From Malacoraja senta (lineage: Eukaryota): a DNA stretch of 64,000 nucleotides. A model generated the notes under the pieces. That model ran no database searches. It had not been told where the DNA came from and saw nothing but the letters and a program-made list of their open reading frames with translations. The stretch's first letter is position 1; the number at the start of each line of letters is the position of its first letter. This document shows, in pieces, positions 1-64,000 of this stretch. A program made the translations under genes and the position numbers. Location of the stretch: positions 279,000,001-279,064,000 of the forward strand of contig CM075977.1 in NCBI GenBank assembly GCA_038087875.1, given 5' to 3'.

Positions 1-140
1 GCAGTGCTGAACTACTATCTACTATTTGATGACCCTCGGACAATCTTTGACCGGACTTTGCTGACTTTACCTTCCACGAAGCGTTATTTCCTTATCATGT
101 ATCTATACACTGTAAATGGATCGATTGTAATCATGTATTC
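1..140 (+). mobile_element. 3' UTR fragment of a Rex1-like LINE (window edge)
   Basis: Closely matches 60240-60375, which follows a Rex1-type coding end (YTSRC...RFRDSFFPAVIRQLN). Confidence 0.6.
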
Positions 141-295
141 ATAAAATCATATGATCATAAGATTGCAGGTGAATTAGGCCATTCGGCCCATCAAGTCTAC
201 TTCGCCATTCAATCATGGCTATGGCGGTGCTGGCTTGAAGGGCCAATGGCCTACTCCTGCATCTATTTTCTATATTTCTATGTTTTATACGTTTC
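141..295. mobile_element. Two CR1 LINE 3' tails joined in opposite orientation
   Basis: Minus-strand tail (aattaggccattcggcccatcaagtctac) fused to plus-strand tail (gggccaatggcctactcctgcatctattttctat). Confidence 0.7.
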
Positions 296-730
296 TAAAT
301 CAGTTAGGTTCAAATGCTGAAAAAATACAGAAATTCTATTTATTGAACGCGGCCACACCTCAACGAGATCCAAGGCCATCTTGACGTTGTGCTCTTCTGT
401 CACCTCTGTCTCCGGGCCTATTTCTCTGACAGGGACACCTTGCCTCTCAGTGATGGCCCCTTCTCCCACCTCCACTGAAGGTGCGGGGTGAGCAGAGTGC
501 GAGCTGCGTCTGCTGCGACCTCCCCCCACCCCCCCCCCCACCCCCCCCTTTGTGTTTTACTCCAGACTTTCTACTCTGTTGATTTCTGTCTCACTACAAC
601 TGGTTTCTGAATTATCTATAGTGATCCTGATATGGCAGAACAGTGGGAGTTGATTGCTTGATATCCTCCCATCTCTGCGAGATTATGGAGGAGTAATTTT
701 CACACTTTTGTAATGCTACATCATATACAG

Positions 731-965
731 CAAGGGTTCCCAACCTGGGGTAAATATACCCACAGGGGGTAAATTTCGCCTACCCGGAGGGTACATTTGT
801 TGATTCTGGATATGTTAAAAACAGTATTTTAAAATTCCCCCTTTGTCGGTTGCTTTATTATGGTAGAAGTGTGAACTCAAGTTACTGAACAAAACAGGGT
901 GGGGGTAAATTTACTTTCGAAAAGTTGCCTGGGGAAAACGGGACGAAAAAGGTTGGGAAGCCCTG
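731..965. mobile_element. Non-autonomous hAT-like DNA transposon (MITE)
   Basis: Imperfect TIRs caagggttcccaacct / aggttgggaagccctg; repeated subterminal ggggtaaat motifs; 8-bp TSD only degenerate. Confidence 0.6.
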
Positions 966-1195
966 CCTGCTGTACAGCATTCCGCTGATGTTGAAGTAAG
1001 CCCATTCTGGAAAGGCAGAATCTACCGTGTTTATGCCACAACTGAAAGTGTCTCAGCTCATGATGTTGGGTGATTGTGGTTCTGTGGTCAGCTTAGGCAC
1101 TGATATTTACAATGGGGCTGTTGGTATCAGTCCTTAAGTCGGCCACAGACCTTTACACACAGTCAATGGCCAATTTGTTTCTGGTATCAGTCATA

Positions 1196-1390
1196 GAATG
1201 AATGAATGAATGAATGAATGAATGAATGAATGAATGAATGAATGAATGCTTTATTGTCACATGTGACAAGTCACAGTGGAATTCTTTGCTTGCATGCCCA
1301 ATAGTCGTCACATAAAGGGCATTGACAAAGTTACAAAGTGTCCGCGCCAAGTCCACCCTTGTTCTCCCCTCCCCTGAAGGCATTCCCCCC
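1196..1390 (-). mobile_element. Non-LTR 3' end with (TTCA)n tail, seen as (GAAT)n microsatellite 1196-1247
   Basis: gcaagcaaagaattccactgtgacttgtcacatgtgacaataaa tail shared with 43140-43266 and 62625-62935. Confidence 0.7.
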
Positions 1391-1394
1391 CACA

Positions 1395-1565
1395 CCAGGA
1401 TAACTTGGCATAATTCATGTCGATGGCTTTTATATCCATTTTATTAACACTTTTCAGTAGAAAGTTATAGGACCCTCTGGCACAGAACACCTCCCCATAA
1501 TCTTGAGGATGCGGCCATCTTTCATCCTATGTATGTGCCCAAGCCAGTGAAGATTTCCTTGCTCA
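1395..1565 (-). mobile_element. Old RTE-clade LINE fragment
   Basis: Minus strand reads LHWLGHIHRMKDGRILK, matching the RTE C-terminal LRWLGHVxRMxDxRIPK motif. Confidence 0.55.
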
Positions 1566-1914
1566 TTGAATGCTGGACATTTAGCATCTCAGCTTGAGCG
1601 GAGATGACTGCTTTGCAACTAACGCAGCATTACCCATGCTCACTTCAACACCCTGACGGTCCACAAGCAGTCCAGTAGAGTGTCGCCATGCCTAAGCACA
1701 TCCCCCCATTGACAAATGGATAGAAATAGTCCACTGATCCCGCATGCAAGCGCCTCCATGTTTTGGCACCAATTCTCAAAGTTCAGTCTAGCATGAGAGA
1801 ACTTAAGAAACGGGAAGACAACATCAATCGCAGCTCAAAGCGTGATCATGCGAAGAGACTGGCTCCATGTCTGTTGATCAGAGTGTGGGAAATAATGGGT
1901 ATGGTGGAGGTGAA

Positions 1915-2540
1915 GTTAGACACAAAATGCTGGAGTAACTCAGCGAGACAGGCAGCACCTCTGGAGAGAAGGAATGGGTAACATTTTGGGTGGAGACCTT
2001 TCTTCAGACTGAGAGTCAGGGGAGAGGCAGTCTAGAGATAATGGTGGGGTAAGTTGTGAAACCGACAGATCAAAGCAGATGGTGGTCAAGGAATATGTAG
2101 AATGGTCATTGTTAGCCGAGGGAAAGGTGACAACAAGGCAGGCAGGAGGACATTGAAACTAGTCGGAGAACTAGGGTGGGGGAGGGACAGAGAGAGAGGG
2201 AAAGCAAGGGTTACTTGAAGTTAGAGAAATTGATATTCATACCGCTGGGTTGTAGATTGCCCATGCAAAGTATGAGGTCCTTCAATTAGCGTTGGGCCTC
2301 ACTCTGACGGTGGAGGAGACACAATAGACAATAGACAATAGACAATAGGTGCAGGAGTAGGCCATTCGGCCCTTCAAGCCAGCACCGCCATTCAATGTGA
2401 TAATGGCTGATCATCCCCAATCAGTACCACGTTCCTGCCTTCTCCCCATATCCCTTGACTCCGCAATCTTAAAGAGCCCAGGACAGAAAGGTCTGTGTGG
2501 GAATGGGAGGGGGGTTAAAGTTTTTGGCAACCGGGCGTTT
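1915..2540 (-). mobile_element. Penelope-like element 3' part (GIY-YIG end plus pLTR), interrupted by a CR1 tail at ~2320-2475
   Basis: Colinear with the PLE copies at 51045-51587 and 56482-57212. Confidence 0.8.
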
Positions 2541-2676
2541 CAGGGAGTTCGCCTGTACCCATGGTGAAGGGCAGATTGGTGCAACTGGACTGGATCCAGC
2601 AAAATGTAGGCCAGATTATCGCTACCTACAATCATTGCTACATTACATCCTTTCCACTCTTTCCACAACATAAATT

Positions 2677-2972
2677 GGGCGGCACGGTAGCGCAGCGGTA
2701 GAGTTGCTGCCTTACAGCGCTTGCAGCGCCGGAGACCCCGGTTCGATCCTGACGACGGGTGCTGTCTGTACGGAGTTTGCACGTTCTCCCCGTGACCTGC
2801 GTGGGTTTTCAGCCGAGATCTTCGGTTTCCTCCCACACTCCAAAGAAGGTTTGGAGGTTCATTGGCTTGGTGAAAATGTAAATAGTCCCTAGTGTGTGTA
2901 GGATAGTGTTAGTGTGCGGGGATCGCTGGTCGGTGCCTGTTTCCGTGCTGTATCTCTAAACTAAACTAAACT
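2677..2972 (+). mobile_element. HE1-like tRNA-derived V-SINE
   Basis: Pol III A box (tagcgcagcgg) and B box (ggttcgatcc), central V-domain (gttctccccgtg...ggtttcctcccacac), CR1-like tail with (taaac)n. Confidence 0.9.
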
Positions 2973-3819
2973 GTGGCTGTAACCCCTCTGCTGACCACAG
3001 CCAGAAGCCTCCTCTGCAAATAAAACCAAACCCCTCCAATTGATCATAGCCAGACCTTCCTTTACCTGCCAAAGTTCCACCCTGTGACTGCGGCCTCCCG
3101 CATAAACCCCTGCTGCAGCTCAGCAATCAGGTTTGCAATTTGGCCAGGAGATTACAGGAAAAAGCAGGAACGGGGTACTCATTTTGGATCAGCCATGATC
3201 ATATTGAATGGCGGTGCTGGCTCGAAGGGCCGAATGGTCTACTCCTGCACCTATTTTCTATGTTTCTACGTTTCTACAGCTGACGAAGAAGTAAGTGTCT
3301 GCCATTAAGACCTACACAGCCTCTAAGGCCCCAGAATATTCCAACAACCCCTCATCTCCCGAAATTGTCCGTTAAACACGGGGAGTTTATGCCCGCTGTG
3401 CAAACTAAAACAAATCAATTCCTTTGCTTACATTTTAAAATGCTGCAGAACAATTATGTGGTGGAAAATGAGGTTGCTGTCCCGAGACACTACAGCCATG
3501 TTACTTGGCAATTTGATGCCTTGGCTGAGCTGACTTCACTGGCTGTACCCAATTTGGAAGCCGCCGCACTACTGTTTATTGCACAATGAACAAATACACG
3601 CAAACCTAAATAATTGGAAGTACTGTCATCTCCAGTTCTGACCTTACAGAAGTTGTACTGTAATTTGTATAAATATCGAAAATAGAAAATAGGTGCAGGA
3701 GGAGATATTATGGGGATATCCTGATAAGAATCCTTGGAGCTCGATCACTCGACGAATCAGCCTGTACGACAGTATGAATCACAATTAAGAAAGAAGATGT
3801 TGGTCATTTAACCCAAAGG

Positions 3820-4100
3820 TCATAAGGTCAAGAGGTCATAAGGAATAGGAGTAGAATTAAGCCATTCGGCCCATCAAGTCTACTCCGCCATTCAATCGTG
3901 GCTGATCTATCGCTCCCTCCTAACCCCATTCTCCTCATAACCTCTGCCACCGTACTAATCAAGATTCTATCTATCACTGCCTTAAAAATATCCAGTGACT
4001 TGGCCTCCACAGCCTCTTGTGGCACAGAACTCCACAGATTCACCACACATTTCTCCTCATCTCCTTCCTAACAGAACGTCCTTTAGTTCTGAGTACATCC
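3820..4100 (-). mobile_element. CR1 LINE 3' fragment
   Basis: ORF 3828..4046 VNLWSSVPQEAVEAKSLDIFK; (atgacct)n tail. Confidence 0.85.
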
Positions 4101-4299
4101 TTCAAAGAGTACATTTCCGGCATTATTCAAGACGTTCTTCTCTTTGCCAGCCCCTCAGGGCCAAAAGTGATTTTAACCTCAACATGCATCACGTGGCAGA
4201 CGATTTTTGTATTATTTTCCTTCATTGCATTATTGAAAAAAATGAACATTAAATAGATAAGAAAGTAAGTAATCCATGCAAATCAGGGCAAGACTCGAA

Positions 4300-4450
4300 A
4301 AGAGAAGGAATGGATGACATTTCAGGTCGAGACCCTTCTTCAGACGTCACCCATTCCTTCTCTCCAGAGGTGCTGCCTGTCCTGCTGAGTTATTCCAGCA
4401 TTTTGAGTCTATCTTTGGTGTAAACCAGCATCTGCAGTTCCTTCCTATAC
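4300..4450. repeat. PLE pLTR fold-back (partial hairpin)
   Basis: gaaggaatggatgacatttc...cttcttcagac joined to gtcacccattccttctctccag...cagttccttcctatac. Confidence 0.8.
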
Positions 4451-4796
4451 AATACTCTTTTCATCATAGATATCTGTGAATATAACTACTTTTTAATAGA
4501 TCATCTTAGAATTTCCTTGCAAAGTTGTTACAGAACATAACAGAATATAACAATCTAACAAAGAAAAGACTATCCCTATTCCACACAAAATTCAGGATGA
4601 CATTATCCCGAATCATTATCCATTATCATTATGGATATTTTTAAGGCAGAGATAGATAGATTATTGATTAGTATAGGTGTCGGGGGTTATGGGGAGAAGG
4701 CAGGAGAATGGGGTTAGGAGGGAGATATAGGTCAGCCACGATTGAATGGCAGAGTAGACTTGATGGGCCGAATGGCCTAATTCTTCTGCTGCTGTC

Positions 4797-5498
4797 TCAT
4801 GGGGAGCCAGGACCAGTGCTCTTGTGCCGCTGAGTGCCACATGGTGCTGCAGCGCTCATACAAGCAAGCTAGACGCCATCCTCAACAACACCATGCGGAT
4901 CATCACCGGCTGCCTACACCCTACTCTGACGGATCTTCTGCCGGTGCTCGCAGGTATCGCCCCCACCAAGCTTCGCAGAGAGTACTTCACCCACAGGCTG
5001 GTGTGCAAGGCCCCATCGGATGCCAAACATCCTCTGCACCACCTCGCCCAGGACTCACAGCAACTGGGACCTCAACGCCTGGCATCTAGTCGCCCCTTCT
5101 CCCATCACGCAGCGACCCTCTGTGGCTCCGGTTTCAACACACTAGGAGCATGGAGAACCAGCTTGGAACAGACTTCACGACCTCCGCAATTCACTGTTGC
5201 ACCGAACACTACAGCCCCACCCGGCTCAGACATGCCCTGCAAAGAGTGGGTCGCCCAGAACCAGCTCCGTACAGGGGTCAGCCGGTTCAACGGCGACATG
5301 CATCGCTGGGCAGCCTGCGTGTGTGGAGCAGACCAGCAAACAGCGCAGCACGACATTTTCGACTGCGCTGTTCTCCGCCTCCCCCCCCCCCCGGTAGAGG
5401 GGTCGACCTCACGGCCCTCGACAACAGCACATTGAACTGGCTACAGCGCCTGGAGGGCGTTGCATAACCTCTGCTGCCTCAAACCCAAGAAGAAGAAG
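4797..5498 (+). mobile_element. Vingi/Ingi-clade non-LTR retrotransposon, 5'-truncated (RT C-terminus and CCHC zinc finger)
   Basis: ORF 4824..5435 WCCSAHTSKLDAILNNTMRIITGCL..LPVLAGIAP..LRTG..CVCG..QTAQH..DC; (GAA)n tail; inserted in a CR1 tail with duplicated gcctaa/ttctgctgctgtc. Confidence 0.75.
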
Positions 5499-5503
5499 CC
5501 TAA

Positions 5504-6169
5504 AGGGCCTGTCCCACACGTGTCCTTGGCACGCAAATTACGCGACCTCGTGGTCGCGTTGAGGCGCATGGGCATCGTATGGCCACGCGGGGCCGGTCCC
5601 ACTGAGAAGCGACATCGCGCGGGGCTCTGAAATTTTTGTAGGGAACGAAATCTTCGCGCGCCAACGGCCTGTCTGGTAACTGACGGCCAAAGTGGGACAG
5701 GCCCAAGACCCTGGCGTGACGCAACATCTCACCTCCAACAGCAGCAGAAGCAGGCAAACGATCGCCGAGCTCGGCCTGGGGCTCACGGCCGTTGCGGTCC
5801 GGATCTGCCCCCACTTCTACTCCCAGAACGGGGCCAAGAAAATTGAAGATAGACACAAAATGCTGGAGTAACTCAGCGGGACCGGCAGCATCTCTGGAGA
5901 GAAGCAATGGGTGACGTTTCGGGTCAAGACCCTTCTTTCAGACTGAAGAAGAGTCTCGACACGAAACGTCACCCATTGCTTCTCTCCAGAGATGCTGCCG
6001 GTCCCGCTGAGTTACTCCTGCATTTTGTGTCCATCTTCAAATGACACAGTGCTCCAGAGCTGTGCGGGAGAATGAAGTCGCGCGTGACCTTTGCGGGACC
6101 TTCGCACCTCAACACGACAACGAGGTCACGTAATGAGCGTGCCAAGGATACGTAAGTGGGACTGGGGCT
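5504..6169. mobile_element. PIF/Harbinger-like MITE with nested PLE hairpin
   Basis: agggcctgtcccac...aagtgggactggggct; ~65-bp imperfect TIRs; TAA/TTA flanks. Confidence 0.75.
5843..6040. repeat. PLE pLTR fold-back hairpin (~97-bp arms)
   Basis: ttgaagatagacacaaaatgctgg...tcagac then tgaagaagagtctcgac...ccatcttcaa; arms are near-exact reverse complements. Confidence 0.9.
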
Positions 6170-6809
6170 TTATTCTGCTGCTGTCACTTATAACATTATG
6201 ACATTGAACTCAAAACCTAATTCTGATCTGCAAATTATTCTCTTGCACAGCATGGAAAGGGATCAACATTATACAATCAACTCTCAATACAGGCTGACTT
6301 GTACCGTCCTTATTGTGATTTTCTATACTTTGATCAATATGTAGAAACAATGACACCGGATCAGGTGTGTTGGGGAAATGAGCTCAAAATATAAAGACAA
6401 GAAATCGACTGAAGATGGGTCTCGACCCGAAACGCCACCTATTTCCTTCATACCATAGATGCTGCCTCACCCGCTGAGTTTTTCCAGCATTTTTGTCTAC
6501 CCTGGTCTATAAATGTCTGTTTCAGTTTTAGATCACATCTGGTTTGTTTATTTGAGATTATCCATTTGATGGTACCTCAGATCAATATATATTAAACTAT
6601 GCAAGGTCCTACACCCAGTATTTTCGGCATTGTGTTTGACATATAGATAAATACATGACCTGTTTGAGCACATGTGCATCATTTTATATGCATCTGTGTG
6701 CCATCTGAGAAAACAGAATGGACACATCTGCCTGAAATGTCAGTGTCTCCCACTTATCGCTCTGCTTGGTGTTTTCATCCTGGAGCAGGAACCCATAAGA
6801 GCGTACACA

Positions 6810-6903
6810 AGAGTCTGAAGAAGGGTCTCGACCCGAAACGTCGCCTATTCGATCGCTCCATAGATGCTGCCTCACCCGCTGAGTTTTTCCAGCATTTTTG
6901 TCT
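6810..6903 (+). mobile_element. Short PLE pLTR insertion carrying a minimal hammerhead core
   Basis: CTGAAGA-A-GGGT(CTCG)ACCC-GAAAC-GTC at 6815-6842; flanking direct repeat acccataagagcgtacaca (6791-6809) / acccacaagtgcgtacaca (6904-6922). Confidence 0.8.
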
Positions 6904-7644
6904 ACCCACAAGTGCGTACACATTACTTGAAGACGAGGATGCAAAGAAAAGTTGAAACTACGCAAAGACATGAAATACATTATGTGACCGTAACCTCATG
7001 CTGACAGGGCACATCCAAAAACTGGCAGTATCAAAAGGTCATGTCACTTCTTTGCCCAAACTTGAAACAACGGGACTCAACTCAACAGAATTGGGCATAG
7101 GAGGCACAGGAGGAATAAAGGGCAGTGGATGTGAATCACTCTGAACAAGTCTTACAACCCATGAGTAAGGGAAGGATGCGAGACAGTAGCACAGTCTAAA
7201 TTCAGCCATATTGACATGAGCTCTTCAGTTAGAAGAGCTGAAGATTTTCTTCAGGACAATTTTATCATTTAAGATAGACACAAAATGCTGGGACAGCAAC
7301 TCAGCGGGACAGGCAGCATCTCTGGAGAGAAGGATTGGGTAACGTTTCGGGTCCAGACACTTCTTCAGAAGAGTGAAGTCTGAATGCTGAGTTACTCCAA
7401 CATTTTGCGTCTATCTTCGGTTTAAACCAACATCTGCAGTTCCTTCCTACACGATTCTATGACTTAATGGATTAGCTTAGTTGCGGCATCTTGGGGGCAT
7501 GGATCTGTTGGAATGAAGGGCCTGTTCCCGTGCTGTATGACTACATTTGGAGAGGCTCAGTGTTCCTACCCCAAATTATATACTTCAAGAATGTACTAAT
7601 ATATAAATGGTAGACAACCTGAAAATGCCCCTTTTCCTGCACAC

Positions 7645-7836
7645 CAACGAGCTGCAAGAGGAGGTAGTTGAGGCAGGTACTATCACAATGTTCAAGAAAC
7701 ATTTAGACAGGTACATGGATATCCAGGTTTGGAGGGATATGGACCAAATGCAGGCAACTGGGACAAATGTCGATGGGACATGTTGGCCGTTGTGGGCCAA
7801 AGGGCCTGTTTCCACACTGCAAGACTCTATGACTCT
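7645..7836 (+). mobile_element. CR1 LINE 3' fragment
   Basis: EEVVEAGTITMFKKHLDRYMD; gggcctgtttcc...(actctatg)n tail. Confidence 0.85.
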
Positions 7837-8257
7837 AACAATCCTGATACTGCTGCATAAAGGAAGGATGAACCAGGGTGGTGGAGAAAGGAACATCGGA
7901 AAGTATACAGGATCCGTAGGAGAGGCCTTGGCTATGTCCTTCCCGATGCCCCGTTGCAACAAGCTCACGTGATACTACCTGTTGTGGAGATGGGGGCAGT
8001 TCTAAGCAACATACCAAAGTCATAAAGCACGTGCATCATAGAGCAAATAGGCAAGGAGTGACTGGCAAAGGTAGACACAAGGTGCTGGAGCAACTCAGCA
8101 GGTCAGGCACAATTTCTGGAGAACATGGATACTGACCTTCTTGTAAAATGTTGTTCATTTCAGATTTCTAATATCCACAGTAGTTTTGCAATAAGGACTA
8201 CACGTCCATGGCCACAATATCAGCCATGAGGTGGTCATGAGTAATCTCTAGACTGAT

Positions 8258-8578
8258 TAGTTTAGTTTAGTTTAGTCTAGTGATACAGCGGGGAAACAGG
8301 CCCTTCGGCCCACTGAGTTGACGCCGAACAGCGATCCCCACACACTTACACAATCCTACACACACTAGGGACAATGTACATTTTTTATACCAAGCCAATT
8401 AACTTACAAACCTGCACGTCTTTGGAGTGTGGGAGGAAACAGAAGATCTCGGAGAAATACCATGCGGTCACGGGAAGAACGTACAAACTCCGTCCAGACA
8501 AGCACGCGCAGTCGGGATCGAACCCGGATTTCTGGTGCTGTAAGGCAGTAGCTCTACCGCTGTGCCACCGTGCTGCCC
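8258..8578 (-). mobile_element. HE1-like V-SINE
   Basis: Reverse complement of the 2677-2972 family, tRNA head through (taaac)n tail. Confidence 0.85.
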
Positions 8579-8899
8579 TTAATGGGGCAGAAATAGGGGT
8601 GCAATTATAGGAAGGAGAGATAGGGTGTGGGAATCATTGGATGAAAAGATTTGCACTTTTGCAAAACCCACTTTTGCAAAAAATAATCTATTGAGCTCCT
8701 TTCTCTTTGGATTGCAAACTGATATTGTGTGCAGCAACTGCAAAAGTGAGCTCCATGTAAATCATATTAGCCCAAGTTGCATATTGCTAGTGTGGCACAG
8801 TTTGTAATAAGCAGGTCCTGAGGCAATAAGCAGGTTGTACAGGGGGTGCAGGAGTAGAGAGAGACCTGGAGGAAGAGGTGCAAGGGGATGTGTGTGCAA

Positions 8900-9128
8900 G
8901 TCACAAGCTCACAAGTTATAGAAGTAGAATTCGGCCCTTCGGCCCATCGAGTCTATGCTGCCATTCAATCATGGCTGATCTCTACCTCCTAAGCCCATTT
9001 TCCTGCCTTCTCCCCAAAACTCTTGACACTCTTCTAATCTTCTAGAAAACAGGATATCTATCTCTGCTTTAAAAAATATCCACTGGCGGCCTCCACAGCC
9101 CTCTGTGGCAATGAGTTCCACAGATTAA
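8900..9128 (-). mobile_element. CR1 LINE 3' fragment
   Basis: gccattcaatcatggctgatc...cctccacagccctctgtggcaatgagttcc. Confidence 0.8.
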
Positions 9129-9250
9129 AGGGCCTGTCCCACTTGGCGATTTTTTTTGGCGACTGTCGGCATCATTGACTGACGTATCAGGTCACCGAAA
9201 AAGTCATAGCGTGATGCGGCGGTGACACGGCGTGATGACGTATTGACCCA
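9129..9250. mobile_element. Truncated Harbinger-like MITE (left end; same subfamily as 41320-41556)
   Basis: taa|agggcctgtcccacttggcgatttttttt...ggcatcattgactgacgtatcaggtcaccgaaaa. Confidence 0.75.
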
Positions 9251-9363
9251 CTCATTCCTGGAATCATTCTTGTGAACATTTTTGTAAGTAATTGAAAGTG
9301 CTGGGGCAGTTTGAGAAAGCAGTTACAACAGGCTCATGCAATTCTGAGCATTATAGAGGCATG

Positions 9364-9571
9364 AAAGGTAGACACAAAATGCTGGAGTAACTCAGCGGGA
9401 CAGGCAGCATCTCTGGAGAGAAGGAATGGGTGACGTTTCGGATCGAGACCTTTCTTCAGACGAAATGTGACCCATACCTTCTCTCCAGAGATGCTGCCTG
9501 TCCCGCTGTGTTACTCCAGCATTTGGTGTCTACCTTCGATTTAAACCAGCATCTACAGTTCTTTCCTACAC
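9364..9571. mobile_element. PLE pLTR hairpin insertion with 11-bp TSD
   Basis: TSD atagaggcatg at 9353-9363 and 9572-9582. Confidence 0.85.
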
Positions 9572-10298
9572 ATAGAGGCATGGAGAAGTGTCTGGGAAAT
9601 CTTGCTGAACCATTATGAAGTGTTATTCCAGCATGCTCTGGGCCAGCAGACTTTCTCAATGACTGGATGTTAATGTTTTAATGCCCCCACACGTTAATTT
9701 CTCTTTAAATGTTTCTCAGGAGAGGATTCTCTTGAACGTCTACAGGTGTAGAGAGCATACTGACTGGTTGCATCGTGGCCTGGTTCGGCAACTTGAACGA
9801 TCTACGGGTGCTGTTGGTACGGAGTTTGTACGCTCTCCCCGTGACTGCGTGAGTTCTCTCCGAGATCTTCGGTTTCCTCCCACACTCCGAAGACGTACAG
9901 GTTTGTAGATTAATTGGCTTGGTATGATTGTAAATCGTCCCTAGTGTGTGTAGGACAGTGTTAGCGTGCGGGGCTCGCTGGTCGGTGCTGACTCGGTGGG
10001 TAGAAGGGCCTGTTTCCTCGTTGTGTCTCTAAATTAAACACCACTGAAACACAGAGCGATAACCTGGGATGGCAGCAATTTCCCTGACATCATGGGATCT
10101 CAGGCTGACACCACAGTTAGTTTAGTTTAGTATAGTTTAGTGATACAGCATGGAACTTTGAAATTAAAACTTACAGAATAATGAAAGGCATAGATGGAAT
10201 GGATGTGGAGAGGATGTTTCCACTGTTGGGAGATTCTAGGACCAGAAAATTAAAGGGCGCTCTTTTAAAAAGGAGGAACTTCTTGAGTCAGAGGGTAA

Positions 10299-10947
10299 TT
10301 CCTGGGCGTGCATATCTCTGAAGATCTCTCCTGGTCCGAGAACACTGATGCAATTATAAAGTAAGCACATCAGCGCCTCTACTTCCTGAGAAGATTACGG
10401 AGAGTCGGTATGTCAAGAAGGACTCTCTCGAACTTCTACAGGTGCACAGTAGAGAGCATGCTGACCGGTTGCATCGTGGCTTGGTTTGGCAACTTAGGCG
10501 CCCAGGAGCGGAAAAGACTGCAAAAAGTTGTAAACATTGCCCAGTCCATCATCTGCTCTGACCTCCCTACCATCGAGGGATCTATCGCAGTCGCTGCCTC
10601 AAAAAGGCTGCCAGCATCATCAAGGACCCACACCATCCTGGCCACTCACTCATCTCCCGCTGCCTTCAGGTAGAAGGTACAGGAGCCTGAAATCTGCAAC
10701 ATCCAGGTTCAGGAATAGCTTTTTCCCCACAGACATCAGGCTATTAAACTCAACTGAAACAAAACTCTGAACATTAATAGCCCATTGCACTTTATCTGCT
10801 TATTTATGTGTGTATATATATATTCAATGGTATATGGTCACACTGATCTGTTCTGTATTCATGCCTACTATATTCTGTTGTGCTGAAGCAAAGCAAGAAT
10901 TTCATTGTCCTATCGGGGACACATGATAATAAACTCTCTTGAATCTT
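10299..10947 (+). mobile_element. Rex1/Babar LINE 3' fragment
   Basis: LSNFYRCTVESMLTGCIVAWFG...PSGRRYRSLKSATSRFRNSFFP; (cttga) tail. Confidence 0.85.
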
Positions 10948-12065
10948 GAAACAGGCCCTTCGGCCCACCAAGCCCACGATGACCACTGATCATCGTACAT
11001 TAGTTCTATCTTATCCCAGTTTTGCATGCTACACATTAGGGGAAATTTTCAGAAGCCAATTAACCTCCAAACCTGCAAGTCTTTGGCATGTATGGGGAAA
11101 CCAGAGCACCCAGAGTACACCCACACAGTCACAAGAAGTCAAGAATCAAGAGTGTTATATTGCCATGTATCCCAGACAGAACAATAACATTCTTACTAGC
11201 AGCGGCACAATAGAATACTACACAACAAACAGAGAGGGAGAACCTGGGGAAAACCCACACAGTCACAGGGAGAACCTACTAACTCCTTTAGACACTACCC
11301 CGTAGTCAAGATTGAACCCAGGTCTCTGGCACTGTAAGGCAACAACTCTACCGCTGCGTCACCATGCCACCAGTGTTATCTAAACAAGAAACAAAAACAG
11401 AAAATGCTAGGAGTAATCAGCAAATTAGGCACCATCTGTGCATAAGAAATATTTAATATTTCAAGTCCATGATAGAACTGGTCAAAATGACCTCTCCTTC
11501 AATTCTCCCTTAATAAAAATGTGATCTAAATAAACCCTGTAGTAAAACTCTTAAGTTCTTGTAGTTTATTCCTAGATATAACAACCCATGCTTTAAGCGT
11601 TAATGTTTTCTGTAACAGAATATGACAGTTAAATGAAGGGGATCTTTTTTCAAATTTCCACTGCTTACTGCTATTTACCTTTTGGGAAGTACTTTGTTCT
11701 ATCTTTAGATCTAAAGCACACAATCTCCTATCTGCCGCACTTAAATCCATTTACTACACTTTGCCCACTTTTGATTCATGTTTAATCTTTTATGCATCAT
11801 TCCTAACTGTCATTGTAATGTCATGTTGTCACTTCCGGGCGGAGCACCAAGGCAAATTCCTTGTATGTGAATACTTGGCCAATAACCTTATTCATTCATT
11901 CATTTGTTCTACTTACAAATATATCCTTGTCGTTTAATGCTTACATTCACATTGCTTACAAAAGCGCAAATACTAGTTCTTGAATTTTGCATTTGACAAT
12001 TTTATTATCCTTTTCACTCAATATAATTAGGTTTAATTCCTCCAAAAGAGTAAGTATTGTAGTGC

Positions 12066-12256
12066 TTAAGAAGGAACTGCAGACGCTGGAACAATCGAAG
12101 GTAGACAAAAATGCTGGAGAAACTCAGCGGGTGAGGCAGCATCTATGGAGCGGAGGAATGGGTGACGTTTCGGGTCTCGACCCGAAACGTCACCCATTCC
12201 TTCGCTCCATAGATGCTGCCTCACCCGCTGAGTTTCTCTAGCATTTTTGTCGACCC
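12066..12256. mobile_element. PLE pLTR hairpin insertion with 13-bp TSD
   Basis: Arms 12104-12175 and 12180-12251 around loop CTCG; TSD agtattgtagtgc at 12053-12065 and 12257-12269. Confidence 0.9.
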
Positions 12257-12989
12257 AGTATTGTAGTGCAATTATTTCCATATCAAAGTACATGAATTAA
12301 TCAGAAGTACAATTTAAACATATTGTAATACAGAAAATGAGCAAAAATGAAATGTAACTGTCAATTCATTCACAAGAGCATTTAAAAGGAACATATGATT
12401 TTTAAGAATAATCACAGATGTTTTACATTAGTGATATTGCTCATAATTGTCTTCTAAAGTAAAAGGGTAGAGTGTTTCATACAGCAATGAAATATTGATT
12501 TTGACTTCCACACCATTAACCAAAGCCTTTTCCAGTGTTTTTTTCTACTGAGTGAAATATACTGCACTTTTAAAGCACTAAAGAAAGGGTCATTTGATAT
12601 CAAGGATCACATATTTGTTCACAAAAGAAAAACAGAGCTGTGTGTTATTGATAATTGGATTAACCTAGAGCTATACGGTGTACACTCTTGGGTGCACAGT
12701 GTCTATCAGGGGTTATGGGGAGAAGGCAGGAGAATGGGGTCAGGAGGGAGAGATACATCAGCCATGATTGGATGACGGAGTAGACTTGATGGGCCGAATG
12801 GCCTAATTCTGCTCTTATCACTTATGACCTTATGAACTTTTGTCTCCTCAATTATTGGCAAGAACATTATGCTCAGCACTTATTTTTCTCAGGAACTTAA
12901 CCTAGTAACATTAACAGGAGTGCAACGTGAAAAGTTCATCTGCAGTGAGACTTGTGTGAAAAAAGTTATCATCTAGTCACTGATCATTA

Positions 12990-13480
12990 AGGACAGGAGA
13001 GGTGTGCATGTGAAGCCAGAGGAAGGAATATAGGTGGAAGTGGGTGAGGGGGGAGGGAGTGAGGAGGGGGGGGGGTGGAAGGGGAAAGGGAGAAATAGAT
13101 GCGCATCCAGGTTGTGTGTAGGGAAGAGAGGGGGTAAAAGGAGGGGGCAGTGAAGTGGTGGTGCTGTTTGTAGGTTAGTCATCTAAAATTGGAGAATTCA
13201 GTGTTCATTCTGTTCGATCATAAGCTACCCAAGTGGAATACAAGGAATACAAGGCATCTGGCGTCACTTGCCAGGAGATTTAGCAGTCTTTGGCAAACAG
13301 TCGGACACTTGGTCTTTCCGCTACAAAGGACGCCAGATCCGGAGCTCCAAGAGCAGTAGTTTGAGGTTGGAGAATGTGCATGTGAACCGCATCTCACCTG
13401 GAAGGGTTGCTGGGGTCTCTGGATGCATGCGATGGGAGGAGGTGCAGGCACAGGTGATACATCTCCTGTGGTTGCAGACT
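12990..13480 (-). mobile_element. Old, degraded Penelope-like element
   Basis: ORF 13218..13451 contains QPFQVR and GKTK remnants homologous to the GIY-YIG region at 56693-57007. Confidence 0.65.
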
Positions 13481-14560
13481 GGACGTACAGCTATGTAGGT
13501 AAATTGGCTTGGTAAATGTAAATATATATATATATTTTAAATTGTCCCTAGTGGGTATAGAATAGTGTTAATGTGTGCGGGGATCGCTGGTCTGCGCGGA
13601 CCTGCTGGGCCGAAATGGCCTGTTTCCGCGCTGTATCTCCAAACTAAAAACTAAACTAAAAGAATATGTGGGGAGGGGGGAAGATTTTGTGGGAAGGGAT
13701 GAGTCAACCAAGGATTAGCAGAGGGAGCAGTTTCTTCAGACATCGGAAAGGGCTGGGGGTGGGAAGATGCGACTGGTGGTGGGATCACATTGAAGATGGC
13801 TGAAACAGTCTGAAGAAGGAAGGATCCTAACCCAAAGTGGCGCCTATCCAAGTTCTCCAGAGATGCGGGGTGTCACTTGCATTGTAATAATCCCATTTTA
13901 GAATGGACCGTGAAGATCGCAGTTGCAACAGACTCAGAACTAAGTTTATGTTGCAAATTCACAGGGCACTTAATTCAACAAGATGGACGCAAAAAACTGG
14001 CGTAACTCAATTGGACAGGCAGCAACTCTGGAGAGAAGGAATGGGTGACGTTTCGGGTCGAGACCCTTCTTCAGACTTAATTGAACAAGGTCGGTTACAG
14101 TGCACAAGGAAACCTGCTTGATCTACATGGTGATATTTGAAAATGAAGATGTCGTCTTTTATTCAGCTTTCACAAATAGCGTTAGAGTAGCCAATAATGC
14201 TGTTATAATTGCGAAAAAGGACCTGGAGCAATTTCTAGGTCAATACATTTTACGGGGCCATTGAACTTAGGCTGTCCACCTAGTTTAGTTTTGTTTATGG
14301 TGACGTGTACCGAGGTACAGTGAAAAGCATTTGTTGCGTGCTAACCATTCAGCAGAAAGGCATCCATACAGGAGCAAATGAAAATCATTTCAAAAAATGC
14401 AAAGGCCATTTGAAATCCTCCCAACATGTTTGCAAAGCTACAAAGCTGAGATAAATGTATGAACAACTGAAAAAGCAGCTGGCTGAATTCAGAATCAGTA
14501 CCCCGTGCCTGCCTTCTCCCCATATCCCTTGATTGCATTAGCCCTAAGGGCTATATCTAA

Positions 14561-15294
14561 AGGGGCTGTCCCACTTGGGCGACCTAATCTGCGAGTTTAG
14601 AAGAGTGTCTTCGACCTTCAAACTTGCAGCATGGTCGACACTAGGTTCTAGGAGGTCCTAAGGGGTCGCTGGAACTCTCCTTCATGCTCGAGGGAAGTTC
14701 CCGAATACTCGTGGCCTCAGCTAGGTCGCGGGAAATTTTTCAGCACGGTGACAAATTTTCCGCGAGTAAAATTTGGTCGGCATTGGTCTTTTGAACTCAT
14801 AGTGCAGTGGAGTGGGGTCGCTATTTAGTTACAGGCAGTCGAGGGCAGCCGTAGGCAATCTCCTTCGCTGACCGGGCATTTTGATTGGCTCATTGTAGTT
14901 TTCAGGACCAAGGAAAACTGAATGTTAAATGCCCGCTAAACCTTATTATACTTCTTAAAAGTGTCTCCACTCGTTCTCCCCACCCCCCCCCCCTTCTCTC
15001 CCCTTCTCCCCTTCCCCCCTCCCGCGCTCTCTAAAGGACTTACCGTACACTGTGCAGCTGTCTTTTACCTTCTTCTTCATCGCGGGTGTGAATTTCAGAC
15101 AGCGCTCCCCCGCTTTCCCTGGCCCTCGCCTTTGCGATGTGTTTGTGCGTGTGTGTGTGCGGTCGATCCAGCTCGCGGTTTCAACGCGGTCGGTCGATCC
15201 AGCTCGAGGCTTTCCAGGCGAGTGCCCTCGAGCTTGAACGTCAAAGACACTCTTCTGGACTCGCGGATTAGGTCGCCCAAGTGGGACAGCCCCT
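14561..15294. mobile_element. PIF/Harbinger-like MITE, 734 bp, TAA TSD
   Basis: TIR aggggctgtcccacttgggcgacctaatc extending ~65 bp imperfectly; TAA at 14558-14560 and 15295-15297; splits a CR1 tail whose empty-site form (gctatatctaactctct) is at ~50911-50927. Confidence 0.9.
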
Positions 15295-16024
15295 TAACTC
15301 TCTCTGAATTGAATCTCACGCTGTTTCATGAGTTCAGGGAATATATGTAAAATTCCGATGACCCAATGAGCGCTATAGAGCAAAAGTAACCTACGTACAC
15401 AGTGCTGCAGAATAAAGTCCAGACCAAAGATGGGCTATGGATCGGCCTGCATAACAGTTAATGGCATCTGCAGATTTTATAGTTCAAGCATGCAGAGCTG
15501 TTTGTGAATCACCCCTCAATGTGTCCTGCTCCAGCTTCCTGCAAGCTTGGTGTGTTTTTCATCAACTTCCCACTGAAGATCCCTGCCAACTTTTCAGTCT
15601 GATATCCGGTGGTTCAAATCTGTGGTGTTCTCTATTACTGTTGTGATTAATAGGCTAGCAGCTTGCTTTCTTCCAACCCACGACCTGACTAACAACTGAA
15701 AACATATTTCAAAGCCAACTCTTCCAAAAAGATTAAAATGCCCATTGTCACAGTGACTGATAACAGGAGAGACTGCAAATGTTGACTATCTGTGATGAAA
15801 TTAAGGAGTAATTAAAGATGTATGAGTTATTCAAGGACAGACAGAAAAGATTTGATAAAATCACATTTTGTTTGTTGAATGTCATTTATATTTTAATGTG
15901 GCCATTTTGATCATTGAAAATGTATATTTGAAGGATTTTGATCAATGCTGTCTCACAAGAAACCTGTTAGGAATCAAAAAGACATATAGTATAAGAAGGT
16001 CTGGAGGAGTGTCATTAGGAAGGT

Positions 16025-16328
16025 CAGTACAGTGGCGCAGTGGTAGAGTTGCTGCCTTACAGCGCCAGGGACCCGGGTTCGATCCTGACTACGGGTGCTG
16101 TCTGTATGGAGTTTGTACGTTCTTCCCATGACCCGAGTGGGATTTCCCCGGGTGCTCTGGTTTCATCCCACACTCCAAAAACGTACAGGTTTGTAGATTA
16201 ATTGGCTTCGGTAAAGATTGTAAATTGTCCGTGGCATGAAGGATAGTACGTGTGAGGGCTGATCTATGGTCGGCACGGACTCAGTGGGAAGAAGGGCCTG
16301 CTTCCACACTGTATCTCTAAACTAAGAC
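16025..16328 (+). mobile_element. HE1-like V-SINE
   Basis: A box, B box, V-domain and CR1-like tail. Confidence 0.85.
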
Positions 16329-16967
16329 TGATGGTAAGAAATAGGAAATAGGATGAATGAAAACCAAAATGTTTCAGATACTGGAAATATCATGGCTGGG
16401 TGATTTGCAGTAGAAATGGCCAGTTCTGATATGTCAGACAAAGCGAATCAGTTGAACGTGTGGATTTCAATATCGAGTTCGGAAGGCTGCAAAGTGGAGC
16501 TGTTTGAAATTGGAAAGGATGATTCCTGAATGCAGAGGTGGGAAGTGCGGAACTGGGGAATTTCTTTGCTCTGTCCAGGATGAGGAGCTGAAAGTAGAGG
16601 TGCAGGAAATGAAGAAATTGCAATCTATCATTTTAGATGATTCCCATAAGTCTATCAAGTATGGTTGAGAAAAACGGAAAATACTTCAGAGATGAGATAT
16701 TAGTGATCTGCTCTGAACCCTTTCCAGTTTGACAACATCTTTCCTGTAACATGGTGACCAAAGCTGAACACAATAAGGGTTTCGGCCCGAAACGTTGCCT
16801 ATTTCCTTCGCTCCATAGATGCTGCCTCACCCGCTGAGTTTCTCCAGCATTTTTGTGTACCTTCGATTTTCCACCATCTGCAGTTCCTTCTTAAACACAA
16901 TATTCTAAATGTGGCCTCACCAATGTCGTATACAACTGTAACATGACCTCCCAACATCTACACTCAA

Positions 16968-17191
16968 TGTGTAGGGAGGAACTGCAGATGCTGGTTTACA
17001 CCGTAGACTCAAAAAGCTGGAGTAACTCAGCGAGACAGGCAGCATCTCTGGACAGAAGGAGTGGGTGACATTTCAGGTCGAGACCCGAAACCGAGACCTG
17101 AAGATAGGTGTCGACCCAAAACGTCACCTGTTCCTTCTCGCCAGAGATGCTGCCTGTCCCGCTGAGTTCCTCCAGCATTTTGTGTCTATCT
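16968..17191. mobile_element. PLE pLTR hairpin insertion with ~11-bp TSD
   Basis: tctacactcaa at 16957-16967 and 17192-17202. Confidence 0.85.
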
Positions 17192-17597
17192 TCTACACTC
17201 AACACTGAAGCTTTGGCCATATTGGCCTTCATCAGTCACAGGTATTGAGTAGAGATGTTGGCAGGTCATGTTACAGTTAAAACTACCATTGTGGTGAAGA
17301 GTTTCCAATTTTGTTTCTTTACTTTTCAAACCATCTTGCAGTCTGACTCACATTCAGATATCCTGTAGACATCAGAACTTTCTGCTTTCCATCTGCCTCT
17401 TCTGAAAATCACAAACACATCCCCACTGTCTGCCCGTTCTAGGTCATTTCCATGACTTTTAAATTTGTGATGCCACAGTCTGAATACGAGGTATGGGGCA
17501 AACATTAATAAATCCACATTTACCCTGATAGCTCTCATCGGATCTTTAGAGCTTTCAAATAGGAGCAGTCGTGCAATATAGATCAGATGGCACTGGA

Positions 17598-17895
17598 GAG
17601 TCATAGAGTGATACAGTGTGGAGACAGGCCCTTTGGCCCAACTTGCCCACACCGGCGGCCAGCATGTCCCAGCTACACTAGTCCCACCTGCCAGCATTTG
17701 GTCCATATCCCTCCAAACCTGTCCTATCCATGTACCTGTCTAACTGCTTCTTAAATGATGGGATAGTCCCAGCCACAACTACCTCCTTTGGCAGCTTGTT
17801 CCATACACCCACCACCATCTGTGTGAAAAAGTTACCCGTCAGATTCCTATTAAATCTTTTCCCCTTCACCTTAAACCTATGTCCTCTGGTCCTCA
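17598..17895 (-). mobile_element. CR1 LINE 3' fragment
   Basis: ORF 17678..17896 RTRGHRFKVKGKRFNRNLTGNFFTQ..WNKLP..FKKQLDRYMD. Confidence 0.9.
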
Positions 17896-18058
17896 AAGTT
17901 GAACGTTGGTTCTCTTATTGGGGTAATTAGGTTGTTGGTACATTCACTATACATGGGCCAGACATCTAGTATCTTCAAAAGGCAATGAAGTAATTTCTAC
18001 CTTTCACATGCTCAAGGTGATTAAGTTTAAGTTTGTGATGCCACATTGATTAAGGTAA

Positions 18059-18559
18059 AGGGGCTGACCCACTTGGGCGACCTAATTGGCGAGTTTAGAA
18101 GAGTTTGAAAAAATGACATGTTGAAGACCTCCTTCGACTATGTTGAAGATCAGCTTCGACTATCTATGACTAACTTCGGGAAAATTGGACACCGAATATT
18201 GGAGAGTGAAGACGTTCTTCTTCGACCTCCCTTCGACTATGATGAAGACTATCTACGACTACCTTCGACTACCCTCGATTACCTACGACTAACATGTCGA
18301 CCTACTACAACTAAACCTACGAGTAAAAAAAGTATTGATTTTTTTCCATGGCGACCTTTTTTTACTCGCGGGCATTATTTAACATATTGAAAAAAACATC
18401 GCGACCTAGCTGAGGCCTCGAGTACACGGAGACCACTCTCGAGCATGAAGGAGAGTTACGAAGACCTCCAACGACCTCGCGTCGACCATGCTGCGAGTAT
18501 GAGTCGAGGGCAAACTCGCCAGAACTCGCGGATTAGGTCGCCCAAGTGGGACAGGCCCT
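18059..18559. mobile_element. PIF/Harbinger-like MITE, 501 bp, TAA TSD
   Basis: taa|aggggctgacccacttgggcgacctaat...attaggtcgcccaagtgggacaggccct|taa; internal cgact/cgacct motif array. Confidence 0.9.
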
Positions 18560-19537
18560 TAACACCAAGTGTATTGCAAGTTGTATTATTGTGGATGGAA
18601 GTTCTACTCTTGATGCAAAGTGTGGAGGCCAAATGTCAGGAAGCTGAGGAAAAACACAAATAGTACATGCAGAGAAATAGAAAGAAGTACAACATGTTAA
18701 TGAAGGCACTGAATTTACATATGTTTTGTAAGATAATGTAAAGAAATTGGGCTATATTTTGACATCTTCACTGGATATCCAAAAAAAGGGAATGTGAGTG
18801 GGAATTGGTAGGCAGAGCACATTATCCACTTGATGTGAAAGTCATAAGACTCGAGCTATTATGAAACTCTGGTCCTGTCTCCATGGTGTTATTAAGTTGG
18901 GTGGCCAAAGCGATATTCTCAGAGTTAATTAACAGTTCAAATCTGGAAAAGGGAGTGTCATATGGGTAGAACTATGGTTGGAGTGCTTGCTGTAAATGTT
19001 GGTCATCCAGGGTGGCAGAGGGGAAAGCCTATCCTTGCAGTTTGACGAAAAACAATTAGCTCAGTAAAGAGTCGGATTGTGTGGAAACAGGCCCTATTTT
19101 TAAAAATTAATGTTTAATGTTTTATGTATCATTCTTAACTGTCACTGTATGTCATGTTGTCACTTGCGGACGGAGCACCAAGGCAAATTCCTTGTATGTG
19201 AATACTTGGCCAATAAACTTATTCAATTCAATTCAATTCAATTCAATCAATTTTAAGCTTGCAGAGCCAAACACAGCAGTGTTCATCTGGACATCTCTTA
19301 ATACCGACACTAAACATAACTAATAACAGTGCATGTTACAATAATGTACCAAAAAGTTAGAACACATTGCACACTAATGTCTTAAAGATGCATTTGTACT
19401 TGTAGATACCACAGAGCTGGCAGCTTAGCAAAAAATGTATTTATATGAAACAGTTCTATTTGGAATGCACTGTCACAGAGATCACGGGACATTTTTGGAG
19501 AAAATTGGATAAACATTTCAAAGCATTTCTTAAGGAT

Positions 19538-19812
19538 GACACAGTGGCATTGCAGTAGAGTTGCTGCCTTACAGCGCCAGTGACCCGGGTTCAATCCTGA
19601 CTACGGGTGCTGTCTATGTGGAGTTTGCACGTTCTCCTTGTGACCGCATGGGTTTCCTCCAGGTGCTCTGGTTTCCTCTCACATCCCAAAGACGTGCAGG
19701 CTTGTAGGTTAATTGGCTTCTGTAAATTGTCCCTGGTGTGTAGGACACTGGTCGGTGCGGACCCGGTGGGCCGAAGGACCCTGTTTCCACACTGTATCTC
19801 TAAAAGAAACTA
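19538..19812 (+). mobile_element. HE1-like V-SINE (diverged)
   Basis: Degenerate A/B boxes, V-domain and tail. Confidence 0.8.
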
Positions 19813-20289
19813 ATTTGAAGCTGTAGGAATACTGGATTTTCTCAAGCATATGTCCACTACAGACTAATGAATTGAGCAGATCTCTGCTGTATGCAACATT
19901 TTGGTTTGGAAAAATCCTGGAAAATTAAAATTTTAAGATTCATAAAAAGGACTTTAGTCTAGGAATTGACTAATATCATTAGCAGCCTTTCAGCAACAAA
20001 TTGAAACCAAGTATGGTCCAAGTGGTTGCGGGAAAACCCATCATAAGCCACACTCCCGAGAACATACTAGAAACACGCAGGCGACAAAATATTGTAAATG
20101 CCAATTTAAATTCCCTTTCTGCATGGGAAAATTAATTGTATGCTGCACCGAAGATGATCTACTTCTATTGATGCTAGAAGATTGTATTACTGTCTCTGGC
20201 AGATAATGATACAATAGGGAATTTAACTCTGTTATTGTGCTGAGCTTAAACATGGCTCGAGACCAAGTTTCAATACATTGATTACATAT

Positions 20290-21240
20290 GACAAAGGAAG
20301 TGCATGCAAGCTTGACGAACCTGAAATAATACGAGCACCTTAACAAATACAGAGAAGTAGGAAAGAAACTAAACAAGGGATCAGGAGCACTAAAGGGGGC
20401 ATGAATTGTCCATGGCAAATACAATTAAAGAGTAATTTTAGATGTGCAGGATGGTAGCTAGGGAAGGGATAGGTCCACTCAAGGACAAAGGAGATCATTT
20501 ATATGTGAAGTCAGAGGAAGTAGGTGAGGTCCTTAAATCCAGGTTGCATCAGTATTCACCAAGGGGAAGGGCATGGATGATGGTGAGTTTAGGGAGAGGT
20601 AGGTCCATAAATCCATAAGTGATCGGAGCAGGATTAGGCCATTTGGCCCATCAAGTCTACTCCGCCATTCAATCATGGCTGATCTATCTTTCCCTCTCAA
20701 CCCCATTCTCCTGCCTTCTCCCCATAACACCGTGACATCCGTACTGATCAACTAAATGTTGTTATCAATGAGTCGTTGAGTGTCTTGAGAGACGTAAAAG
20801 TGGATAATACCCCAGGGCTGATTGAATCTATCCCAGGATACCGAGTGAAGCAACATAGAGATTGCTAGGGGCTTGATAGAGATCTTTGTAGTTTCTTTAA
20901 CACGTACAAGATGCTGGGAGATAGAATAGCCATTGGTGTACAAGAAATGATAGGCTGGTGGGCCTTACATCAGTAGAAGGGATAAGATTCTTAGTGATAG
21001 GATGTACTGATACATCTGAAAAAGCATGGGCCTATCGGAGAAAGTCATCATTGCTTTGTGTGGAGGAGATCTTGTCTCACAAATTGATTGGTTTCTTGAG
21101 AATTTGATAAAGATGACTGAGGGTAGGACAGTGAATGTTGTCTATATTGACCAAAGTAAAGCATTTAACAGGGTCCCTCATGTCCCAGAGGATTAAGTCA
21201 CTTGGGATACACAGTGAGTTGGTAAATTGAATCCACAGAT
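20290..21240 (+). mobile_element. Old CR1 ORF2 internal fragment with a nested minus-strand CR1 tail (~20600-20750)
   Basis: Degenerate RIGPLKD / FASVFT / SCLTNL / KAFxxVPH coding remnants. Confidence 0.7.
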
Positions 21241-21747
21241 CGACACAACATGCTGGAGTAACAGGGCGGGACAGGCAGCATCTCTGGAGAGAAGGAATGG
21301 GTGACGTTTCGGGTCAAGACCATTCTTCAGACTAGAAACGTCTTCCATTCCTTCTCTTCAGAGATGCTGATGGGTTACTCCAGCATTTGGTGCCTTTCTA
21401 GAGAATGGGATGCAGGCAGCTGAAATGTAGGCAACCCTATGTGGAGGGAATCTCTGGAAACTGGGAGTGCATCTCTGGATAGAAGGAACGTGTGACGTTT
21501 CAGGTCGAGAGCCTTCTTCAGACGCCTCGACTCGAAACGGTCACATTTCTTGGTTCTGTCAAGGGTGATTGAACATACTCATGTGGTGGTCTGAAATTAA
21601 AATCACTCGGGGGGGGGGGGGGGGACGGGGGCGGGGAACTGAAGGGAGGAACTGGCTGCAAGAGACTGAAGAGTTGCGAGTCACATTGCTGTGGGTCTGC
21701 AGTCACATATAAGGCAGAGGGAATAAAGAACAGACATCTTCCTATGG

Positions 21748-22056
21748 ATTATTATTATTAAATCGTTGAAAACATTAGCGACGCAGTGATGCTGGTTTCT
21801 GATGGGCACGGTGCCTTACGATGCTGTGTACGACAGTGATCGCAACTCCTACTGAAGTGTGGATGGCCGTTGGCTCACTAGGAGCTCATCCGCCCTTTGA
21901 CAGGTCTTGTTGTTGGTCCTGCTGGGGGTCCACAGCCCCCTCTTTACCTGGCAAACCAGGTGGGGGAGACGGTTTAGTTGCCGACTATCCGGCCATGGAG
22001 CAGGTAGCGCGGGATTACATGGTACCCGTGGCGGGGGGGACTCCCCCACGACCTGG
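21748..22056 (-). mobile_element. ~310-bp GC-rich SINE-like retroposon with (TAA)n tail, no Pol III boxes seen
   Basis: Sharp composition shift; (att)n at 21748-21760; flanking ctatg at 21742-21746 and 22057-22061. Confidence 0.55.
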
Positions 22057-22369
22057 CTATGTTAACACTTACGCTTCTCAAGTAGTTAATCTAAAAGTGT
22101 CTTTGATGATCTATTTCTACATGGAATTTTGGGAATGAAGAAACATTGGGGATTATCTTGGGGCGGTGCAACACTTATTTTCCAGGCACGATCCTGCTCA
22201 AGGCTCTGATGTGCAGATATTAGGGAACATCACTCTATGACTCTATAACATGGGGAGGTAAGATCATGTTCACATTTATATCAAGTGTATTACTTGCATA
22301 TGTAGTAATGAAAAGATGCTTTGTTCATCCGTGCCTGAAGAAGGCAACTTGGTATTCATAGGTCTCAAA

Positions 22370-22905
22370 GGTCTTTTACTGTCACGTGTACCAATTAATA
22401 TATAATGATATGCAAATTACCGTACAGCCATACGAAAAAAAAAGCAACAAGACACACAACTACATAAAAGTTAACATAAACATCCACCACAGCGGATTCC
22501 CCACATTCCTCACATTCTGACCAGAGACCGCCAGCTCTGTGACGTTAAGTCCGCAAGCACCCATGGTTGGAGCTCCGAGGTCGATCCCTGGCAAAGGGAT
22601 GGTGGACTCCGCGATGTTAAAGTCCCGTAGGCTCCCCGCGGTGGAGCTCTCAAAAGTCGGTCTCCAGCAGAGGCCGCCAACTCCTCGATGTTAGGCCGCA
22701 GTGCGGACGGAGATACGATACGGGAAAAAAAATCGCATCTCCGTCGAGGTAAGAGATTTTAAAACGTTTCCCCCAACCCCCCCCCCCCCCCACATAAAAC
22801 AAGCTAAAGAACACTAAAAACATACATTTAACACATAGTATTAAAACACAAAGAAGGAAGGGACAGACAGACTGTTGGCGAGGCAGCCATTGCTGGCACC
22901 ACCGG
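22370..22905 (-). mobile_element. GC-rich non-autonomous non-LTR element with Rex1/L2-like tail
   Basis: Tail ggtacacgtgacagtaaaagacc and body related to 32995-33395. Confidence 0.55.
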
Positions 22906-23092
22906 ATGAAACACAGGTCCTAATACCTATTTTTGATCCTGTACCAAACCAAGTTACCTCTGAACACCAATCCTAAACATCATGTAAATAAAATCCACAA
23001 GCATTGTCCCCAATCATTACTGCTTCTGCTCCTCAGGTCATAAGATCTCCCACTCTAGAGCACAACTATTCCAACCAAAACAAATCTTTCAA

Positions 23093-23820
23093 AGGTCGAC
23101 ACAAAATGCTGGAGTAACTCAGTGGGTCAGGCAGTATCTCTCGAGAAAAGGAATGGTGACGTTTTCGGATCAAGTCCTTTCTTCAGACTGAGAGTCAGGG
23201 GAGAGGGAAAATAGAGGTATGAAAAGGTACAGAATATATCAGTCGGCACTGATGACCCAGGGCCAACAATAGTCCATTGTTGGCCGTGGAGGAGATGATA
23301 ATGAAGCGATATGAACAGTGAAATTAGTAGGTAGACACAAAATACTGGAGAAACTCAGCAGGTCAGGCAGCATCTATGGAGAGAAGGAATTGGCGACGTT
23401 ACAGGTTGAGACCCTTCTTCTGAAATTAGTAGGACTAAGGCGGGGGGACAGGGGGACGGGGAGAGAGGGAACGCAAGGGTTACTTGAAATTAAGATATTA
23501 ATATTCATACCACTGAGGTGTAAGCTGCCCACGCGGAATATGAAGCGCTGTTCTACAATTTTTGTGTGGCCACAATCTGACAGTGGAGGAGGCCCAGGAT
23601 ACAAAGATCAGTGTGAGAATGGAAAGACGAGTTATAATATTTGGCAATCGGGAGATCACGTGGGCCAAAGTGGACTGAGTGTAGGTGTTCAGCGAAATGA
23701 TTGCCCAGACTGCTTTTGGTCTCGCCGATATACAAGAGTCCACATCGAGACCAACACGTATACAGTGTACAGTAGATGAGGTTGGAGGAGGTGCAAGTGA
23801 ACCTCTGCCTCACCTGAAAG
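23093..23820 (-). mobile_element. Penelope-like element 3' part with a nested pLTR fragment (23332-23420)
   Basis: ORF 23553..23813 FTCTSSNLIYC..LLYIGETK..FAEH; nested insert has TSD tgaaattagtagg at 23319-23331 and 23421-23433. Confidence 0.85.
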
Positions 23821-25157
23821 CCAAATATTCAGTGCACTTCGACTTAAAAGTGTTTTTCAGCAGAGGTATAATCCTCGGGTGCTTACTTACTATGGAGATT
23901 AAATGATCTGAACTAAAAGCTTTATTCCAGAAAAATATCATTATTTTAAACCCTATAAAAGAAAGGTTACAAGAACAATGGTGTGCAGTGCTGAGGAATA
24001 AATGGTTTCAGAATCACATTTTAAATCAAAGTTATGCTAGTGAGTGTGGATTAGACTCATCGTCTCAAGCGAAGATGAATATTGGCAGCGTCTCAGCTGA
24101 AATCACTTTCCAGGGAAGCAAAAAGGATGTAAATTGGCAGTCGAAAGATTGTTATAAAAATTAAAATATAATGGTGACATTCAATACTAAGGAAACCCCC
24201 AACATGCTGAAATCAGTGGAAAAGACAGATGGTCTTGCTGTAGTTTCCCATATGGTCTGTTCCCTTCTGGGCCAGTTGGAGGAAGTGCGGACTGAATGAG
24301 GGGGGAAATACGTGAAGAAAAAGAGGAATAATGTCTAGAATTGAATTTGTATCCAGTCCAAGGACACTATTTTCCCTCACCTCCATCAACGCGACATGAC
24401 AGTGTAAAAGAATGAAATTACTCCAGATGAAAACAAGTTTCGATATAAGTGCAGAATTTTATATATAATCTATTTTGGCTTTTTACAATTGGCATTTTGT
24501 GTTGCTTTTATAATTATCTGCGTGAAAACGCTGCGCATGTCCGAAAAATGATCAATTTAATTTAAAATGCTTTCTGCCATCGCTGCACCAATTTCACAGC
24601 ACCCTGAAGCAGAACGTTTCTCACAGGAACAGATTGTACTCGAGAGACATTCATTCACCAGAAGCAGGCAGTAGGTCACGGGTCCCAGCTGGTGATGGGG
24701 CCGTCGCTGGTGCAAGGCCCCCACTGTCGGGGTGGGTGAGGATTTCAGAGCGCTACTGGTCCTGTCAATTCAGTGTTAGCAATCCCTGGCTCAGCAACTC
24801 ATCAAACCCCCCCCCCCCCCCCCCACACACAACTTTATATGACCATCTGTTTCAGCTGCACAAATGTCAGTGAAATAGTCATTGGATACAGAAAGCGACG
24901 TTGCATCTGTTCTTTTAAATGTACTTTCATACTGTCATTACTAATAATATAAGAGAGAGTTAATAGATAGAGCTCTTGGGGCTAACGGAATCAAGGGATA
25001 TGGGGAGAAAGCAAGAACGGGGGACTGATTCCGGATGATCAGCTGACTCGAAGGGCCGAATGGCCTACTCCTGCACCTATTTTTTCGATGTTTCAAAGAG
25101 AAAGAGTAACTAACTGAAAGCAGTGCTATAAAGCAGATGGAATTCAAAGTTAACAAT

Positions 25158-25484
25158 GGGTGGCACGGTGGCGCAGCGGTAGAGTTGCTGCCTTACAGCG
25201 CTTGTAGCGCCGGAGACACGGGTTCGATCCCGACTACGGGTGCTGTCTGTATGGAGTTCTCCCCGTGACCTGCGTGGGTTTTCTCTGAGATCTTCGGTTT
25301 CCTCCCACAACCCAAAGACATACAGGTTTGTCTTTTTGCCTTGTAGGTTAATTGCCTTGGTATAAGTGTAAATTGTCCCTGGGGTGTGTAGGATAGTGTT
25401 AATGTGCGGGGATCGCTGTTCGGTGCGGACTCGGTGGGCGGAAGGGCCTGTTTCCGCGCTGTATCTCTAAACTAAACTAAACTA
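25158..25484 (+). mobile_element. HE1-like V-SINE
   Basis: A box tggcgcagcgg, B box gggttcgatcc, (taaac)n tail. Confidence 0.9.
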
Positions 25485-25629
25485 AGCTCCCCCCATCTCC
25501 TCTTTCCCATTCCATACCAAACTTCCTGTCCTTGGAAAACTGGAAGAACAACACCTCATATTCCGCTTGGGTAGTTTACAACCTAACAGTATAGACACTG
25601 AATTCTCAATTTCAATTAAGACCACGTTT

Positions 25630-26358
25630 ATTTGAGTGTTTGTCGGCACTGGGCCTGTACTCGCTGGAGTTTAGAAGAATGAGGGGGGACCTCATTGAAA
25701 TATACGGGATAGTGAAAGGCTTGGATAGAGTGGATGTGGAGAGGATGTTTCCACTAGTGGGAGAGTTTAGAACTAGAGGTCATAGCCTCAGAATTAAAGG
25801 ACGTTCCTTTAAGAAGATGAGGAGGGTGACGTCTGAACAAGGGTCCTATTCCTTCTCCTTTATAAAAGAGTATTGCCCTGATTTGCATGGATTACTTACT
25901 TTCTTATCTATTTAATGTTCATTTCTTTCAATAATGCAATGAAGGAAAATAATACAAAAATCATCTGCCACGTGATGCATGTTGAGGTTAAAATCACTTT
26001 TGCCCAGAGGGGCTGGCAAAGAGAAGAATGTCTTGAATAATCCTGGAAATGTACTCTTTGAAGGACATAATCAGAATTAAAAGACGTTCTTTTAGGAAGG
26101 AGATGAGGAGAAATGTCTTATTCAGAGGGTGGTGAATCTGTGGAATTCTTTGTCACAGAAGGCTGTAGAGGCCAAGTCAGTGGATATTTTTAAGCCAGAG
26201 ATAGATAGATTCTTGATTAGTACCTGTGTCATGGTTTATGGGGAGAAGGCAGGAGAATGAGGTTCAGAGGGAGAGATAGATCAGCCATGTTTGAATGGCG
26301 GAGTAGACCTGATGGGCCGAATGGCCTAATTCTACAATTCCTTATGACCTTATGACCA
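25630..26358 (+). mobile_element. CR1 3' fragment interrupted at ~25824-26067 by a duplicated block
   Basis: LGLYSLEFRRMRGDLIE..RTRGHSLRIKG; the ~40-bp CR1 segment tcagaattaaa...agatgaggag occurs on both sides of the insert. Confidence 0.8.
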
Positions 26359-27221
26359 CAGCTTTCCTCACCCTCTCTTTCTACTGCTGGCCCCACCATC
26401 CCCCCCAGCCCAGGTCACACATCTTTCCCCAGAATCCCAGCCACCCAGTTCCTTTTCCTTCCTCTGTACCCCCATCTCCCAGTCCCACATTTCCTTTTTA
26501 ACCCCTCTTTCCCCTCCCCATGTCCTTTTCTTTTACATTTACATGTCACTGCTTTTCTTTCTTAATCCAATGCCCCTTTGTCTCCTTTTCACATCAAGCC
26601 TCTGTCACTTACTCCACCCATCTGCAAACCACCCACCCACCCCACACCTGTCTCCACTTAGACACAAAATGTTGGGGTAACTCAGCGGGACAGGCAGCAT
26701 CTCTGGGGAGAAGGAAAGGGTGATGTTTCGGGTCAAGACCCTTCTTCAGACTGAGAGTCAGGGGAGAGGGAGACACAGAGATATGAAGAAGGGTCTCGAC
26801 CCCGAAACGACACCCCTTCCTTCTCTCCAGAGATGCTGCCTGTCCCGCTGAGTATCTCCAACATCTTATGTCTATCTTCAGTTTAATCCAGCATCTGCAG
26901 TTCCTTCCCACACATTGCGTCTACTTATCACATGCTGGGTTTTGCCTCATCCCCACCTCTCATATCCAGCTTCCTCTCCCCTATTCCAGTCATGCTGAAG
27001 AGGTGCTGAGTGATGCTCTACCTGGAGCTTTTCAGCGTACTACATCCAGACCCAGATCCAGGGTCCCCAATGTGAAACGCTGTCTGGCCATTCTCCCCGC
27101 CCCCTGATTTCCTCCAGCACTTGGAGGTTTTTTTTTGCTTTTTAATCCAGTTGCAACATTGATTCAGCAAAATTACTCCAGAAAACATAGAAGTGATTGA
27201 TCAAAACATGTGTCTCTCTTA

Positions 27222-27651
27222 AGCCTCTGTCCCACTTTCACGACCTAATTGGCGACCTCTGCCGAGTTTGCCCTTGACTCATACTCGCAGCATGGTCGTC
27301 ACAAGGTCGGAGGTTGTAGGAGTCTTCGGAACTCTTCCTCATGCTCGTGAGTGGTCGTAAAAATCGATACTTTTTACTCGTAGGTAGGTCGTAGTAGGTC
27401 GTGATGGTAGTCGTAGAGAGTCGTAAGTCGGTAACTGGCCCAAGAAAAAAATGCAAACATGATATCATTTTGTCATGTGATCATTTCCACTCGGAGCTAG
27501 TCGTAGTTGGTCTTAGGTGTGGAAGACTGAGGTCGAGGGGGGTCGTAGGAGGTCTTTTACTTCGGCGAGTCAACACGACCTTGACATTTTTTTCAACTCG
27601 TCTAGTGTCTTCCAAACTCGTGAATTAGGTCGTCCAAGTGGGACAGGCCTA
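27222..27651. mobile_element. Harbinger-like MITE related to 18059-18559, opposite orientation
   Basis: ctgtcccact...cgacctaatt / aattaggtcgtccaagtgggacaggcct; internal gtcgtag array. Confidence 0.8.
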
Positions 27652-27924
27652 TCTCTATCCCATTGTGAGCTACACGGGATGAATGCCTGGCTTGTTTGTT
27701 TATGCAAAACCATTCCAGACACGAACAGACGGGAATTCAATGAAGTCAACAATTCACAGATGTGGTTGGACTTTACCGCACAGTTGTTCCAGCTGTTCCA
27801 GCTTACAAAAAAAGTGACAAAAGCTGGAGGCGGAAAGGAAACAAAAGGGTGTCAGATAAGGAAAGAAGAGGATTGAAATGCAAAGCCTGAAGAGGAGAGC
27901 AAAAGATTGAAAGAACATTGCCAA

Positions 27925-28487
27925 TGGGGTTGCCAACTGTGCCGTATTAGCCGGGACATCCCGTATATTGGGCTCAATTGGTTTGTTCCATACGGGACCG
28001 CCCTTGTCCCGTATTTGACTGCTACTACTCGGGTCGAGGGGACTGTCGGGTCGGAGCGCCGCGTCTGGCCCCCGCCTCACCCGTCCCGACATAGTGCAGC
28101 CCATGGAGTGCAGCAGCAGCGCCTCGCCCGTGACCCCACCGGCAGCTGTCCGACCTTTGGACCTTCGCTTACTGCTGACACCACACCCCTCCTTCTCATG
28201 GCCGATCATCGGTTCATGAGTTGGATGGGGTTCCGGACTTTGCACGCGACATTGCGCGCCTGGGCCAAAACTCCTCAGCTGGCCCGCCAGCTGGGCTTTG
28301 TATGCAGTCCAGCACCCGGGCCAACTCATTATTCACCCAGCCATGCCGAGTCGGCCAAGGGTTGCCAACTTTCTCACTCCCAAATAAGGGACATTAGGCC
28401 AAAATAAGGGACAAATTCCCGACGGCAATTCGTCCCTTATTTTGACCTATTGTCCCTTATTTGGGAGTGAGAAAGTTGGCAACCCTA
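27925..28487. mobile_element. hAT-like non-autonomous element, 8-bp TSD
   Basis: tggggttgccaac...gttggcaacccta; TSD attgccaa (27917-27924) / attgcaaa (28488-28495); gggaca/tgtccc subterminal motifs. Confidence 0.8.
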
Positions 28488-30669
28488 ATTGCAAATACAG
28501 GCTGTCCCTGGTAAACAAACACCCGACTTATGGACACCCGTATACAAGTTCACACAAGTTCATAGGTTATAGGAGTAGAATTAGGCCATTCGGCCCATCG
28601 AGTCTGCTCCGCCATTCAGTCATGGCTGATCTCTGCCTCCTAATCCCATCTTCCTGCCTTCTCCCCGTAAACCACTTGACACCCGTTCTAATCGAGTATT
28701 TGTCCATCTCTGCCTTAAAGATGTCCACTAACTTGGCCTCCACAGCCCTCTGTGGCAATGAGTTCCACAATTTCACCACCCTCTGACTAAAATTATATAA
28801 GCTTCCATAACATTACATAAGTTCATTTCTACAAACAGCAGAACTAGTTTCCTATCTCATTCCACTTTGAATTTTTTTTCTTATTATCCTTGTGTGTCTT
28901 TGTTGCCATTCAATACAATACTGTGGCGGTATGGTTATCCTATCAAGTGATTTTTGTGTATTTTCCAACATCTGTAAGAGTAAAACCCATTTGCACTGGG
29001 GGCAGCCTATAGAAAAGACAGCTGATCCATGACACTTCAATGAATAATGCATTTGCATTCAATAAACTCACGCTTGCATGCTGAGCCGTCAAGACAGTCC
29101 CCAGTTTCTGCCACATTCTCAGCAGAATAGGAGCTGAAGAAAGGTCTCGACGTGAAACATGACCCATTCCTTCTCTCCAGAGATGCTGCCTGTCCCGCTG
29201 AGTTACGCCAGCAGCACTTTGTGTCTATCTTCTACACTCAACACTGAAGCTTTGGCCACATTGGCCTTCATCGGTCAGAGTATTGAGTTAGAGATGTTGG
29301 GAGGTCATGTTACAGTTAAAACTACCATTGTGGTGAAGAATTTACATTCTTTTCAATGCTTCTTAAGACTTTCCAATTTTGTTTCTCTGCTTTTCAAACC
29401 ATCTTGCAGTCTGACTCACATTCAGATTTCCTGTGGACATCAGAACTTTCTGCTTTCCTTCTGCCACTTCTGAAAATCACAAACTCATCCCCATTGTCTG
29501 CCCGTTCTAGGTCATTTCCATGATGTTCAGTTTATGATGTCACAATCCGAATATGAGGTATGGGGCAACCATTAATAAATCCACATTTACCCTGATAGCT
29601 CTCATAGGATCTTTAGATCTTTGGAGTAACTCAGCGGGACAGGCAGCATCTCTGGAGAGAAGAAATGGGCGGCGATTCAGGTCGAGACCCATCTTCAGAC
29701 CGGAAACGGTCTCGGTTTCGGATCTCGACCGGAAACATCACCCTTCATCCACTCCTTTTCTCCAGAGATGCTGTCTGTCTCGCTGAGTTACTCCAGCACG
29801 TTGTGTCTATCTTTAGTGTAAACCAGCATCTGTAGTTTCTCCCTTACACTGGTGTGGAAATGACCAGACTCACACATAGTGATTAGAATCCAGTCTTTTA
29901 TCACTTACCACTCAGGATGTATTCCCAGAATCAATGGTAGAAGGGATCATTGCAGCTTTACATAAAGGGCGTTTAGTTTAATTTAGTTTAGAGATACAGC
30001 ACGGAAGGCCCACCGAGTCCGCACCAACCAGCGATCCCTGCACATTGCACTTTATCTGCACCTATTGCACTTTATCCGCTTATTTATATGTATATTGAAC
30101 TGAACTGTTCTGTATTTTTGCTTACAATACTCTGTTGTGCTGCAGCAAGCAAGAATTTAATTGTCCTATCTGGGACACATGACAATAAAACTCTCTTGAC
30201 TTGACTTGACTCTTGACTTAACACTGTCCTACACACACTGGGGGACAATTTACACTTATACCAAGTCAATTAACCTACAAACCTGTACGTCTTTGGGAGA
30301 GTGGGAGGAAACCGAAGATCTCGGAGAAAACCACGCAGAGAAAACCACGGGGAGAACGTACAAACTCCACACAGGCAAGCACCCGTAGTCAGGATTGAAG
30401 CTAGGTCTCTGGCGCAGTTAAAGCAGTAGCTCTACTGCTACTCCACCATGCCGCCCTTGCCTGTTGCTGAGAGTACTGTCGAGTTGGGACAACGGAAGCC
30501 CACCAGTAAATCACCCTACAGCCCAGCCTGTGGTAGCCAGCATTGGCCATGAAGAGCAAAGAGTGGAACTGCTTGGTGGTGAGATGTGGAGCTCAGGACT
30601 GCATCCTGGACAACTCAAGGTGACGAAGAGATCATAGGTCCCAGGCGTTCTGGCAAAACGTTGAAACTT

Positions 30670-31035
30670 CCAGAATAATGAAAGGCATAGATAGACTGGA
30701 TGTGGAAAGGATGTTTCCACTGGTGGGAGAGTCTGGGACCAGAGCTCATAGCCTCAGAATTAAAGGGTGGTCTATTAGAAAGGAGGTGAGGAGGAACTTC
30801 TTTAGTCAGAGGGTGGTGAATCTGTGGCACTCATTGCCACAGAGGTCTGTGGAGGCCAAGTCACGGGAGATTTTTAAGGCAGAGATAGACAAATTCTTGA
30901 TTAGAACGGGTGTCAAGGGTTATGGGGAGAAGGCAGGAAAATGGGATGAGGAGGCAGAGATCAGCCATGATTGAATGGCGGAGTAGACTCGATGTGGGCC
31001 GAATAGCCTCATTCTACTCCTATAACCTGTGAACA
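30670..31035 (+). mobile_element. CR1 LINE 3' fragment
   Basis: ORF 30678..30974 KGIDRLDVERMFPLVGES..NFFSQRVVNLW. Confidence 0.9.
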
Positions 31036-32047
31036 TGTGGAGCAGGTACTGCCAGTGTCCAGCAATGCCCACATTCATTGTGCCGGCCAGGATGCAGCCC
31101 ACAGCTCCACGTCTCAGCTCTGGCACCCACACAGCTTACACACGACCAAGAACCATGAGCCCTCATGGGCACCAGCATCGCTGAGACACCAAGCCATCAG
31201 ATGGTCATTATTTTGGAAAACTCCAACAGAGGGCAGCGGTTAGTACGAGGAACCCAGCGCCCAAGTTCCTCGCACAACAACAGCGGGAAGAGCCAATTTC
31301 CTGGCACAGCAGTGCGCAGACCTAATGATGCCCCTTTCAAAGTATTGGATTATTATGCTCACCTATACCGAGCTGCCAGGGATAACTTTGTTTTGTTTGC
31401 TATCCAGTCAAATCACACCACATCTGTAGCAAGGAACTGCAGATGCTGGTTTGCACTGTAGACACAAAATGCCGGAGGAACTCAGTGGGACAGGCAGCAT
31501 CTCTGGAGAGAAGGAAGGGCTCTGAAGAAGGGTCTCGACCCAAAATGTCAGCCATTTCTTCTCTCCAGAGATGCTGACAGTCCCGCTGAGTTACTCCAGC
31601 TTTTTGTGTCCGATCATACTACACACGAGTACAATATAGACGCAAAAAGCTGGAATAACTCAGCGGGACAGGCAGCATCTCAGGAGGGAAGGAATGGGTG
31701 ACGTTTTGGGTCGAGACCGTTCTTTAGATCTCGATCTCGACCCGAAACATCCCCCATTTCTGCTCTCCAGAGATGCTGACAGTCCCGCTGAGTTACACCA
31801 GCAATTTGTGTCAAATCATACTGCACACGAATGCAATCAAACCCCACACAAATTGAACAGGTTGTGCGAAGAGAAAAATCAATGCAGAGTGCAGAATATT
31901 ATCTTCCAGCGACAGAGACCATGCAGATTAAAAGAAAAATGCAAAGCCGCAACGTAGATTGGGAGGTCGGGAATAATCCTCCGCTTGTGAGAGTTCCGTT
32001 CAAGAGCATTCTTCTGTATGACAGGATAAGTTAGAAGAGGGAGTGAC

Positions 32048-32289
32048 AGTGGCGTAGGTGGTCCTCCATCATGATGGCGTAGTGATTCACGCGTTGTGAA
32101 TAAAACGATCTTTATTGGCAAAGACAACTGACGCGCATTAAGCGAGAGCTCAAGCAAGGCGGCTGCTGCCAGCTCCTGCCAGCTGCTGCTGCATGTCGAT
32201 CTTCACTCGCAAACTCCCGCCAAACTCGGTCCCAGCTCTACTGACGAGGGTTCGAACTATAAGTGGCTCAACCACCAGATTGCGCCACA
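32048..32289 (-). mobile_element. Possible solo LTR (~240 bp)
   Basis: Minus strand starts tgtggcg and ends cgccact (short terminal IR); AATAAA at 32111-32116 on minus; CpG-rich; no TSD found. Confidence 0.4.
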
Positions 32290-32388
32290 ATGGGTGCTTT
32301 TTCAAGGCAGCGTGAAGTGTAGATGGAATTGAATGGTCGGGGGAGGGACCACTCTTTTGCATAATGGATTGGGCTGCACCCACCAGTC

Positions 32389-32476
32389 TCACAACTTGCT
32401 TTGTCAACTACGCTTTGCAAGACTGCACGATACATCGTGCAGTCTTGCAAAGCGTAGTTGACAAAGCAAGTTGTGA
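32389..32476. repeat. Perfect inverted repeat: 43-bp arms, 2-nt spacer
   Basis: tcacaacttgctttgtcaactacgctttgcaagactgcacgat-ac-atcgtgcagtcttgcaaagcgtagttgacaaagcaagttgtga. Confidence 0.95.
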
Positions 32477-33092
32477 TGGCTTTTTACAGTGCAGGGATTA
32501 TTAAGATAATTGGGAACATGCTGATTATCCTTAGTCCTCTGAGGAAGAGAGTAGGGGGGTACAGACTTTTTAGACTGAAGGACTAAATATGCAGTAAAGG
32601 ATCAGTGCTCTGTCAGGCAGTGATAAGCCGGATAGCAATAAAGTCAGAAATTATCTTCAATGCAAAGTATTTATTAAGCAATTCAATGGACAAAATACTG
32701 AAAGGATATGAAGTTCGCTTACGTGTTTCCCGAATTGGAGATTATAAATTATATGAATTGGAGAGAGGTTGCTCAAACTTGGATAGACACAAAAATGCTG
32801 GAGCAACTCAGCGGGACAGGCAGCATCTCTGGAGAGAAGGAATGGGTGACATTTCGGGTCGAGACCCTTCTTCAGACTAGAAAGGTCACCCATTCCTTCT
32901 CTCCAGAGACGCTGCCTGTCCCGCTGAGTTACTCCAGCATTTTGCGTCTATCTTCGGTGTAAACCAGCATCTGCGGTCCCTTACTATAAATTAAGTTCAA
33001 GTTCAAGTTACATTTATTGTCACATGCACCAATTGGTAGAGTGAGATTTGAGTTACCATACAGCCATAAGAATAGAAAATAGCATAATACAC

Positions 33093-33208
33093 TTCTTCTT
33101 CTTGCGTATGGCGTGCACAGCACTTGCTCTATTTGATCTTATTTGATTGTGCGCGCCAGGTTGTTTGCAACCTTCACCTGTTTCGACGAATGCAATCTTC
33201 CACCCCAA
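33093..33208 (-). mobile_element. 116-bp SINE-like insert with (GAA)n tail and 10-bp TSD
   Basis: TSD cataatacac at 33083-33092 and 33209-33218; minus-strand end gccatacgcaagaagaagaa. Confidence 0.75.
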
Positions 33209-33804
33209 CATAATACACGTTAGAGTTTAACATGAACATCCACCACACCACACATCCATCAACGTTTCCCACTGTGAGGGAAGGCAATAAAGTTCAGTCA
33301 TCTTCCTCTTTGCTCACCCGTGGTCGGGGCCCTTGAGCTCTCCGCAGTCGCTGCTACGGACGGCCCGATGTTCAGGCCCTCTCGCCGGGATTGATCAGGT
33401 AATTGGTTTTCCAGCAATCAATACCACGTGGCTGATGGTTTCTGCAGCAGTGAAGCTCTGTTGATGGGAAGTTGGGAGGAGAATCTCACTGACGTTTTGC
33501 GATACTTATTGACTTAAAACGTGGAGAGCCACAACTATGCCAGAGGAACCAGAATGAGGCAGGTGTGTCAGGAATGGAGAGTAGCAATATTCAGAAACCA
33601 GAGTGACTGTAATCAGTGGGGTGGCTTCAGCAAATGGGAGGTTCCCGACGCAGAGAGAGTCTCCTGTTTCCCCTCTTCCTTACCCGCGCCTCCCCTTCAG
33701 GAGAGTTTTAACTTTTGGAAATGATCTCGCCACGGCTGATGATGCAAGGCAAAGATACTCACAGAAAGATGCTCCAGTGCAGAGGAGTTAATCTTTTTTA
33801 TAGA

Positions 33805-34262
33805 GACAAGAGTGTTTTATTGTCATGTGTCCCAGATAGAACAATGACATTTGTACTTGCAGCAGCACAACAGAATATGTAAACATAGTACACTGTAAAC
33901 AATATGATAAACGAGAGAAAAAAGTTCAGTGTTGTATACATACACATACTCACATTTACACATATATACACACACATACATATATATATATATACACACA
34001 CACAAATATATACATGCACATATATACGCACACTTGAAAAACAATCAAACAATAATAGTGTAATAATAATTAATAATAGTCTACTGTAGTTCAGAGCTTA
34101 TTTGAGGTTTTAGTGTTTAATAGCCTGATGGCTGCAGGGAAGAAGCTGTTCTTGAACCTGGACGTTACAGTTTTCAGGCTCCTGTACCTTCTTCCCGGTG
34201 GCAGGGGTGAAATGAGTGCGTGGCCAGGGTGGTGTGGGTCTCTGGTGATGCTGGCTGCCTTT
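33805..34262 (-). mobile_element. Rex1/Babar LINE 3' fragment with CA/TA-rich UTR
   Basis: ORF 34091..34306 KAASITRDPHHPGHALISPLPPGRRYRSL..RFKNSFFPAAIRLLN. Confidence 0.85.
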
Positions 34263-34599
34263 TGTGAGAGGAGTAACAAACAGCAGGCTGGATCATAACA
34301 TGCCAATCCAAGAAGCAGGTGTTTGGCTCATCCTGGCTCGTGTGTCGGAGGGATCAAAAGTTACACAAGCAGACATTTGGCAGGATGTCGCTTTCTCAAA
34401 CCTCCAGGACTGCCTCCAACCAGAGGTGGAAATCCCGAACAAGGGAAGGGAGCCAAAAAGAAGGGGAGACCCAAATCACTTCCTCATGATGGATACAGAT
34501 TTAAAAATCATCCAATACTATTTCTGGACTGAACCTTATTTTGTCCAGCAGATTTTGTGTGACCATGACCTCATTGCTGTTCTTCCACAGAGGGGCCAG

Positions 34600-34912
34600 G
34601 GCAGCGCGGTGGCGCAGCGGTAAGTTGCTGCTTTACAGCGCTTACTACACCAGAGAACGAGTCGAGCCCGACTAGGGGTGCTGTCTGTGCGGAGTTTGTA
34701 CGTTCTCCCCGTGACCAGCGTGGGTTTTCTCCGAGATCTTCGGTTTCCTCCCACACTCCAAAGACATACAGGCTTGTGGGTTAATTGGGCTTGGTTTAAG
34801 TGTAATTGTCCCTAGTGTGTGTAGGATGGTATTGGTTGCGGAGATCGCTGGACGGTGTGGACTCGATGGGCCGAAGGGCCTGTTTCCGCTCTGTATCTCT
34901 CAACTAAAGTTA
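34600..34912 (+). mobile_element. HE1-like V-SINE
   Basis: tRNA-like head, V-domain, CR1-like tail. Confidence 0.85.
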
Positions 34913-35381
34913 AACCATATCAGGGCCCAGAGAGATCCGTTTATGAACCGGGCCACTCCCGGCAGCAGGCCTGACTCGCACGGCACGCACCGATGACAGA
35001 GGACTCGCCCTCCGTGGACCAACAACGGTAGGCCCGGCTCACCCGCCGCGGACTCCGAATCACCCAGAGTCACCGGCATCGACGGGAAACACGCCACCAA
35101 GAGCAAGTATGGACCAAAGGTGAACCGGCAAGAGCCATGCAGGGACCTGGCAGAGGACAGCCGAGAACATAGGGGGACCCGGAATGGGGGGGGGGGGCGC
35201 TGAGAACAAAGGGGGGATCTGGCGTAGTGAGGGGTGGGGGAAAGGAGGCCTGCTGCCATGTGAGGCGCAAGGCAGACTGTTCGGTACTTTTGTAACTTTG
35301 TCGGCACCAGCACGTGGCGACACTAGGTTGTACGCAAACAAAGCATCTCACTGTACCCTTGGTACATGTGACAATAAAGTA

Positions 35382-35580
35382 CAGATGCTCCCCGATTTAC
35401 GGTGCTTCGACTTGCGATATTTTGACTTTACTATCGGCAAACGCTTGGCGACGGCAGCGAGCCGCACGTCACTTCCGGTCACGTGATCGTATTGGAGTAA
35501 ATGCGTTTTCGACTTGCGATATTTTTGATTTACGATGGGCTTACCGGAACGTAACCCCATAGTAGGTCGAGGAGCAGCTG
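35382..35580. mobile_element. Tc1/mariner-superfamily (Tigger/pogo-like) MITE, TA TSD
   Basis: ta|cagatgctccccgatttac...gtaggtcgaggagcagctg|ta; splits a gtgacaataaagta-tcattc tail (empty form ~43241-43265). Confidence 0.85.
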
Positions 35581-36174
35581 TATCATTCATTCTTTCATTT
35601 TTAATTTAACCACAATCTGAAAGCACGTCCACAGAAAGAACATAAGAAATTGGAGCCAGGTTGGACCATTGCATACCTTACAGCCCCTTTCCCCTGGTCT
35701 TGAACACCATTTTCCTTCGCGGCTCCATAACCCCCTGGTTTATCCGGTACCCAGAAATACACCAATTTTGTCTTTTGATGAAATCAGTGACTAAGCTTCC
35801 ACATTGCTTGGAGGGAGGAAAAACAATTCCACAGATTTACCACAGTTTGAGTAAAACGATATCTCTTCATTCCTATCCAAGATAGCCTTTGAGGATGTGA
35901 CCTCTGGTTTCAGACTTCCCATCCATGGGAAACATCCTTCCCGTGTCATCCTCATGATGTCAAGGTGGGGGAGGGGGGGGGGGGGGTTAGCCTGCAAGTG
36001 AAATGGCATGAAGTAGGTGGGTGGGAACAGTAGGAGGGGAGAAAATGGATGATGGGAGTGGAAGAAGAAAAGAGGACAAAGCAAATGGGCGGAATGGAGG
36101 GAGACAGAGGCAATAAAAGTAGACTGGAGGGTTATCTTTTTGCAGGATTATTATTTGTTTATTTTTATGTGCAT

Positions 36175-36194
36175 ATGTGTGTGTGTGGGTGTGT

Positions 36195-36232
<38 letters not shown>
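36175..36232. repeat. (GT)n microsatellite
   Basis: Direct sequence. Confidence 0.9.
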
Positions 36233-36234
<2 letters not shown>

Positions 36235-39200
36235 TATATATACATCCACATACATGTATGTACACCAACACCTCTGTGTTTGTGCCTAAAATTGGATAAT
36301 TCAGTAAATGATCTAGCATTGGCTTGTACATTACCAGGCAGAATACGAGGTGCTGTTCCTCTAGTTTGCATTCGTCAAAAGTCAAGAGAGTCAAGAGTGT
36401 TTTAATGTCATATGTACCAGACATTTTTTACTTACAGCAGCACAACAGAATGTGTATATATAGTACGCTGTAAACAAAATAATAAACGAGAAAAACAGGT
36501 GCACACACACACGTTTGTGTACATGTATGTTTGTATATACATACACACACATATATATGTATATATCTATACACACACATATACACACATACATTCACAC
36601 ACAGACACGTACACATAAAAACAAACAATAATAGTGCAAAAAGACAAAAGAGAAGGAATGGGTGGGGTTTCAGGTCTAAACCCTTCTCCAGACTGACCAG
36701 TCTGAAGAAGGATTTCGACCCGACACTCCAGAGATGCTGCCTGCCCCGCTGAATTACTCCAGCATTTTGTGCCTCTTTGGTGTAAGCCAGCATCTGCAGT
36801 TCCATCCGACACATTGAGAGCCAGGTTGTTGTGCTGGCACCATTTGGTCAATCGGTCGATCTCACTTCTATACTCTGACTCATCACCATCTGTAATTCAT
36901 CCAACACCGGTGGTGTCGTCTTCGAACTTGAGGATGGAGTTCGCACTGTGTCCGGCTACACAGTCGTGAGTGTAGAATGAGTAGAGCAGGGGCTGACCAT
37001 TATGCCTCTCCCTGGTAATGGTGAAGGCGGAGGGAGGGATGGACAAGTCGGTGTGGGAATGTGAAGGAATTAAAATGTCATGAAACAAGAGCTCCTGAAG
37101 GCCATTGCAGACAGACAGGAAATGCTCTGTAATTTGGTCACCTAGTCAACACATGCTCTTGACCACATGGAGGAAGCCACATCGGGAGCATTGTGGGATA
37201 TGGGGAGAAGGCAGGAACGGGGTACTGATTGTGGATGATCAGCCATGATCATATTGAGTGTGTGCTGGCTTGAAGGGCCGAATGGCCTACTCCTGCACCT
37301 ATTGTCTAAATGCAACAAACAGGATTGGAGGAGATACATGTGAATCTTTGCCTCACCTGGAACGGCTGGCGGTGGTGAAGAAGGAGGTATAGGAGCAAGT
37401 ATTGCACCTCCTGCAGTTTCAGGGGAAAGTGCCAAGGGTCAGTTAGGGAGTTGGGGGAGGGACAAGCAGGCCAGGGAGTCATAGAGGGAATGTCCCAATA
37501 GAAGGCAGACAAGGATAGGGAAGAGAAGACATGGTTGATGGTGGAAACTCATTGCAGCTGCTAGAAATGACACAAGGATGAGCTGGATGCTGACGCTACT
37601 GATGAAAGGCAAGAACTCTATCTCTGTTCTGTCTGGAGCGGTGGGGTGAGAGAAGAGTTCTGGAAGGAGAATGCAAGAGGAGCCAGCCGGGAGATCATCA
37701 GTAAAATCCAGCTGAGGTAATACAGGGCTGGAGAGCCCGAGATGAGCCATGGCAGTGACACAAACAAATTACGCGACGGAGATAGCAATAAGTGGCCTCG
37801 CTAGTGCAGTGGACATGAGTCCGAAGGTTTAGTTCAGGATCAAATTGGCCACCATTGGTAGCAACTCTTCTTTTGAGTACACATGGCACTTCAGGTACAA
37901 ATTCAGGTCAACTCTATCTTGCACGAGAAGCATAACAGTTTTTTTAGTGGCAAGATTCCTTCATCAATCTGGAATCTCTCTCTTTATCACATCGAGAGGA
38001 GAAACTAGTTGCTTTGAGGTGGGAGGGGTCCAAAATTAGATACATTACACAAATGGCTATCCAGGGCGATTTTAGATAGAATGACTTCACTCACGGATAG
38101 TGGAAATCCCTGCCGTGGCTCATCACAGGCTTTCTAGCCCTTTATAACCTTTTCTCCTGCCTTGCATTCTCCTGCCAGAACTCTTAAGAACGACTTAATG
38201 GCCCTGTCCCACGATGCGAGTTCATTCAAGAGGTCTCCCGAGTTAAAAAAAAAAACCCACGCGGTCACGGGGAGAACGTACAAACACCGTACAGACAGCA
38301 CCCGAAGTCGGGATCGAACCTGGGTCTCCGGTGCTGCGAGGCAGCAACTGCACCGCTGCGCCACCGTGACCACCATAGGTTGTCCAAGTCTGGATATTTA
38401 TAGTGAGTAGCAGAGACACAACAAAGGGCCCAATGGAGGTATGACAATAAAAGATTGGAGTCCGCAGCACGCAGTTGGATGTTCACCCCTGTGAACGATA
38501 CTGCCGTGTTATGTGCTCACGGAAGAGCAGATGGCCAAGGATGGATCGTAATGAGTTTGCAAAGGCATTAATTCTTTACAATTTCTACGAGCCTCTCAGC
38601 CATCCAATATTCTTAGTACCTGAAATAATTCTTACTCATGTATTAATATCTGCCCAACCCAAAAGGGTCGGCGGAAAGAGCAATTTGAAGGATAAATAAT
38701 TATGATGAACTGGATTCAAGTCAAGAGTGTTTTATTGTCATATGTCCCAGAAAGAACAATTAAATTCTTACTTGCAGCAGCACAACAGGATATGTAAACA
38801 TAGTACACTGTAAACAATATGATAAACAAGAAAAAAAGGGGTATACACACACATATACACACACAATATTTTTTTATACACATACATACACACAGAAAAC
38901 AAACAAACGTGTAGTTCAGAGTTTATTTGGAGGTTGTAGTGTCCAATAGCCTAATGGCTGTAGGGCCCTCTGGCAGGCAAACCCAGGAATTACTGGATGT
39001 TATTTTCTGTCCAGTTGCATGTTTGCTTGAGATATGGAGTAAAGAAAGTTCTTGAATCATTTCCAGTTTAACTCTGAAAACCACCAGACTATTTATGCCA
39101 ATTGCTCATCTTAAATGTACAAGTCAAAAAACCTGAGTTTTAGTTGTCAGATTTTTCGTGCAGAAATGTGGCCCATGAAAGTACACGTTCATTTTACAAA

Positions 39201-39991
39201 TTGGCAACCTGTTCCGAGATAACATCAGAAACTGAGATTATAATAAGTGAACTTCTCTTAAGATCTCCTGATGATTCTGTAATTCCCCGAGAGTTACTCC
39301 ACCCTCATCCACCTGCTCTGGCTGCATTCAAAAATCGCAACAGTCTGGCTTGGCAGCCTTTGAATCTGCCAGAACCATTTGTTAATCACCCTTAATTCAA
39401 TTTGGTCCATGTGCTGCAAGCTTTTGACTGTTTTGAAGCTTTGGTTTATATTGCTGACTTCAGCAATTGGCAAAGGGGCAAGATTTAGTACATAAATTCT
39501 GTTACATATGTGTCATGTGCAATATGTGCTGGGAACTATCATAACTGTTTTAGGGCTGTACCGCAATCTGAACTGTATCAAATGACCAACTGCTCTGTTG
39601 CAATGTTGTTTAGTGTGGAAGAAAGCCACAATGCGAAATGGTGCCCTGAGACCATTAATATAAAATGAAAAAAAGTTTACAAAGTACCTTTGTTATTATT
39701 TTGAATTACTGGCCATTTTCCAATATGTTAGAGAGATTATGAGACAGGTTCAGCAGGGTGGGGGGGGTACGCACTTTAGTAAATAGGACAGAAATGGTGA
39801 ATTCCAATGTTAAACATCCAAGCTGCCAAAGTGCAAATGGAACTGCAGACATGTTATTGAGCATAGATTACAGAGCAATCAAGTATACTAGAGAGAGTCA
39901 TAGAGACATACAGCATAGAAACAGACTGAAAAAAGCAGACATCAACAGAAAAAAAGTCCATCCTATCACAGCACAAGAATTAGCAAAGTAG

Positions 39992-40520
39992 TTTAAGAAG
40001 GAACTGCAGATATTTGAAAATCGAAGGTAGACAAAAATGCTGGAGAAACTCAGCGGGTGAGGCAGCATCTACGGGGCGAAGGAAATAGGCAACGTTTTGG
40101 GCCGAAACCCTTCTTCAGACCGATGTGAGGGTTGGGGGAGGGTGGGGGGGGAAGAAGAAAGGAAGAGGAGGAGCCAGTGGGCTGAGAAGGGGAGGAGAAA
40201 GTAAGGAGTACCTGAAATTAGAGAAGTCAATGTTCATATCGCTGGGGTGCAGACTGCCCAAGTGAAATATGAGGTGTTGCTCCTCCAATTTACGGTGGTC
40301 CTCACTCTGGCCATGGAGGAGGCCCAGGACAGAAAGGTTGGATTCGGAATGGAAGGGGGAGTTGAAGTGCTGAGCCACCGGGAGGTCAGGTTGGTTATTG
40401 CAAACCGAGCGGAGGTGTTCGGCGAAGCGATCGCCAAGCCTACGCTTGGTCTCACCGATGTAGAGCAGCTCTCATCTAGGGCAGCGGATGCAATAGATGA
40501 GGTTGGAGGAGGTGCAGGTA
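39992..40520 (-). mobile_element. Penelope-like element 3' part (GIY-YIG plus pLTR)
   Basis: ORF 40115..40378 AQHFNSP..LSVLGLLHGQSE..KLEEQHLIFHLGSLHP.DMNIDF. Confidence 0.9.
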
Positions 40521-41319
40521 ATTTAAAGCAGTAACAATATTTCACCAACATCATGAGCAAAACAGGAAAAAGGAAACGTTTGTCTTAATGCAGTTTTGAT
40601 TGCAGGGTGGTCACAAACCTGAAACATCAGGATACCACCCATTCATCCTCCACCGATTCCTGCCCTGTAACGCCCATTCGATCATTCAGATTATTCACTG
40701 CCAGTTTATCAGCATGAATTCCTGCACATTAATACAGGGTTGTCTCTCCTCACTGCTTGATCGGTGCAAACTTTTCATCCCTATACTTCAATCAAAGTAT
40801 TCAAGCATGAGATTGTGCTCAAATAAGCACCATGTCCACTGAAACAGGCCCTTTGGTCCACTCATCCATGCCGACCAAGACGACCCATCTAAACTAGTCC
40901 TATTTCCCTGTTTGGCCGTATCCCACTCGATCTTTGCTATCCATGTACTTATACAAATGTCTTTTAAATGTTGTTACCGTACAATTACTTCATTTGCCAG
41001 CTGGTTTCATATACCGATTACCTTCTGAGCCCATCAAGATCCTATTAAATCTTTCCCTTAAATCTACGCTCTCTAGTTCTTGATTCCTCTAGCCTGGGAA
41101 AAAGACTGTACATTCACCCCATCTATTCTCTCATGATTTTATACACCTCACCAGATCACCACACTGGCACTCCAAGGAATAAACTCCTAACCTGCACAAC
41201 CTCTCCCTGTTGCTCAGGCTCTCGAGCTCTGACAACATGCTTGTAAATCTTCTCTGCCCCCTTTCCAGCTTAATGGCATCTTTGGCATCAGGGTGACCAA
41301 AACTTAAAACAATACCCCA

Positions 41320-41556
41320 AGAGCCTGTCCCACTTGCCGATTTTTTTCAGCGACTGCCGGCATCATTGACGGACGTATCAGGTCACCGAAAAATGCGCGG
41401 CGTGATGCGGCGTGATGACGTACGACGCGCGGTGTTTTCTCAAGTGTCGCAACATTTTTTTTGTCACTGCTGGATTTTGAAATGTTCAAAGTCTTTTGGC
41501 AAAACTGATATGACTCCGGCAGTTGCCGAAAAAAATCGCCAAGTGGGACAGGCCTT
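41320..41556. mobile_element. Harbinger-like MITE, 237 bp
   Basis: agagcctgtcccacttgccgattttttt...aaaaaaatcgccaagtgggacaggcctt|taa; ~45-bp imperfect TIRs; splits an old minus-strand CR1 (~40840-41620). Confidence 0.8.
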
Positions 41557-42344
41557 TAACATCTTACACGACTGTAACAAAATGTCCCAACTTCTGTACT
41601 CAATTCCCCGACATCCAGCAGCAAGATTACTGCACAAGAGAGATCAAGGCTGCGGGTCTTGGCATGGATTGCAGACTGGCTAATCAACAAGTAACTGGTG
41701 AGGTACCAGTGTATCAGTGCTATTTACATTCTTTAATCAGCGACTTGCAGGAAGGGTTTTAAGTGTACCGTAGCAAAATATGCTGATGATACCAAAAAAA
41801 AGAGGAAATATGTTGGCAAGTTGCAAAGAGCACACAAAGTGCCTGGAAAGTGGTATAGATGATTACAATGAGTGGGCAGGAAATTGATAAGTGGCTTGAA
41901 AATGCAGGAAAATGTGACGTTGATCACTTTAGATGGAGTGAAACTGCAAATGATACCAGAGGAAGTGGTAGAGGCAAATATAATAACAACATTCAAAGAC
42001 ATTTTGACAGGTACATGAATAGAAAAGGTTTGGAGGGATATTGCTCTAGTGTGAGCAAATGAGACTAGCTTAGATGGTCGTCGTGATCTGTATGCGCATG
42101 TTGGACCAAGGGCAGACGTATAAAGCTGGAGTAACTCAGTGGATCAGACAGCATCACCGGGGAAAAGGAATAGGTGACATTTCGGGTCGAGCCCTTCTTC
42201 AGACCAAGGGCCTGCTTCCGTGCTGTATGACTATGCAGTACTAAGTATTCTGCAGGTCATAGTGCAAAGGTTTGGCTCGTAGGTGCAGGAAATAATTTGG
42301 CAGACCTATGGAATATTTGCCTTTAATGGGTAAAACAAAGGCAG

Positions 42345-43140
42345 ATCTGGAGCGGATCGATTAACCAAATGGTGCCAACACAATAACCTGGCTCTCAACA
42401 CCAGCAAAACCAAGGAACTGATTGTGGACTTTGGAAGGGGTAGGATAGGGACCCACAATCCCTTTTACATCAACGGGACGATGGTGGAAAGGGTCAAGAA
42501 CTTCGAATTCCTGGGCGTGCACATTTCCAAAGATCTTTCCTGTTCCCAACACACTGATGCAATCATAAAGAAAGCACATCGGTGCCTTTACTTCCTAAGA
42601 CAACGGAGAGTCGGCATGTCAAGGAGGACTCTCTCGAACTTCTACAGGTGCACAGTAGAGAGCACGCTGACTGGTTGCATCGTGGCTTGGTTCGGCAACT
42701 TGAACGTCCAGGAGCGGAAAAGATGCAGAATGTTGTGACCACTGCCCAGTCCATCATCGGCTCTGACCTCCCCACCATCGAAGGGATCTATCGCAGTCGC
42801 TGCCTCAAAAAGGCTGCCAACATCATCAAGGACCCACACCATCCTGGCCACGCACTCATCTCTCCGCTACCATCGGGCAGAAGGTACAGGAGCCTGAAAT
42901 CTGTTACATGCAGGTTCAGGAACATCTTCTTCCCCACAGCCATCAGGCTATAAAACTCGCCAACAAACAGACTCTGAACTGTAACAGCCTATTGCACTTT
43001 ATCTGCTTATTTATGTGTATATTGAACTGAACTGTTCTGTATTTTTGTTTACAATACTATGTTGTGCTGCAGCAAGCAAGAATTCCATTGTCCTATCTGG
43101 AACACATGACAATAAACTCTCTTGACTTGACTTGACTTGG
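42345..43140 (+). mobile_element. Rex1/Babar LINE 3' fragment (RT C-terminus, frameshifted)
   Basis: WCQHNNLALNTSKTKELIVDF..VERVKNFEFLGVHIS..LYFLR..RCLKKAANIIKDPHHP; (cttga)n tail. Confidence 0.9.
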
Positions 43141-44071
43141 ATACTGCATATTCTTTGTAACTTTGTCGGTGCCCTTTATGTGGCGACTATTGGCATACGC
43201 CGGGTATGCAAGCAAAGAATTTCACTGTGACTTGTCACATGTGACACTAAAGTATTCATTCATTCATGTTAATATCAGCTATATCTTCATAACACTGTTC
43301 TGTTTTCATGTGGAAATTAAAATTGACCTCAGTGTCCTCAGTGATGCTTGAAATTTAATTAAACTACCAGATACAGATGCCAGATTCTACAGCTCTGCAT
43401 CTGCAATTCCCAACAACCATAAAGCTCTTGAACACTCAATTATGAACTAAAGTCATAAGGAATAGGAGTAGAATTAGGCCATTCAGCCCGTCAAGTCTTC
43501 TCCACCATTCAATCATGGCCGATCTATATCTCCCTCCTAACCCCATTCTCCTGCCTTCCCCTCATAACCTCTGACACCTGTTCTAATCAAGAATCTACAT
43601 ACTTGTTTTGGTTGCACTAGGGATTTTTTTGCATTAATTTGTTTCCCAACATTTTCAGTACAATTAACAAATAAACGCTCTTGACTCTGCATGTTTCCAG
43701 AGACATATTATTGTCCGCTGAAGAACACTAAGCTGTGGTAGGAAACATTCAAATGCTGACAAGTTACCCCAATTATTTCTTGGGTTAGGCAATCCAAATT
43801 TTCGCCACCCTTTGGTAAACAAGTGTCAACAGAAGTTCAGTTGGATCTATAACTCCCTCCTAACCCCATTTTCCTGCCTTCTCCCAATAAACCCCCTGAC
43901 ACCAGTACCAATCAAGAATCTATCTATCTCTGCCTTACAAAATATCCATTGACTTGGCCTCCACAATGAATTCCACAAGCAGGCTGATGTGCTGGCAGGT
44001 GGCGGAACAAGTCTCAGAGCTTCCTGTGCACATTCCCATTTGCAGGCAATAGCTAAGGCTTCCTCCATGTT

Positions 44072-44438
44072 CATGAAAGGCTTGGATAGAGTGGATGTGG
44101 AGAGGATGTTTCCACTAGTGGGAGAGTCTAGGACCAGAGGTCATAGCCTCAGAATTAAAGGATGTTCTTTTAAGATGATGAGGAGGAATTTTTTTAGTCA
44201 GAGGATGGCGAATCTGTGGAATTCCTTGCCACAGAAGGCTGTGGAGGCCACGTCAATGGATATTTTTAAGGCAGAAATAGATAGATTCTTGATTAGTGCG
44301 GGTGTCAGGAGATATGGGGAGAAGGCAGGAGAATGTGGTTAGGAGGGAGAGATAGATCAGCCATTATTGAATGGCGGAGTAGACTTGATGGGCTGAATGT
44401 CCTTATTCTACTCCCCATCATTTATGACCTTATGACTT
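44072..44438 (+). mobile_element. CR1 LINE 3' fragment
   Basis: KGLDRVDVERMFPLVGESRTRGHSL..WNSLP. Confidence 0.9.
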
Positions 44439-45669
44439 TAACGTCGGAGTATGGGATTTACTTTCAGCGCCTTTTTAGAAATTCAAACACAATTTCTAGG
44501 CTGCCTGTAGCACACCTTACTATTGGTGTTGATGGGGCATTGTTAAATGGTAGAACAGGTTTGAGGGTCTGAGTGGCCTACTCCAGCTCTGGATTTCAAC
44601 ATTTATTTAAAACATCCCCCAAGACCATTTCAAACATCACCATATATATGTCTGTGTTCTGGCCAATATTTACCCCTCATCACAAAAGGATGTTATCATC
44701 ACTGCACCCGTGGAAAGTGGTGATGTGCCAATCTCCTTCATTACAGCAGTAACCACAGTTTCAAATAGGCAATCTAAATTAAAAGGCAAACATTGCTGGG
44801 AATGACCTATGTGGAAAGAGAAAGAGTTAACTTTTCCTGTCCATTCATCAAAAGGTAATCTGCAGTGCAGGGCTGAAATATATAGCAGAATATGGGGTTT
44901 TTTTCTTGCACCAAAGTCAACAATAAAAGAAACTCATCTGTGGTGAGATGTATGGCCCTGAATTTCTGTGGTTGTGTTGACTTCTGGCAAACAGATTACT
45001 TTTCAAAAGTTCCACGAGGTTCACTTGGAGAGTCCGTGAACCACTGTACAAGTTCAGCAATGCAGTAAAAAGCAGAGCTTACTTTCAACACATTACATTA
45101 GTTGGCGTAGGAAGGAACTGCGGATGCTAGTCTGCACCGAAGGTGGACACAAAATGCCGGAGTAACTTAGCAGCATCTCTGGAGAGAAAGAATGGGTAAC
45201 ATTTCGAGCCGAGACCCTTCTTCACATTAGTTAATATATTTGTATGGTTATTATATTCATAGCATGAGGCAAAGGTGTGAGGGATTGGAGGATATCATGA
45301 CCAAAAGAACCAGTCTAGAGTAGGGGCCCTTCCCGAAATGTTGTCTGCCCATTTCCTTCCACCAATGCTGCCTGACCCACTTAATTCCACCACCAGCTTG
45401 TTTCTAAACCAAAAACCTTTCAATTTGTTAACAATCATCTGATTTAAGTTTTCTAGGGAGGGGGAAATAAAACATTTTGAAAAATATTTTAAAATGTTAA
45501 TCATCATGCGAGTGTCCTTGAATGCCAGCCGTTGTTATCTTCAATCTCAAACAGTGATTTCAAGAAAAGAACTGAAAGAATATCGATGTTAACAGGTCAA
45601 TGTCTACATTCAGGGGGTGGTGAATCTGTGGAATTCTTTGCCACAGAAGGCTGTGGAGGGCCAGTCATT

Positions 45670-46039
45670 ACTTACTTACTGCCTATTATGCCTCCTGGCA
45701 TGTAGGGCAGCAACGAAGGTCCTCCACTCCTGTCTGTTCTGGGCTAGTTTCTGGACACTACCCCATGTCAGGTAGCCCTGGACGTCCATCACGCCCAGTA
45801 GTGTTGATTCCTTCAGTTGCTGTTTCCATAACATATTTGTTTTACAAGACAGGGTTGTTAGCCCTGTGCTCAACCTCCAACCTGGAGGACCAGTGGATCG
45901 CTCTTCATCTCGCCTCTACCCTTCGACCTGTCCAGCATGGGAGACCCTAACAGGAGACGAATCTCCCGCTGGCATAGCTCTAGGGGTCACGGATCCACAC
46001 AAGCTCCCCGACCACGACAAGGTTGCAATCCAACGGGGA
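45670..46039 (-). mobile_element. Bipartite RTE-derived non-autonomous retroposon (5' UTR fused to 3' end)
   Basis: Minus strand: ccttgtcgtgg...gagctatgcc...ggacaggtc...ccactggtcctccagg (RTE 5' UTR motifs), then LAQNRQEWRTFV and (TAAG)n; TSD gccagtcatt at 45660-45669 and 46040-46049. Confidence 0.85.
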
Positions 46040-46194
46040 GCCAGTCATTGGATATTTTTAAAAACAGAGATAGATAGAATCTTCATTAGTATGGGTGTCA
46101 GGAGCTATGGGGAGAAGGCAGGAGAATGGGGTTAGGAGGGAGATAGATCAGCCATGACTGAATGACGGAGTAGACTTGATGGGCCGAATGGCCA

Positions 46195-46655
46195 TTGTGA
46201 CAAAGAATTCCACAGATTCACCACCCTCCGACTAAAAAAAAATTCCTCCTCATCTCCTTCCCAAAGGAACGTCCTTTAAACCCGAGGCTATGACCTCTAA
46301 TGCTAGACTCCCAGACTGGTGGAAACATCTTCTCCACATCCACTCTATCCAAGCCTTTCTCTATCGAGTACGTTTCAATGAGGTCACTCCTCATTCTTCT
46401 AAACTCCAGCGAGTACAGGCCCAGTGCCGTCAAACACTCATCATATGTTAACCCACTCACCCCTGGGATCATTCTTGTAAATGATCTGGACTCCTTCCAG
46501 AGCCAGCACATCCTTCCTCAGATACGATGCCCAAAATTGCTCACAGATGCGGCCTGGCCAATGCTTTATAGAGCCTCAGCATTTTTACATTCCCTGTTTT
46601 TGTATTCTAGCCCTCTTGAAATAAATGCTACCATTGAGTTTGTCTTCTTTACTAC
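46195..46655 (-). mobile_element. CR1 LINE 3' fragment
   Basis: ORF 46218..46511 FTRMIPG..LGLYSLEFRRMRSDLIE. Confidence 0.85.
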
Positions 46656-47429
46656 CGATGGCCGATGTGGACAAGTTGGGCCGAAGGGCCCTTTTCCATG
46701 CTGTATCACTCTGTGACTCTATTGCTCTAAAATGCAACAGGGGAAAAAAGCTTAAGTTGCTAAGCTAGTATATGTTGTGTTCTTTGGCTCAAATTCAGTT
46801 CAAGACATGATATGAAAAACAATGGCTGCTGTTTGTATTCAGATCCCCCAATGAATGGAAATGTAAAACCATCGACCGATATAATCGCTTCCACAAATCC
46901 TTTTGACCTGCTTAACTAGGTGATGGAGGACTCAAAGCATCAATGTGAACATAAACAGTACACTTAATTTTGCCACGGCCAACAAAAACATTTTTATTTT
47001 ACACCACTCAGACAAAAAAACGTCTTTAACTGAAAGACTCACCATTTCTGTAAAGGTTAATCACACACACGACAGAACTGTCAGTGTGGAGACTCACTGA
47101 CAGATAATAAACTTATGCTGATTAAATCTAAAGCAATAAGCTCCCATTATTAATCACAACCTCCCACAAGCACCAGATAGGAGAAAAAGAATTACCATAA
47201 AAGAGAGGTTAAATAACCACAAAAATCTTGAGTTTTCATTAGTATGGACTTACAGTCATGCTAATAGCAGTCAATAAAACTCTTATGCTTACCAGTGTAG
47301 GAAGGAACTGCAGATGCTGGTTTGAACTGAAGATAGACACAAAATGCTGGAGTAACTCAGCGGGACAGGCAGCATCTCTGGAGAGAAGGAATGTGTGATG
47401 TTTCGGGTCAGGACCCTTCTTCAGCCCTC

Positions 47430-48190
47430 TTATGAATCTTTTTGCACTCCTTCCAGTTTAATTACATATTTTTTATAGCAGAGTGACTAGAATTGAATGC
47501 AATACTCCAAGTGCAGCCACAATGATGTCTCATATAGCTACATCCCAACTTCTATACTCAATACCCTTGTTGATGAAGGTCAGTGTGCCAAAGGCCTTTT
47601 TCACTACCTGATGAGTCCGCTTTTAGGAATGAAAGTGTATGCTACTTGGCCCCTCATTTCCACAACACTCCCCAGAGTCCTACTGTTCACTGTGAAGGTC
47701 TTATGATTTATACTTCCTAAAATACAACCCCTCATACATATCTGATTTAAACTCCATTTGCCATTCCTTGGCTCACTTAACTAGCATCAAGATCACACTA
47801 ATTCTTGATAACCTTCTTCACAGTCTTCAATATCACCTATTTAAGTGTCATCTGCAAAGTTACTCACCATGCCTTGTACGAGCTCATCGAAATCATGACT
47901 TTAGATGACAAACAAAGGCCTCAGCCCTGAACTGTGAGGAACACCTCAAGTCATGTCTGAAATAAACCTCCCACCATCACCCTGTTTCCTACCATCAAGC
48001 CAAGTATGTCTCCAATTAGCCAAATTGTCCTGGTTTCCACATGATCTAACCTACCATTTGGAACCCGAACAAAGGCCTTTCTAAAATCCATATAGACTAT
48101 GCCCACCATCCTGCTCTTATAGACCTCCTTGATTGCATTTAAAAATAAGCAATGAGACGTGATCTCTCATGCACAAAGCTGTGGTGAATA
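47430..48190 (-). mobile_element. Old CR1 ORF2 fragment
   Basis: Degenerate FADDT (gtgtcatctgcaaa) and VPHSSGL-type remnants on the minus strand. Confidence 0.6.
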
Positions 48191-48269
48191 TCCCTGACCT
48201 ACTCTCAGCCAGAACTCCAGCGCTTTCCTCTTTATCTTCCTACAACGTTCCTGGGTGCATTTCATTGTA

Positions 48270-49208
48270 ACATTAGCAAATTTGCAGATGCCACAAAGCT
48301 GGGTGGCAGTGTGAACTGTGAGGAGGATGCTAAGAGAATGCAGGGTGACTTGGACAGGTTGGGGGAGTGGGGAGATGTATGGCAGATAAAGTTTAATGCG
48401 GATAAATGTGAGGTTATCTACTTTGGGAGCAAAAACAGGAAGGCAGATTACTATCTAAATGGCGTCAAGTTGGGAAAAGGGGTAGTACAACGGGATCTGG
48501 GGGTCCTTGTACATCAGTCTATGAAAGTAACCATGCAGGTACAGCAGGCAGTGAAGAAAGCGAATGGCATGTTGGCCTTCATAACAAGAGGAATCGAATA
48601 TAGGAGCAAAGAGGTCCTTCTGCAGTTGTACAGAGCCCCAGTGAGACCACACCTGGAGTATTGTGTGCAGTTTTGGTCCCCTAATTTGAGGAATGAAATT
48701 CTTGCTATTGAGGGAGTGCAGCGTAGGTTTACAAGGTTAATTCCCGGGATGTTGGGACTGTCATATGCTGAGAGAATGGAGCAGCTGGGCTTGTACACTC
48801 TGGAGTTTAGAAGGATGAGAGGGTATCTCATTGGAACATATAAGATTGTTAAGGGTTTGGACACGCTAGAGGCAGGAAACATGTTCCCCATGTTGGAGGA
48901 GTCCAGAACCAGGGGCTACAGTTTAAGAATAAGAAGTAAGCCATTTAAAACGGAGACGAGAAAACACTTTTTCTCACAGAGAGTGGTGAGTCTGTGGAAT
49001 TCTCCGCCTCAGAGGGTGGTAGAGGCACTTTCTCTGGATGCTTTCAAGAGAGAGCTAGATAGGGCTCTTAAAAATAGCGGTCAGGGGATATGGGGAGAAG
49101 GCAGGAACGGGGTACTGATTGGGGATGATCAGCCATGATCACATTGAATGGCGGTGCTGGCTCGAAGGGCCGAATGGCCTACTCCTGCACCTATTGTCTA
49201 TTGTCTAT
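48270..49208 (+). mobile_element. Young 5'-truncated CR1 LINE: RT C-terminal ORF 48311..49138 plus 3' UTR
   Basis: SKFADATKL..DLDRL..W..KFNADKC..RDLGV..RPHLEYCVQFWSP..QRRFTRLIPG..RTRG..FSQRVV; (attgtct)n tail. Confidence 0.95.
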
Positions 49209-51044
49209 AATCTGATCAGCCCCAGAGATTTATCTACCTTCATATGTTTTAAGACGTCCAACATCTCCTCTAATGTATTGAGGAAAATATTTGTTCAGCC
49301 CTCTGCCGTCCCCATAGCAGAAGCGTCCACGTCGCGGGGCTGGAAACTGGAAGTATCCTGAGCTAACTCTGCTACCGCCATCATCTACTGCGACAAGTGA
49401 TGGCTCCCAGTGATTGTCGCCGGAAGCTTGCGTCCTTTTCAGGACGGACGATGACAGCGAGGCCAACATTTGTGACAAGATGGACACGAAAAGAAGAAGC
49501 CCTCTGCCGAGTGATTATAAGGGACAAGATATTGAACATGATTTCCGCTCTACAATGTCCTGCAACGCTCGTCCCAGATGGGTCATTTTCAATAAAAATA
49601 TCCAGTGCCCTTCCAGTAGCACCAAGATCTTGGACCTCAGGCACAAGCTCAATCCTTGTTGGCAAACCCACAATCAAACAGTGGCTGGTGAACCACTCCC
49701 ATGACCATCTGCTCCAACATTTGAGAGCACTTGAATTTCCAGGCCAGTGAATTAGATTTTTGTTTCTTTAGGATTTGTCTGTACTTTAGAGTGATACAGT
49801 GTGGAAACAGGCCCTTCGGCCCAACTTGCCCACACCAGTCAACATGTCCCCGCATTTGGTCCATATCCCTCCAAACCTGTCCTATCCATGTACCCATCTA
49901 ATTGCTTGTTAAATGTTGGGATAGTCCCAGCCTCAACTACCTCCTCTGGCAGCTTGTTCCATACACCCACCACCTTTTGTGTTGATAAGTTCCAAAAGCC
50001 TTAGTCTCTTCTCATTGCGTTTGGTCTGGCTGACCCAACGCGACTTGACTCGGCAAAAGAATACCAATCTAAGATGGAATTGCAGACAGTGGGCTGGCTG
50101 TATGCTGATGAGTTCATCAGTTTAATATTCTCCCCAGCCGTCCTATTAGCCATCTGTCTTGTCTCTGAGCAAATTGCATGATAAACCACACAACACGCCA
50201 TCTCAGACACTGATAAAGTGAACGCATGACTGAAATTAGGTTCTATTTCCCAAGGCACCTTCTGAAAACAATGTATGAACTGTTAAGAGGTCTGGGTTTA
50301 TATTTACTTTCTTGTCTATTCTTGGCTCCCAAAAATATCTCCATCGTAATCATTCAGCTGAATTAATTGTAAAAGTTTACGAGGAAGTTGTCACGTTCAG
50401 GATATTCTGACCATATATTCACAGAAAGGGTTGTGATAAGGTCATAAGTGATAGGAGTAGAATTAGGCCATTCGGCCCATCAAGTATACTCCTCCATTCC
50501 ATCATGGCTGATCTTTCTCTCCCTCCTAACCCCATTCTCCTGCCTTCTCCCCATAACCTCTGACAAAAAAATGTTGTTTAATGGCAATGTTAATATCCCA
50601 AGGTTTATAAATTGCCCATTGATGTGCAGTTGTTCCCTCAGAAACAATTACAACAATTAGCTCAAGTATAAGATAGTAAAAGTTGGGACAGAGGAAACAA
50701 CTCATGCTACAACTTTGCAAAAATCCTATGATTTCCTGAATTTGCATCACAACATTTGTTTTTGTTCAAACATAGAAAATAGGTGCAGGAGTAGGCCATT
50801 CGGCCCCCTCGAGCCAGCACTGCCATTCAATATGACCATGGCTGATCATCCAGAATCAGTACCCCGTTCCTGCTTTCTCCCCATATCCCTTGATTCCATT
50901 AGCCCTAAGAGCTATATCTAACTCTCTCTTGAAAACATCCAGCGAATTGACCCCCACTGCCTTCTGTGGCAAATAATTACACAGATTCACAACTCACTGG
51001 GTGAAAAGAGTGAGAAATATGTGAGAAACAACTGGCTGCCTCTG

Positions 51045-51587
51045 CTTGGGCAGCATGATCGTTTCACTGAACACCTCCGCTCAGTCCGCCTAAATCAACC
51101 TGATCTCCCGGATGCGAAACACTTCAACTCCCCCTCCCATTCCTACACTCACCTTTCTGTCCTGGGCCTCCTCCATTGTCAGAGTGAGGCCCAACGCGAA
51201 TTGGAGGAACAGCACCTCATATTTCGCTTGGGCAGCTTACAGCCCAGCGGTATGAACATAGATTTCTCCAAGTTCAAGTAACCCTTGCTTTCCCTATCTC
51301 TCCATCCCTCTCCCATCCTAGTTCTCCAACTAGTTTCACTGTCTCCTGATTAAATTTTACTGATTGTATGCCTCGTTGTCACCTTCCCCTCAGCCACCAA
51401 TGAACTTTTCCACATTTCCTTTCCATGGATCTGCGTTTTCACACCTTACCCTTCAATATCTCTATGTCTCACTCTTCCCTGGCTCTCACTCTGAAGAAGG
51501 GCCTCGACCCAAAACATCACCCATTCCTTCTCTCCAGAGATGCTGCCTGTCCTGTTGAGTTACTCCAGCATTTTGTGTTTATCTTCA
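51045..51587 (+). mobile_element. Penelope-like element 3' part in sense orientation
   Basis: DRFTEHLRSV..HFNSP..LEEQHLIFRLGSLQPSGMNIDF*, followed by pLTR with ctgaagaagggcctcgacccaaaac. Confidence 0.9.
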
Positions 51588-52020
51588 GCATGATCAAGTG
51601 CAGGTGACTACACGCTCTGGTCCAAACAGTCAAGAGCTTTATTCTGCTGAGCTTAAGTAATGTGACAAACTTATTGGAGTAGTTTAGTGTATTAATTATA
51701 GTTATATCATTCTGCAAAAATAGATTGTAATAGAAGAAACTGATCAATTCTGTTGCTGGACATTTGCACCAAACTGCAAAACCATTTATGAATTTTGGGT
51801 GAGTTAACTTCTGACTTTAAACCATGAAAGATGCTTAATGTTTCACTACAAGCCTTGCCTCATCGAGTATTTGGTTAGGCACTGGAGAAATTGAAAGGAT
51901 GCATATGCGAAAGGCAAATATCTTAACTCTGACCACAAGGAGTTGCTACTGTTGCATGCTTGGTTATTGTCTGTGTGGCCAAATGCACAGAATGCAAGTC
52001 ACATCTCAGAATAAATGATA

Positions 52021-52606
52021 AGGGCCTGCCCCACTTAGGCGATTTTTTTCAGCCACTTCAGGCAACTAGGCTGTCGCTACGTGGTCGCGGGGTGACGCCT
52101 GTATGGTCTTGAGTTATCTCCTCAAGTCGCCTAAAGAGTCGTAACTTTTCTCTTGTCACCGCTGGATTTTGAAATGTTCAAAACTTTTCGGCGACTGTGG
52201 GCTTGGCGTAGCTTGTCTTCTCCTGTCGTAGGTGCTGTCGTAGGTTGTCGCCAGGATGATGCAGGCTGTCGCCAGGTGACGTAGGTTGTCGCCGGGTGCT
52301 GACCGATGAATTCCAATGGCGACTACCTACGTCAACCGGCGACTGAATTGTCTTCAGTTGTCACCGACAGGGTCGTAGCTTGACTTCAGTTGTCGCCTGT
52401 GTGATCGTAGGTTGTTATAGGTGTGGTCATGGGTGGACGTCCTAATGGGTTGCCGGTTGTTGGTAGCTTGATGTTGACTAGGTGGTAGGTTATCGTAGAC
52501 ATTGTCGTAGGGGGGGGGTCCAGTCGCCGGTTTTTCAGCGACCTGCTACGACTGTGACTGTCGTCGGCAGTCGCCGAAAAAAATCACCCGAGTGGGACGG
52601 GCACTT
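52021..52606. mobile_element. Harbinger-like MITE with internal gtcgtag/ttgtcgcc array
   Basis: agggcctgccccacttaggcgattttttt...aaaaaaatcacccgagtgggacgggcactt|taa. Confidence 0.75.
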
Positions 52607-52654
52607 TAAGGGAACAACCATGCTACTCTTCTAGAAAACATCAATGACAGAATT

Positions 52655-53160
52655 ACAATACAATACAATATGATTGAACTTTATTTATCCCAGGAGGAAA
52701 ATTGACCTACCAATGGTCACAAAACACAAGCTACTTGAAACATAAAATTAAAGTGATGAGTGGAAAGGATTGGGGATGTGCAAAGATTGGGGAGGTGGGG
52801 GGGGGGGGTCAGTCTCAGTCTACCCCACAACAGAAGGGGGAGGAGTTGTATAGTTTGATAGCCACAGGGAAGAAGGATCGCCTGTGGCGTTCTGTGCTGC
52901 ATCTTGGTGGAACCAGCCTGTTGCTGAAGGTACTCCTGGAGGGGGTGAGCTGTATTGTCCAGGATGCTCCGCAGTTTGAGGAGCATCCTCCCCTCCAAGA
53001 CCGTCTCCCATGAATCCAACTCCGCCCCCAGGACGGAGCCAGCCTTCCTGATGAGTTTGTTCATCCTATTGGCATCCGCGGCCTTCGCCCTGCTGCCCCA
53101 GCACACGGCAGCGAAGATGGCACTGGCTACCAATGATTGGTAGAACATCTGCAGCAACTT
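52655..53160 (-). mobile_element. Rex1-like LINE 3' fragment (second subfamily)
   Basis: ORF 52717..53217 FYQSLVASAIFAAVCWG..KLIRKAGSVLG..ILDNTAHPL; (attgt)n tail. Confidence 0.8.
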
Positions 53161-55949
53161 AATGCAGTTATTTATCAATTTGTAACAGTGCATTAAGCAA
53201 AATTCACTGAAGAGCAACAGATTTTACAGACTATGCTGGTGAAAATATCTCAAATTTAGTTCTCATGCTTTGAAAAGGATTGAATTGCAATTTGTAGCTG
53301 CATGATAGAATGATTTTGAACTTGTACTAACTTGCAATGCATGCCTCCTGTAGGTGCTGTGGGAAATAATCAGTTGCAAAGTCATAACTTTTGCCTCACA
53401 TCATGTCTACATTTCTTCCGAAACCAGCAGTCATACATTACACACACACCATTCAAACCACAAAGCCCCAGAGATTGCCGACTTCAAAGAACAAATCTCA
53501 TCCATGCTCAAACTAAGTCCAAGTTTCCAAAGAAAGGTACTAATGAAAAAACAGATCCTGGCTGTTCACAAACCAGGCCACACACAAAGACCTGACCTTT
53601 CTCAGCCAAACCAGACACGCAGTTTTACTGCTTATTAATTTAAAACAATAATTTATACATTGCTACTTTCCACCAACTGGCCACTTATAACTATTTGGTT
53701 CTCTCAGAGCTGACAATACTGTGTCAATGGTGTAAAAGCTATCAGTGGGCTCCTCCCTAGATAGTTTTATTCTTTATTACATTTTGAAAACCCAGTTTCC
53801 TTTAATGCATAACTTTGGGAAGTATTACGACTAATTCCAGACTCCTATCCAGTAAAATCCCAGATGCATCATAAAGAAACCTTCACGTTTGGGTGCCCTG
53901 CTCTGCGGCCAAATGCTCCTTCTGGTTGTGGATGTCAAATTGACATTAATCAAAAATCAAGAGCGTGCAGGTTCCTGGTGTTTATTCACAACTCCAGGCT
54001 CGTCTGTGACATCTAAAAAACCCACAAAGACAAGCTCCCAACGGCAACAAACCTTCACGCACAAAACCCTTGCCTCAGGAACTTTTAGGACCATCTCCAC
54101 TGAGATATGTCATACATGACACTTCTCTGCCCGCTGCTGCATAACTAAAGTTAAATAAATGCACCTCATGCAAATTTCCAAGGGCTGACTCTTGGTGAAT
54201 GCAACTTCTGCATTCATTCCAAAAAGGAGCACGGACCCTACATGGCAGGTCATGTCTCACTAACCTGATTGAGCTTTTTGAGGAGATGACAAAGAAGATT
54301 GATAAAGGTAGGGCGGTGGATGTTGTGGACATGGATTTTAGTGAGGCTTCTGATAAGGTCCCTCATGGTAGGCTGATCAGGGCTCGAAATTAGCGGTTGC
54401 CCGGGTGCCATTGGCAACCTACAGTCATGCCGGGCAACCTAAAAGCCATGCCATTTTGCCAGGCTTCGCAAGCACCCAGGACACCTATTGTTTAATTCTG
54501 AGCGGGCCCCCTCTCTATCTCTCTCTCTGTCACTCTCCATCTCCACCTGCCATCTGTATCCGTATCCGTGTCCAGCTCTCGGCTCTCCGGCTGCTCCTCA
54601 TCTGCCGGCACGGCAGCCCGCCTTATACATGCGCACTGCCATGGCCAGCACATCCTCCCCCTGCACATGTGCACAACCACGGCCAGCACATCATCGGCCG
54701 TGGTTGTGCGCATGTGCCGCCCTGCACATGCGCACTGCCATGGCAACTGGTCGACGTCGGCCACTTTCTCCCTCCCTTTGCATTGTGGGAGATCTGGCCG
54801 CCATTGCTGTCTGGTCGCCGCCTCACCGCGACCGCTGAAAACCAACGCAGAATCACTCCCTGGAGCTGGAGTAACTCCCTGGAGTAACTCTTGCTTCTTG
54901 GTCCTCCAAAAATATTCGTAATGGAATTTAAACTGGAGTGGACCCAGCACCACTAAACTCTGAAAAATAACAGCCTATTGCATTTTATCTGTTTATTTAT
55001 TGTGTATATATATGGTCTATGGTATATAGACACACTGAACTTTTATCTCCTGTTCTGTATTATGTTTACATATTCTGTTGTGCCGCAGCAAGCAAGAATT
55101 TCATTGTCCTATCTGGGACATTACAATAAAACTCTCTTGACTTGGACTTAAGCAAAAAAGAGTTCTTGGGGAAAAAAGAGCTACCTTAAATTTAGTTGCG
55201 TCTGGTTGGTACCTATGGTAGGGTGAAGACTATTCCATGCTTTAATTGTGCGGGGGAACTCCATGGAGCAGCCAGCATCTCTGGATAGAAGAAATTGGGT
55301 GACGTTTCGGGTGGAGACCCTTCTTTAGATTTCCTCTGGTTTTAGCGTTTTTAGTTTAATTTATAGATACAGCCTAGAAACAGGCCCTTTGGCCCACCGA
55401 GTCCATGCCGACCACCGATCACTCGTACACTAGTTCTATTCCACACATTAGCGATGGAAGTCAATAGTCAAGAGTGTTTTATTCTCACACATCCCAGTTA
55501 GAACAATGAAATCCTTACTTGCAGCAGAATAACAGAATATGTAAACATAGTACTCTGTAAATAATGTTATAAACGAGAAAACAAAACTCCATACAGACAG
55601 CAACCATATTCAGGATCAATTCCGGGTCTCTGGCAATTTTAGGCAGCAACTTTATGGCCAATGTACTGCCCCATAGTCTTGAACTGAATTAAAACATACA
55701 ATAGCTGTAAAGGGGGAAATAGCGTCACTTAGAGATTTAAGACTGAAAATGGATAGTTTCTTTTTTTTTTTTAGTAACCAAAGTTATCAACGTATAATTT
55801 TTTATGTGTTGCAAAATAAAATATAGTGGCACAGCTGGTAGACTTGCTGCCTCACACGACAGAAATCTGTGTTCGATCCTGTCCTCGGGCACAGTCTGTG
55901 TTGAATTTGCACATTCTCCCTGCAAGCGTGTGGGTTTCCTCCCACATCC

Positions 55950-56378
55950 TGGGCTTATACTCGCTACAATTTAGGAGATTGAGAAGGGATCTTATAGAAA
56001 CGTACAAAATTCTTATGGGGTTGGACAGGCTAGATGCAGGAAGATTGTTCCCGATGTTGGGGAAGTCCAGGACAAGGGGTCACAGCTTAAGGATAAGGGG
56101 GAAATCCTTTAAGACCGAGATGAGGAAAAACTTTTTCACACAGAGAGTGGTGAATCTTTGGAACTCTCTGCCACAGAGGGTAGTTGAGGCCAGTTCATTG
56201 GCTATATTTAAGAGGGAGTTAGATGCGGCCCTTGTGGCTAAGGGGATCAGGGGGTATGGAGAGAAGGCAGGTACGGGATACTGAGTTGGATGATCAGCCA
56301 TGATCATATTGAATGGCGGTGCAGGTTCGAAGGGCCGAATGGCCTACTCCTGCACCTATTTTCTATGTATCTATGTAT
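55950..56378 (+). mobile_element. CR1 3' fragment nested in an HE1-like SINE (55825-56470)
   Basis: LGLYSLQFRRLRRDLIETYK..NFFTQRVVNLWNSLP; SINE head upstream and SINE body downstream. Confidence 0.85.
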
Positions 56379-56481
56379 CCCAAAGATGCATTGGCTTTGT
56401 AGGTTAACATGTCTCTGTAAAATTGCCCCTAATGTGTTGGGAGTGGGTGAGGAAAGTGGGATAACAGAACTTGTGTCAATG

Positions 56482-57660
56482 GGTAGACAAAAATGCTGGA
56501 GAAACTCAGCAGGTGAGGCAGCATCTATGGAGTGAAGGAAATTGGCGACCTTTCAGGTCGAGACCCTTCTTCAGACTGATGTGAGGGTGCGGGGGGGCGG
56601 GAAGAAGAAAGGAAGAAGCGGAGACAGTGGGCTGAGGGAGACCTGGGAAGCGGAGGAGAAAGCAGGGACTACCTGAAATTGGAGGTCAATGTTCATACTG
56701 CTGGGTGTAAACTGCCCAAGCGAAATATGAGGTGCTGCTCCTCCAATTTACAGTGGGCCTCACTCTGGTCATGGAGGAGGCCCAGGACAGAAAGGTTGGA
56801 TTCGTAATGGGAGGGTGAGTTGAAGTGCTGGGCCACCGGGAGATCAGGTTGGTTATTGTGAACCGAGCGGAGGTGTTGGGCGAAGCGATCGCCAAGCCTA
56901 CGCTTGGTCTCACAGATGTAGGGCAGCTGACACCTAGAGCAGCGGATGCAATAGATGAGGTTGGAGGAGGTGCAGGTGAACCTCTGCCGCACCTGGAAAG
57001 ACTTCATAGGTCCTTGAATGGAGTTAAGGGGGGGGGGGGGTAAAACGACAAGTGTAGCATTTCCTGCAGTTGCAAGGGAAAGTGCCAGGAGAGGGGGTGG
57101 TTTTGGTGGGAAGGGACGAATTGACCAGGGAGTTACGGAGGGAGCGGTCTATGCAGAAAGCCGACAGGGGAGGAGATGGGAAGATGTGGACAGTGGTGGG
57201 ATCCCGTTGGGAGACAAAGCTGGAGAAAATCAGCGGGTGAGGCAGCATCTATGGAGCGAAGGAATAGGCGACGTTTCGGGTCGAGACCCTTCTTCAGACT
57301 GATGTCGGGTGGGGTGGGGGGGGGGCGGGAAAAAGAAATGAAGAGGCGGAGGCAGCAGGCTGTGGGAGAGCTGGGAATGGGAGGGGAAGGAGGGAGAAAT
57401 CAAGGGCTACCTGAAATTGGAGAAGCCAATGTTCATACCGCTGTGGTGTAAACTACCCAAGCAAAATATGAGGGGCTGTTCCTCCAATTTGCAGTGGGCC
57501 TCCCTCTGGCCATGGAGGAGGCCCAGGACAGAAAGGTCGGATTCGGAATGGGAGGGGGAGCTGAAGTGCTGAGCCACCAGGAGATCAGGTTGGTTGTTGC
57601 GAACTGAGTGGAGGTGTTGTGCGAAGCGATCGCCAAGCCTGCGCTTGGTCTCACCGAGGT
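56482..57660 (-). mobile_element. Two tandem Penelope-like (Neptune-type) 3' segments: Cys-rich linker, GIY-YIG endonuclease, pLTR
   Basis: GTFPCNCRKCYTC (ORF 57024..57248); NLIYCIRC..YICETKRRLGDRFAQH..LEEQHLIFRL (ORF 56693..57007); second copy in ORF 57407..57727; pLTR hammerhead cores near 56545-56575 and 57268-57300. Confidence 0.9.
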
Positions 57661-59024
57661 TGATCATATGCTGAATAATCCAACCACATTTTTGTTTGGA
57701 AGTGGAAAGAGATAATAGAAATTGCATTCATTGCAATGTGTAAAAAGAGTTGAGACACTGTATTATAATTTTGCTGCATGTATTTGTGGTCTATATCATG
57801 TCTTGATTGGTGAATATGTTTAGTTTGCGACTTTATTTGAAGCAGAAATAATATGTGAATGCTTCATTGACCATAATTCTGACGTAACTACGCACTTCGT
57901 CCGAGCACATTATCGCACGCGTCATGCAAACCATCTTAAATGACCACCTAAACTATCATTTGGCAACATAAAAAGCTGCCAAGGTTGCCCGGCTGACAAC
58001 AGGGAAAAAAAGTTAAGTGAGAGCCCTGCTGATCCAGAAGATGAACGGGATTCATGGTGACTTGGCCATATGGATTTGGAGCTGGCTTGTTCATAGAAGA
58101 CAGAGGGTTTGGTGGAAGGTGGATATTCTGGCTGGAGGTGTGTGATCAGTGGAGTTCCACATGGATCTGTGCTGGGATCTCTGTTGTTCGTGATATATAT
58201 ATATATGACCTGGCCGTAAATGTAGATGGATCGGTGAGTGAGTTGCAAACAGTGAGGAAGGCTGACAGAAGATACAGTACGATATAGATCAGCTGGAGAA
58301 ATGGGCAGAGAAATGGCAGATGGAGTTTAACCCAAGCAAGTGTAAGGAGGTTGAATGTAACAGTATAATATACAGTTAATGGCAAGACCCTTAACAGCAT
58401 TGATGTGCAGAGGGTTCTTGGAGTCTCAGTTCATAGCTCACTGATGGTGGCATAGATAGTAGATAGAGTGATAATGAAGGCACGTGACCTTGCCTTCATC
58501 GCGAGGGGCATTGAATACAAGAGTCCTGATGGAACTCTGTAGGACTTTGGTTGGGCTGCATTTAGAGCATTGCATGCAGTTCTGTTCACCCCATTACAGA
58601 AAAGATGTGGAAGCAGAGGTGGTTTACCAGAATACTGCCGCCTGGATTAGAGGGCTTCAGCTACAGGGAGAGGTTGGATTGACTTGGATTTTTTCGGAAT
58701 ATGGGAGGCCGAGGGAAGTCTATATAAAATTATGGATGTATATAACATTACGAGAGGTAGACAGTCAATACTTTTTCTCCCAGGGTAAAAATGTCAAAGA
58801 CTACAGGACATAGCTATAAGGCAAGAGGGGGGAAATGTTTCATGGAGATGTGTAGGGGCAAGTTTCTTTTTTACACAGAGGGTGGTGAGGGCTTGGAACA
58901 CACTGCCAGGGGTGGTGGTGGAGGCAGATACGATAGTGGTGTTTAAGAGAGTTTTAAACAGGAACATGTAAGGAATGTTGCAGGCAAATATGTTGAATGT
59001 TGCAGGCAAATATATTACAGGCTG

Positions 59025-59328
59025 ATTAGAGAGTCTCGGACTAGAGGTCATAGCCTCAGAATTATAGGACGTTCTTTTAGGAAGAAGCAGACATTTCTTT
59101 AATCAGAGGGTGGTGAATCTGTGGAATTCTTTGCCACAGAAGGCTGTGGAGGCCAAGTCAGTGGATATTTTTAAGGCAGGGGTAGATATATTCTTGATTA
59201 GTACGGGTGTCAGAGGTTTTGGGGATAAGGCAGGAGAATGGGGTTAGGAGGGAGAGATAGATCACCCATGATTAAATGGCGCAGTAGACTTGATGGGCCA
59301 AATTGCCTAATTCTGCTCCTATCACTTG
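59025..59328 (+). mobile_element. CR1 LINE 3' fragment
   Basis: ggtcatagcctcagaatt...gtggaattctttgccacag...cctaattctgctcctatcactt. Confidence 0.85.
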
Positions 59329-60009
59329 GGATTGTAGGAAGATCCAATTATACCTCAGTGCCTCCAAATTGAAACCAAAGGAAAAAGAAGAAAAAAAATC
59401 AAAAGACACACACAGAACACATCTGCAGGTACGAATAAATGGAACGCATGACTTCAGGAAAGCAGAACATTCCTGCACCATGAAATGTCTATGGACACCG
59501 GCATCCTGTGATGTTTAATTGACTACAGTATTCTAACCAGAATCTCAATCTCAGACATTGCCATTGCCCGGAGGGTGAATAATGCAATTAGCACGCATTT
59601 CTCCAGGTCTAGCTACCGTTTCTTTTCCACTGTAGTCCACCGTGGGCTCATTAAACAAGACTCTGAAACAGCAGGTACCTTCCTGGTTCTCTTTGTACAA
59701 CACTCTCATTCCACCACAGGTCTGCCTGCAGCTATTAACAAATTGATCCAACATAGTTACATTGCAGCTGGTAGTAGCGAAGCTCACCCCATCACGTTTA
59801 CTTCCGGGTTACAGGAGATTGGGGGCCCAGCAGGAGAATTTCCGGCTGGCTCAGGCCCTGACGTGTTGTAAAATGACCTGCACCATAAACCTAATGGCCA
59901 CGTTGACATCTCAGCTCCACATTATGCAAACTCCAAATTTAAGAAAGTGAACAGGTTTTGATTTCTCATTTATTTTCCACAAGGGTGGCTTTATCGCAAA
60001 TAGGTCATC

Positions 60010-60455
60010 GCAACCAACCTCCCTTCCATCGACTCCATTTATACCTCACGCTGCCTCAGCAAGACCAGCAGCATAATCAAGGACGAGTGGCACCCTGGCC
60101 ACTCCCTCTTACCCCCTCTCCCTCTTCTCCCCTCTCCCATCAGGCAAAATCTATGGAAGTGTGAAAACGCACACCACCAGATTCAGGGACAGTTTCTTCC
60201 CAGCTGTTATCAGGCAACTGAACCATCCTATTTACAGATGAATCATCCATCATCTACCTCTTTGATGATCCTTGGACTATCCTTGATTGGACTTTGCTGG
60301 CTTTTCCTTGCATTAAACGTTATTCCCATATCATGTATCTATTAACTGGAAACGGATCGATTGTAATCATGTATTGTCTTTCTGCTGGCTGACTTTTCAC
60401 TGGACCTCGGTACACATGACAATAAACTAAACTGAATAAACTAAACTGAACTGAG
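60010..60455 (+). mobile_element. Rex1-like LINE 3' fragment
   Basis: YTSRCLSKTSSIIKD..RFRDSFFPAVIRQLN; catgacaataaa(ctaaa)n tail. Confidence 0.75.
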
Positions 60456-61672
60456 CCTGTTATCTTAACAATGTTTACAACAAAGAGGGATAGAAAATGT
60501 CATATGTTTACAAAGTTCAAGAGTGTTAAGAGTGTTTAATTATCACATGTAATGACAACAGTACAATGAAATTATTCCTTGCTGCAGCTTAACAGGCCTG
60601 TAAATGCAATAACACACAAATACATCATCAAAATGTTACCATTATGGCAACCATAATATTGCAAAAAATCAAAATCCCCAGTGCAACCAGCGACACAATC
60701 CATTGAGGTTAAGTATTGTGTGGTGTTCAAGAGCCTGATGGTTGCTGTTCTTCAACATGGGTGTGGAGAGAGTAGAGCAGGGGACTGAGCACACAGCCTT
60801 GCAATGATCCGGTTATCGAGAAGGATGTGCGATGGCCAATTCTAAATGCTGGTGGTCTGCGATGGGGAAGTCGAGGATAAGCAGAGACCCAGTTTCGGGT
60901 CGAGAAAGATCTGAAAAAGGGTGTCGACCCAAAACGTCACCCATTCCTTCTCTCCAGAGTTGCTGCCTGTCCCGCTGAGTTACGCCAGCATTTTGTGTTT
61001 CATCTTTGTTTTCAATTACTTGTGGCTGTCTCTCTCTCCCACTTCTATCCTCTGGCCCTTGTTCAAACTGTATCTACAGAACCTCCTCTTGGCACACCTC
61101 AAAGCCATTCTCGAGCCATATCAAGGACAATGATTAATGAGCAATTTTATCAGTGCAGATATAATCCCTTTAGTTCAGCGAGCTAGTGCACAGAACAGAC
61201 ATTTAATACTAGTAACAGGAGGGGTGGAGGCATCTGGGATAAGGCAGCCTCCTGGGATAAGGCAGCCTTTCACTTTGTGCCAACTTAATTCTGGAATGGT
61301 CATAGAGCAGGTTACACCTTGTGCTGTAGCCTGTAACCACATCCTTTCACAGCTATAAACACTTAGGAATACAAAAGGTCTAAGTAAACATTTACAACTT
61401 GTCTAACAAAGGGAAAAAAAAACAGAAAAAAAAGTTTTCCATGCCTACTGCTATGGTGACAATACTGAATGAGAAATGGTTTGCATAAACATAGGATAAT
61501 AGTTCTGTAAAATGCAAGGCTTTTAAGAAATGTGCTTGTCAGAAGTGACAGCGTCCTCTGTTCCAGCACCTTGGAGCTCTATGGTAGCATTGTGCGGAAC
61601 CATGGCTTGCTGCAGGTTTCTTCCTCATGGACACCCCAGAGAGATTTTTGGCACACGTGGGTACCTTATATA

Positions 61673-62025
61673 AAGTGAAAGGCTTGGATGGAGTGGATGT
61701 AGAGAGGATATTTCCACTAGTGGGAGAGTCTAGGACCAGAGGTCATAGCCTCAGAATTAACGGACGCTCCTTTAAGAAGGAGATGAGGTGGAATTTCTTT
61801 AGTCAGAGGGTGGTGAATCTGTGGAATTGTGGAATTCATTGCCACTGAAGGCTGTGGAGGCCAAGTCAACGGATATTTGTTAAAGCAGAGATAGATAGAT
61901 TTTTGATTAGTACGGGTGTCAGGGTTACGGGGAGAAGGCAAGAGAGTATCGGCAGCCATGATTGAATGGTGGAGTAGACTTCATGGGCCGAATGGCCTAA
62001 TTCTGCTCCCGTCGCTTATGAACTT
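61673..62025 (+). mobile_element. CR1 LINE 3' fragment
   Basis: KGLDGVDVERIFPLVGESRTRGHSL. Confidence 0.85.
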
Positions 62026-62624
62026 ATCCACAGCATCTGTACATTGTTATCCACCCCCACCAAACCATGCCCACATTAACACTGGTAACAGGACCCATGA
62101 GATTCAGAATAGTCTTCCCTTGAGCTGAAGGGCCAATCTTCCAATACCTCAGCCTCCATCAGCTGATTGTGCTCGCTCACGTTGTACATTTCCCCCAGCC
62201 TGCAGGATGAAGATTTACAGACTGGCTTGTGGAACTATTACTGTGGGAGGCAGTGCAAACCTCAAAGCAGGGGCAAGATGCGGTGCACATCAAGAGAATA
62301 AGAGAAAAGACAAAGGGGACCTGGAATTATTGCTGAGAATATGTACATTATTTTTGGATCTTAATAATCCATGGTGCAATGCAAACCAAATTAGTATCAG
62401 TACCAAGAGACAAAGAATGACCTGATGAATTTGGAGGCCAATCTTTCCATTGCTCCCATCCCCTTCCCCAACCCCCACCAACCTACTTCCAATTTCCTAT
62501 ATTGCCTCAATTGCTGTCACCTCAAGTGCTCCTTCCGCAAAACAATGACAATTCTTTATCATTTGACATTCTTCCCTTCCTGCATTGGGATTTCTCTTTT
62601 AAACAGTATGCAAGAATTTAAGTA

Positions 62625-62935
62625 ACCATGGCCGGACGGGTACGGAGGTGGCAGAGCCCGGCGTCAAACGGAGCCATGGTCAACGGAGCCCGCAGCCAGA
62701 ATTGCGTCGATCAGAGCCTGAGGTTGTGCCGCCAGGAACAAAGGAGGACCTGGAGCAAGGGGAAACCCCTGTGCGTGGGGAGGGGAAAGATAACAAAGGA
62801 GAACCTGGCGCGGGATACTTTGTAACGTTGTCAGTGCCCTTTACGTGGCGGCTATTTTCATACCTTGGGTTATGCAAGCAAAGAATTCCACTGCAACTTG
62901 CCACATGTGACAATAAGGAATCCAATTCAATTCAG
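62625..62935 (+). mobile_element. GC-rich non-autonomous non-LTR element with Rex1/L2-like tail
   Basis: 3' end tactttgtaac..gcaagcaaagaattccactg..catgtgacaataa shared with 1196-1390, 34920-35380 and 43140-43266. Confidence 0.6.
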
Positions 62936-63724
62936 TTCTGCCAAAAATCTAATTCAACATAGGCGATTCATGCGCATGGATGAAAGAGTTTAGTAGAGGG
63001 ACATCATGTTAAGATGTGTATGAAAGATCGTTTGCGGATGTAAACAAGGTGAAAGTGATGCCTGCTGGGCATTGATGGCCAGCTGTAGAAGACCAAAGTA
63101 CGCAGAGGGAGATTGGGCCTAAAACCCCCTTCCAGGGGTGGTTGTAGAGGCAGATAATATTGCAGTGTTTAATAGACTTTACATAGGCAGAGGGATATGC
63201 TGGGTTTGGAGGGCTATGCATCATGTGCAGGCAGATGAGATTAATTGAGCCTGGCATCATGTTCAGCACTGACATTGTGGGCTGAATGGCCTGCTCCTGT
63301 GCTGTATAGTTCTATGCTCTAAAGCGATTATGCAAAGCTTATTTGGCAGCAGAAAGTAATTCCATGGCTCAGCTGAAAATTGGACCATTTTTCCAACGTG
63401 GTAACTTACACCTTACTTATCCGGTGGTTTATAACAACTTCCAGGTTTTGTTTCATCCTACAGGTTTACTGTCATGTTCTCTGTACACTTCCCTGCTCTG
63501 GGTAACTTCCCCATTACATTTATAGGGCACATGTTATTTTGGCTAAAGGATTCTGGCATGTGCAAAAAATACTGTGGAGCAAGCAACCTGTCTTTGTTTA
63601 CATGGGCAGTGTTCAAATGAGCGAATCCTAGAGAATGGGACGGAAGGGACAGCAGATGCTGGTTTACACCGAAGATAGGCACAAAGTGCTGGAGTAACTC
63701 AGCAGGACAGGCAGCATGGAGCCA

Positions 63725-64000
63725 TGGAGTGATACAGTGTGCAAACAGGCCCTTCAATCCAATTTAGCCCACACTGGCCAACATGTCCCAGCTACACTAG
63801 TCCCACCTGCTGGCATTTGGTCCATATCCCTCCAAACCTGTCCTATCCATGTACCTGTCTAACAGTTTCTTAAATGTTGGGATAGTCCCAGCCTCAACTA
63901 TCTCCTCTGGCAGCTTGTTCCATACATCCACTATCCTTTGTGTGAAAATGTTACCCCTGAGATTCCTATTAAATCTTTTACCCTTCACCTTAAACTTGTG
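63725..64000 (-). mobile_element. CR1 LINE 3' fragment (window edge)
   Basis: ORF 63797..63988 KGKRFNRNLRGNIFTQR..FKKLLDRYMD. Confidence 0.9.

What the first reader, a model, noticed from the sequence alone, without database searches (positions are those of the whole stretch)
4050..26116. Second, inverted duplication 21.5 kb apart that also begins at a pLTR hairpin apex
Seen: 4050-4352 is the reverse complement of 25824-26116, with a near-identical ~190-bp non-repeat core (about 4108-4292 vs 25870-26066). The 25.8-kb copy starts with gggtgacgtctgaa, the exact apex junction of the hairpin at 4339-4352. It runs in PLE-sense direction through the unique DNA into the donor's CR1 piece. It sits inside another CR1 whose ~40-bp segment (tcagaattaaa...agatgaggag) now appears on both sides. 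Inference: the 5' boundary is set by the ribozyme/apex and the 3' boundary by CR1 homology (homology-primed cDNA insertion). This independently repeats the polarity of the 17/29-kb event.
Basis: partly seen in the sequence, partly recalled or inferred. Interest (0 to 1): 0.72.

Follow-up and report, generated by a model that had tools for sequence, protein, structure and literature searches.

The report
Repair patch copied from neighbouring repeat's flank
About 290 bases next to one jumping-gene relic in a skate genome were copied, inverted, into a similar relic 21.5 kb away; this most likely records a DNA break mended by a known repair route, so it is a tidy but ordinary repair scar.

Summary
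Window 4047-4352 is the reverse complement of 25824-26116, with 5.9% substitutions overall and 3.5% in the roughly 200-bp unique core. The core has only two copies in the window. In contigs of three related organisms it sits at single-copy-like depth, while the flanking repeats reach 10^5-10^7. It is therefore not a dispersed composite repeat.

The 25.8-kb copy is the derived one. It interrupts a LINE 3' fragment and duplicates about 40 bp of it. One junction lies inside LINE homology: the first ~50 bp are donor-type, then the sequence switches to the recipient's own LINE. The other junction is a 2-nt microhomology (GG), 5-7 nt into the far arm of the donor's fold-back element.

The copy does not start at the predicted hammerhead cleavage site, which lies about 36 nt inside the tract. 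There is no target-site duplication and no co-copied LINE tail.

Best reading (about 0.55): a break in the recipient LINE was repaired from the nearby homologous LINE. Copying ran into that LINE's flank, stopped in the fold-back stem, and the end was joined. An RNA/cDNA template is not excluded (about 0.2).

The scan has already noted the same kind of repeat-primed repair patch elsewhere in this genome (s1-172325, s1-178030). Interest is low to moderate.

The parts
3818..4046 (-). Rest of the 5'-truncated LINE 3' fragment at the donor locus, including its short tandem tail. It is not part of the copied tract.
   Evidence: It aligns with other LINE copies. It shares no derived states with the B LINE, and divergence is 15.6%. 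The tail is at 3818-3843. A has a private 12-nt deletion at the 4046/4047 boundary.
4047..4093 (-). First ~47 nt of the donor LINE fragment. This is the homology arm copied into B, and it contains 4053-4092, the segment duplicated at B.
   Evidence: Derived states are shared with B 26066-26116.
4094..4296 (-). Unique, low-copy core: host DNA lying between the LINE and the fold-back element at the donor.
   Evidence: There are two copies in the window. Depth is single-copy-like in contigs of three related organisms.
4297..4345 (-). Short arm of the fold-back repeat. It carries a hammerhead-like core at 4316-4343, with the near stem strand at 4301-4318 and the loop at 4319-4345.
   Evidence: Repeat-family alignment. 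An 18-19-bp stem in the DNA fold. Motif coordinates. No Rfam hammerhead match.
4346..4470 (+). Long arm of the same fold-back repeat. Only its first 5-7 nt (4346-4352) are in the copied tract, and the arm is continuous across that boundary.
   Evidence: The intact arm at A against only 7 nt at B shows that A, or an A-like locus, is the source.
25620..25825 (+). Recipient LINE, part 1. It ends in the left copy of the duplicated segment (25788-25824). Positions 25824-25825 (GG) are junction microhomology.
   Evidence: It is 88% identical to another LINE copy at 46248-46440 (I3).
25824..25861 (+). Copied piece of the donor fold-back: 7 nt of the far arm, the junction and the short arm. It has a 17-nt gap that removes the predicted cleavage site.
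25862..26065 (+). Copy of the unique core. Positions 25862-25866 are 5 nt extra relative to A.
   Evidence: Letters of the B form are seen in contigs of two related organisms.
26066..26116 (+). Donor-type LINE tract. It includes the right copy of the duplicated segment at 26071-26110.
   Evidence: It shares derived AAATGT and two 2-nt deletions with A, and it keeps 3 nt that 25788-25824 lacks.
26117..26357 (+). Recipient LINE, part 2, running to its own tail (26340-26357).
   Evidence: No derived states shared with A.

Best explanation
This is a one-off scar of DNA-templated break repair. A LINE 3' fragment at 25.6-26.4 kb broke near 25824. The right-hand end invaded the homologous, oppositely oriented LINE fragment 21.5 kb away at 3.8-4.1 kb. 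Repair synthesis ran off that LINE's truncated 5' end, through 203 bp of unique flank and the short arm and loop of the neighbouring fold-back element. It stopped 5-7 nt into the far arm of the 18-bp stem. The new strand was released and joined to the other broken end through a 2-nt GG microhomology. This is strand invasion and synthesis completed by end joining; a replication template switch would give the same product. The result is a ~290-bp inverted patch plus a ~40-bp duplication of LINE sequence. Shown: the two-copy status, the direction (A-like donor to B), both junction types and the position of the donor-to-recipient switch. Inferred: that the template was DNA, the order of steps, and that the stem caused the stop.
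For: The core is low copy: two copies in the window and depth of about 5-50 in contigs of three related organisms, against 10^5-10^7 for the flanking repeats. B interrupts an otherwise continuous LINE and duplicates 25788-25824 at 26071-26110. The right duplicate is donor-type rather than a copy of the left one. Divergence jumps from 5.9% in the tract to 15.6% beyond 26116. The left junction has a 2-nt microhomology. At A the fold-back arm is continuous across the tract end, whereas B holds only 7 nt of it. No target-site duplication and no co-copied LINE tail are present. The two copies lie 21.5 kb apart in cis. The tract end lies in an 18-19-bp stem.
Against: Sequence alone cannot tell a DNA template from an RNA template. 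No reads of the source individual were available, so neither the assembly of the B junction nor the genome-wide copy number in this species was checked directly. The runs laid were relatives at about 91% identity, and only as contigs. The proximity argument suffers from ascertainment within a 64-kb window. That the stem caused termination rests on one event. About 14 fold-back junctions occur per 64 kb, so a random breakpoint falls within 10 nt of one about 0.4% of the time and inside the repeat family about 6% of the time.
Confidence: 0.55

Rival explanations
1. RNA-templated version. A LINE-sense transcript of the A locus annealed by its LINE part to a broken or nicked B LINE. It was then reverse-transcribed up to its 5' end, or to a stall in the fold-back stem, and the cDNA was joined to the other end.
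For: It gives the same product: one homology junction in the LINE and one microhomology junction. The genome is full of reverse-transcriptase-bearing elements; a LINE ORF tail in the window resembles RT-family proteins (a lead only). Penelope-like elements are reported to retropose host sequences in trans (PMC8557442). B's 17-nt gap spans the predicted cleavage site, which could fit a template jump across a cleaved RNA.
Against: The 5' end is not at the predicted cleavage site, and no start signal is known there. There is no poly(A), tail or target-site duplication. The LINE 3' part at B is not donor-type. The two copies lying 21.5 kb apart is unexpected for a diffusible RNA. The 17-nt gap may simply be a later deletion in a hairpin-prone stretch.
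Confidence: 0.2
2. Reverse-transcriptase template switching during the original retrotransposition of the B LINE. The cDNA started on the LINE's own RNA, switched by homology to an A-locus transcript, copied it up to the fold-back, and switched back with 2-nt microhomology.
For: The product would be the same, and template switching by LINE reverse transcriptases is known (own knowledge: chimeric retrocopies such as U6-L1).
Against: It requires two switches and an A-locus transcript. It does not explain the proximity in cis. The A/B tract divergence (3.5-5.9%) is lower than the B LINE's distance to its nearest relatives (12-17%), which hints that the patch is younger than the LINE. That comparison is weak, however.
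Confidence: 0.07
3. Both blocks are members of a dispersed composite repeat family (fold-back piece + core + LINE) with many copies.
For: Both flanks are very abundant repeats.
Against: Core depth in contigs of three related organisms is about 5-50, against 10^5-10^7 for the flanks, with one or two contigs per run. The window holds only two copies.
Confidence: 0.03
4. Assembly artefact: a chimeric join placed a second copy in the LINE.
For: Fold-back structures of Penelope-like elements are known to trouble assemblies (PMC8557442).
Against: The copies differ by 17 substitutions and three indels, many of them independent CpG decay, so they are not a duplicated read. B-form letters (26031 T, 26042 C) occur in contigs of two other organisms.
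Confidence: 0.02

Closest known systems
Coupled homologous and non-homologous double-strand-break repair: one-ended invasion, or synthesis-dependent strand annealing finished by end joining (own knowledge: Belmaaza and Chartrand 1994; Richardson and Jasin 2000; reviews found, e.g. PMC7407515)
   Same: One junction lies inside homology and the other has 0-few nt of microhomology. Donor flank beyond the homology is copied, the donor is unchanged, and a short duplication of recipient sequence results.
   Different: This is a natural germline event between dispersed LINE relics that are only about 85% alike. The non-homologous junction lies in a fold-back stem. The template molecule (DNA or RNA) was not shown.
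Microhomology-mediated break-induced replication / fork stalling and template switching (own knowledge)
   Same: A short inverted templated insertion copied from a site tens of kb away in cis, with a return junction showing 2-nt microhomology.
   Different: One of the two switches here uses about 50 bp or more of repeat homology rather than microhomology.
Retroposition of flanking host sequence (LINE 3' transduction; host sequences retroposed in trans by Penelope-like elements, PMC8557442)
   Same: Unique host DNA next to a retroelement is copied elsewhere, running in the element's sense direction.
   Different: There is no target-site duplication, no element 3' end or tail copied along, no 5' end at a transcript or ribozyme boundary, and the copy lies near its donor.
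Fold-back (inverted pseudo-LTR) insertions of Penelope-like elements and their non-autonomous hammerhead-bearing derivatives (PMC8557442; bioRxiv 10.64898/2026.07.22.740005)
   Same: The donor's neighbour is such a fold-back: a sense arm starting near the predicted cleavage site and an inverted arm holding the CUGANGA...GAAA core.
   Different: In this event the fold-back is only a bystander that marks where copying ended. The event is not an insertion of the element.

Membership tests
Repeat-primed ectopic repair patch (strand invasion plus end joining) | The recipient is an interrupted repeat homologous to a repeat adjoining the donor segment | tested here: met
   LINE parts 25620-25824 and 26066-26357 flank the insert, and the donor adjoins a LINE at 3818-4093.
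Repeat-primed ectopic repair patch (strand invasion plus end joining) | One junction lies inside the homology, with a switch from donor-type to recipient-type sequence | tested here: met
   Derived states are shared up to 26116 and none beyond; divergence is 5.9% against 15.6%, p = 0.0035.
Repeat-primed ectopic repair patch (strand invasion plus end joining) | The other junction is non-homologous with little or no microhomology | tested here: met
   A 2-nt GG overlap at 25824-25825.
Repeat-primed ectopic repair patch (strand invasion plus end joining) | The template was DNA | not testable with these tools
   There are only indirect arguments: proximity in cis and the absence of retroposition marks.
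Retroposed copy (LINE- or Penelope-like-mediated transduction, cDNA insertion) | A target-site duplication of unrelated target DNA flanks the insert | tested here: not met
   The flanking duplicate is LINE sequence whose right copy is donor-type, not a copy of the left one.
Retroposed copy (LINE- or Penelope-like-mediated transduction, cDNA insertion) | The mobilising element's 3' end or tail is copied along | tested here: not met
   The LINE beyond 26116 is not donor-type, and the tails differ.
Retroposed copy (LINE- or Penelope-like-mediated transduction, cDNA insertion) | The 5' end lies at a transcript start or ribozyme cleavage site | tested here: not met
   The predicted cleavage site at 4316/4315 lies about 36 nt inside the tract, which ends at 4350-4352.
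Dispersed composite repeat family | Many copies genome-wide with the same flanks | tested here: not met
   Core depth is about 5-50 against 10^5-10^7 in the flanks, with one or two contigs per run in three related organisms. The source species itself was not available.
Hammerhead ribozyme (minimal, Penelope-like type) | CUGANGA box, stem II, GAAA, cleavage triplet and a matching covariance model | tested here: inconclusive
   The boxes are readable at 4316-4343 on the minus strand. Rfam gives no hammerhead match at the gathering score or at E up to 10. The palindromic ACGT of the family reads ATGT in this copy. Cleavage was not tested.
CR1-clade LINE | Reverse transcriptase falling in the CR1 clade | not tested
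Six ORFs, including a LINE tail ORF, have no Pfam match. The atlas gives only reverse-transcriptase and jockey-like leads.

The most novel reading that the evidence does not exclude
The hammerhead-bearing fold-back elements, of which about 14 have arm-to-arm junctions in these 64 kb, may act as recurrent stop or entry points for templated repair synthesis, whether DNA- or RNA-templated. If so, they would shape where local micro-duplications begin and end across this skate genome.
Probability: 0.12. Interest if true: 0.5.

Novelty: new member of a known kind. Interest (0 to 1): 0.22.

Why it matters
This is a clean natural example of dispersed repeats priming break repair that carries neighbouring unique DNA to a new place. 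That is one way small segmental duplications arise in repeat-rich vertebrate genomes. It also corrects a more exotic reading: neither ribozyme cleavage nor a cDNA is needed to explain it. Its only slightly unusual feature is that the non-homologous end falls in a fold-back stem. That feature would matter only if a genome-wide census showed it to be a pattern.

Tried and rejected
- Rfam at gathering scores over the whole window, and at E up to 10 over 4200-4520, gave no hammerhead or other credible family.
The atlas look-up gave only reverse-transcriptase leads.
- I considered that A might be a 5'-truncated retrocopy of a B-like LINE carrying the insert. I rejected this because the LINE beyond the first ~50 bp is not shared, and because A's fold-back arm is continuous where B has only 7 nt.
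- I considered that the ~40-bp flanking duplicate might be a target-site duplication. I rejected this because the right copy keeps 3 nt that the left copy lacks and carries donor-specific states.
- I considered a third partial copy at 36.6 kb. It is only another fold-back with the same short arm.
- The pair 11774-11905 / 19106-19238 is an ordinary SINE-like repeat.
- I tried to decide from the relatives' contigs which locus they are orthologous to. The tables give mixed A-form and B-form letters, many at CpG sites, and I could not resolve it.
- The source species' own reads were not among the runs offered; the best holder had only 0.33 of the sampled words.
Full report
**What is there**

Reading both loci and aligning them shows that window 4047-4352 is the reverse complement of 25824-26116.

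- The central ~200 bp (4094-4296 against 25868-26065) match at 96% by BLAST (E = 4e-90).
- That core has no third copy in the window.
- Over the whole tract there are 17 substitutions in 287 aligned positions and three indels.
- Several differences are independent CpG decay. At 25963, 26029 and 26044, B has lost a CpG that A keeps. At 26066/26067 one ancestral CpG seems to have decayed on opposite strands in the two copies.
- The copies are therefore old and distinct, not a duplicated read.

**Anatomy**

I describe both loci in the sense of the LINE, which is the minus strand at A and the plus strand at B.

Locus A reads, in order:
- the long arm of a fold-back repeat (4470 down to 4346);
- the short arm, with a hammerhead-like core (4345 down to 4297; core boxes at 4343-4316);
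- 203 bp of unique DNA;
- a 5'-truncated LINE 3' fragment running to its short tandem tail (4093 down to 3818).

The fold-back forms an 18-19-bp stem (4301-4318 with 4346-4363) around a 27-nt loop.

Locus B reads, in order:
- LINE part 1 (about 25620-25824);
- 7 nt of the far arm, then the junction and the short arm, with a 17-nt gap;
- the core;
- LINE part 2 (26066-26357) running to its own tail.

A LINE segment of about 40 bp occurs on both sides of the insert, at 25788-25824 and 26071-26110.

**Which copy is derived**

B is the derived copy. It interrupts a LINE that is otherwise continuous. It carries only 7 nt of a fold-back arm that at A is intact for more than 100 nt and matches the repeat family across the boundary. 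At A the arrangement is what two ordinary insertions into unique DNA would leave. Another fold-back at 36.6 kb has the same short-arm form.

**The LINE-side junction**

This evidence comes from an alignment with other LINE copies of the window.

- A and the first ~50 bp of B's part 2 share derived states that the family lacks: AAATGT where the family has GGAA-TTT, and two 2-nt deletions.
- B's left duplicate (25788-25824) lacks 3 nt that the right duplicate and A both keep. Another LINE copy, at 44 kb, shares that 3-nt gap. The right duplicate is therefore donor-type and not a target-site duplication.
- Beyond 26116 there are no shared derived states.
- A has a private 12-nt deletion and a 10-nt deletion.
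- Divergence beyond 26116 is 15.6% (19/122), against 5.9% in the tract and 3.5% in the core (p = 0.0035 and 0.0002).
- Over this stretch B's LINE is closer to four other copies (83-86%) than to A's (81.7%).

**The other junction**

B reads GAGGA-GGG-TGAC at the junction. The LINE family would continue GAGGA-GG-AA, and the donor reads AAT-GGG-TGAC. The join therefore has a 2-nt GG microhomology at 25824-25825. In donor coordinates the tract ends at 4350-4352, which is 5-7 nt into the far strand of the stem, after the whole loop.

The predicted hammerhead cleavage site (after GTC, between 4316 and 4315) lies about 36 nt inside the tract, so it did not define the end. B's 17-nt gap happens to remove that site. 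I cannot tell whether the gap arose during the event or later. Rfam finds no hammerhead here even at E up to 10, so I call the motif hammerhead-like on the strength of its readable boxes only.

**Copy number**

The best holder had 0.33 of the sampled words. I laid contigs of four runs from three related organisms on 25300-26700.

- Summed contig depth over the core bins was about 10, 5, 0-25 and 29-50. Over the LINE and fold-back flanks it was 10^5-10^7.
- One or two contigs per run cover the core.
- A 258-nt contig (organism A) and a 318-nt contig (organism C) cross the core/LINE junction at about 91% identity.
- The organism C contig lacks A's 12-nt deletion.
- Organism A's contig carries mostly A-form letters.
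- Organisms B and C also show short pieces with B-form letters (26031 T, 26042 C), which suggests the B copy exists in them too.

The tables do not let me assign orthology, and contigs cannot prove absence.

**Mechanism**

The product has one junction in about 50 bp or more of repeat homology and one junction with 2-nt microhomology. Donor flank was copied beyond the homology, the donor is unchanged, and recipient sequence is duplicated. This is the known outcome of one-ended strand invasion with synthesis, finished by end joining, or equally of a replication template switch (own knowledge; reviews).

I favour a DNA template for these reasons:
- The two copies lie 21.5 kb apart in cis.
- There are no retroposition marks.
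- The LINE 3' end did not travel with the patch.

An RNA template primed on the LINE homology, or reverse-transcriptase template switching during LINE insertion, would give the same sequence and cannot be excluded. Penelope-like elements are reported to retropose host sequences in trans (PMC8557442).

That the stem caused copying to stop is an inference from a single event. By chance, a breakpoint falls within 10 nt of one of the ~14 fold-back junctions about 0.4% of the time, and within this repeat family about 6% of the time.

**The companion event**

Aligning it and profiling identity gives a different picture.

- The first 46 nt of the repeat, which hold the hammerhead core, are only 76% alike. 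This is the background level for this family.
- The next 52 nt are 94% alike, and the 360 bp of unique DNA that follow are 89-94% alike.

The true boundary there is thus again a homology junction inside a dispersed repeat, not a start at the ribozyme core. What the two events share is repeat-primed copying of a neighbour's flank, not ribozyme-defined ends.

**Relation to earlier notes**

After I had formed this reading (recorded), a word search of the scan's notes showed two followed-up cases in this same genome read the same way. In one, a MITE was patched from a sister copy 35 kb away, with 442 bp of its flank copied (s1-172325). In the other, a SINE was patched from a copy 12.5 kb away (s1-178030). 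These are AI notes and not independent proof. They do suggest that the kind of event is recurrent here and already recognised by the scan.

**Verdict**

- It is a new example of a known repair scar.
- Interest is low to moderate.

Noticed in passing
window 17095-17555 vs 29131-29622: In the companion direct duplication (85% overall), the first 46 nt of the repeat, holding the hammerhead core, are only 76% alike, while the next 52 nt are 94% alike. Its boundary therefore looks like a homology junction inside the repeat rather than a start at the ribozyme core.
   Followed up: partly
window 4344, 9461, 21335, 32880 (starts of sense arms): In several fold-back elements the sense arm begins at family position 24-28, next to the predicted hammerhead cleavage site. 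The inverted arm carries the whole core. This looks like cDNA of a self-cleaved RNA joined to an inverted copy.
   Followed up: partly
window 36649-36816: A second fold-back has the same short inverted arm (family positions 5-47), preceded by AAAAG, as the one at 4297-4345. This suggests a recurrent truncation point or tail.
   Followed up: partly
window 25846 (gap relative to 4314-4330): The B copy lacks 17 nt running from the stem II loop to 2 nt past the predicted cleavage site. It could be a later deletion in a hairpin-prone stretch or a trace of a template jump. This is unresolved.
   Followed up: no
window 25963, 26029, 26044, 26066-26067: At the four CpG sites that differ between the copies, B has lost all four and A only one. 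The decay is uneven between two copies of the same sequence.
   Followed up: no
window 11774-11905 and 19106-19238: A 132-bp pair at 91% identity is the body and tail of a SINE-like repeat ending in a short ATTC-type tandem. It is ordinary.
   Followed up: yes
window 10297-10949 and 42506-43130: A 650-bp direct pair at 84% identity has mostly two copies in the window. It is probably a moderately repeated element and was not examined.
   Followed up: no

What the first reader, a model, noticed from the sequence alone, without database searches (positions are those of the whole stretch)
16968..29849. Host DNA copied 12 kb away, starting at a hammerhead core and capped by an inverted copy of the donor hairpin
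Seen: 17098-17554 and 29134-29621 are direct copies (about 90% by eye). Each comprises the pLTR arm from CTGAAGA, a CR1 scrap and ~270 bp of otherwise unique DNA; the 17-kb copy lacks ~28 bp. Directly after it, 29622-29849 is the reverse complement of the specific hairpin at 16968-17191, sharing its idiosyncratic apex (ccgaaaccgagacc) and arm variants (gcgagacag, ggagtgg). The 17-kb hairpin keeps its TSD (tctacactcaa), so it is the likely donor. Established: PLE insertions typically show direct-plus-inverted pLTR arrangements, and PLE-associated hammerheads have been proposed to mark RNAs for mobilisation in trans. Inference: read-through RNA from a dead pLTR hairpin was reverse transcribed and reinserted locally, i.e. 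ribozyme-anchored transduction of host DNA.
Basis: partly seen in the sequence, partly recalled or inferred. Interest (0 to 1): 0.8.

Follow-up and report, generated by a model that had tools for sequence, protein, structure and literature searches.

The report
Hairpin retroelement copied with neighbouring DNA
A dead Penelope-type hairpin repeat and about 360 bases of the DNA beside it were copied once to a spot 12 kb away as two head-to-head pieces, most likely by the element's own reverse-transcription machinery and not by ribozyme cutting; it is an old, decayed rearrangement of modest interest.

Summary
17098-17555 is repeated at 29134-29621. The non-repeat part is 93.4% identical, the repeat-arm part 86%, and the 17-kb copy lacks 29 nt. 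It is followed by 29622-29849, the reverse complement of the hairpin at 16968-17175 (87% plus six indels). That piece shares an apex block found in no other of about 40 arms in the window.

The 17-kb locus is the donor. It keeps both 11-nt target duplications and an intact LINE context.

The "ribozyme-anchored read-through" reading is only partly supported:
- The copy starts at the hairpin apex. That is the usual 5' boundary of arms in this family, and it lies 28 nt upstream of the predicted hammerhead cut.
- The donor cores are mutated.

The second piece ends at the family's canonical 37-nt "tail" terminus. The whole insert therefore looks like two cDNAs made from a minus-strand transcript that entered the hairpin from the flank. 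One ran from the tail and one from the apex loop, as in twin priming or the both-strand priming shown for Penelope-like elements.

DNA-level template switching remains a serious rival: the copy is 12 kb away in cis and has no target duplication. A genome-wide copy count and an empty site could not be checked. The scan noted a similar host-DNA capture on Penelope tails elsewhere in this genome (s1-206897, unchecked).

The parts
16957..16967 (.). Left copy of the 11-nt target-site duplication (TCTACACTCAA) of the donor hairpin
   Evidence: Read directly. Identical to 17192-17202.
16968..17003 (-). Donor hairpin: 36-nt 'tail' (sense on the minus strand), ending at the family's canonical 3' terminus ...CCCTACACA
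   Evidence: The terminus lines up with about 14 other tail-bearing copies. The tail is mostly unpaired in the RNA fold.
17004..17097 (-). Donor hairpin: direct arm plus an idiosyncratic apex block. In sense, the CTGAAGA box is replaced by CTCGGTTTCGG.
   Evidence: Stem 17004-17085 pairs with 17107-17188 (I11). The apex motif is unique to this copy and 29709-29721.
17098..17191 (+). Donor hairpin: inverted arm without a tail. It reads CTGAAGA... on the plus strand. This arm is the first part of the duplicated stretch.
   Evidence: Its outer end lies at the family's tail-less end position.
17192..17202 (.). Right copy of the donor TSD, included in the duplication
17203..17279 (+). LINE (CR1-like) coding scrap. 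It is the inverted 5' piece of a twin-primed LINE insertion, and is co-duplicated.
   Evidence: Translation and the 34-nt overlap with 16934-16967 on the minus strand.
17280..17555 (+). Non-repeat DNA, co-duplicated. The right breakpoint lies at 17555/17556.
   Evidence: It has a single partner in the window. Homology ends at 17555.
29134..29230 (+). Copy of the donor's inverted arm, starting at the apex (CTGAAGA). The 344 nt to its left are unique in the window.
29231..29621 (+). Copy of the donor TSD, the LINE scrap and the non-repeat DNA. It retains 29 nt (about 29340-29368) that the donor has since lost.
   Evidence: 93.4% identity
29622..29698 (+). Second piece: inverted arm of the hairpin copy, with its outer end truncated by about 16 nt. 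It overlaps the first piece by 77 nt of donor sequence, in the opposite orientation.
   Evidence: I12 and I15; three-way distances.
29699..29721 (+). Complex apex (ACCGGAAACG + GTCTCGGTTTCGG), shared with the donor apart from a 10-nt indel
29722..29812 (+). Direct arm of the hairpin copy. It carries the donor-specific variants CCACTCC and CTGTCTCGC.
29813..29849 (+). 37-nt tail of the hairpin copy, ending at the canonical family terminus (...CCCTTACAC). The DNA that follows is unique in the window until about 29966.

Best explanation
One reverse-transcriptase-mediated event copied a minus-strand transcript that began in the DNA to the right of the donor hairpin (at or beyond 17555). The transcript ran through the hairpin to the hairpin's own 3' tail.

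As in every hairpin of this family, two cDNAs were made and joined head to head:
- One started at the tail (now 29849) and ran back through the direct arm, the apex and 77 nt of the inverted arm. This is 29622-29849.
- The other started in the single-stranded apex loop of the folded RNA and ran to the RNA's 5' end. This is 29134-29621, so it sits inverted relative to the first.

The result is upstream (5') flank transduction with a twin-priming-type inversion. It is not 3' read-through and not a ribozyme-cut end.

Shown:
- the two pieces, their orientation and their 77-nt overlap;
- the donor polarity;
- the canonical tail end;
- the family anatomy.

Inferred:
- the RNA intermediate;
- priming at the apex loop, because the normal tail-less start site is buried in the stem;
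- the enzyme (a Penelope-like RT/EN acting in trans).
For: 1. Family anatomy. Each copy is an inverted 5'-truncated arm without a tail, then a variable apex, then a direct arm with a roughly 37-nt tail on one side only. TSDs are 11-12 nt, seen at the donor and at the 12073 and 9546 copies. This matches published PLE insertion structure (PMC8557442). It also matches the two RT start sites 30-40 nt apart, and the extension of both target strands, shown for a PLE protein in vitro (PMC11167929).
2. The second piece ends within 1 nt of the canonical tail terminus.
3. The apex block is shared only by the donor and the copy. There are also 2-3 shared point variants, and the tail-bearing arms are reciprocal nearest neighbours.
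4. Hairpin-versus-copy divergence (12.8%) equals that of the co-duplicated arm (13.8%; Fisher p=0.85). The three arm copies are equidistant (12/77, 12/77, 10/77). This fits one event.
5. The minus-strand RNA folds into a -155 kcal/mol hairpin (z=-11.8). The apex loop and the tail are unpaired, while the tail-less start site lies inside the stem.
6. The same topology occurs next door. There a LINE scrap has an inverted 5' piece that overlaps its direct piece by 34 nt. This is the twin-priming pattern described in PMC2912911.
7. An unchecked note from this scan (s1-206897) reports host exon sequence fused upstream of PLE tails in inverted copies elsewhere in this genome.
Against: - No target-site duplication flanks 29134-29849, or 29622-29849 alone. 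Canonical copies of the family have one.
- The copy lies only 12 kb from its source in cis.
- The start of the first piece is not one of the family's RT start sites, so apex priming is an ad hoc step.
- The 13 nt after the tail are 9/13 identical to the donor's flank, the highest of 105 flank pairs. The copy may therefore run slightly past the natural terminus.
- The arm copies are no closer to each other than to unrelated family members. Descent of the first piece's arm from the donor rests on contiguity alone.
- No autonomous PLE ORF is present in the window.
Confidence: 0.45

Rival explanations
1. DNA-level template switching or repair synthesis (FoSTeS/MMBIR-like). A broken or stalled 3' end at 29133 switched to the donor at the exposed apex of the palindrome and copied 17098-17555. 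It then switched strands and copied 17175 back to about 16968 (or 16955), and finally rejoined at 29850. No RNA and no element enzyme are involved. The palindrome matters only as a fragile, single-strand-exposing structure.
For: - Donor and acceptor are 12 kb apart on one chromosome and in the same order. That is typical of replicative template switching.
- There is no TSD and no poly(A).
- The two pieces overlap in donor coordinates in opposite orientations (I12/I15).
- The right acceptor flank and the donor's left flank show 9/13 homeology, which could have guided the last switch.
- One breakpoint lies at a hairpin apex.
Against: - The last copied base coincides, within 1 nt, with the family's natural tail terminus as defined by about 14 other copies. 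That would be a coincidence of roughly 1 in 100 for a random breakpoint.
- The other two junctions have only 0-1 nt of microhomology.
- The product has exactly the inverted-plus-direct, one-sided-tail layout that the element's RT makes elsewhere.
- Similarity of 8/13 also occurs between the flanks of unrelated copies, so the 9/13 match is weak.
Confidence: 0.3
2. A plus-strand RNA began at the CTGAAGA box of the dead arm (17098) and read through into the flank as far as 17555. It was reverse transcribed, and the inverted hairpin copy was added by a template jump between this RNA and a hairpin RNA or cDNA.
For: - Most arms of the family, solo or in hairpins, end within 0-3 nt of CTGAAGA. A family-specific 5' boundary therefore exists at that point.
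- A single cDNA that first copied the hairpin from its tail and then jumped to the 3' end of such an RNA would give the observed minus strand.
Against: - The boundary is 28 nt upstream of the predicted hammerhead cut (after GAAACGTC, 17126). Ribozyme cleavage cannot create it (PMC4209133).
- The donor arm's core is mutated (AAAAC). The copy's cleavage triplet is also lost.
- Hammerhead mutants insert normally in vitro, and no reads end at the cut site in vivo (PMC11167929).
- PLE RT starts internally at its own sites. It would not normally copy sequence that lies 3' of them (PMC11167929).
- This version needs two RNAs from opposite strands.
Confidence: 0.12
3. Two unrelated events. 29622-29849 is an ordinary, independent insertion of a hairpin from the same subfamily as the donor. 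A separate segmental duplication then happened to end against it.
For: - Hairpins can share apex types without being neighbours. Those at 21237-21400 and 32782-32996 both have CTTCAGAC-TAGAAA. A subfamily carrying the CCGAAACCGAGAC apex could therefore exist genome-wide.
Against: - It needs two transfers from the same 600-bp donor, or a rare subfamily member, to land at exactly one point.
- The hairpin copy lacks the outer 16 nt of its inverted arm and has no TSD.
- Its divergence from the donor equals that of the co-duplicated arm.
- No other arm of about 40 in the window has the apex block.
Confidence: 0.08

Closest known systems
Penelope-like element (PLE) complex insertions: an inverted 5'-truncated copy next to a direct copy, with a 30-40-bp 'tail' at one end (Craig et al. 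2021, PMC8557442; Frangieh et al. 2024, PMC11167929)
   Same: - Head-to-head inverted and direct pieces.
- A one-sided 36-37-nt tail.
- A minimal hammerhead-type motif about 95-130 nt upstream of the two end positions.
- The copy's second piece ends at the tail terminus.
   Different: - The inverted piece consists mostly of non-element host DNA.
- It starts at the apex of a pre-existing hairpin, not at an RT start site.
- There is no TSD.
- The template was a dead hairpin copy, not a pLTR-ORF transcript.
LINE-1 twin priming (5' inversion) and 5' transduction (twin priming described in PMC2912911; 5' transduction from my own knowledge)
   Same: - A direct 3' piece that ends at the element's 3' terminus.
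- A 5' piece that is inverted.
- Upstream flanking DNA carried along.
- Little microhomology at the inversion junction.
- A LINE scrap beside the donor shows the same layout with a 34-nt overlap.
   Different: - No poly(A) and no TSD.
- A 77-nt overlap between the pieces.
- The enzyme would be a GIY-YIG/telomerase-like PLE protein.
Replicative template switching at palindromes (FoSTeS/MMBIR-type templated insertions; my own knowledge)
   Same: - A short insert templated from a site 12 kb away in cis.
- Pieces in both orientations.
- A breakpoint at a palindrome centre.
   Different: - One end coincides with a retroelement's canonical terminus.
- Microhomology is 0-1 nt at two of the three junctions.
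Retrozymes / hammerhead-processed RNAs (PMC4209133; bioRxiv 10.64898/2026.07.22.740005)
   Same: The repeat carries the CUGAAGA - GC-rich helix II - GAAAC-GUC signature of minimal PLE hammerheads.
   Different: - There is no tandem arrangement.
- The copy boundary is not at the cleavage site.
- The cores at this locus are mutated.
- No Rfam model matches.

Membership tests
PLE-derived hairpin insertion (the repeat family itself) | An inverted 5'-truncated copy lies directly next to a direct copy | tested here: met
   Eight or more hairpins in the window show this layout, each with its own apex position.
PLE-derived hairpin insertion (the repeat family itself) | A 30-40-bp tail extension at one end only | tested here: met
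   The direct arm runs about 37 nt past the end position of the inverted arm, in the donor, the copy and other hairpins.
PLE-derived hairpin insertion (the repeat family itself) | A hammerhead ribozyme motif in the repeated part | tested here: inconclusive
   The consensus has CTGAAGA-GGGTCTCGACCC-GAAAC-GTC in 28 arms. No Rfam hammerhead model reaches E<=1 on the arms or the gathering score. Helix I and activity were not verified.
PLE-derived hairpin insertion (the repeat family itself) | Linked to an RT plus GIY-YIG endonuclease ORF of a PLE | tested here: not met
   The ten longest ORFs of the window have no Pfam hit. The autonomous partner, if any, lies elsewhere in the genome.
Canonical insertion of that family, applied to the 29-kb structure | An 11-12-nt target-site duplication at both ends | tested here: not met
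   No direct repeat flanks 29134-29849 or 29622-29849. The donor hairpin and the copies at 12073 and 9546 do have one.
Canonical insertion of that family, applied to the 29-kb structure | Both outer ends lie at the family's two RT start positions | tested here: not met
   The right end is at the tail terminus. The left end is at the apex/CTGAAGA boundary, not at the tail-less start position.
   The copy begins at 17098, the first base of the CTGAAGA box. The predicted cut lies after 17126.
   The plus-strand donor arm has AAAAC in place of GAAAC and an altered helix II. In the minus-strand arm the CTGAAGA box is replaced.
Twin-priming-type 5' inversion with 5' transduction | The direct piece ends at the element's 3' terminus. 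The inverted piece covers the adjoining upstream part of the same template. | tested here: met
   The pieces correspond to donor 16968-17175 (direct in sense) and 17098-17555 (inverted), with a 77-nt overlap.
Twin-priming-type 5' inversion with 5' transduction | An RNA intermediate | not testable with these tools
   There is no intron, poly(A) or transcript data. It needs RNA-seq or an outgroup empty site.
Replicative template switching (FoSTeS/MMBIR) | Microhomology at every junction | tested here: inconclusive
   0 nt at 29133/29134 and 1 nt at 29621/29622. There is 9/13 imperfect homeology at 29849/29850, but four unrelated flank pairs also reach 8/13.

The most novel reading that the evidence does not exclude
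Dead PLE hairpins still carry a usable RT start site in their single-stranded tail. Any transcript that runs into one from the tail-less side can then be reverse transcribed in trans. The upstream host DNA is carried along and laid down as an inverted piece primed from the hairpin's apex loop. This would be a general, previously undescribed route of 5' flank transduction that seeds small duplications in elasmobranch genomes. It could be local if nascent transcripts are the templates.
Probability: 0.2. Interest if true: 0.6.

Novelty: new variant of a known kind. Interest (0 to 1): 0.38.

Why it matters
If the RT route is right, this is a natural product of two properties recently shown for a PLE protein in vitro. 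These are internal initiation at fixed sites and extension of both target strands. Here they would be acting on a structured, non-canonical template. It would show that PLE machinery can move ordinary host DNA lying upstream of a dead element copy. That would give a concrete, countable genomic signature for a census in PLE-rich genomes. The signature is host DNA in inverted order, abutting a tail-bearing hairpin that shares its donor's apex. If the DNA route is right, the case is one more example of palindromic repeats guiding template switching. Either way the locus is old (about 7% divergence in the flank), non-coding and decayed, so its importance is mechanistic and not functional.

Tried and rejected
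- Rfam scans found no hammerhead on the arms. I ran an E-value scan of 15-32 kb and a gathering-score scan of the whole window. They gave only sub-threshold miRNA-like hits to the hairpins and one chance HH9 hit at E=0.9.
- I looked for homology beyond the breakpoints. None lies left of 17098/29134 or right of 17555. After 29849 there is only the weak 9/13 match.
- I tried to rebuild an empty site from other copies of the acceptor flanks. Both flanks are unique in the window.
- I tested whether the core might be an exon. The minus-strand ORF 17326-17706 is broken in the copy, so it is not coding.
- Pfam scans of the ten longest ORFs found no PLE RT/EN and nothing else.
- The metagenome scan for the apex motif gave three unrelated, bacterial-looking contigs, so it was uninformative.
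- A lookup of the core sequence among the scan's notes was blank.
- I used the three arm copies to test common descent. They are equidistant, but no closer than random family members. That comparison is compatible with one event without proving it.
- I considered and rejected two DNA models: cruciform resolution to hairpin-capped ends followed by replication, and SDSA from a pre-existing hairpin. Both predict the flank in the opposite orientation or in two copies.


Full report
**What is there**

The window is repeat-rich vertebrate DNA. Its most abundant short repeat is an arm of about 95-130 nt, found roughly 40 times. It often occurs as hairpins.

Printing every tail-bearing copy in one orientation gives a consistent anatomy:
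- An inverted arm whose outer end lies at a fixed position (about TAGACACAAAATGC).
- An apex whose position and sequence differ from copy to copy.
- A direct arm that runs about 37 nt further, to a fixed terminus (...CCTACAC[A]).

Several copies have 11-12-nt target-site duplications: the 17-kb hairpin, and the copies at 12073 and 9546.

The arm consensus carries CTGAAGA, a GC-rich helix II, GAAAC and GTC in 28 arms. This is the layout of the minimal hammerheads of Penelope-like elements (PMC4209133). No Rfam model recognises it.

The anatomy matches what is published for PLE insertions: an inverted 5'-truncated copy beside a direct one, with a 30-40-bp tail at one end only (PMC8557442). A PLE protein has been shown to extend both target strands. 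It starts reverse transcription at two internal sites a tail-length apart, about 110-120 nt downstream of the hammerhead (PMC11167929). No PLE ORF is present in the window. Family membership therefore rests on structure.

**The observation**

It is confirmed.
- 17098-17555 recurs at 29134-29621.
- From the target-site duplication onward the two copies are 93.4% identical (24 substitutions in 361 nt).
- A 29-nt stretch is present only at 29 kb. It is bounded by AAGA on both sides, which reads as a later microhomology deletion in the 17-kb copy.
- The arm part is only 86.2% identical.
- The non-repeat core has no other match in the window.
- Directly after it, 29622-29849 is the reverse complement of 16968-17175: 87.2% identical, with six indels.

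The two hairpins are specifically related.
- They share an 11-13-nt apex block that replaces the CTGAAGA box of the tail-bearing arm. No other arm has it.
- They share GGAGTGG, found in 2 of 22 arms.
- They share GCGAGACAG, found in 3 of 15 arms.
- Their tail-bearing arms are reciprocal nearest neighbours.

The apex at 29 kb has 10 more bases. Its first part resembles an apex type seen in other hairpins. I read that as the older state, with the 17-kb copy having lost them.

**Which copy is the donor**

The 17-kb locus is the donor.
- It has both copies of the 11-nt duplication.
- The hairpin there interrupts a coherent older structure. This is a LINE (CR1-like) coding scrap whose 5' piece is inverted and overlaps the direct piece by 34 nt.
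- The 29-kb locus carries only one copy of the duplication, only the right-hand LINE piece, and no left flank.

**Polarity and the ribozyme claim**

The tail of the donor hairpin lies at its left end, so the element's sense strand there is the minus strand. The copied flank is therefore upstream of the element. The hairpin copy at 29 kb is in sense on the plus strand and ends at the canonical tail terminus.

The first copied base, 17098, is the first base of the CTGAAGA box of the tail-less arm. A minimal type-I hammerhead cuts after GAAAC-GUC, here after 17126, which is 28 nt further on. In the anole element the cut is likewise downstream of stem II (PMC11167929).

So the breakpoint is the apex of the hairpin, not a self-cleaved end. 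It is also the point where most arms of the family stop, within 0-3 nt of CTGAAGA. That boundary is therefore a property of the family, whatever causes it.

Both donor cores are mutated. Hammerhead mutants insert normally in vitro (PMC11167929).

**Most likely mechanism (inference)**

In donor coordinates the insert is two pieces. One is 16968-17175, in sense orientation and ending at the tail. The other is 17098-17555, inverted upstream of it. The pieces share 77 nt.

That is the topology of twin priming (PMC2912911), and of every hairpin in this family. One cDNA is primed from each target strand on one RNA, and the two are joined at their 3' ends.

The template would be a minus-strand transcript entering the hairpin from the right. 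That RNA folds into a -155 kcal/mol hairpin (z = -11.8).
- The tail and the apex loop are unpaired.
- The normal tail-less start position is buried in the stem.
- This gives a reason why the second cDNA would start in the apex loop.

The age data fit one event.
- The hairpin copy and the co-duplicated arm have diverged from the donor equally (12.8% vs 13.8%; p = 0.85).
- The three copies of the shared arm are equidistant.
- Both arm figures are about twice the flank's divergence (p = 0.015-0.03). The arms also carry about five times the CpG density.

A caution applies here. The arm copies are no closer to one another than to unrelated family members. Only the apex and the tail-bearing arm carry specific signal.

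**The main rival**

The main rival is DNA-level template switching. Three things speak for it:
- The source lies only 12 kb away in cis.
- There is no target-site duplication.
- The 13 nt after the tail are 9/13 identical to the donor's left flank, the highest of 105 flank pairs.

Three things speak against it:
- One end coincides with the canonical tail terminus.
- The layout is typical of the element.
- Post-tail flanks are T/G-biased in general, and four unrelated pairs reach 8/13.

It still keeps this rival at about 0.3.

Two independent events are unlikely.

**What could not be done**

No skate genome or relative is searchable with these tools. The copy number of the core and of the apex variant, and the empty site, remain untested. 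A metagenome scan for the apex motif found only unrelated contigs.

An unchecked note of this scan (s1-206897) describes host exon sequence fused upstream of PLE tails in inverted copies elsewhere in this genome. If that is correct, it is a non-local precedent for the RT route.

**Verdict**

This is a real, old, non-coding rearrangement. So are the donor assignment and the link to PLE-type inverted-plus-direct structure. The ribozyme anchoring and the read-through polarity are not supported.

Noticed in passing
window 16898-16967 (-) and 17203-17279 (+): Two pieces of one LINE (CR1-like) coding scrap lie head to head and share a 34-nt overlap (31/34 identical). The left piece translates to IECRCWEVMLQLYTTLVRPHLEY. 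This is a twin-priming-type 5' inversion. The donor hairpin is inserted exactly at its inversion junction.
   Followed up: partly
window 16778-16897 (+): A solo arm of a second subfamily (CATAGATGCTGCCTCACC type, tail ending CTTCTTAAACA) is inserted into the same LINE scrap. Across it the LINE reading frame continues (...YCVQLWSPCYRKDVV).
   Followed up: partly
window 21237-21400 and 32782-32996: Two hairpins share the same apex junction (CTTCAGAC-TAGAAA). Either some hairpins propagate as whole units or the junction re-forms at a preferred point.
   Followed up: no
15 tail termini across the window (e.g. 4451, 9572, 26914, 36813, 47294): The DNA just after the tail is T/G-biased, with T at +1 in 10 of 15 and TTG[A/C]G in three copies. 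This suggests a weak target preference or microhomology-guided priming.
   Followed up: partly
window 28358-28486: A near-perfect palindrome with 64-nt arms (94% complementary, 1 nt apart), MITE-like. It gives sub-threshold hits to plant miRNA precursor models.
   Followed up: no
window 31415-31812: A cluster of two or three hairpin copies packed end to end, possibly nested or serial insertions.
   Followed up: no
window 5850-6038: A hairpin whose two arms share the same private variant (GCAATGG). This is as expected if both arms were copied from one template RNA. The donor hairpin's arms do not share their private variants.
   Followed up: no
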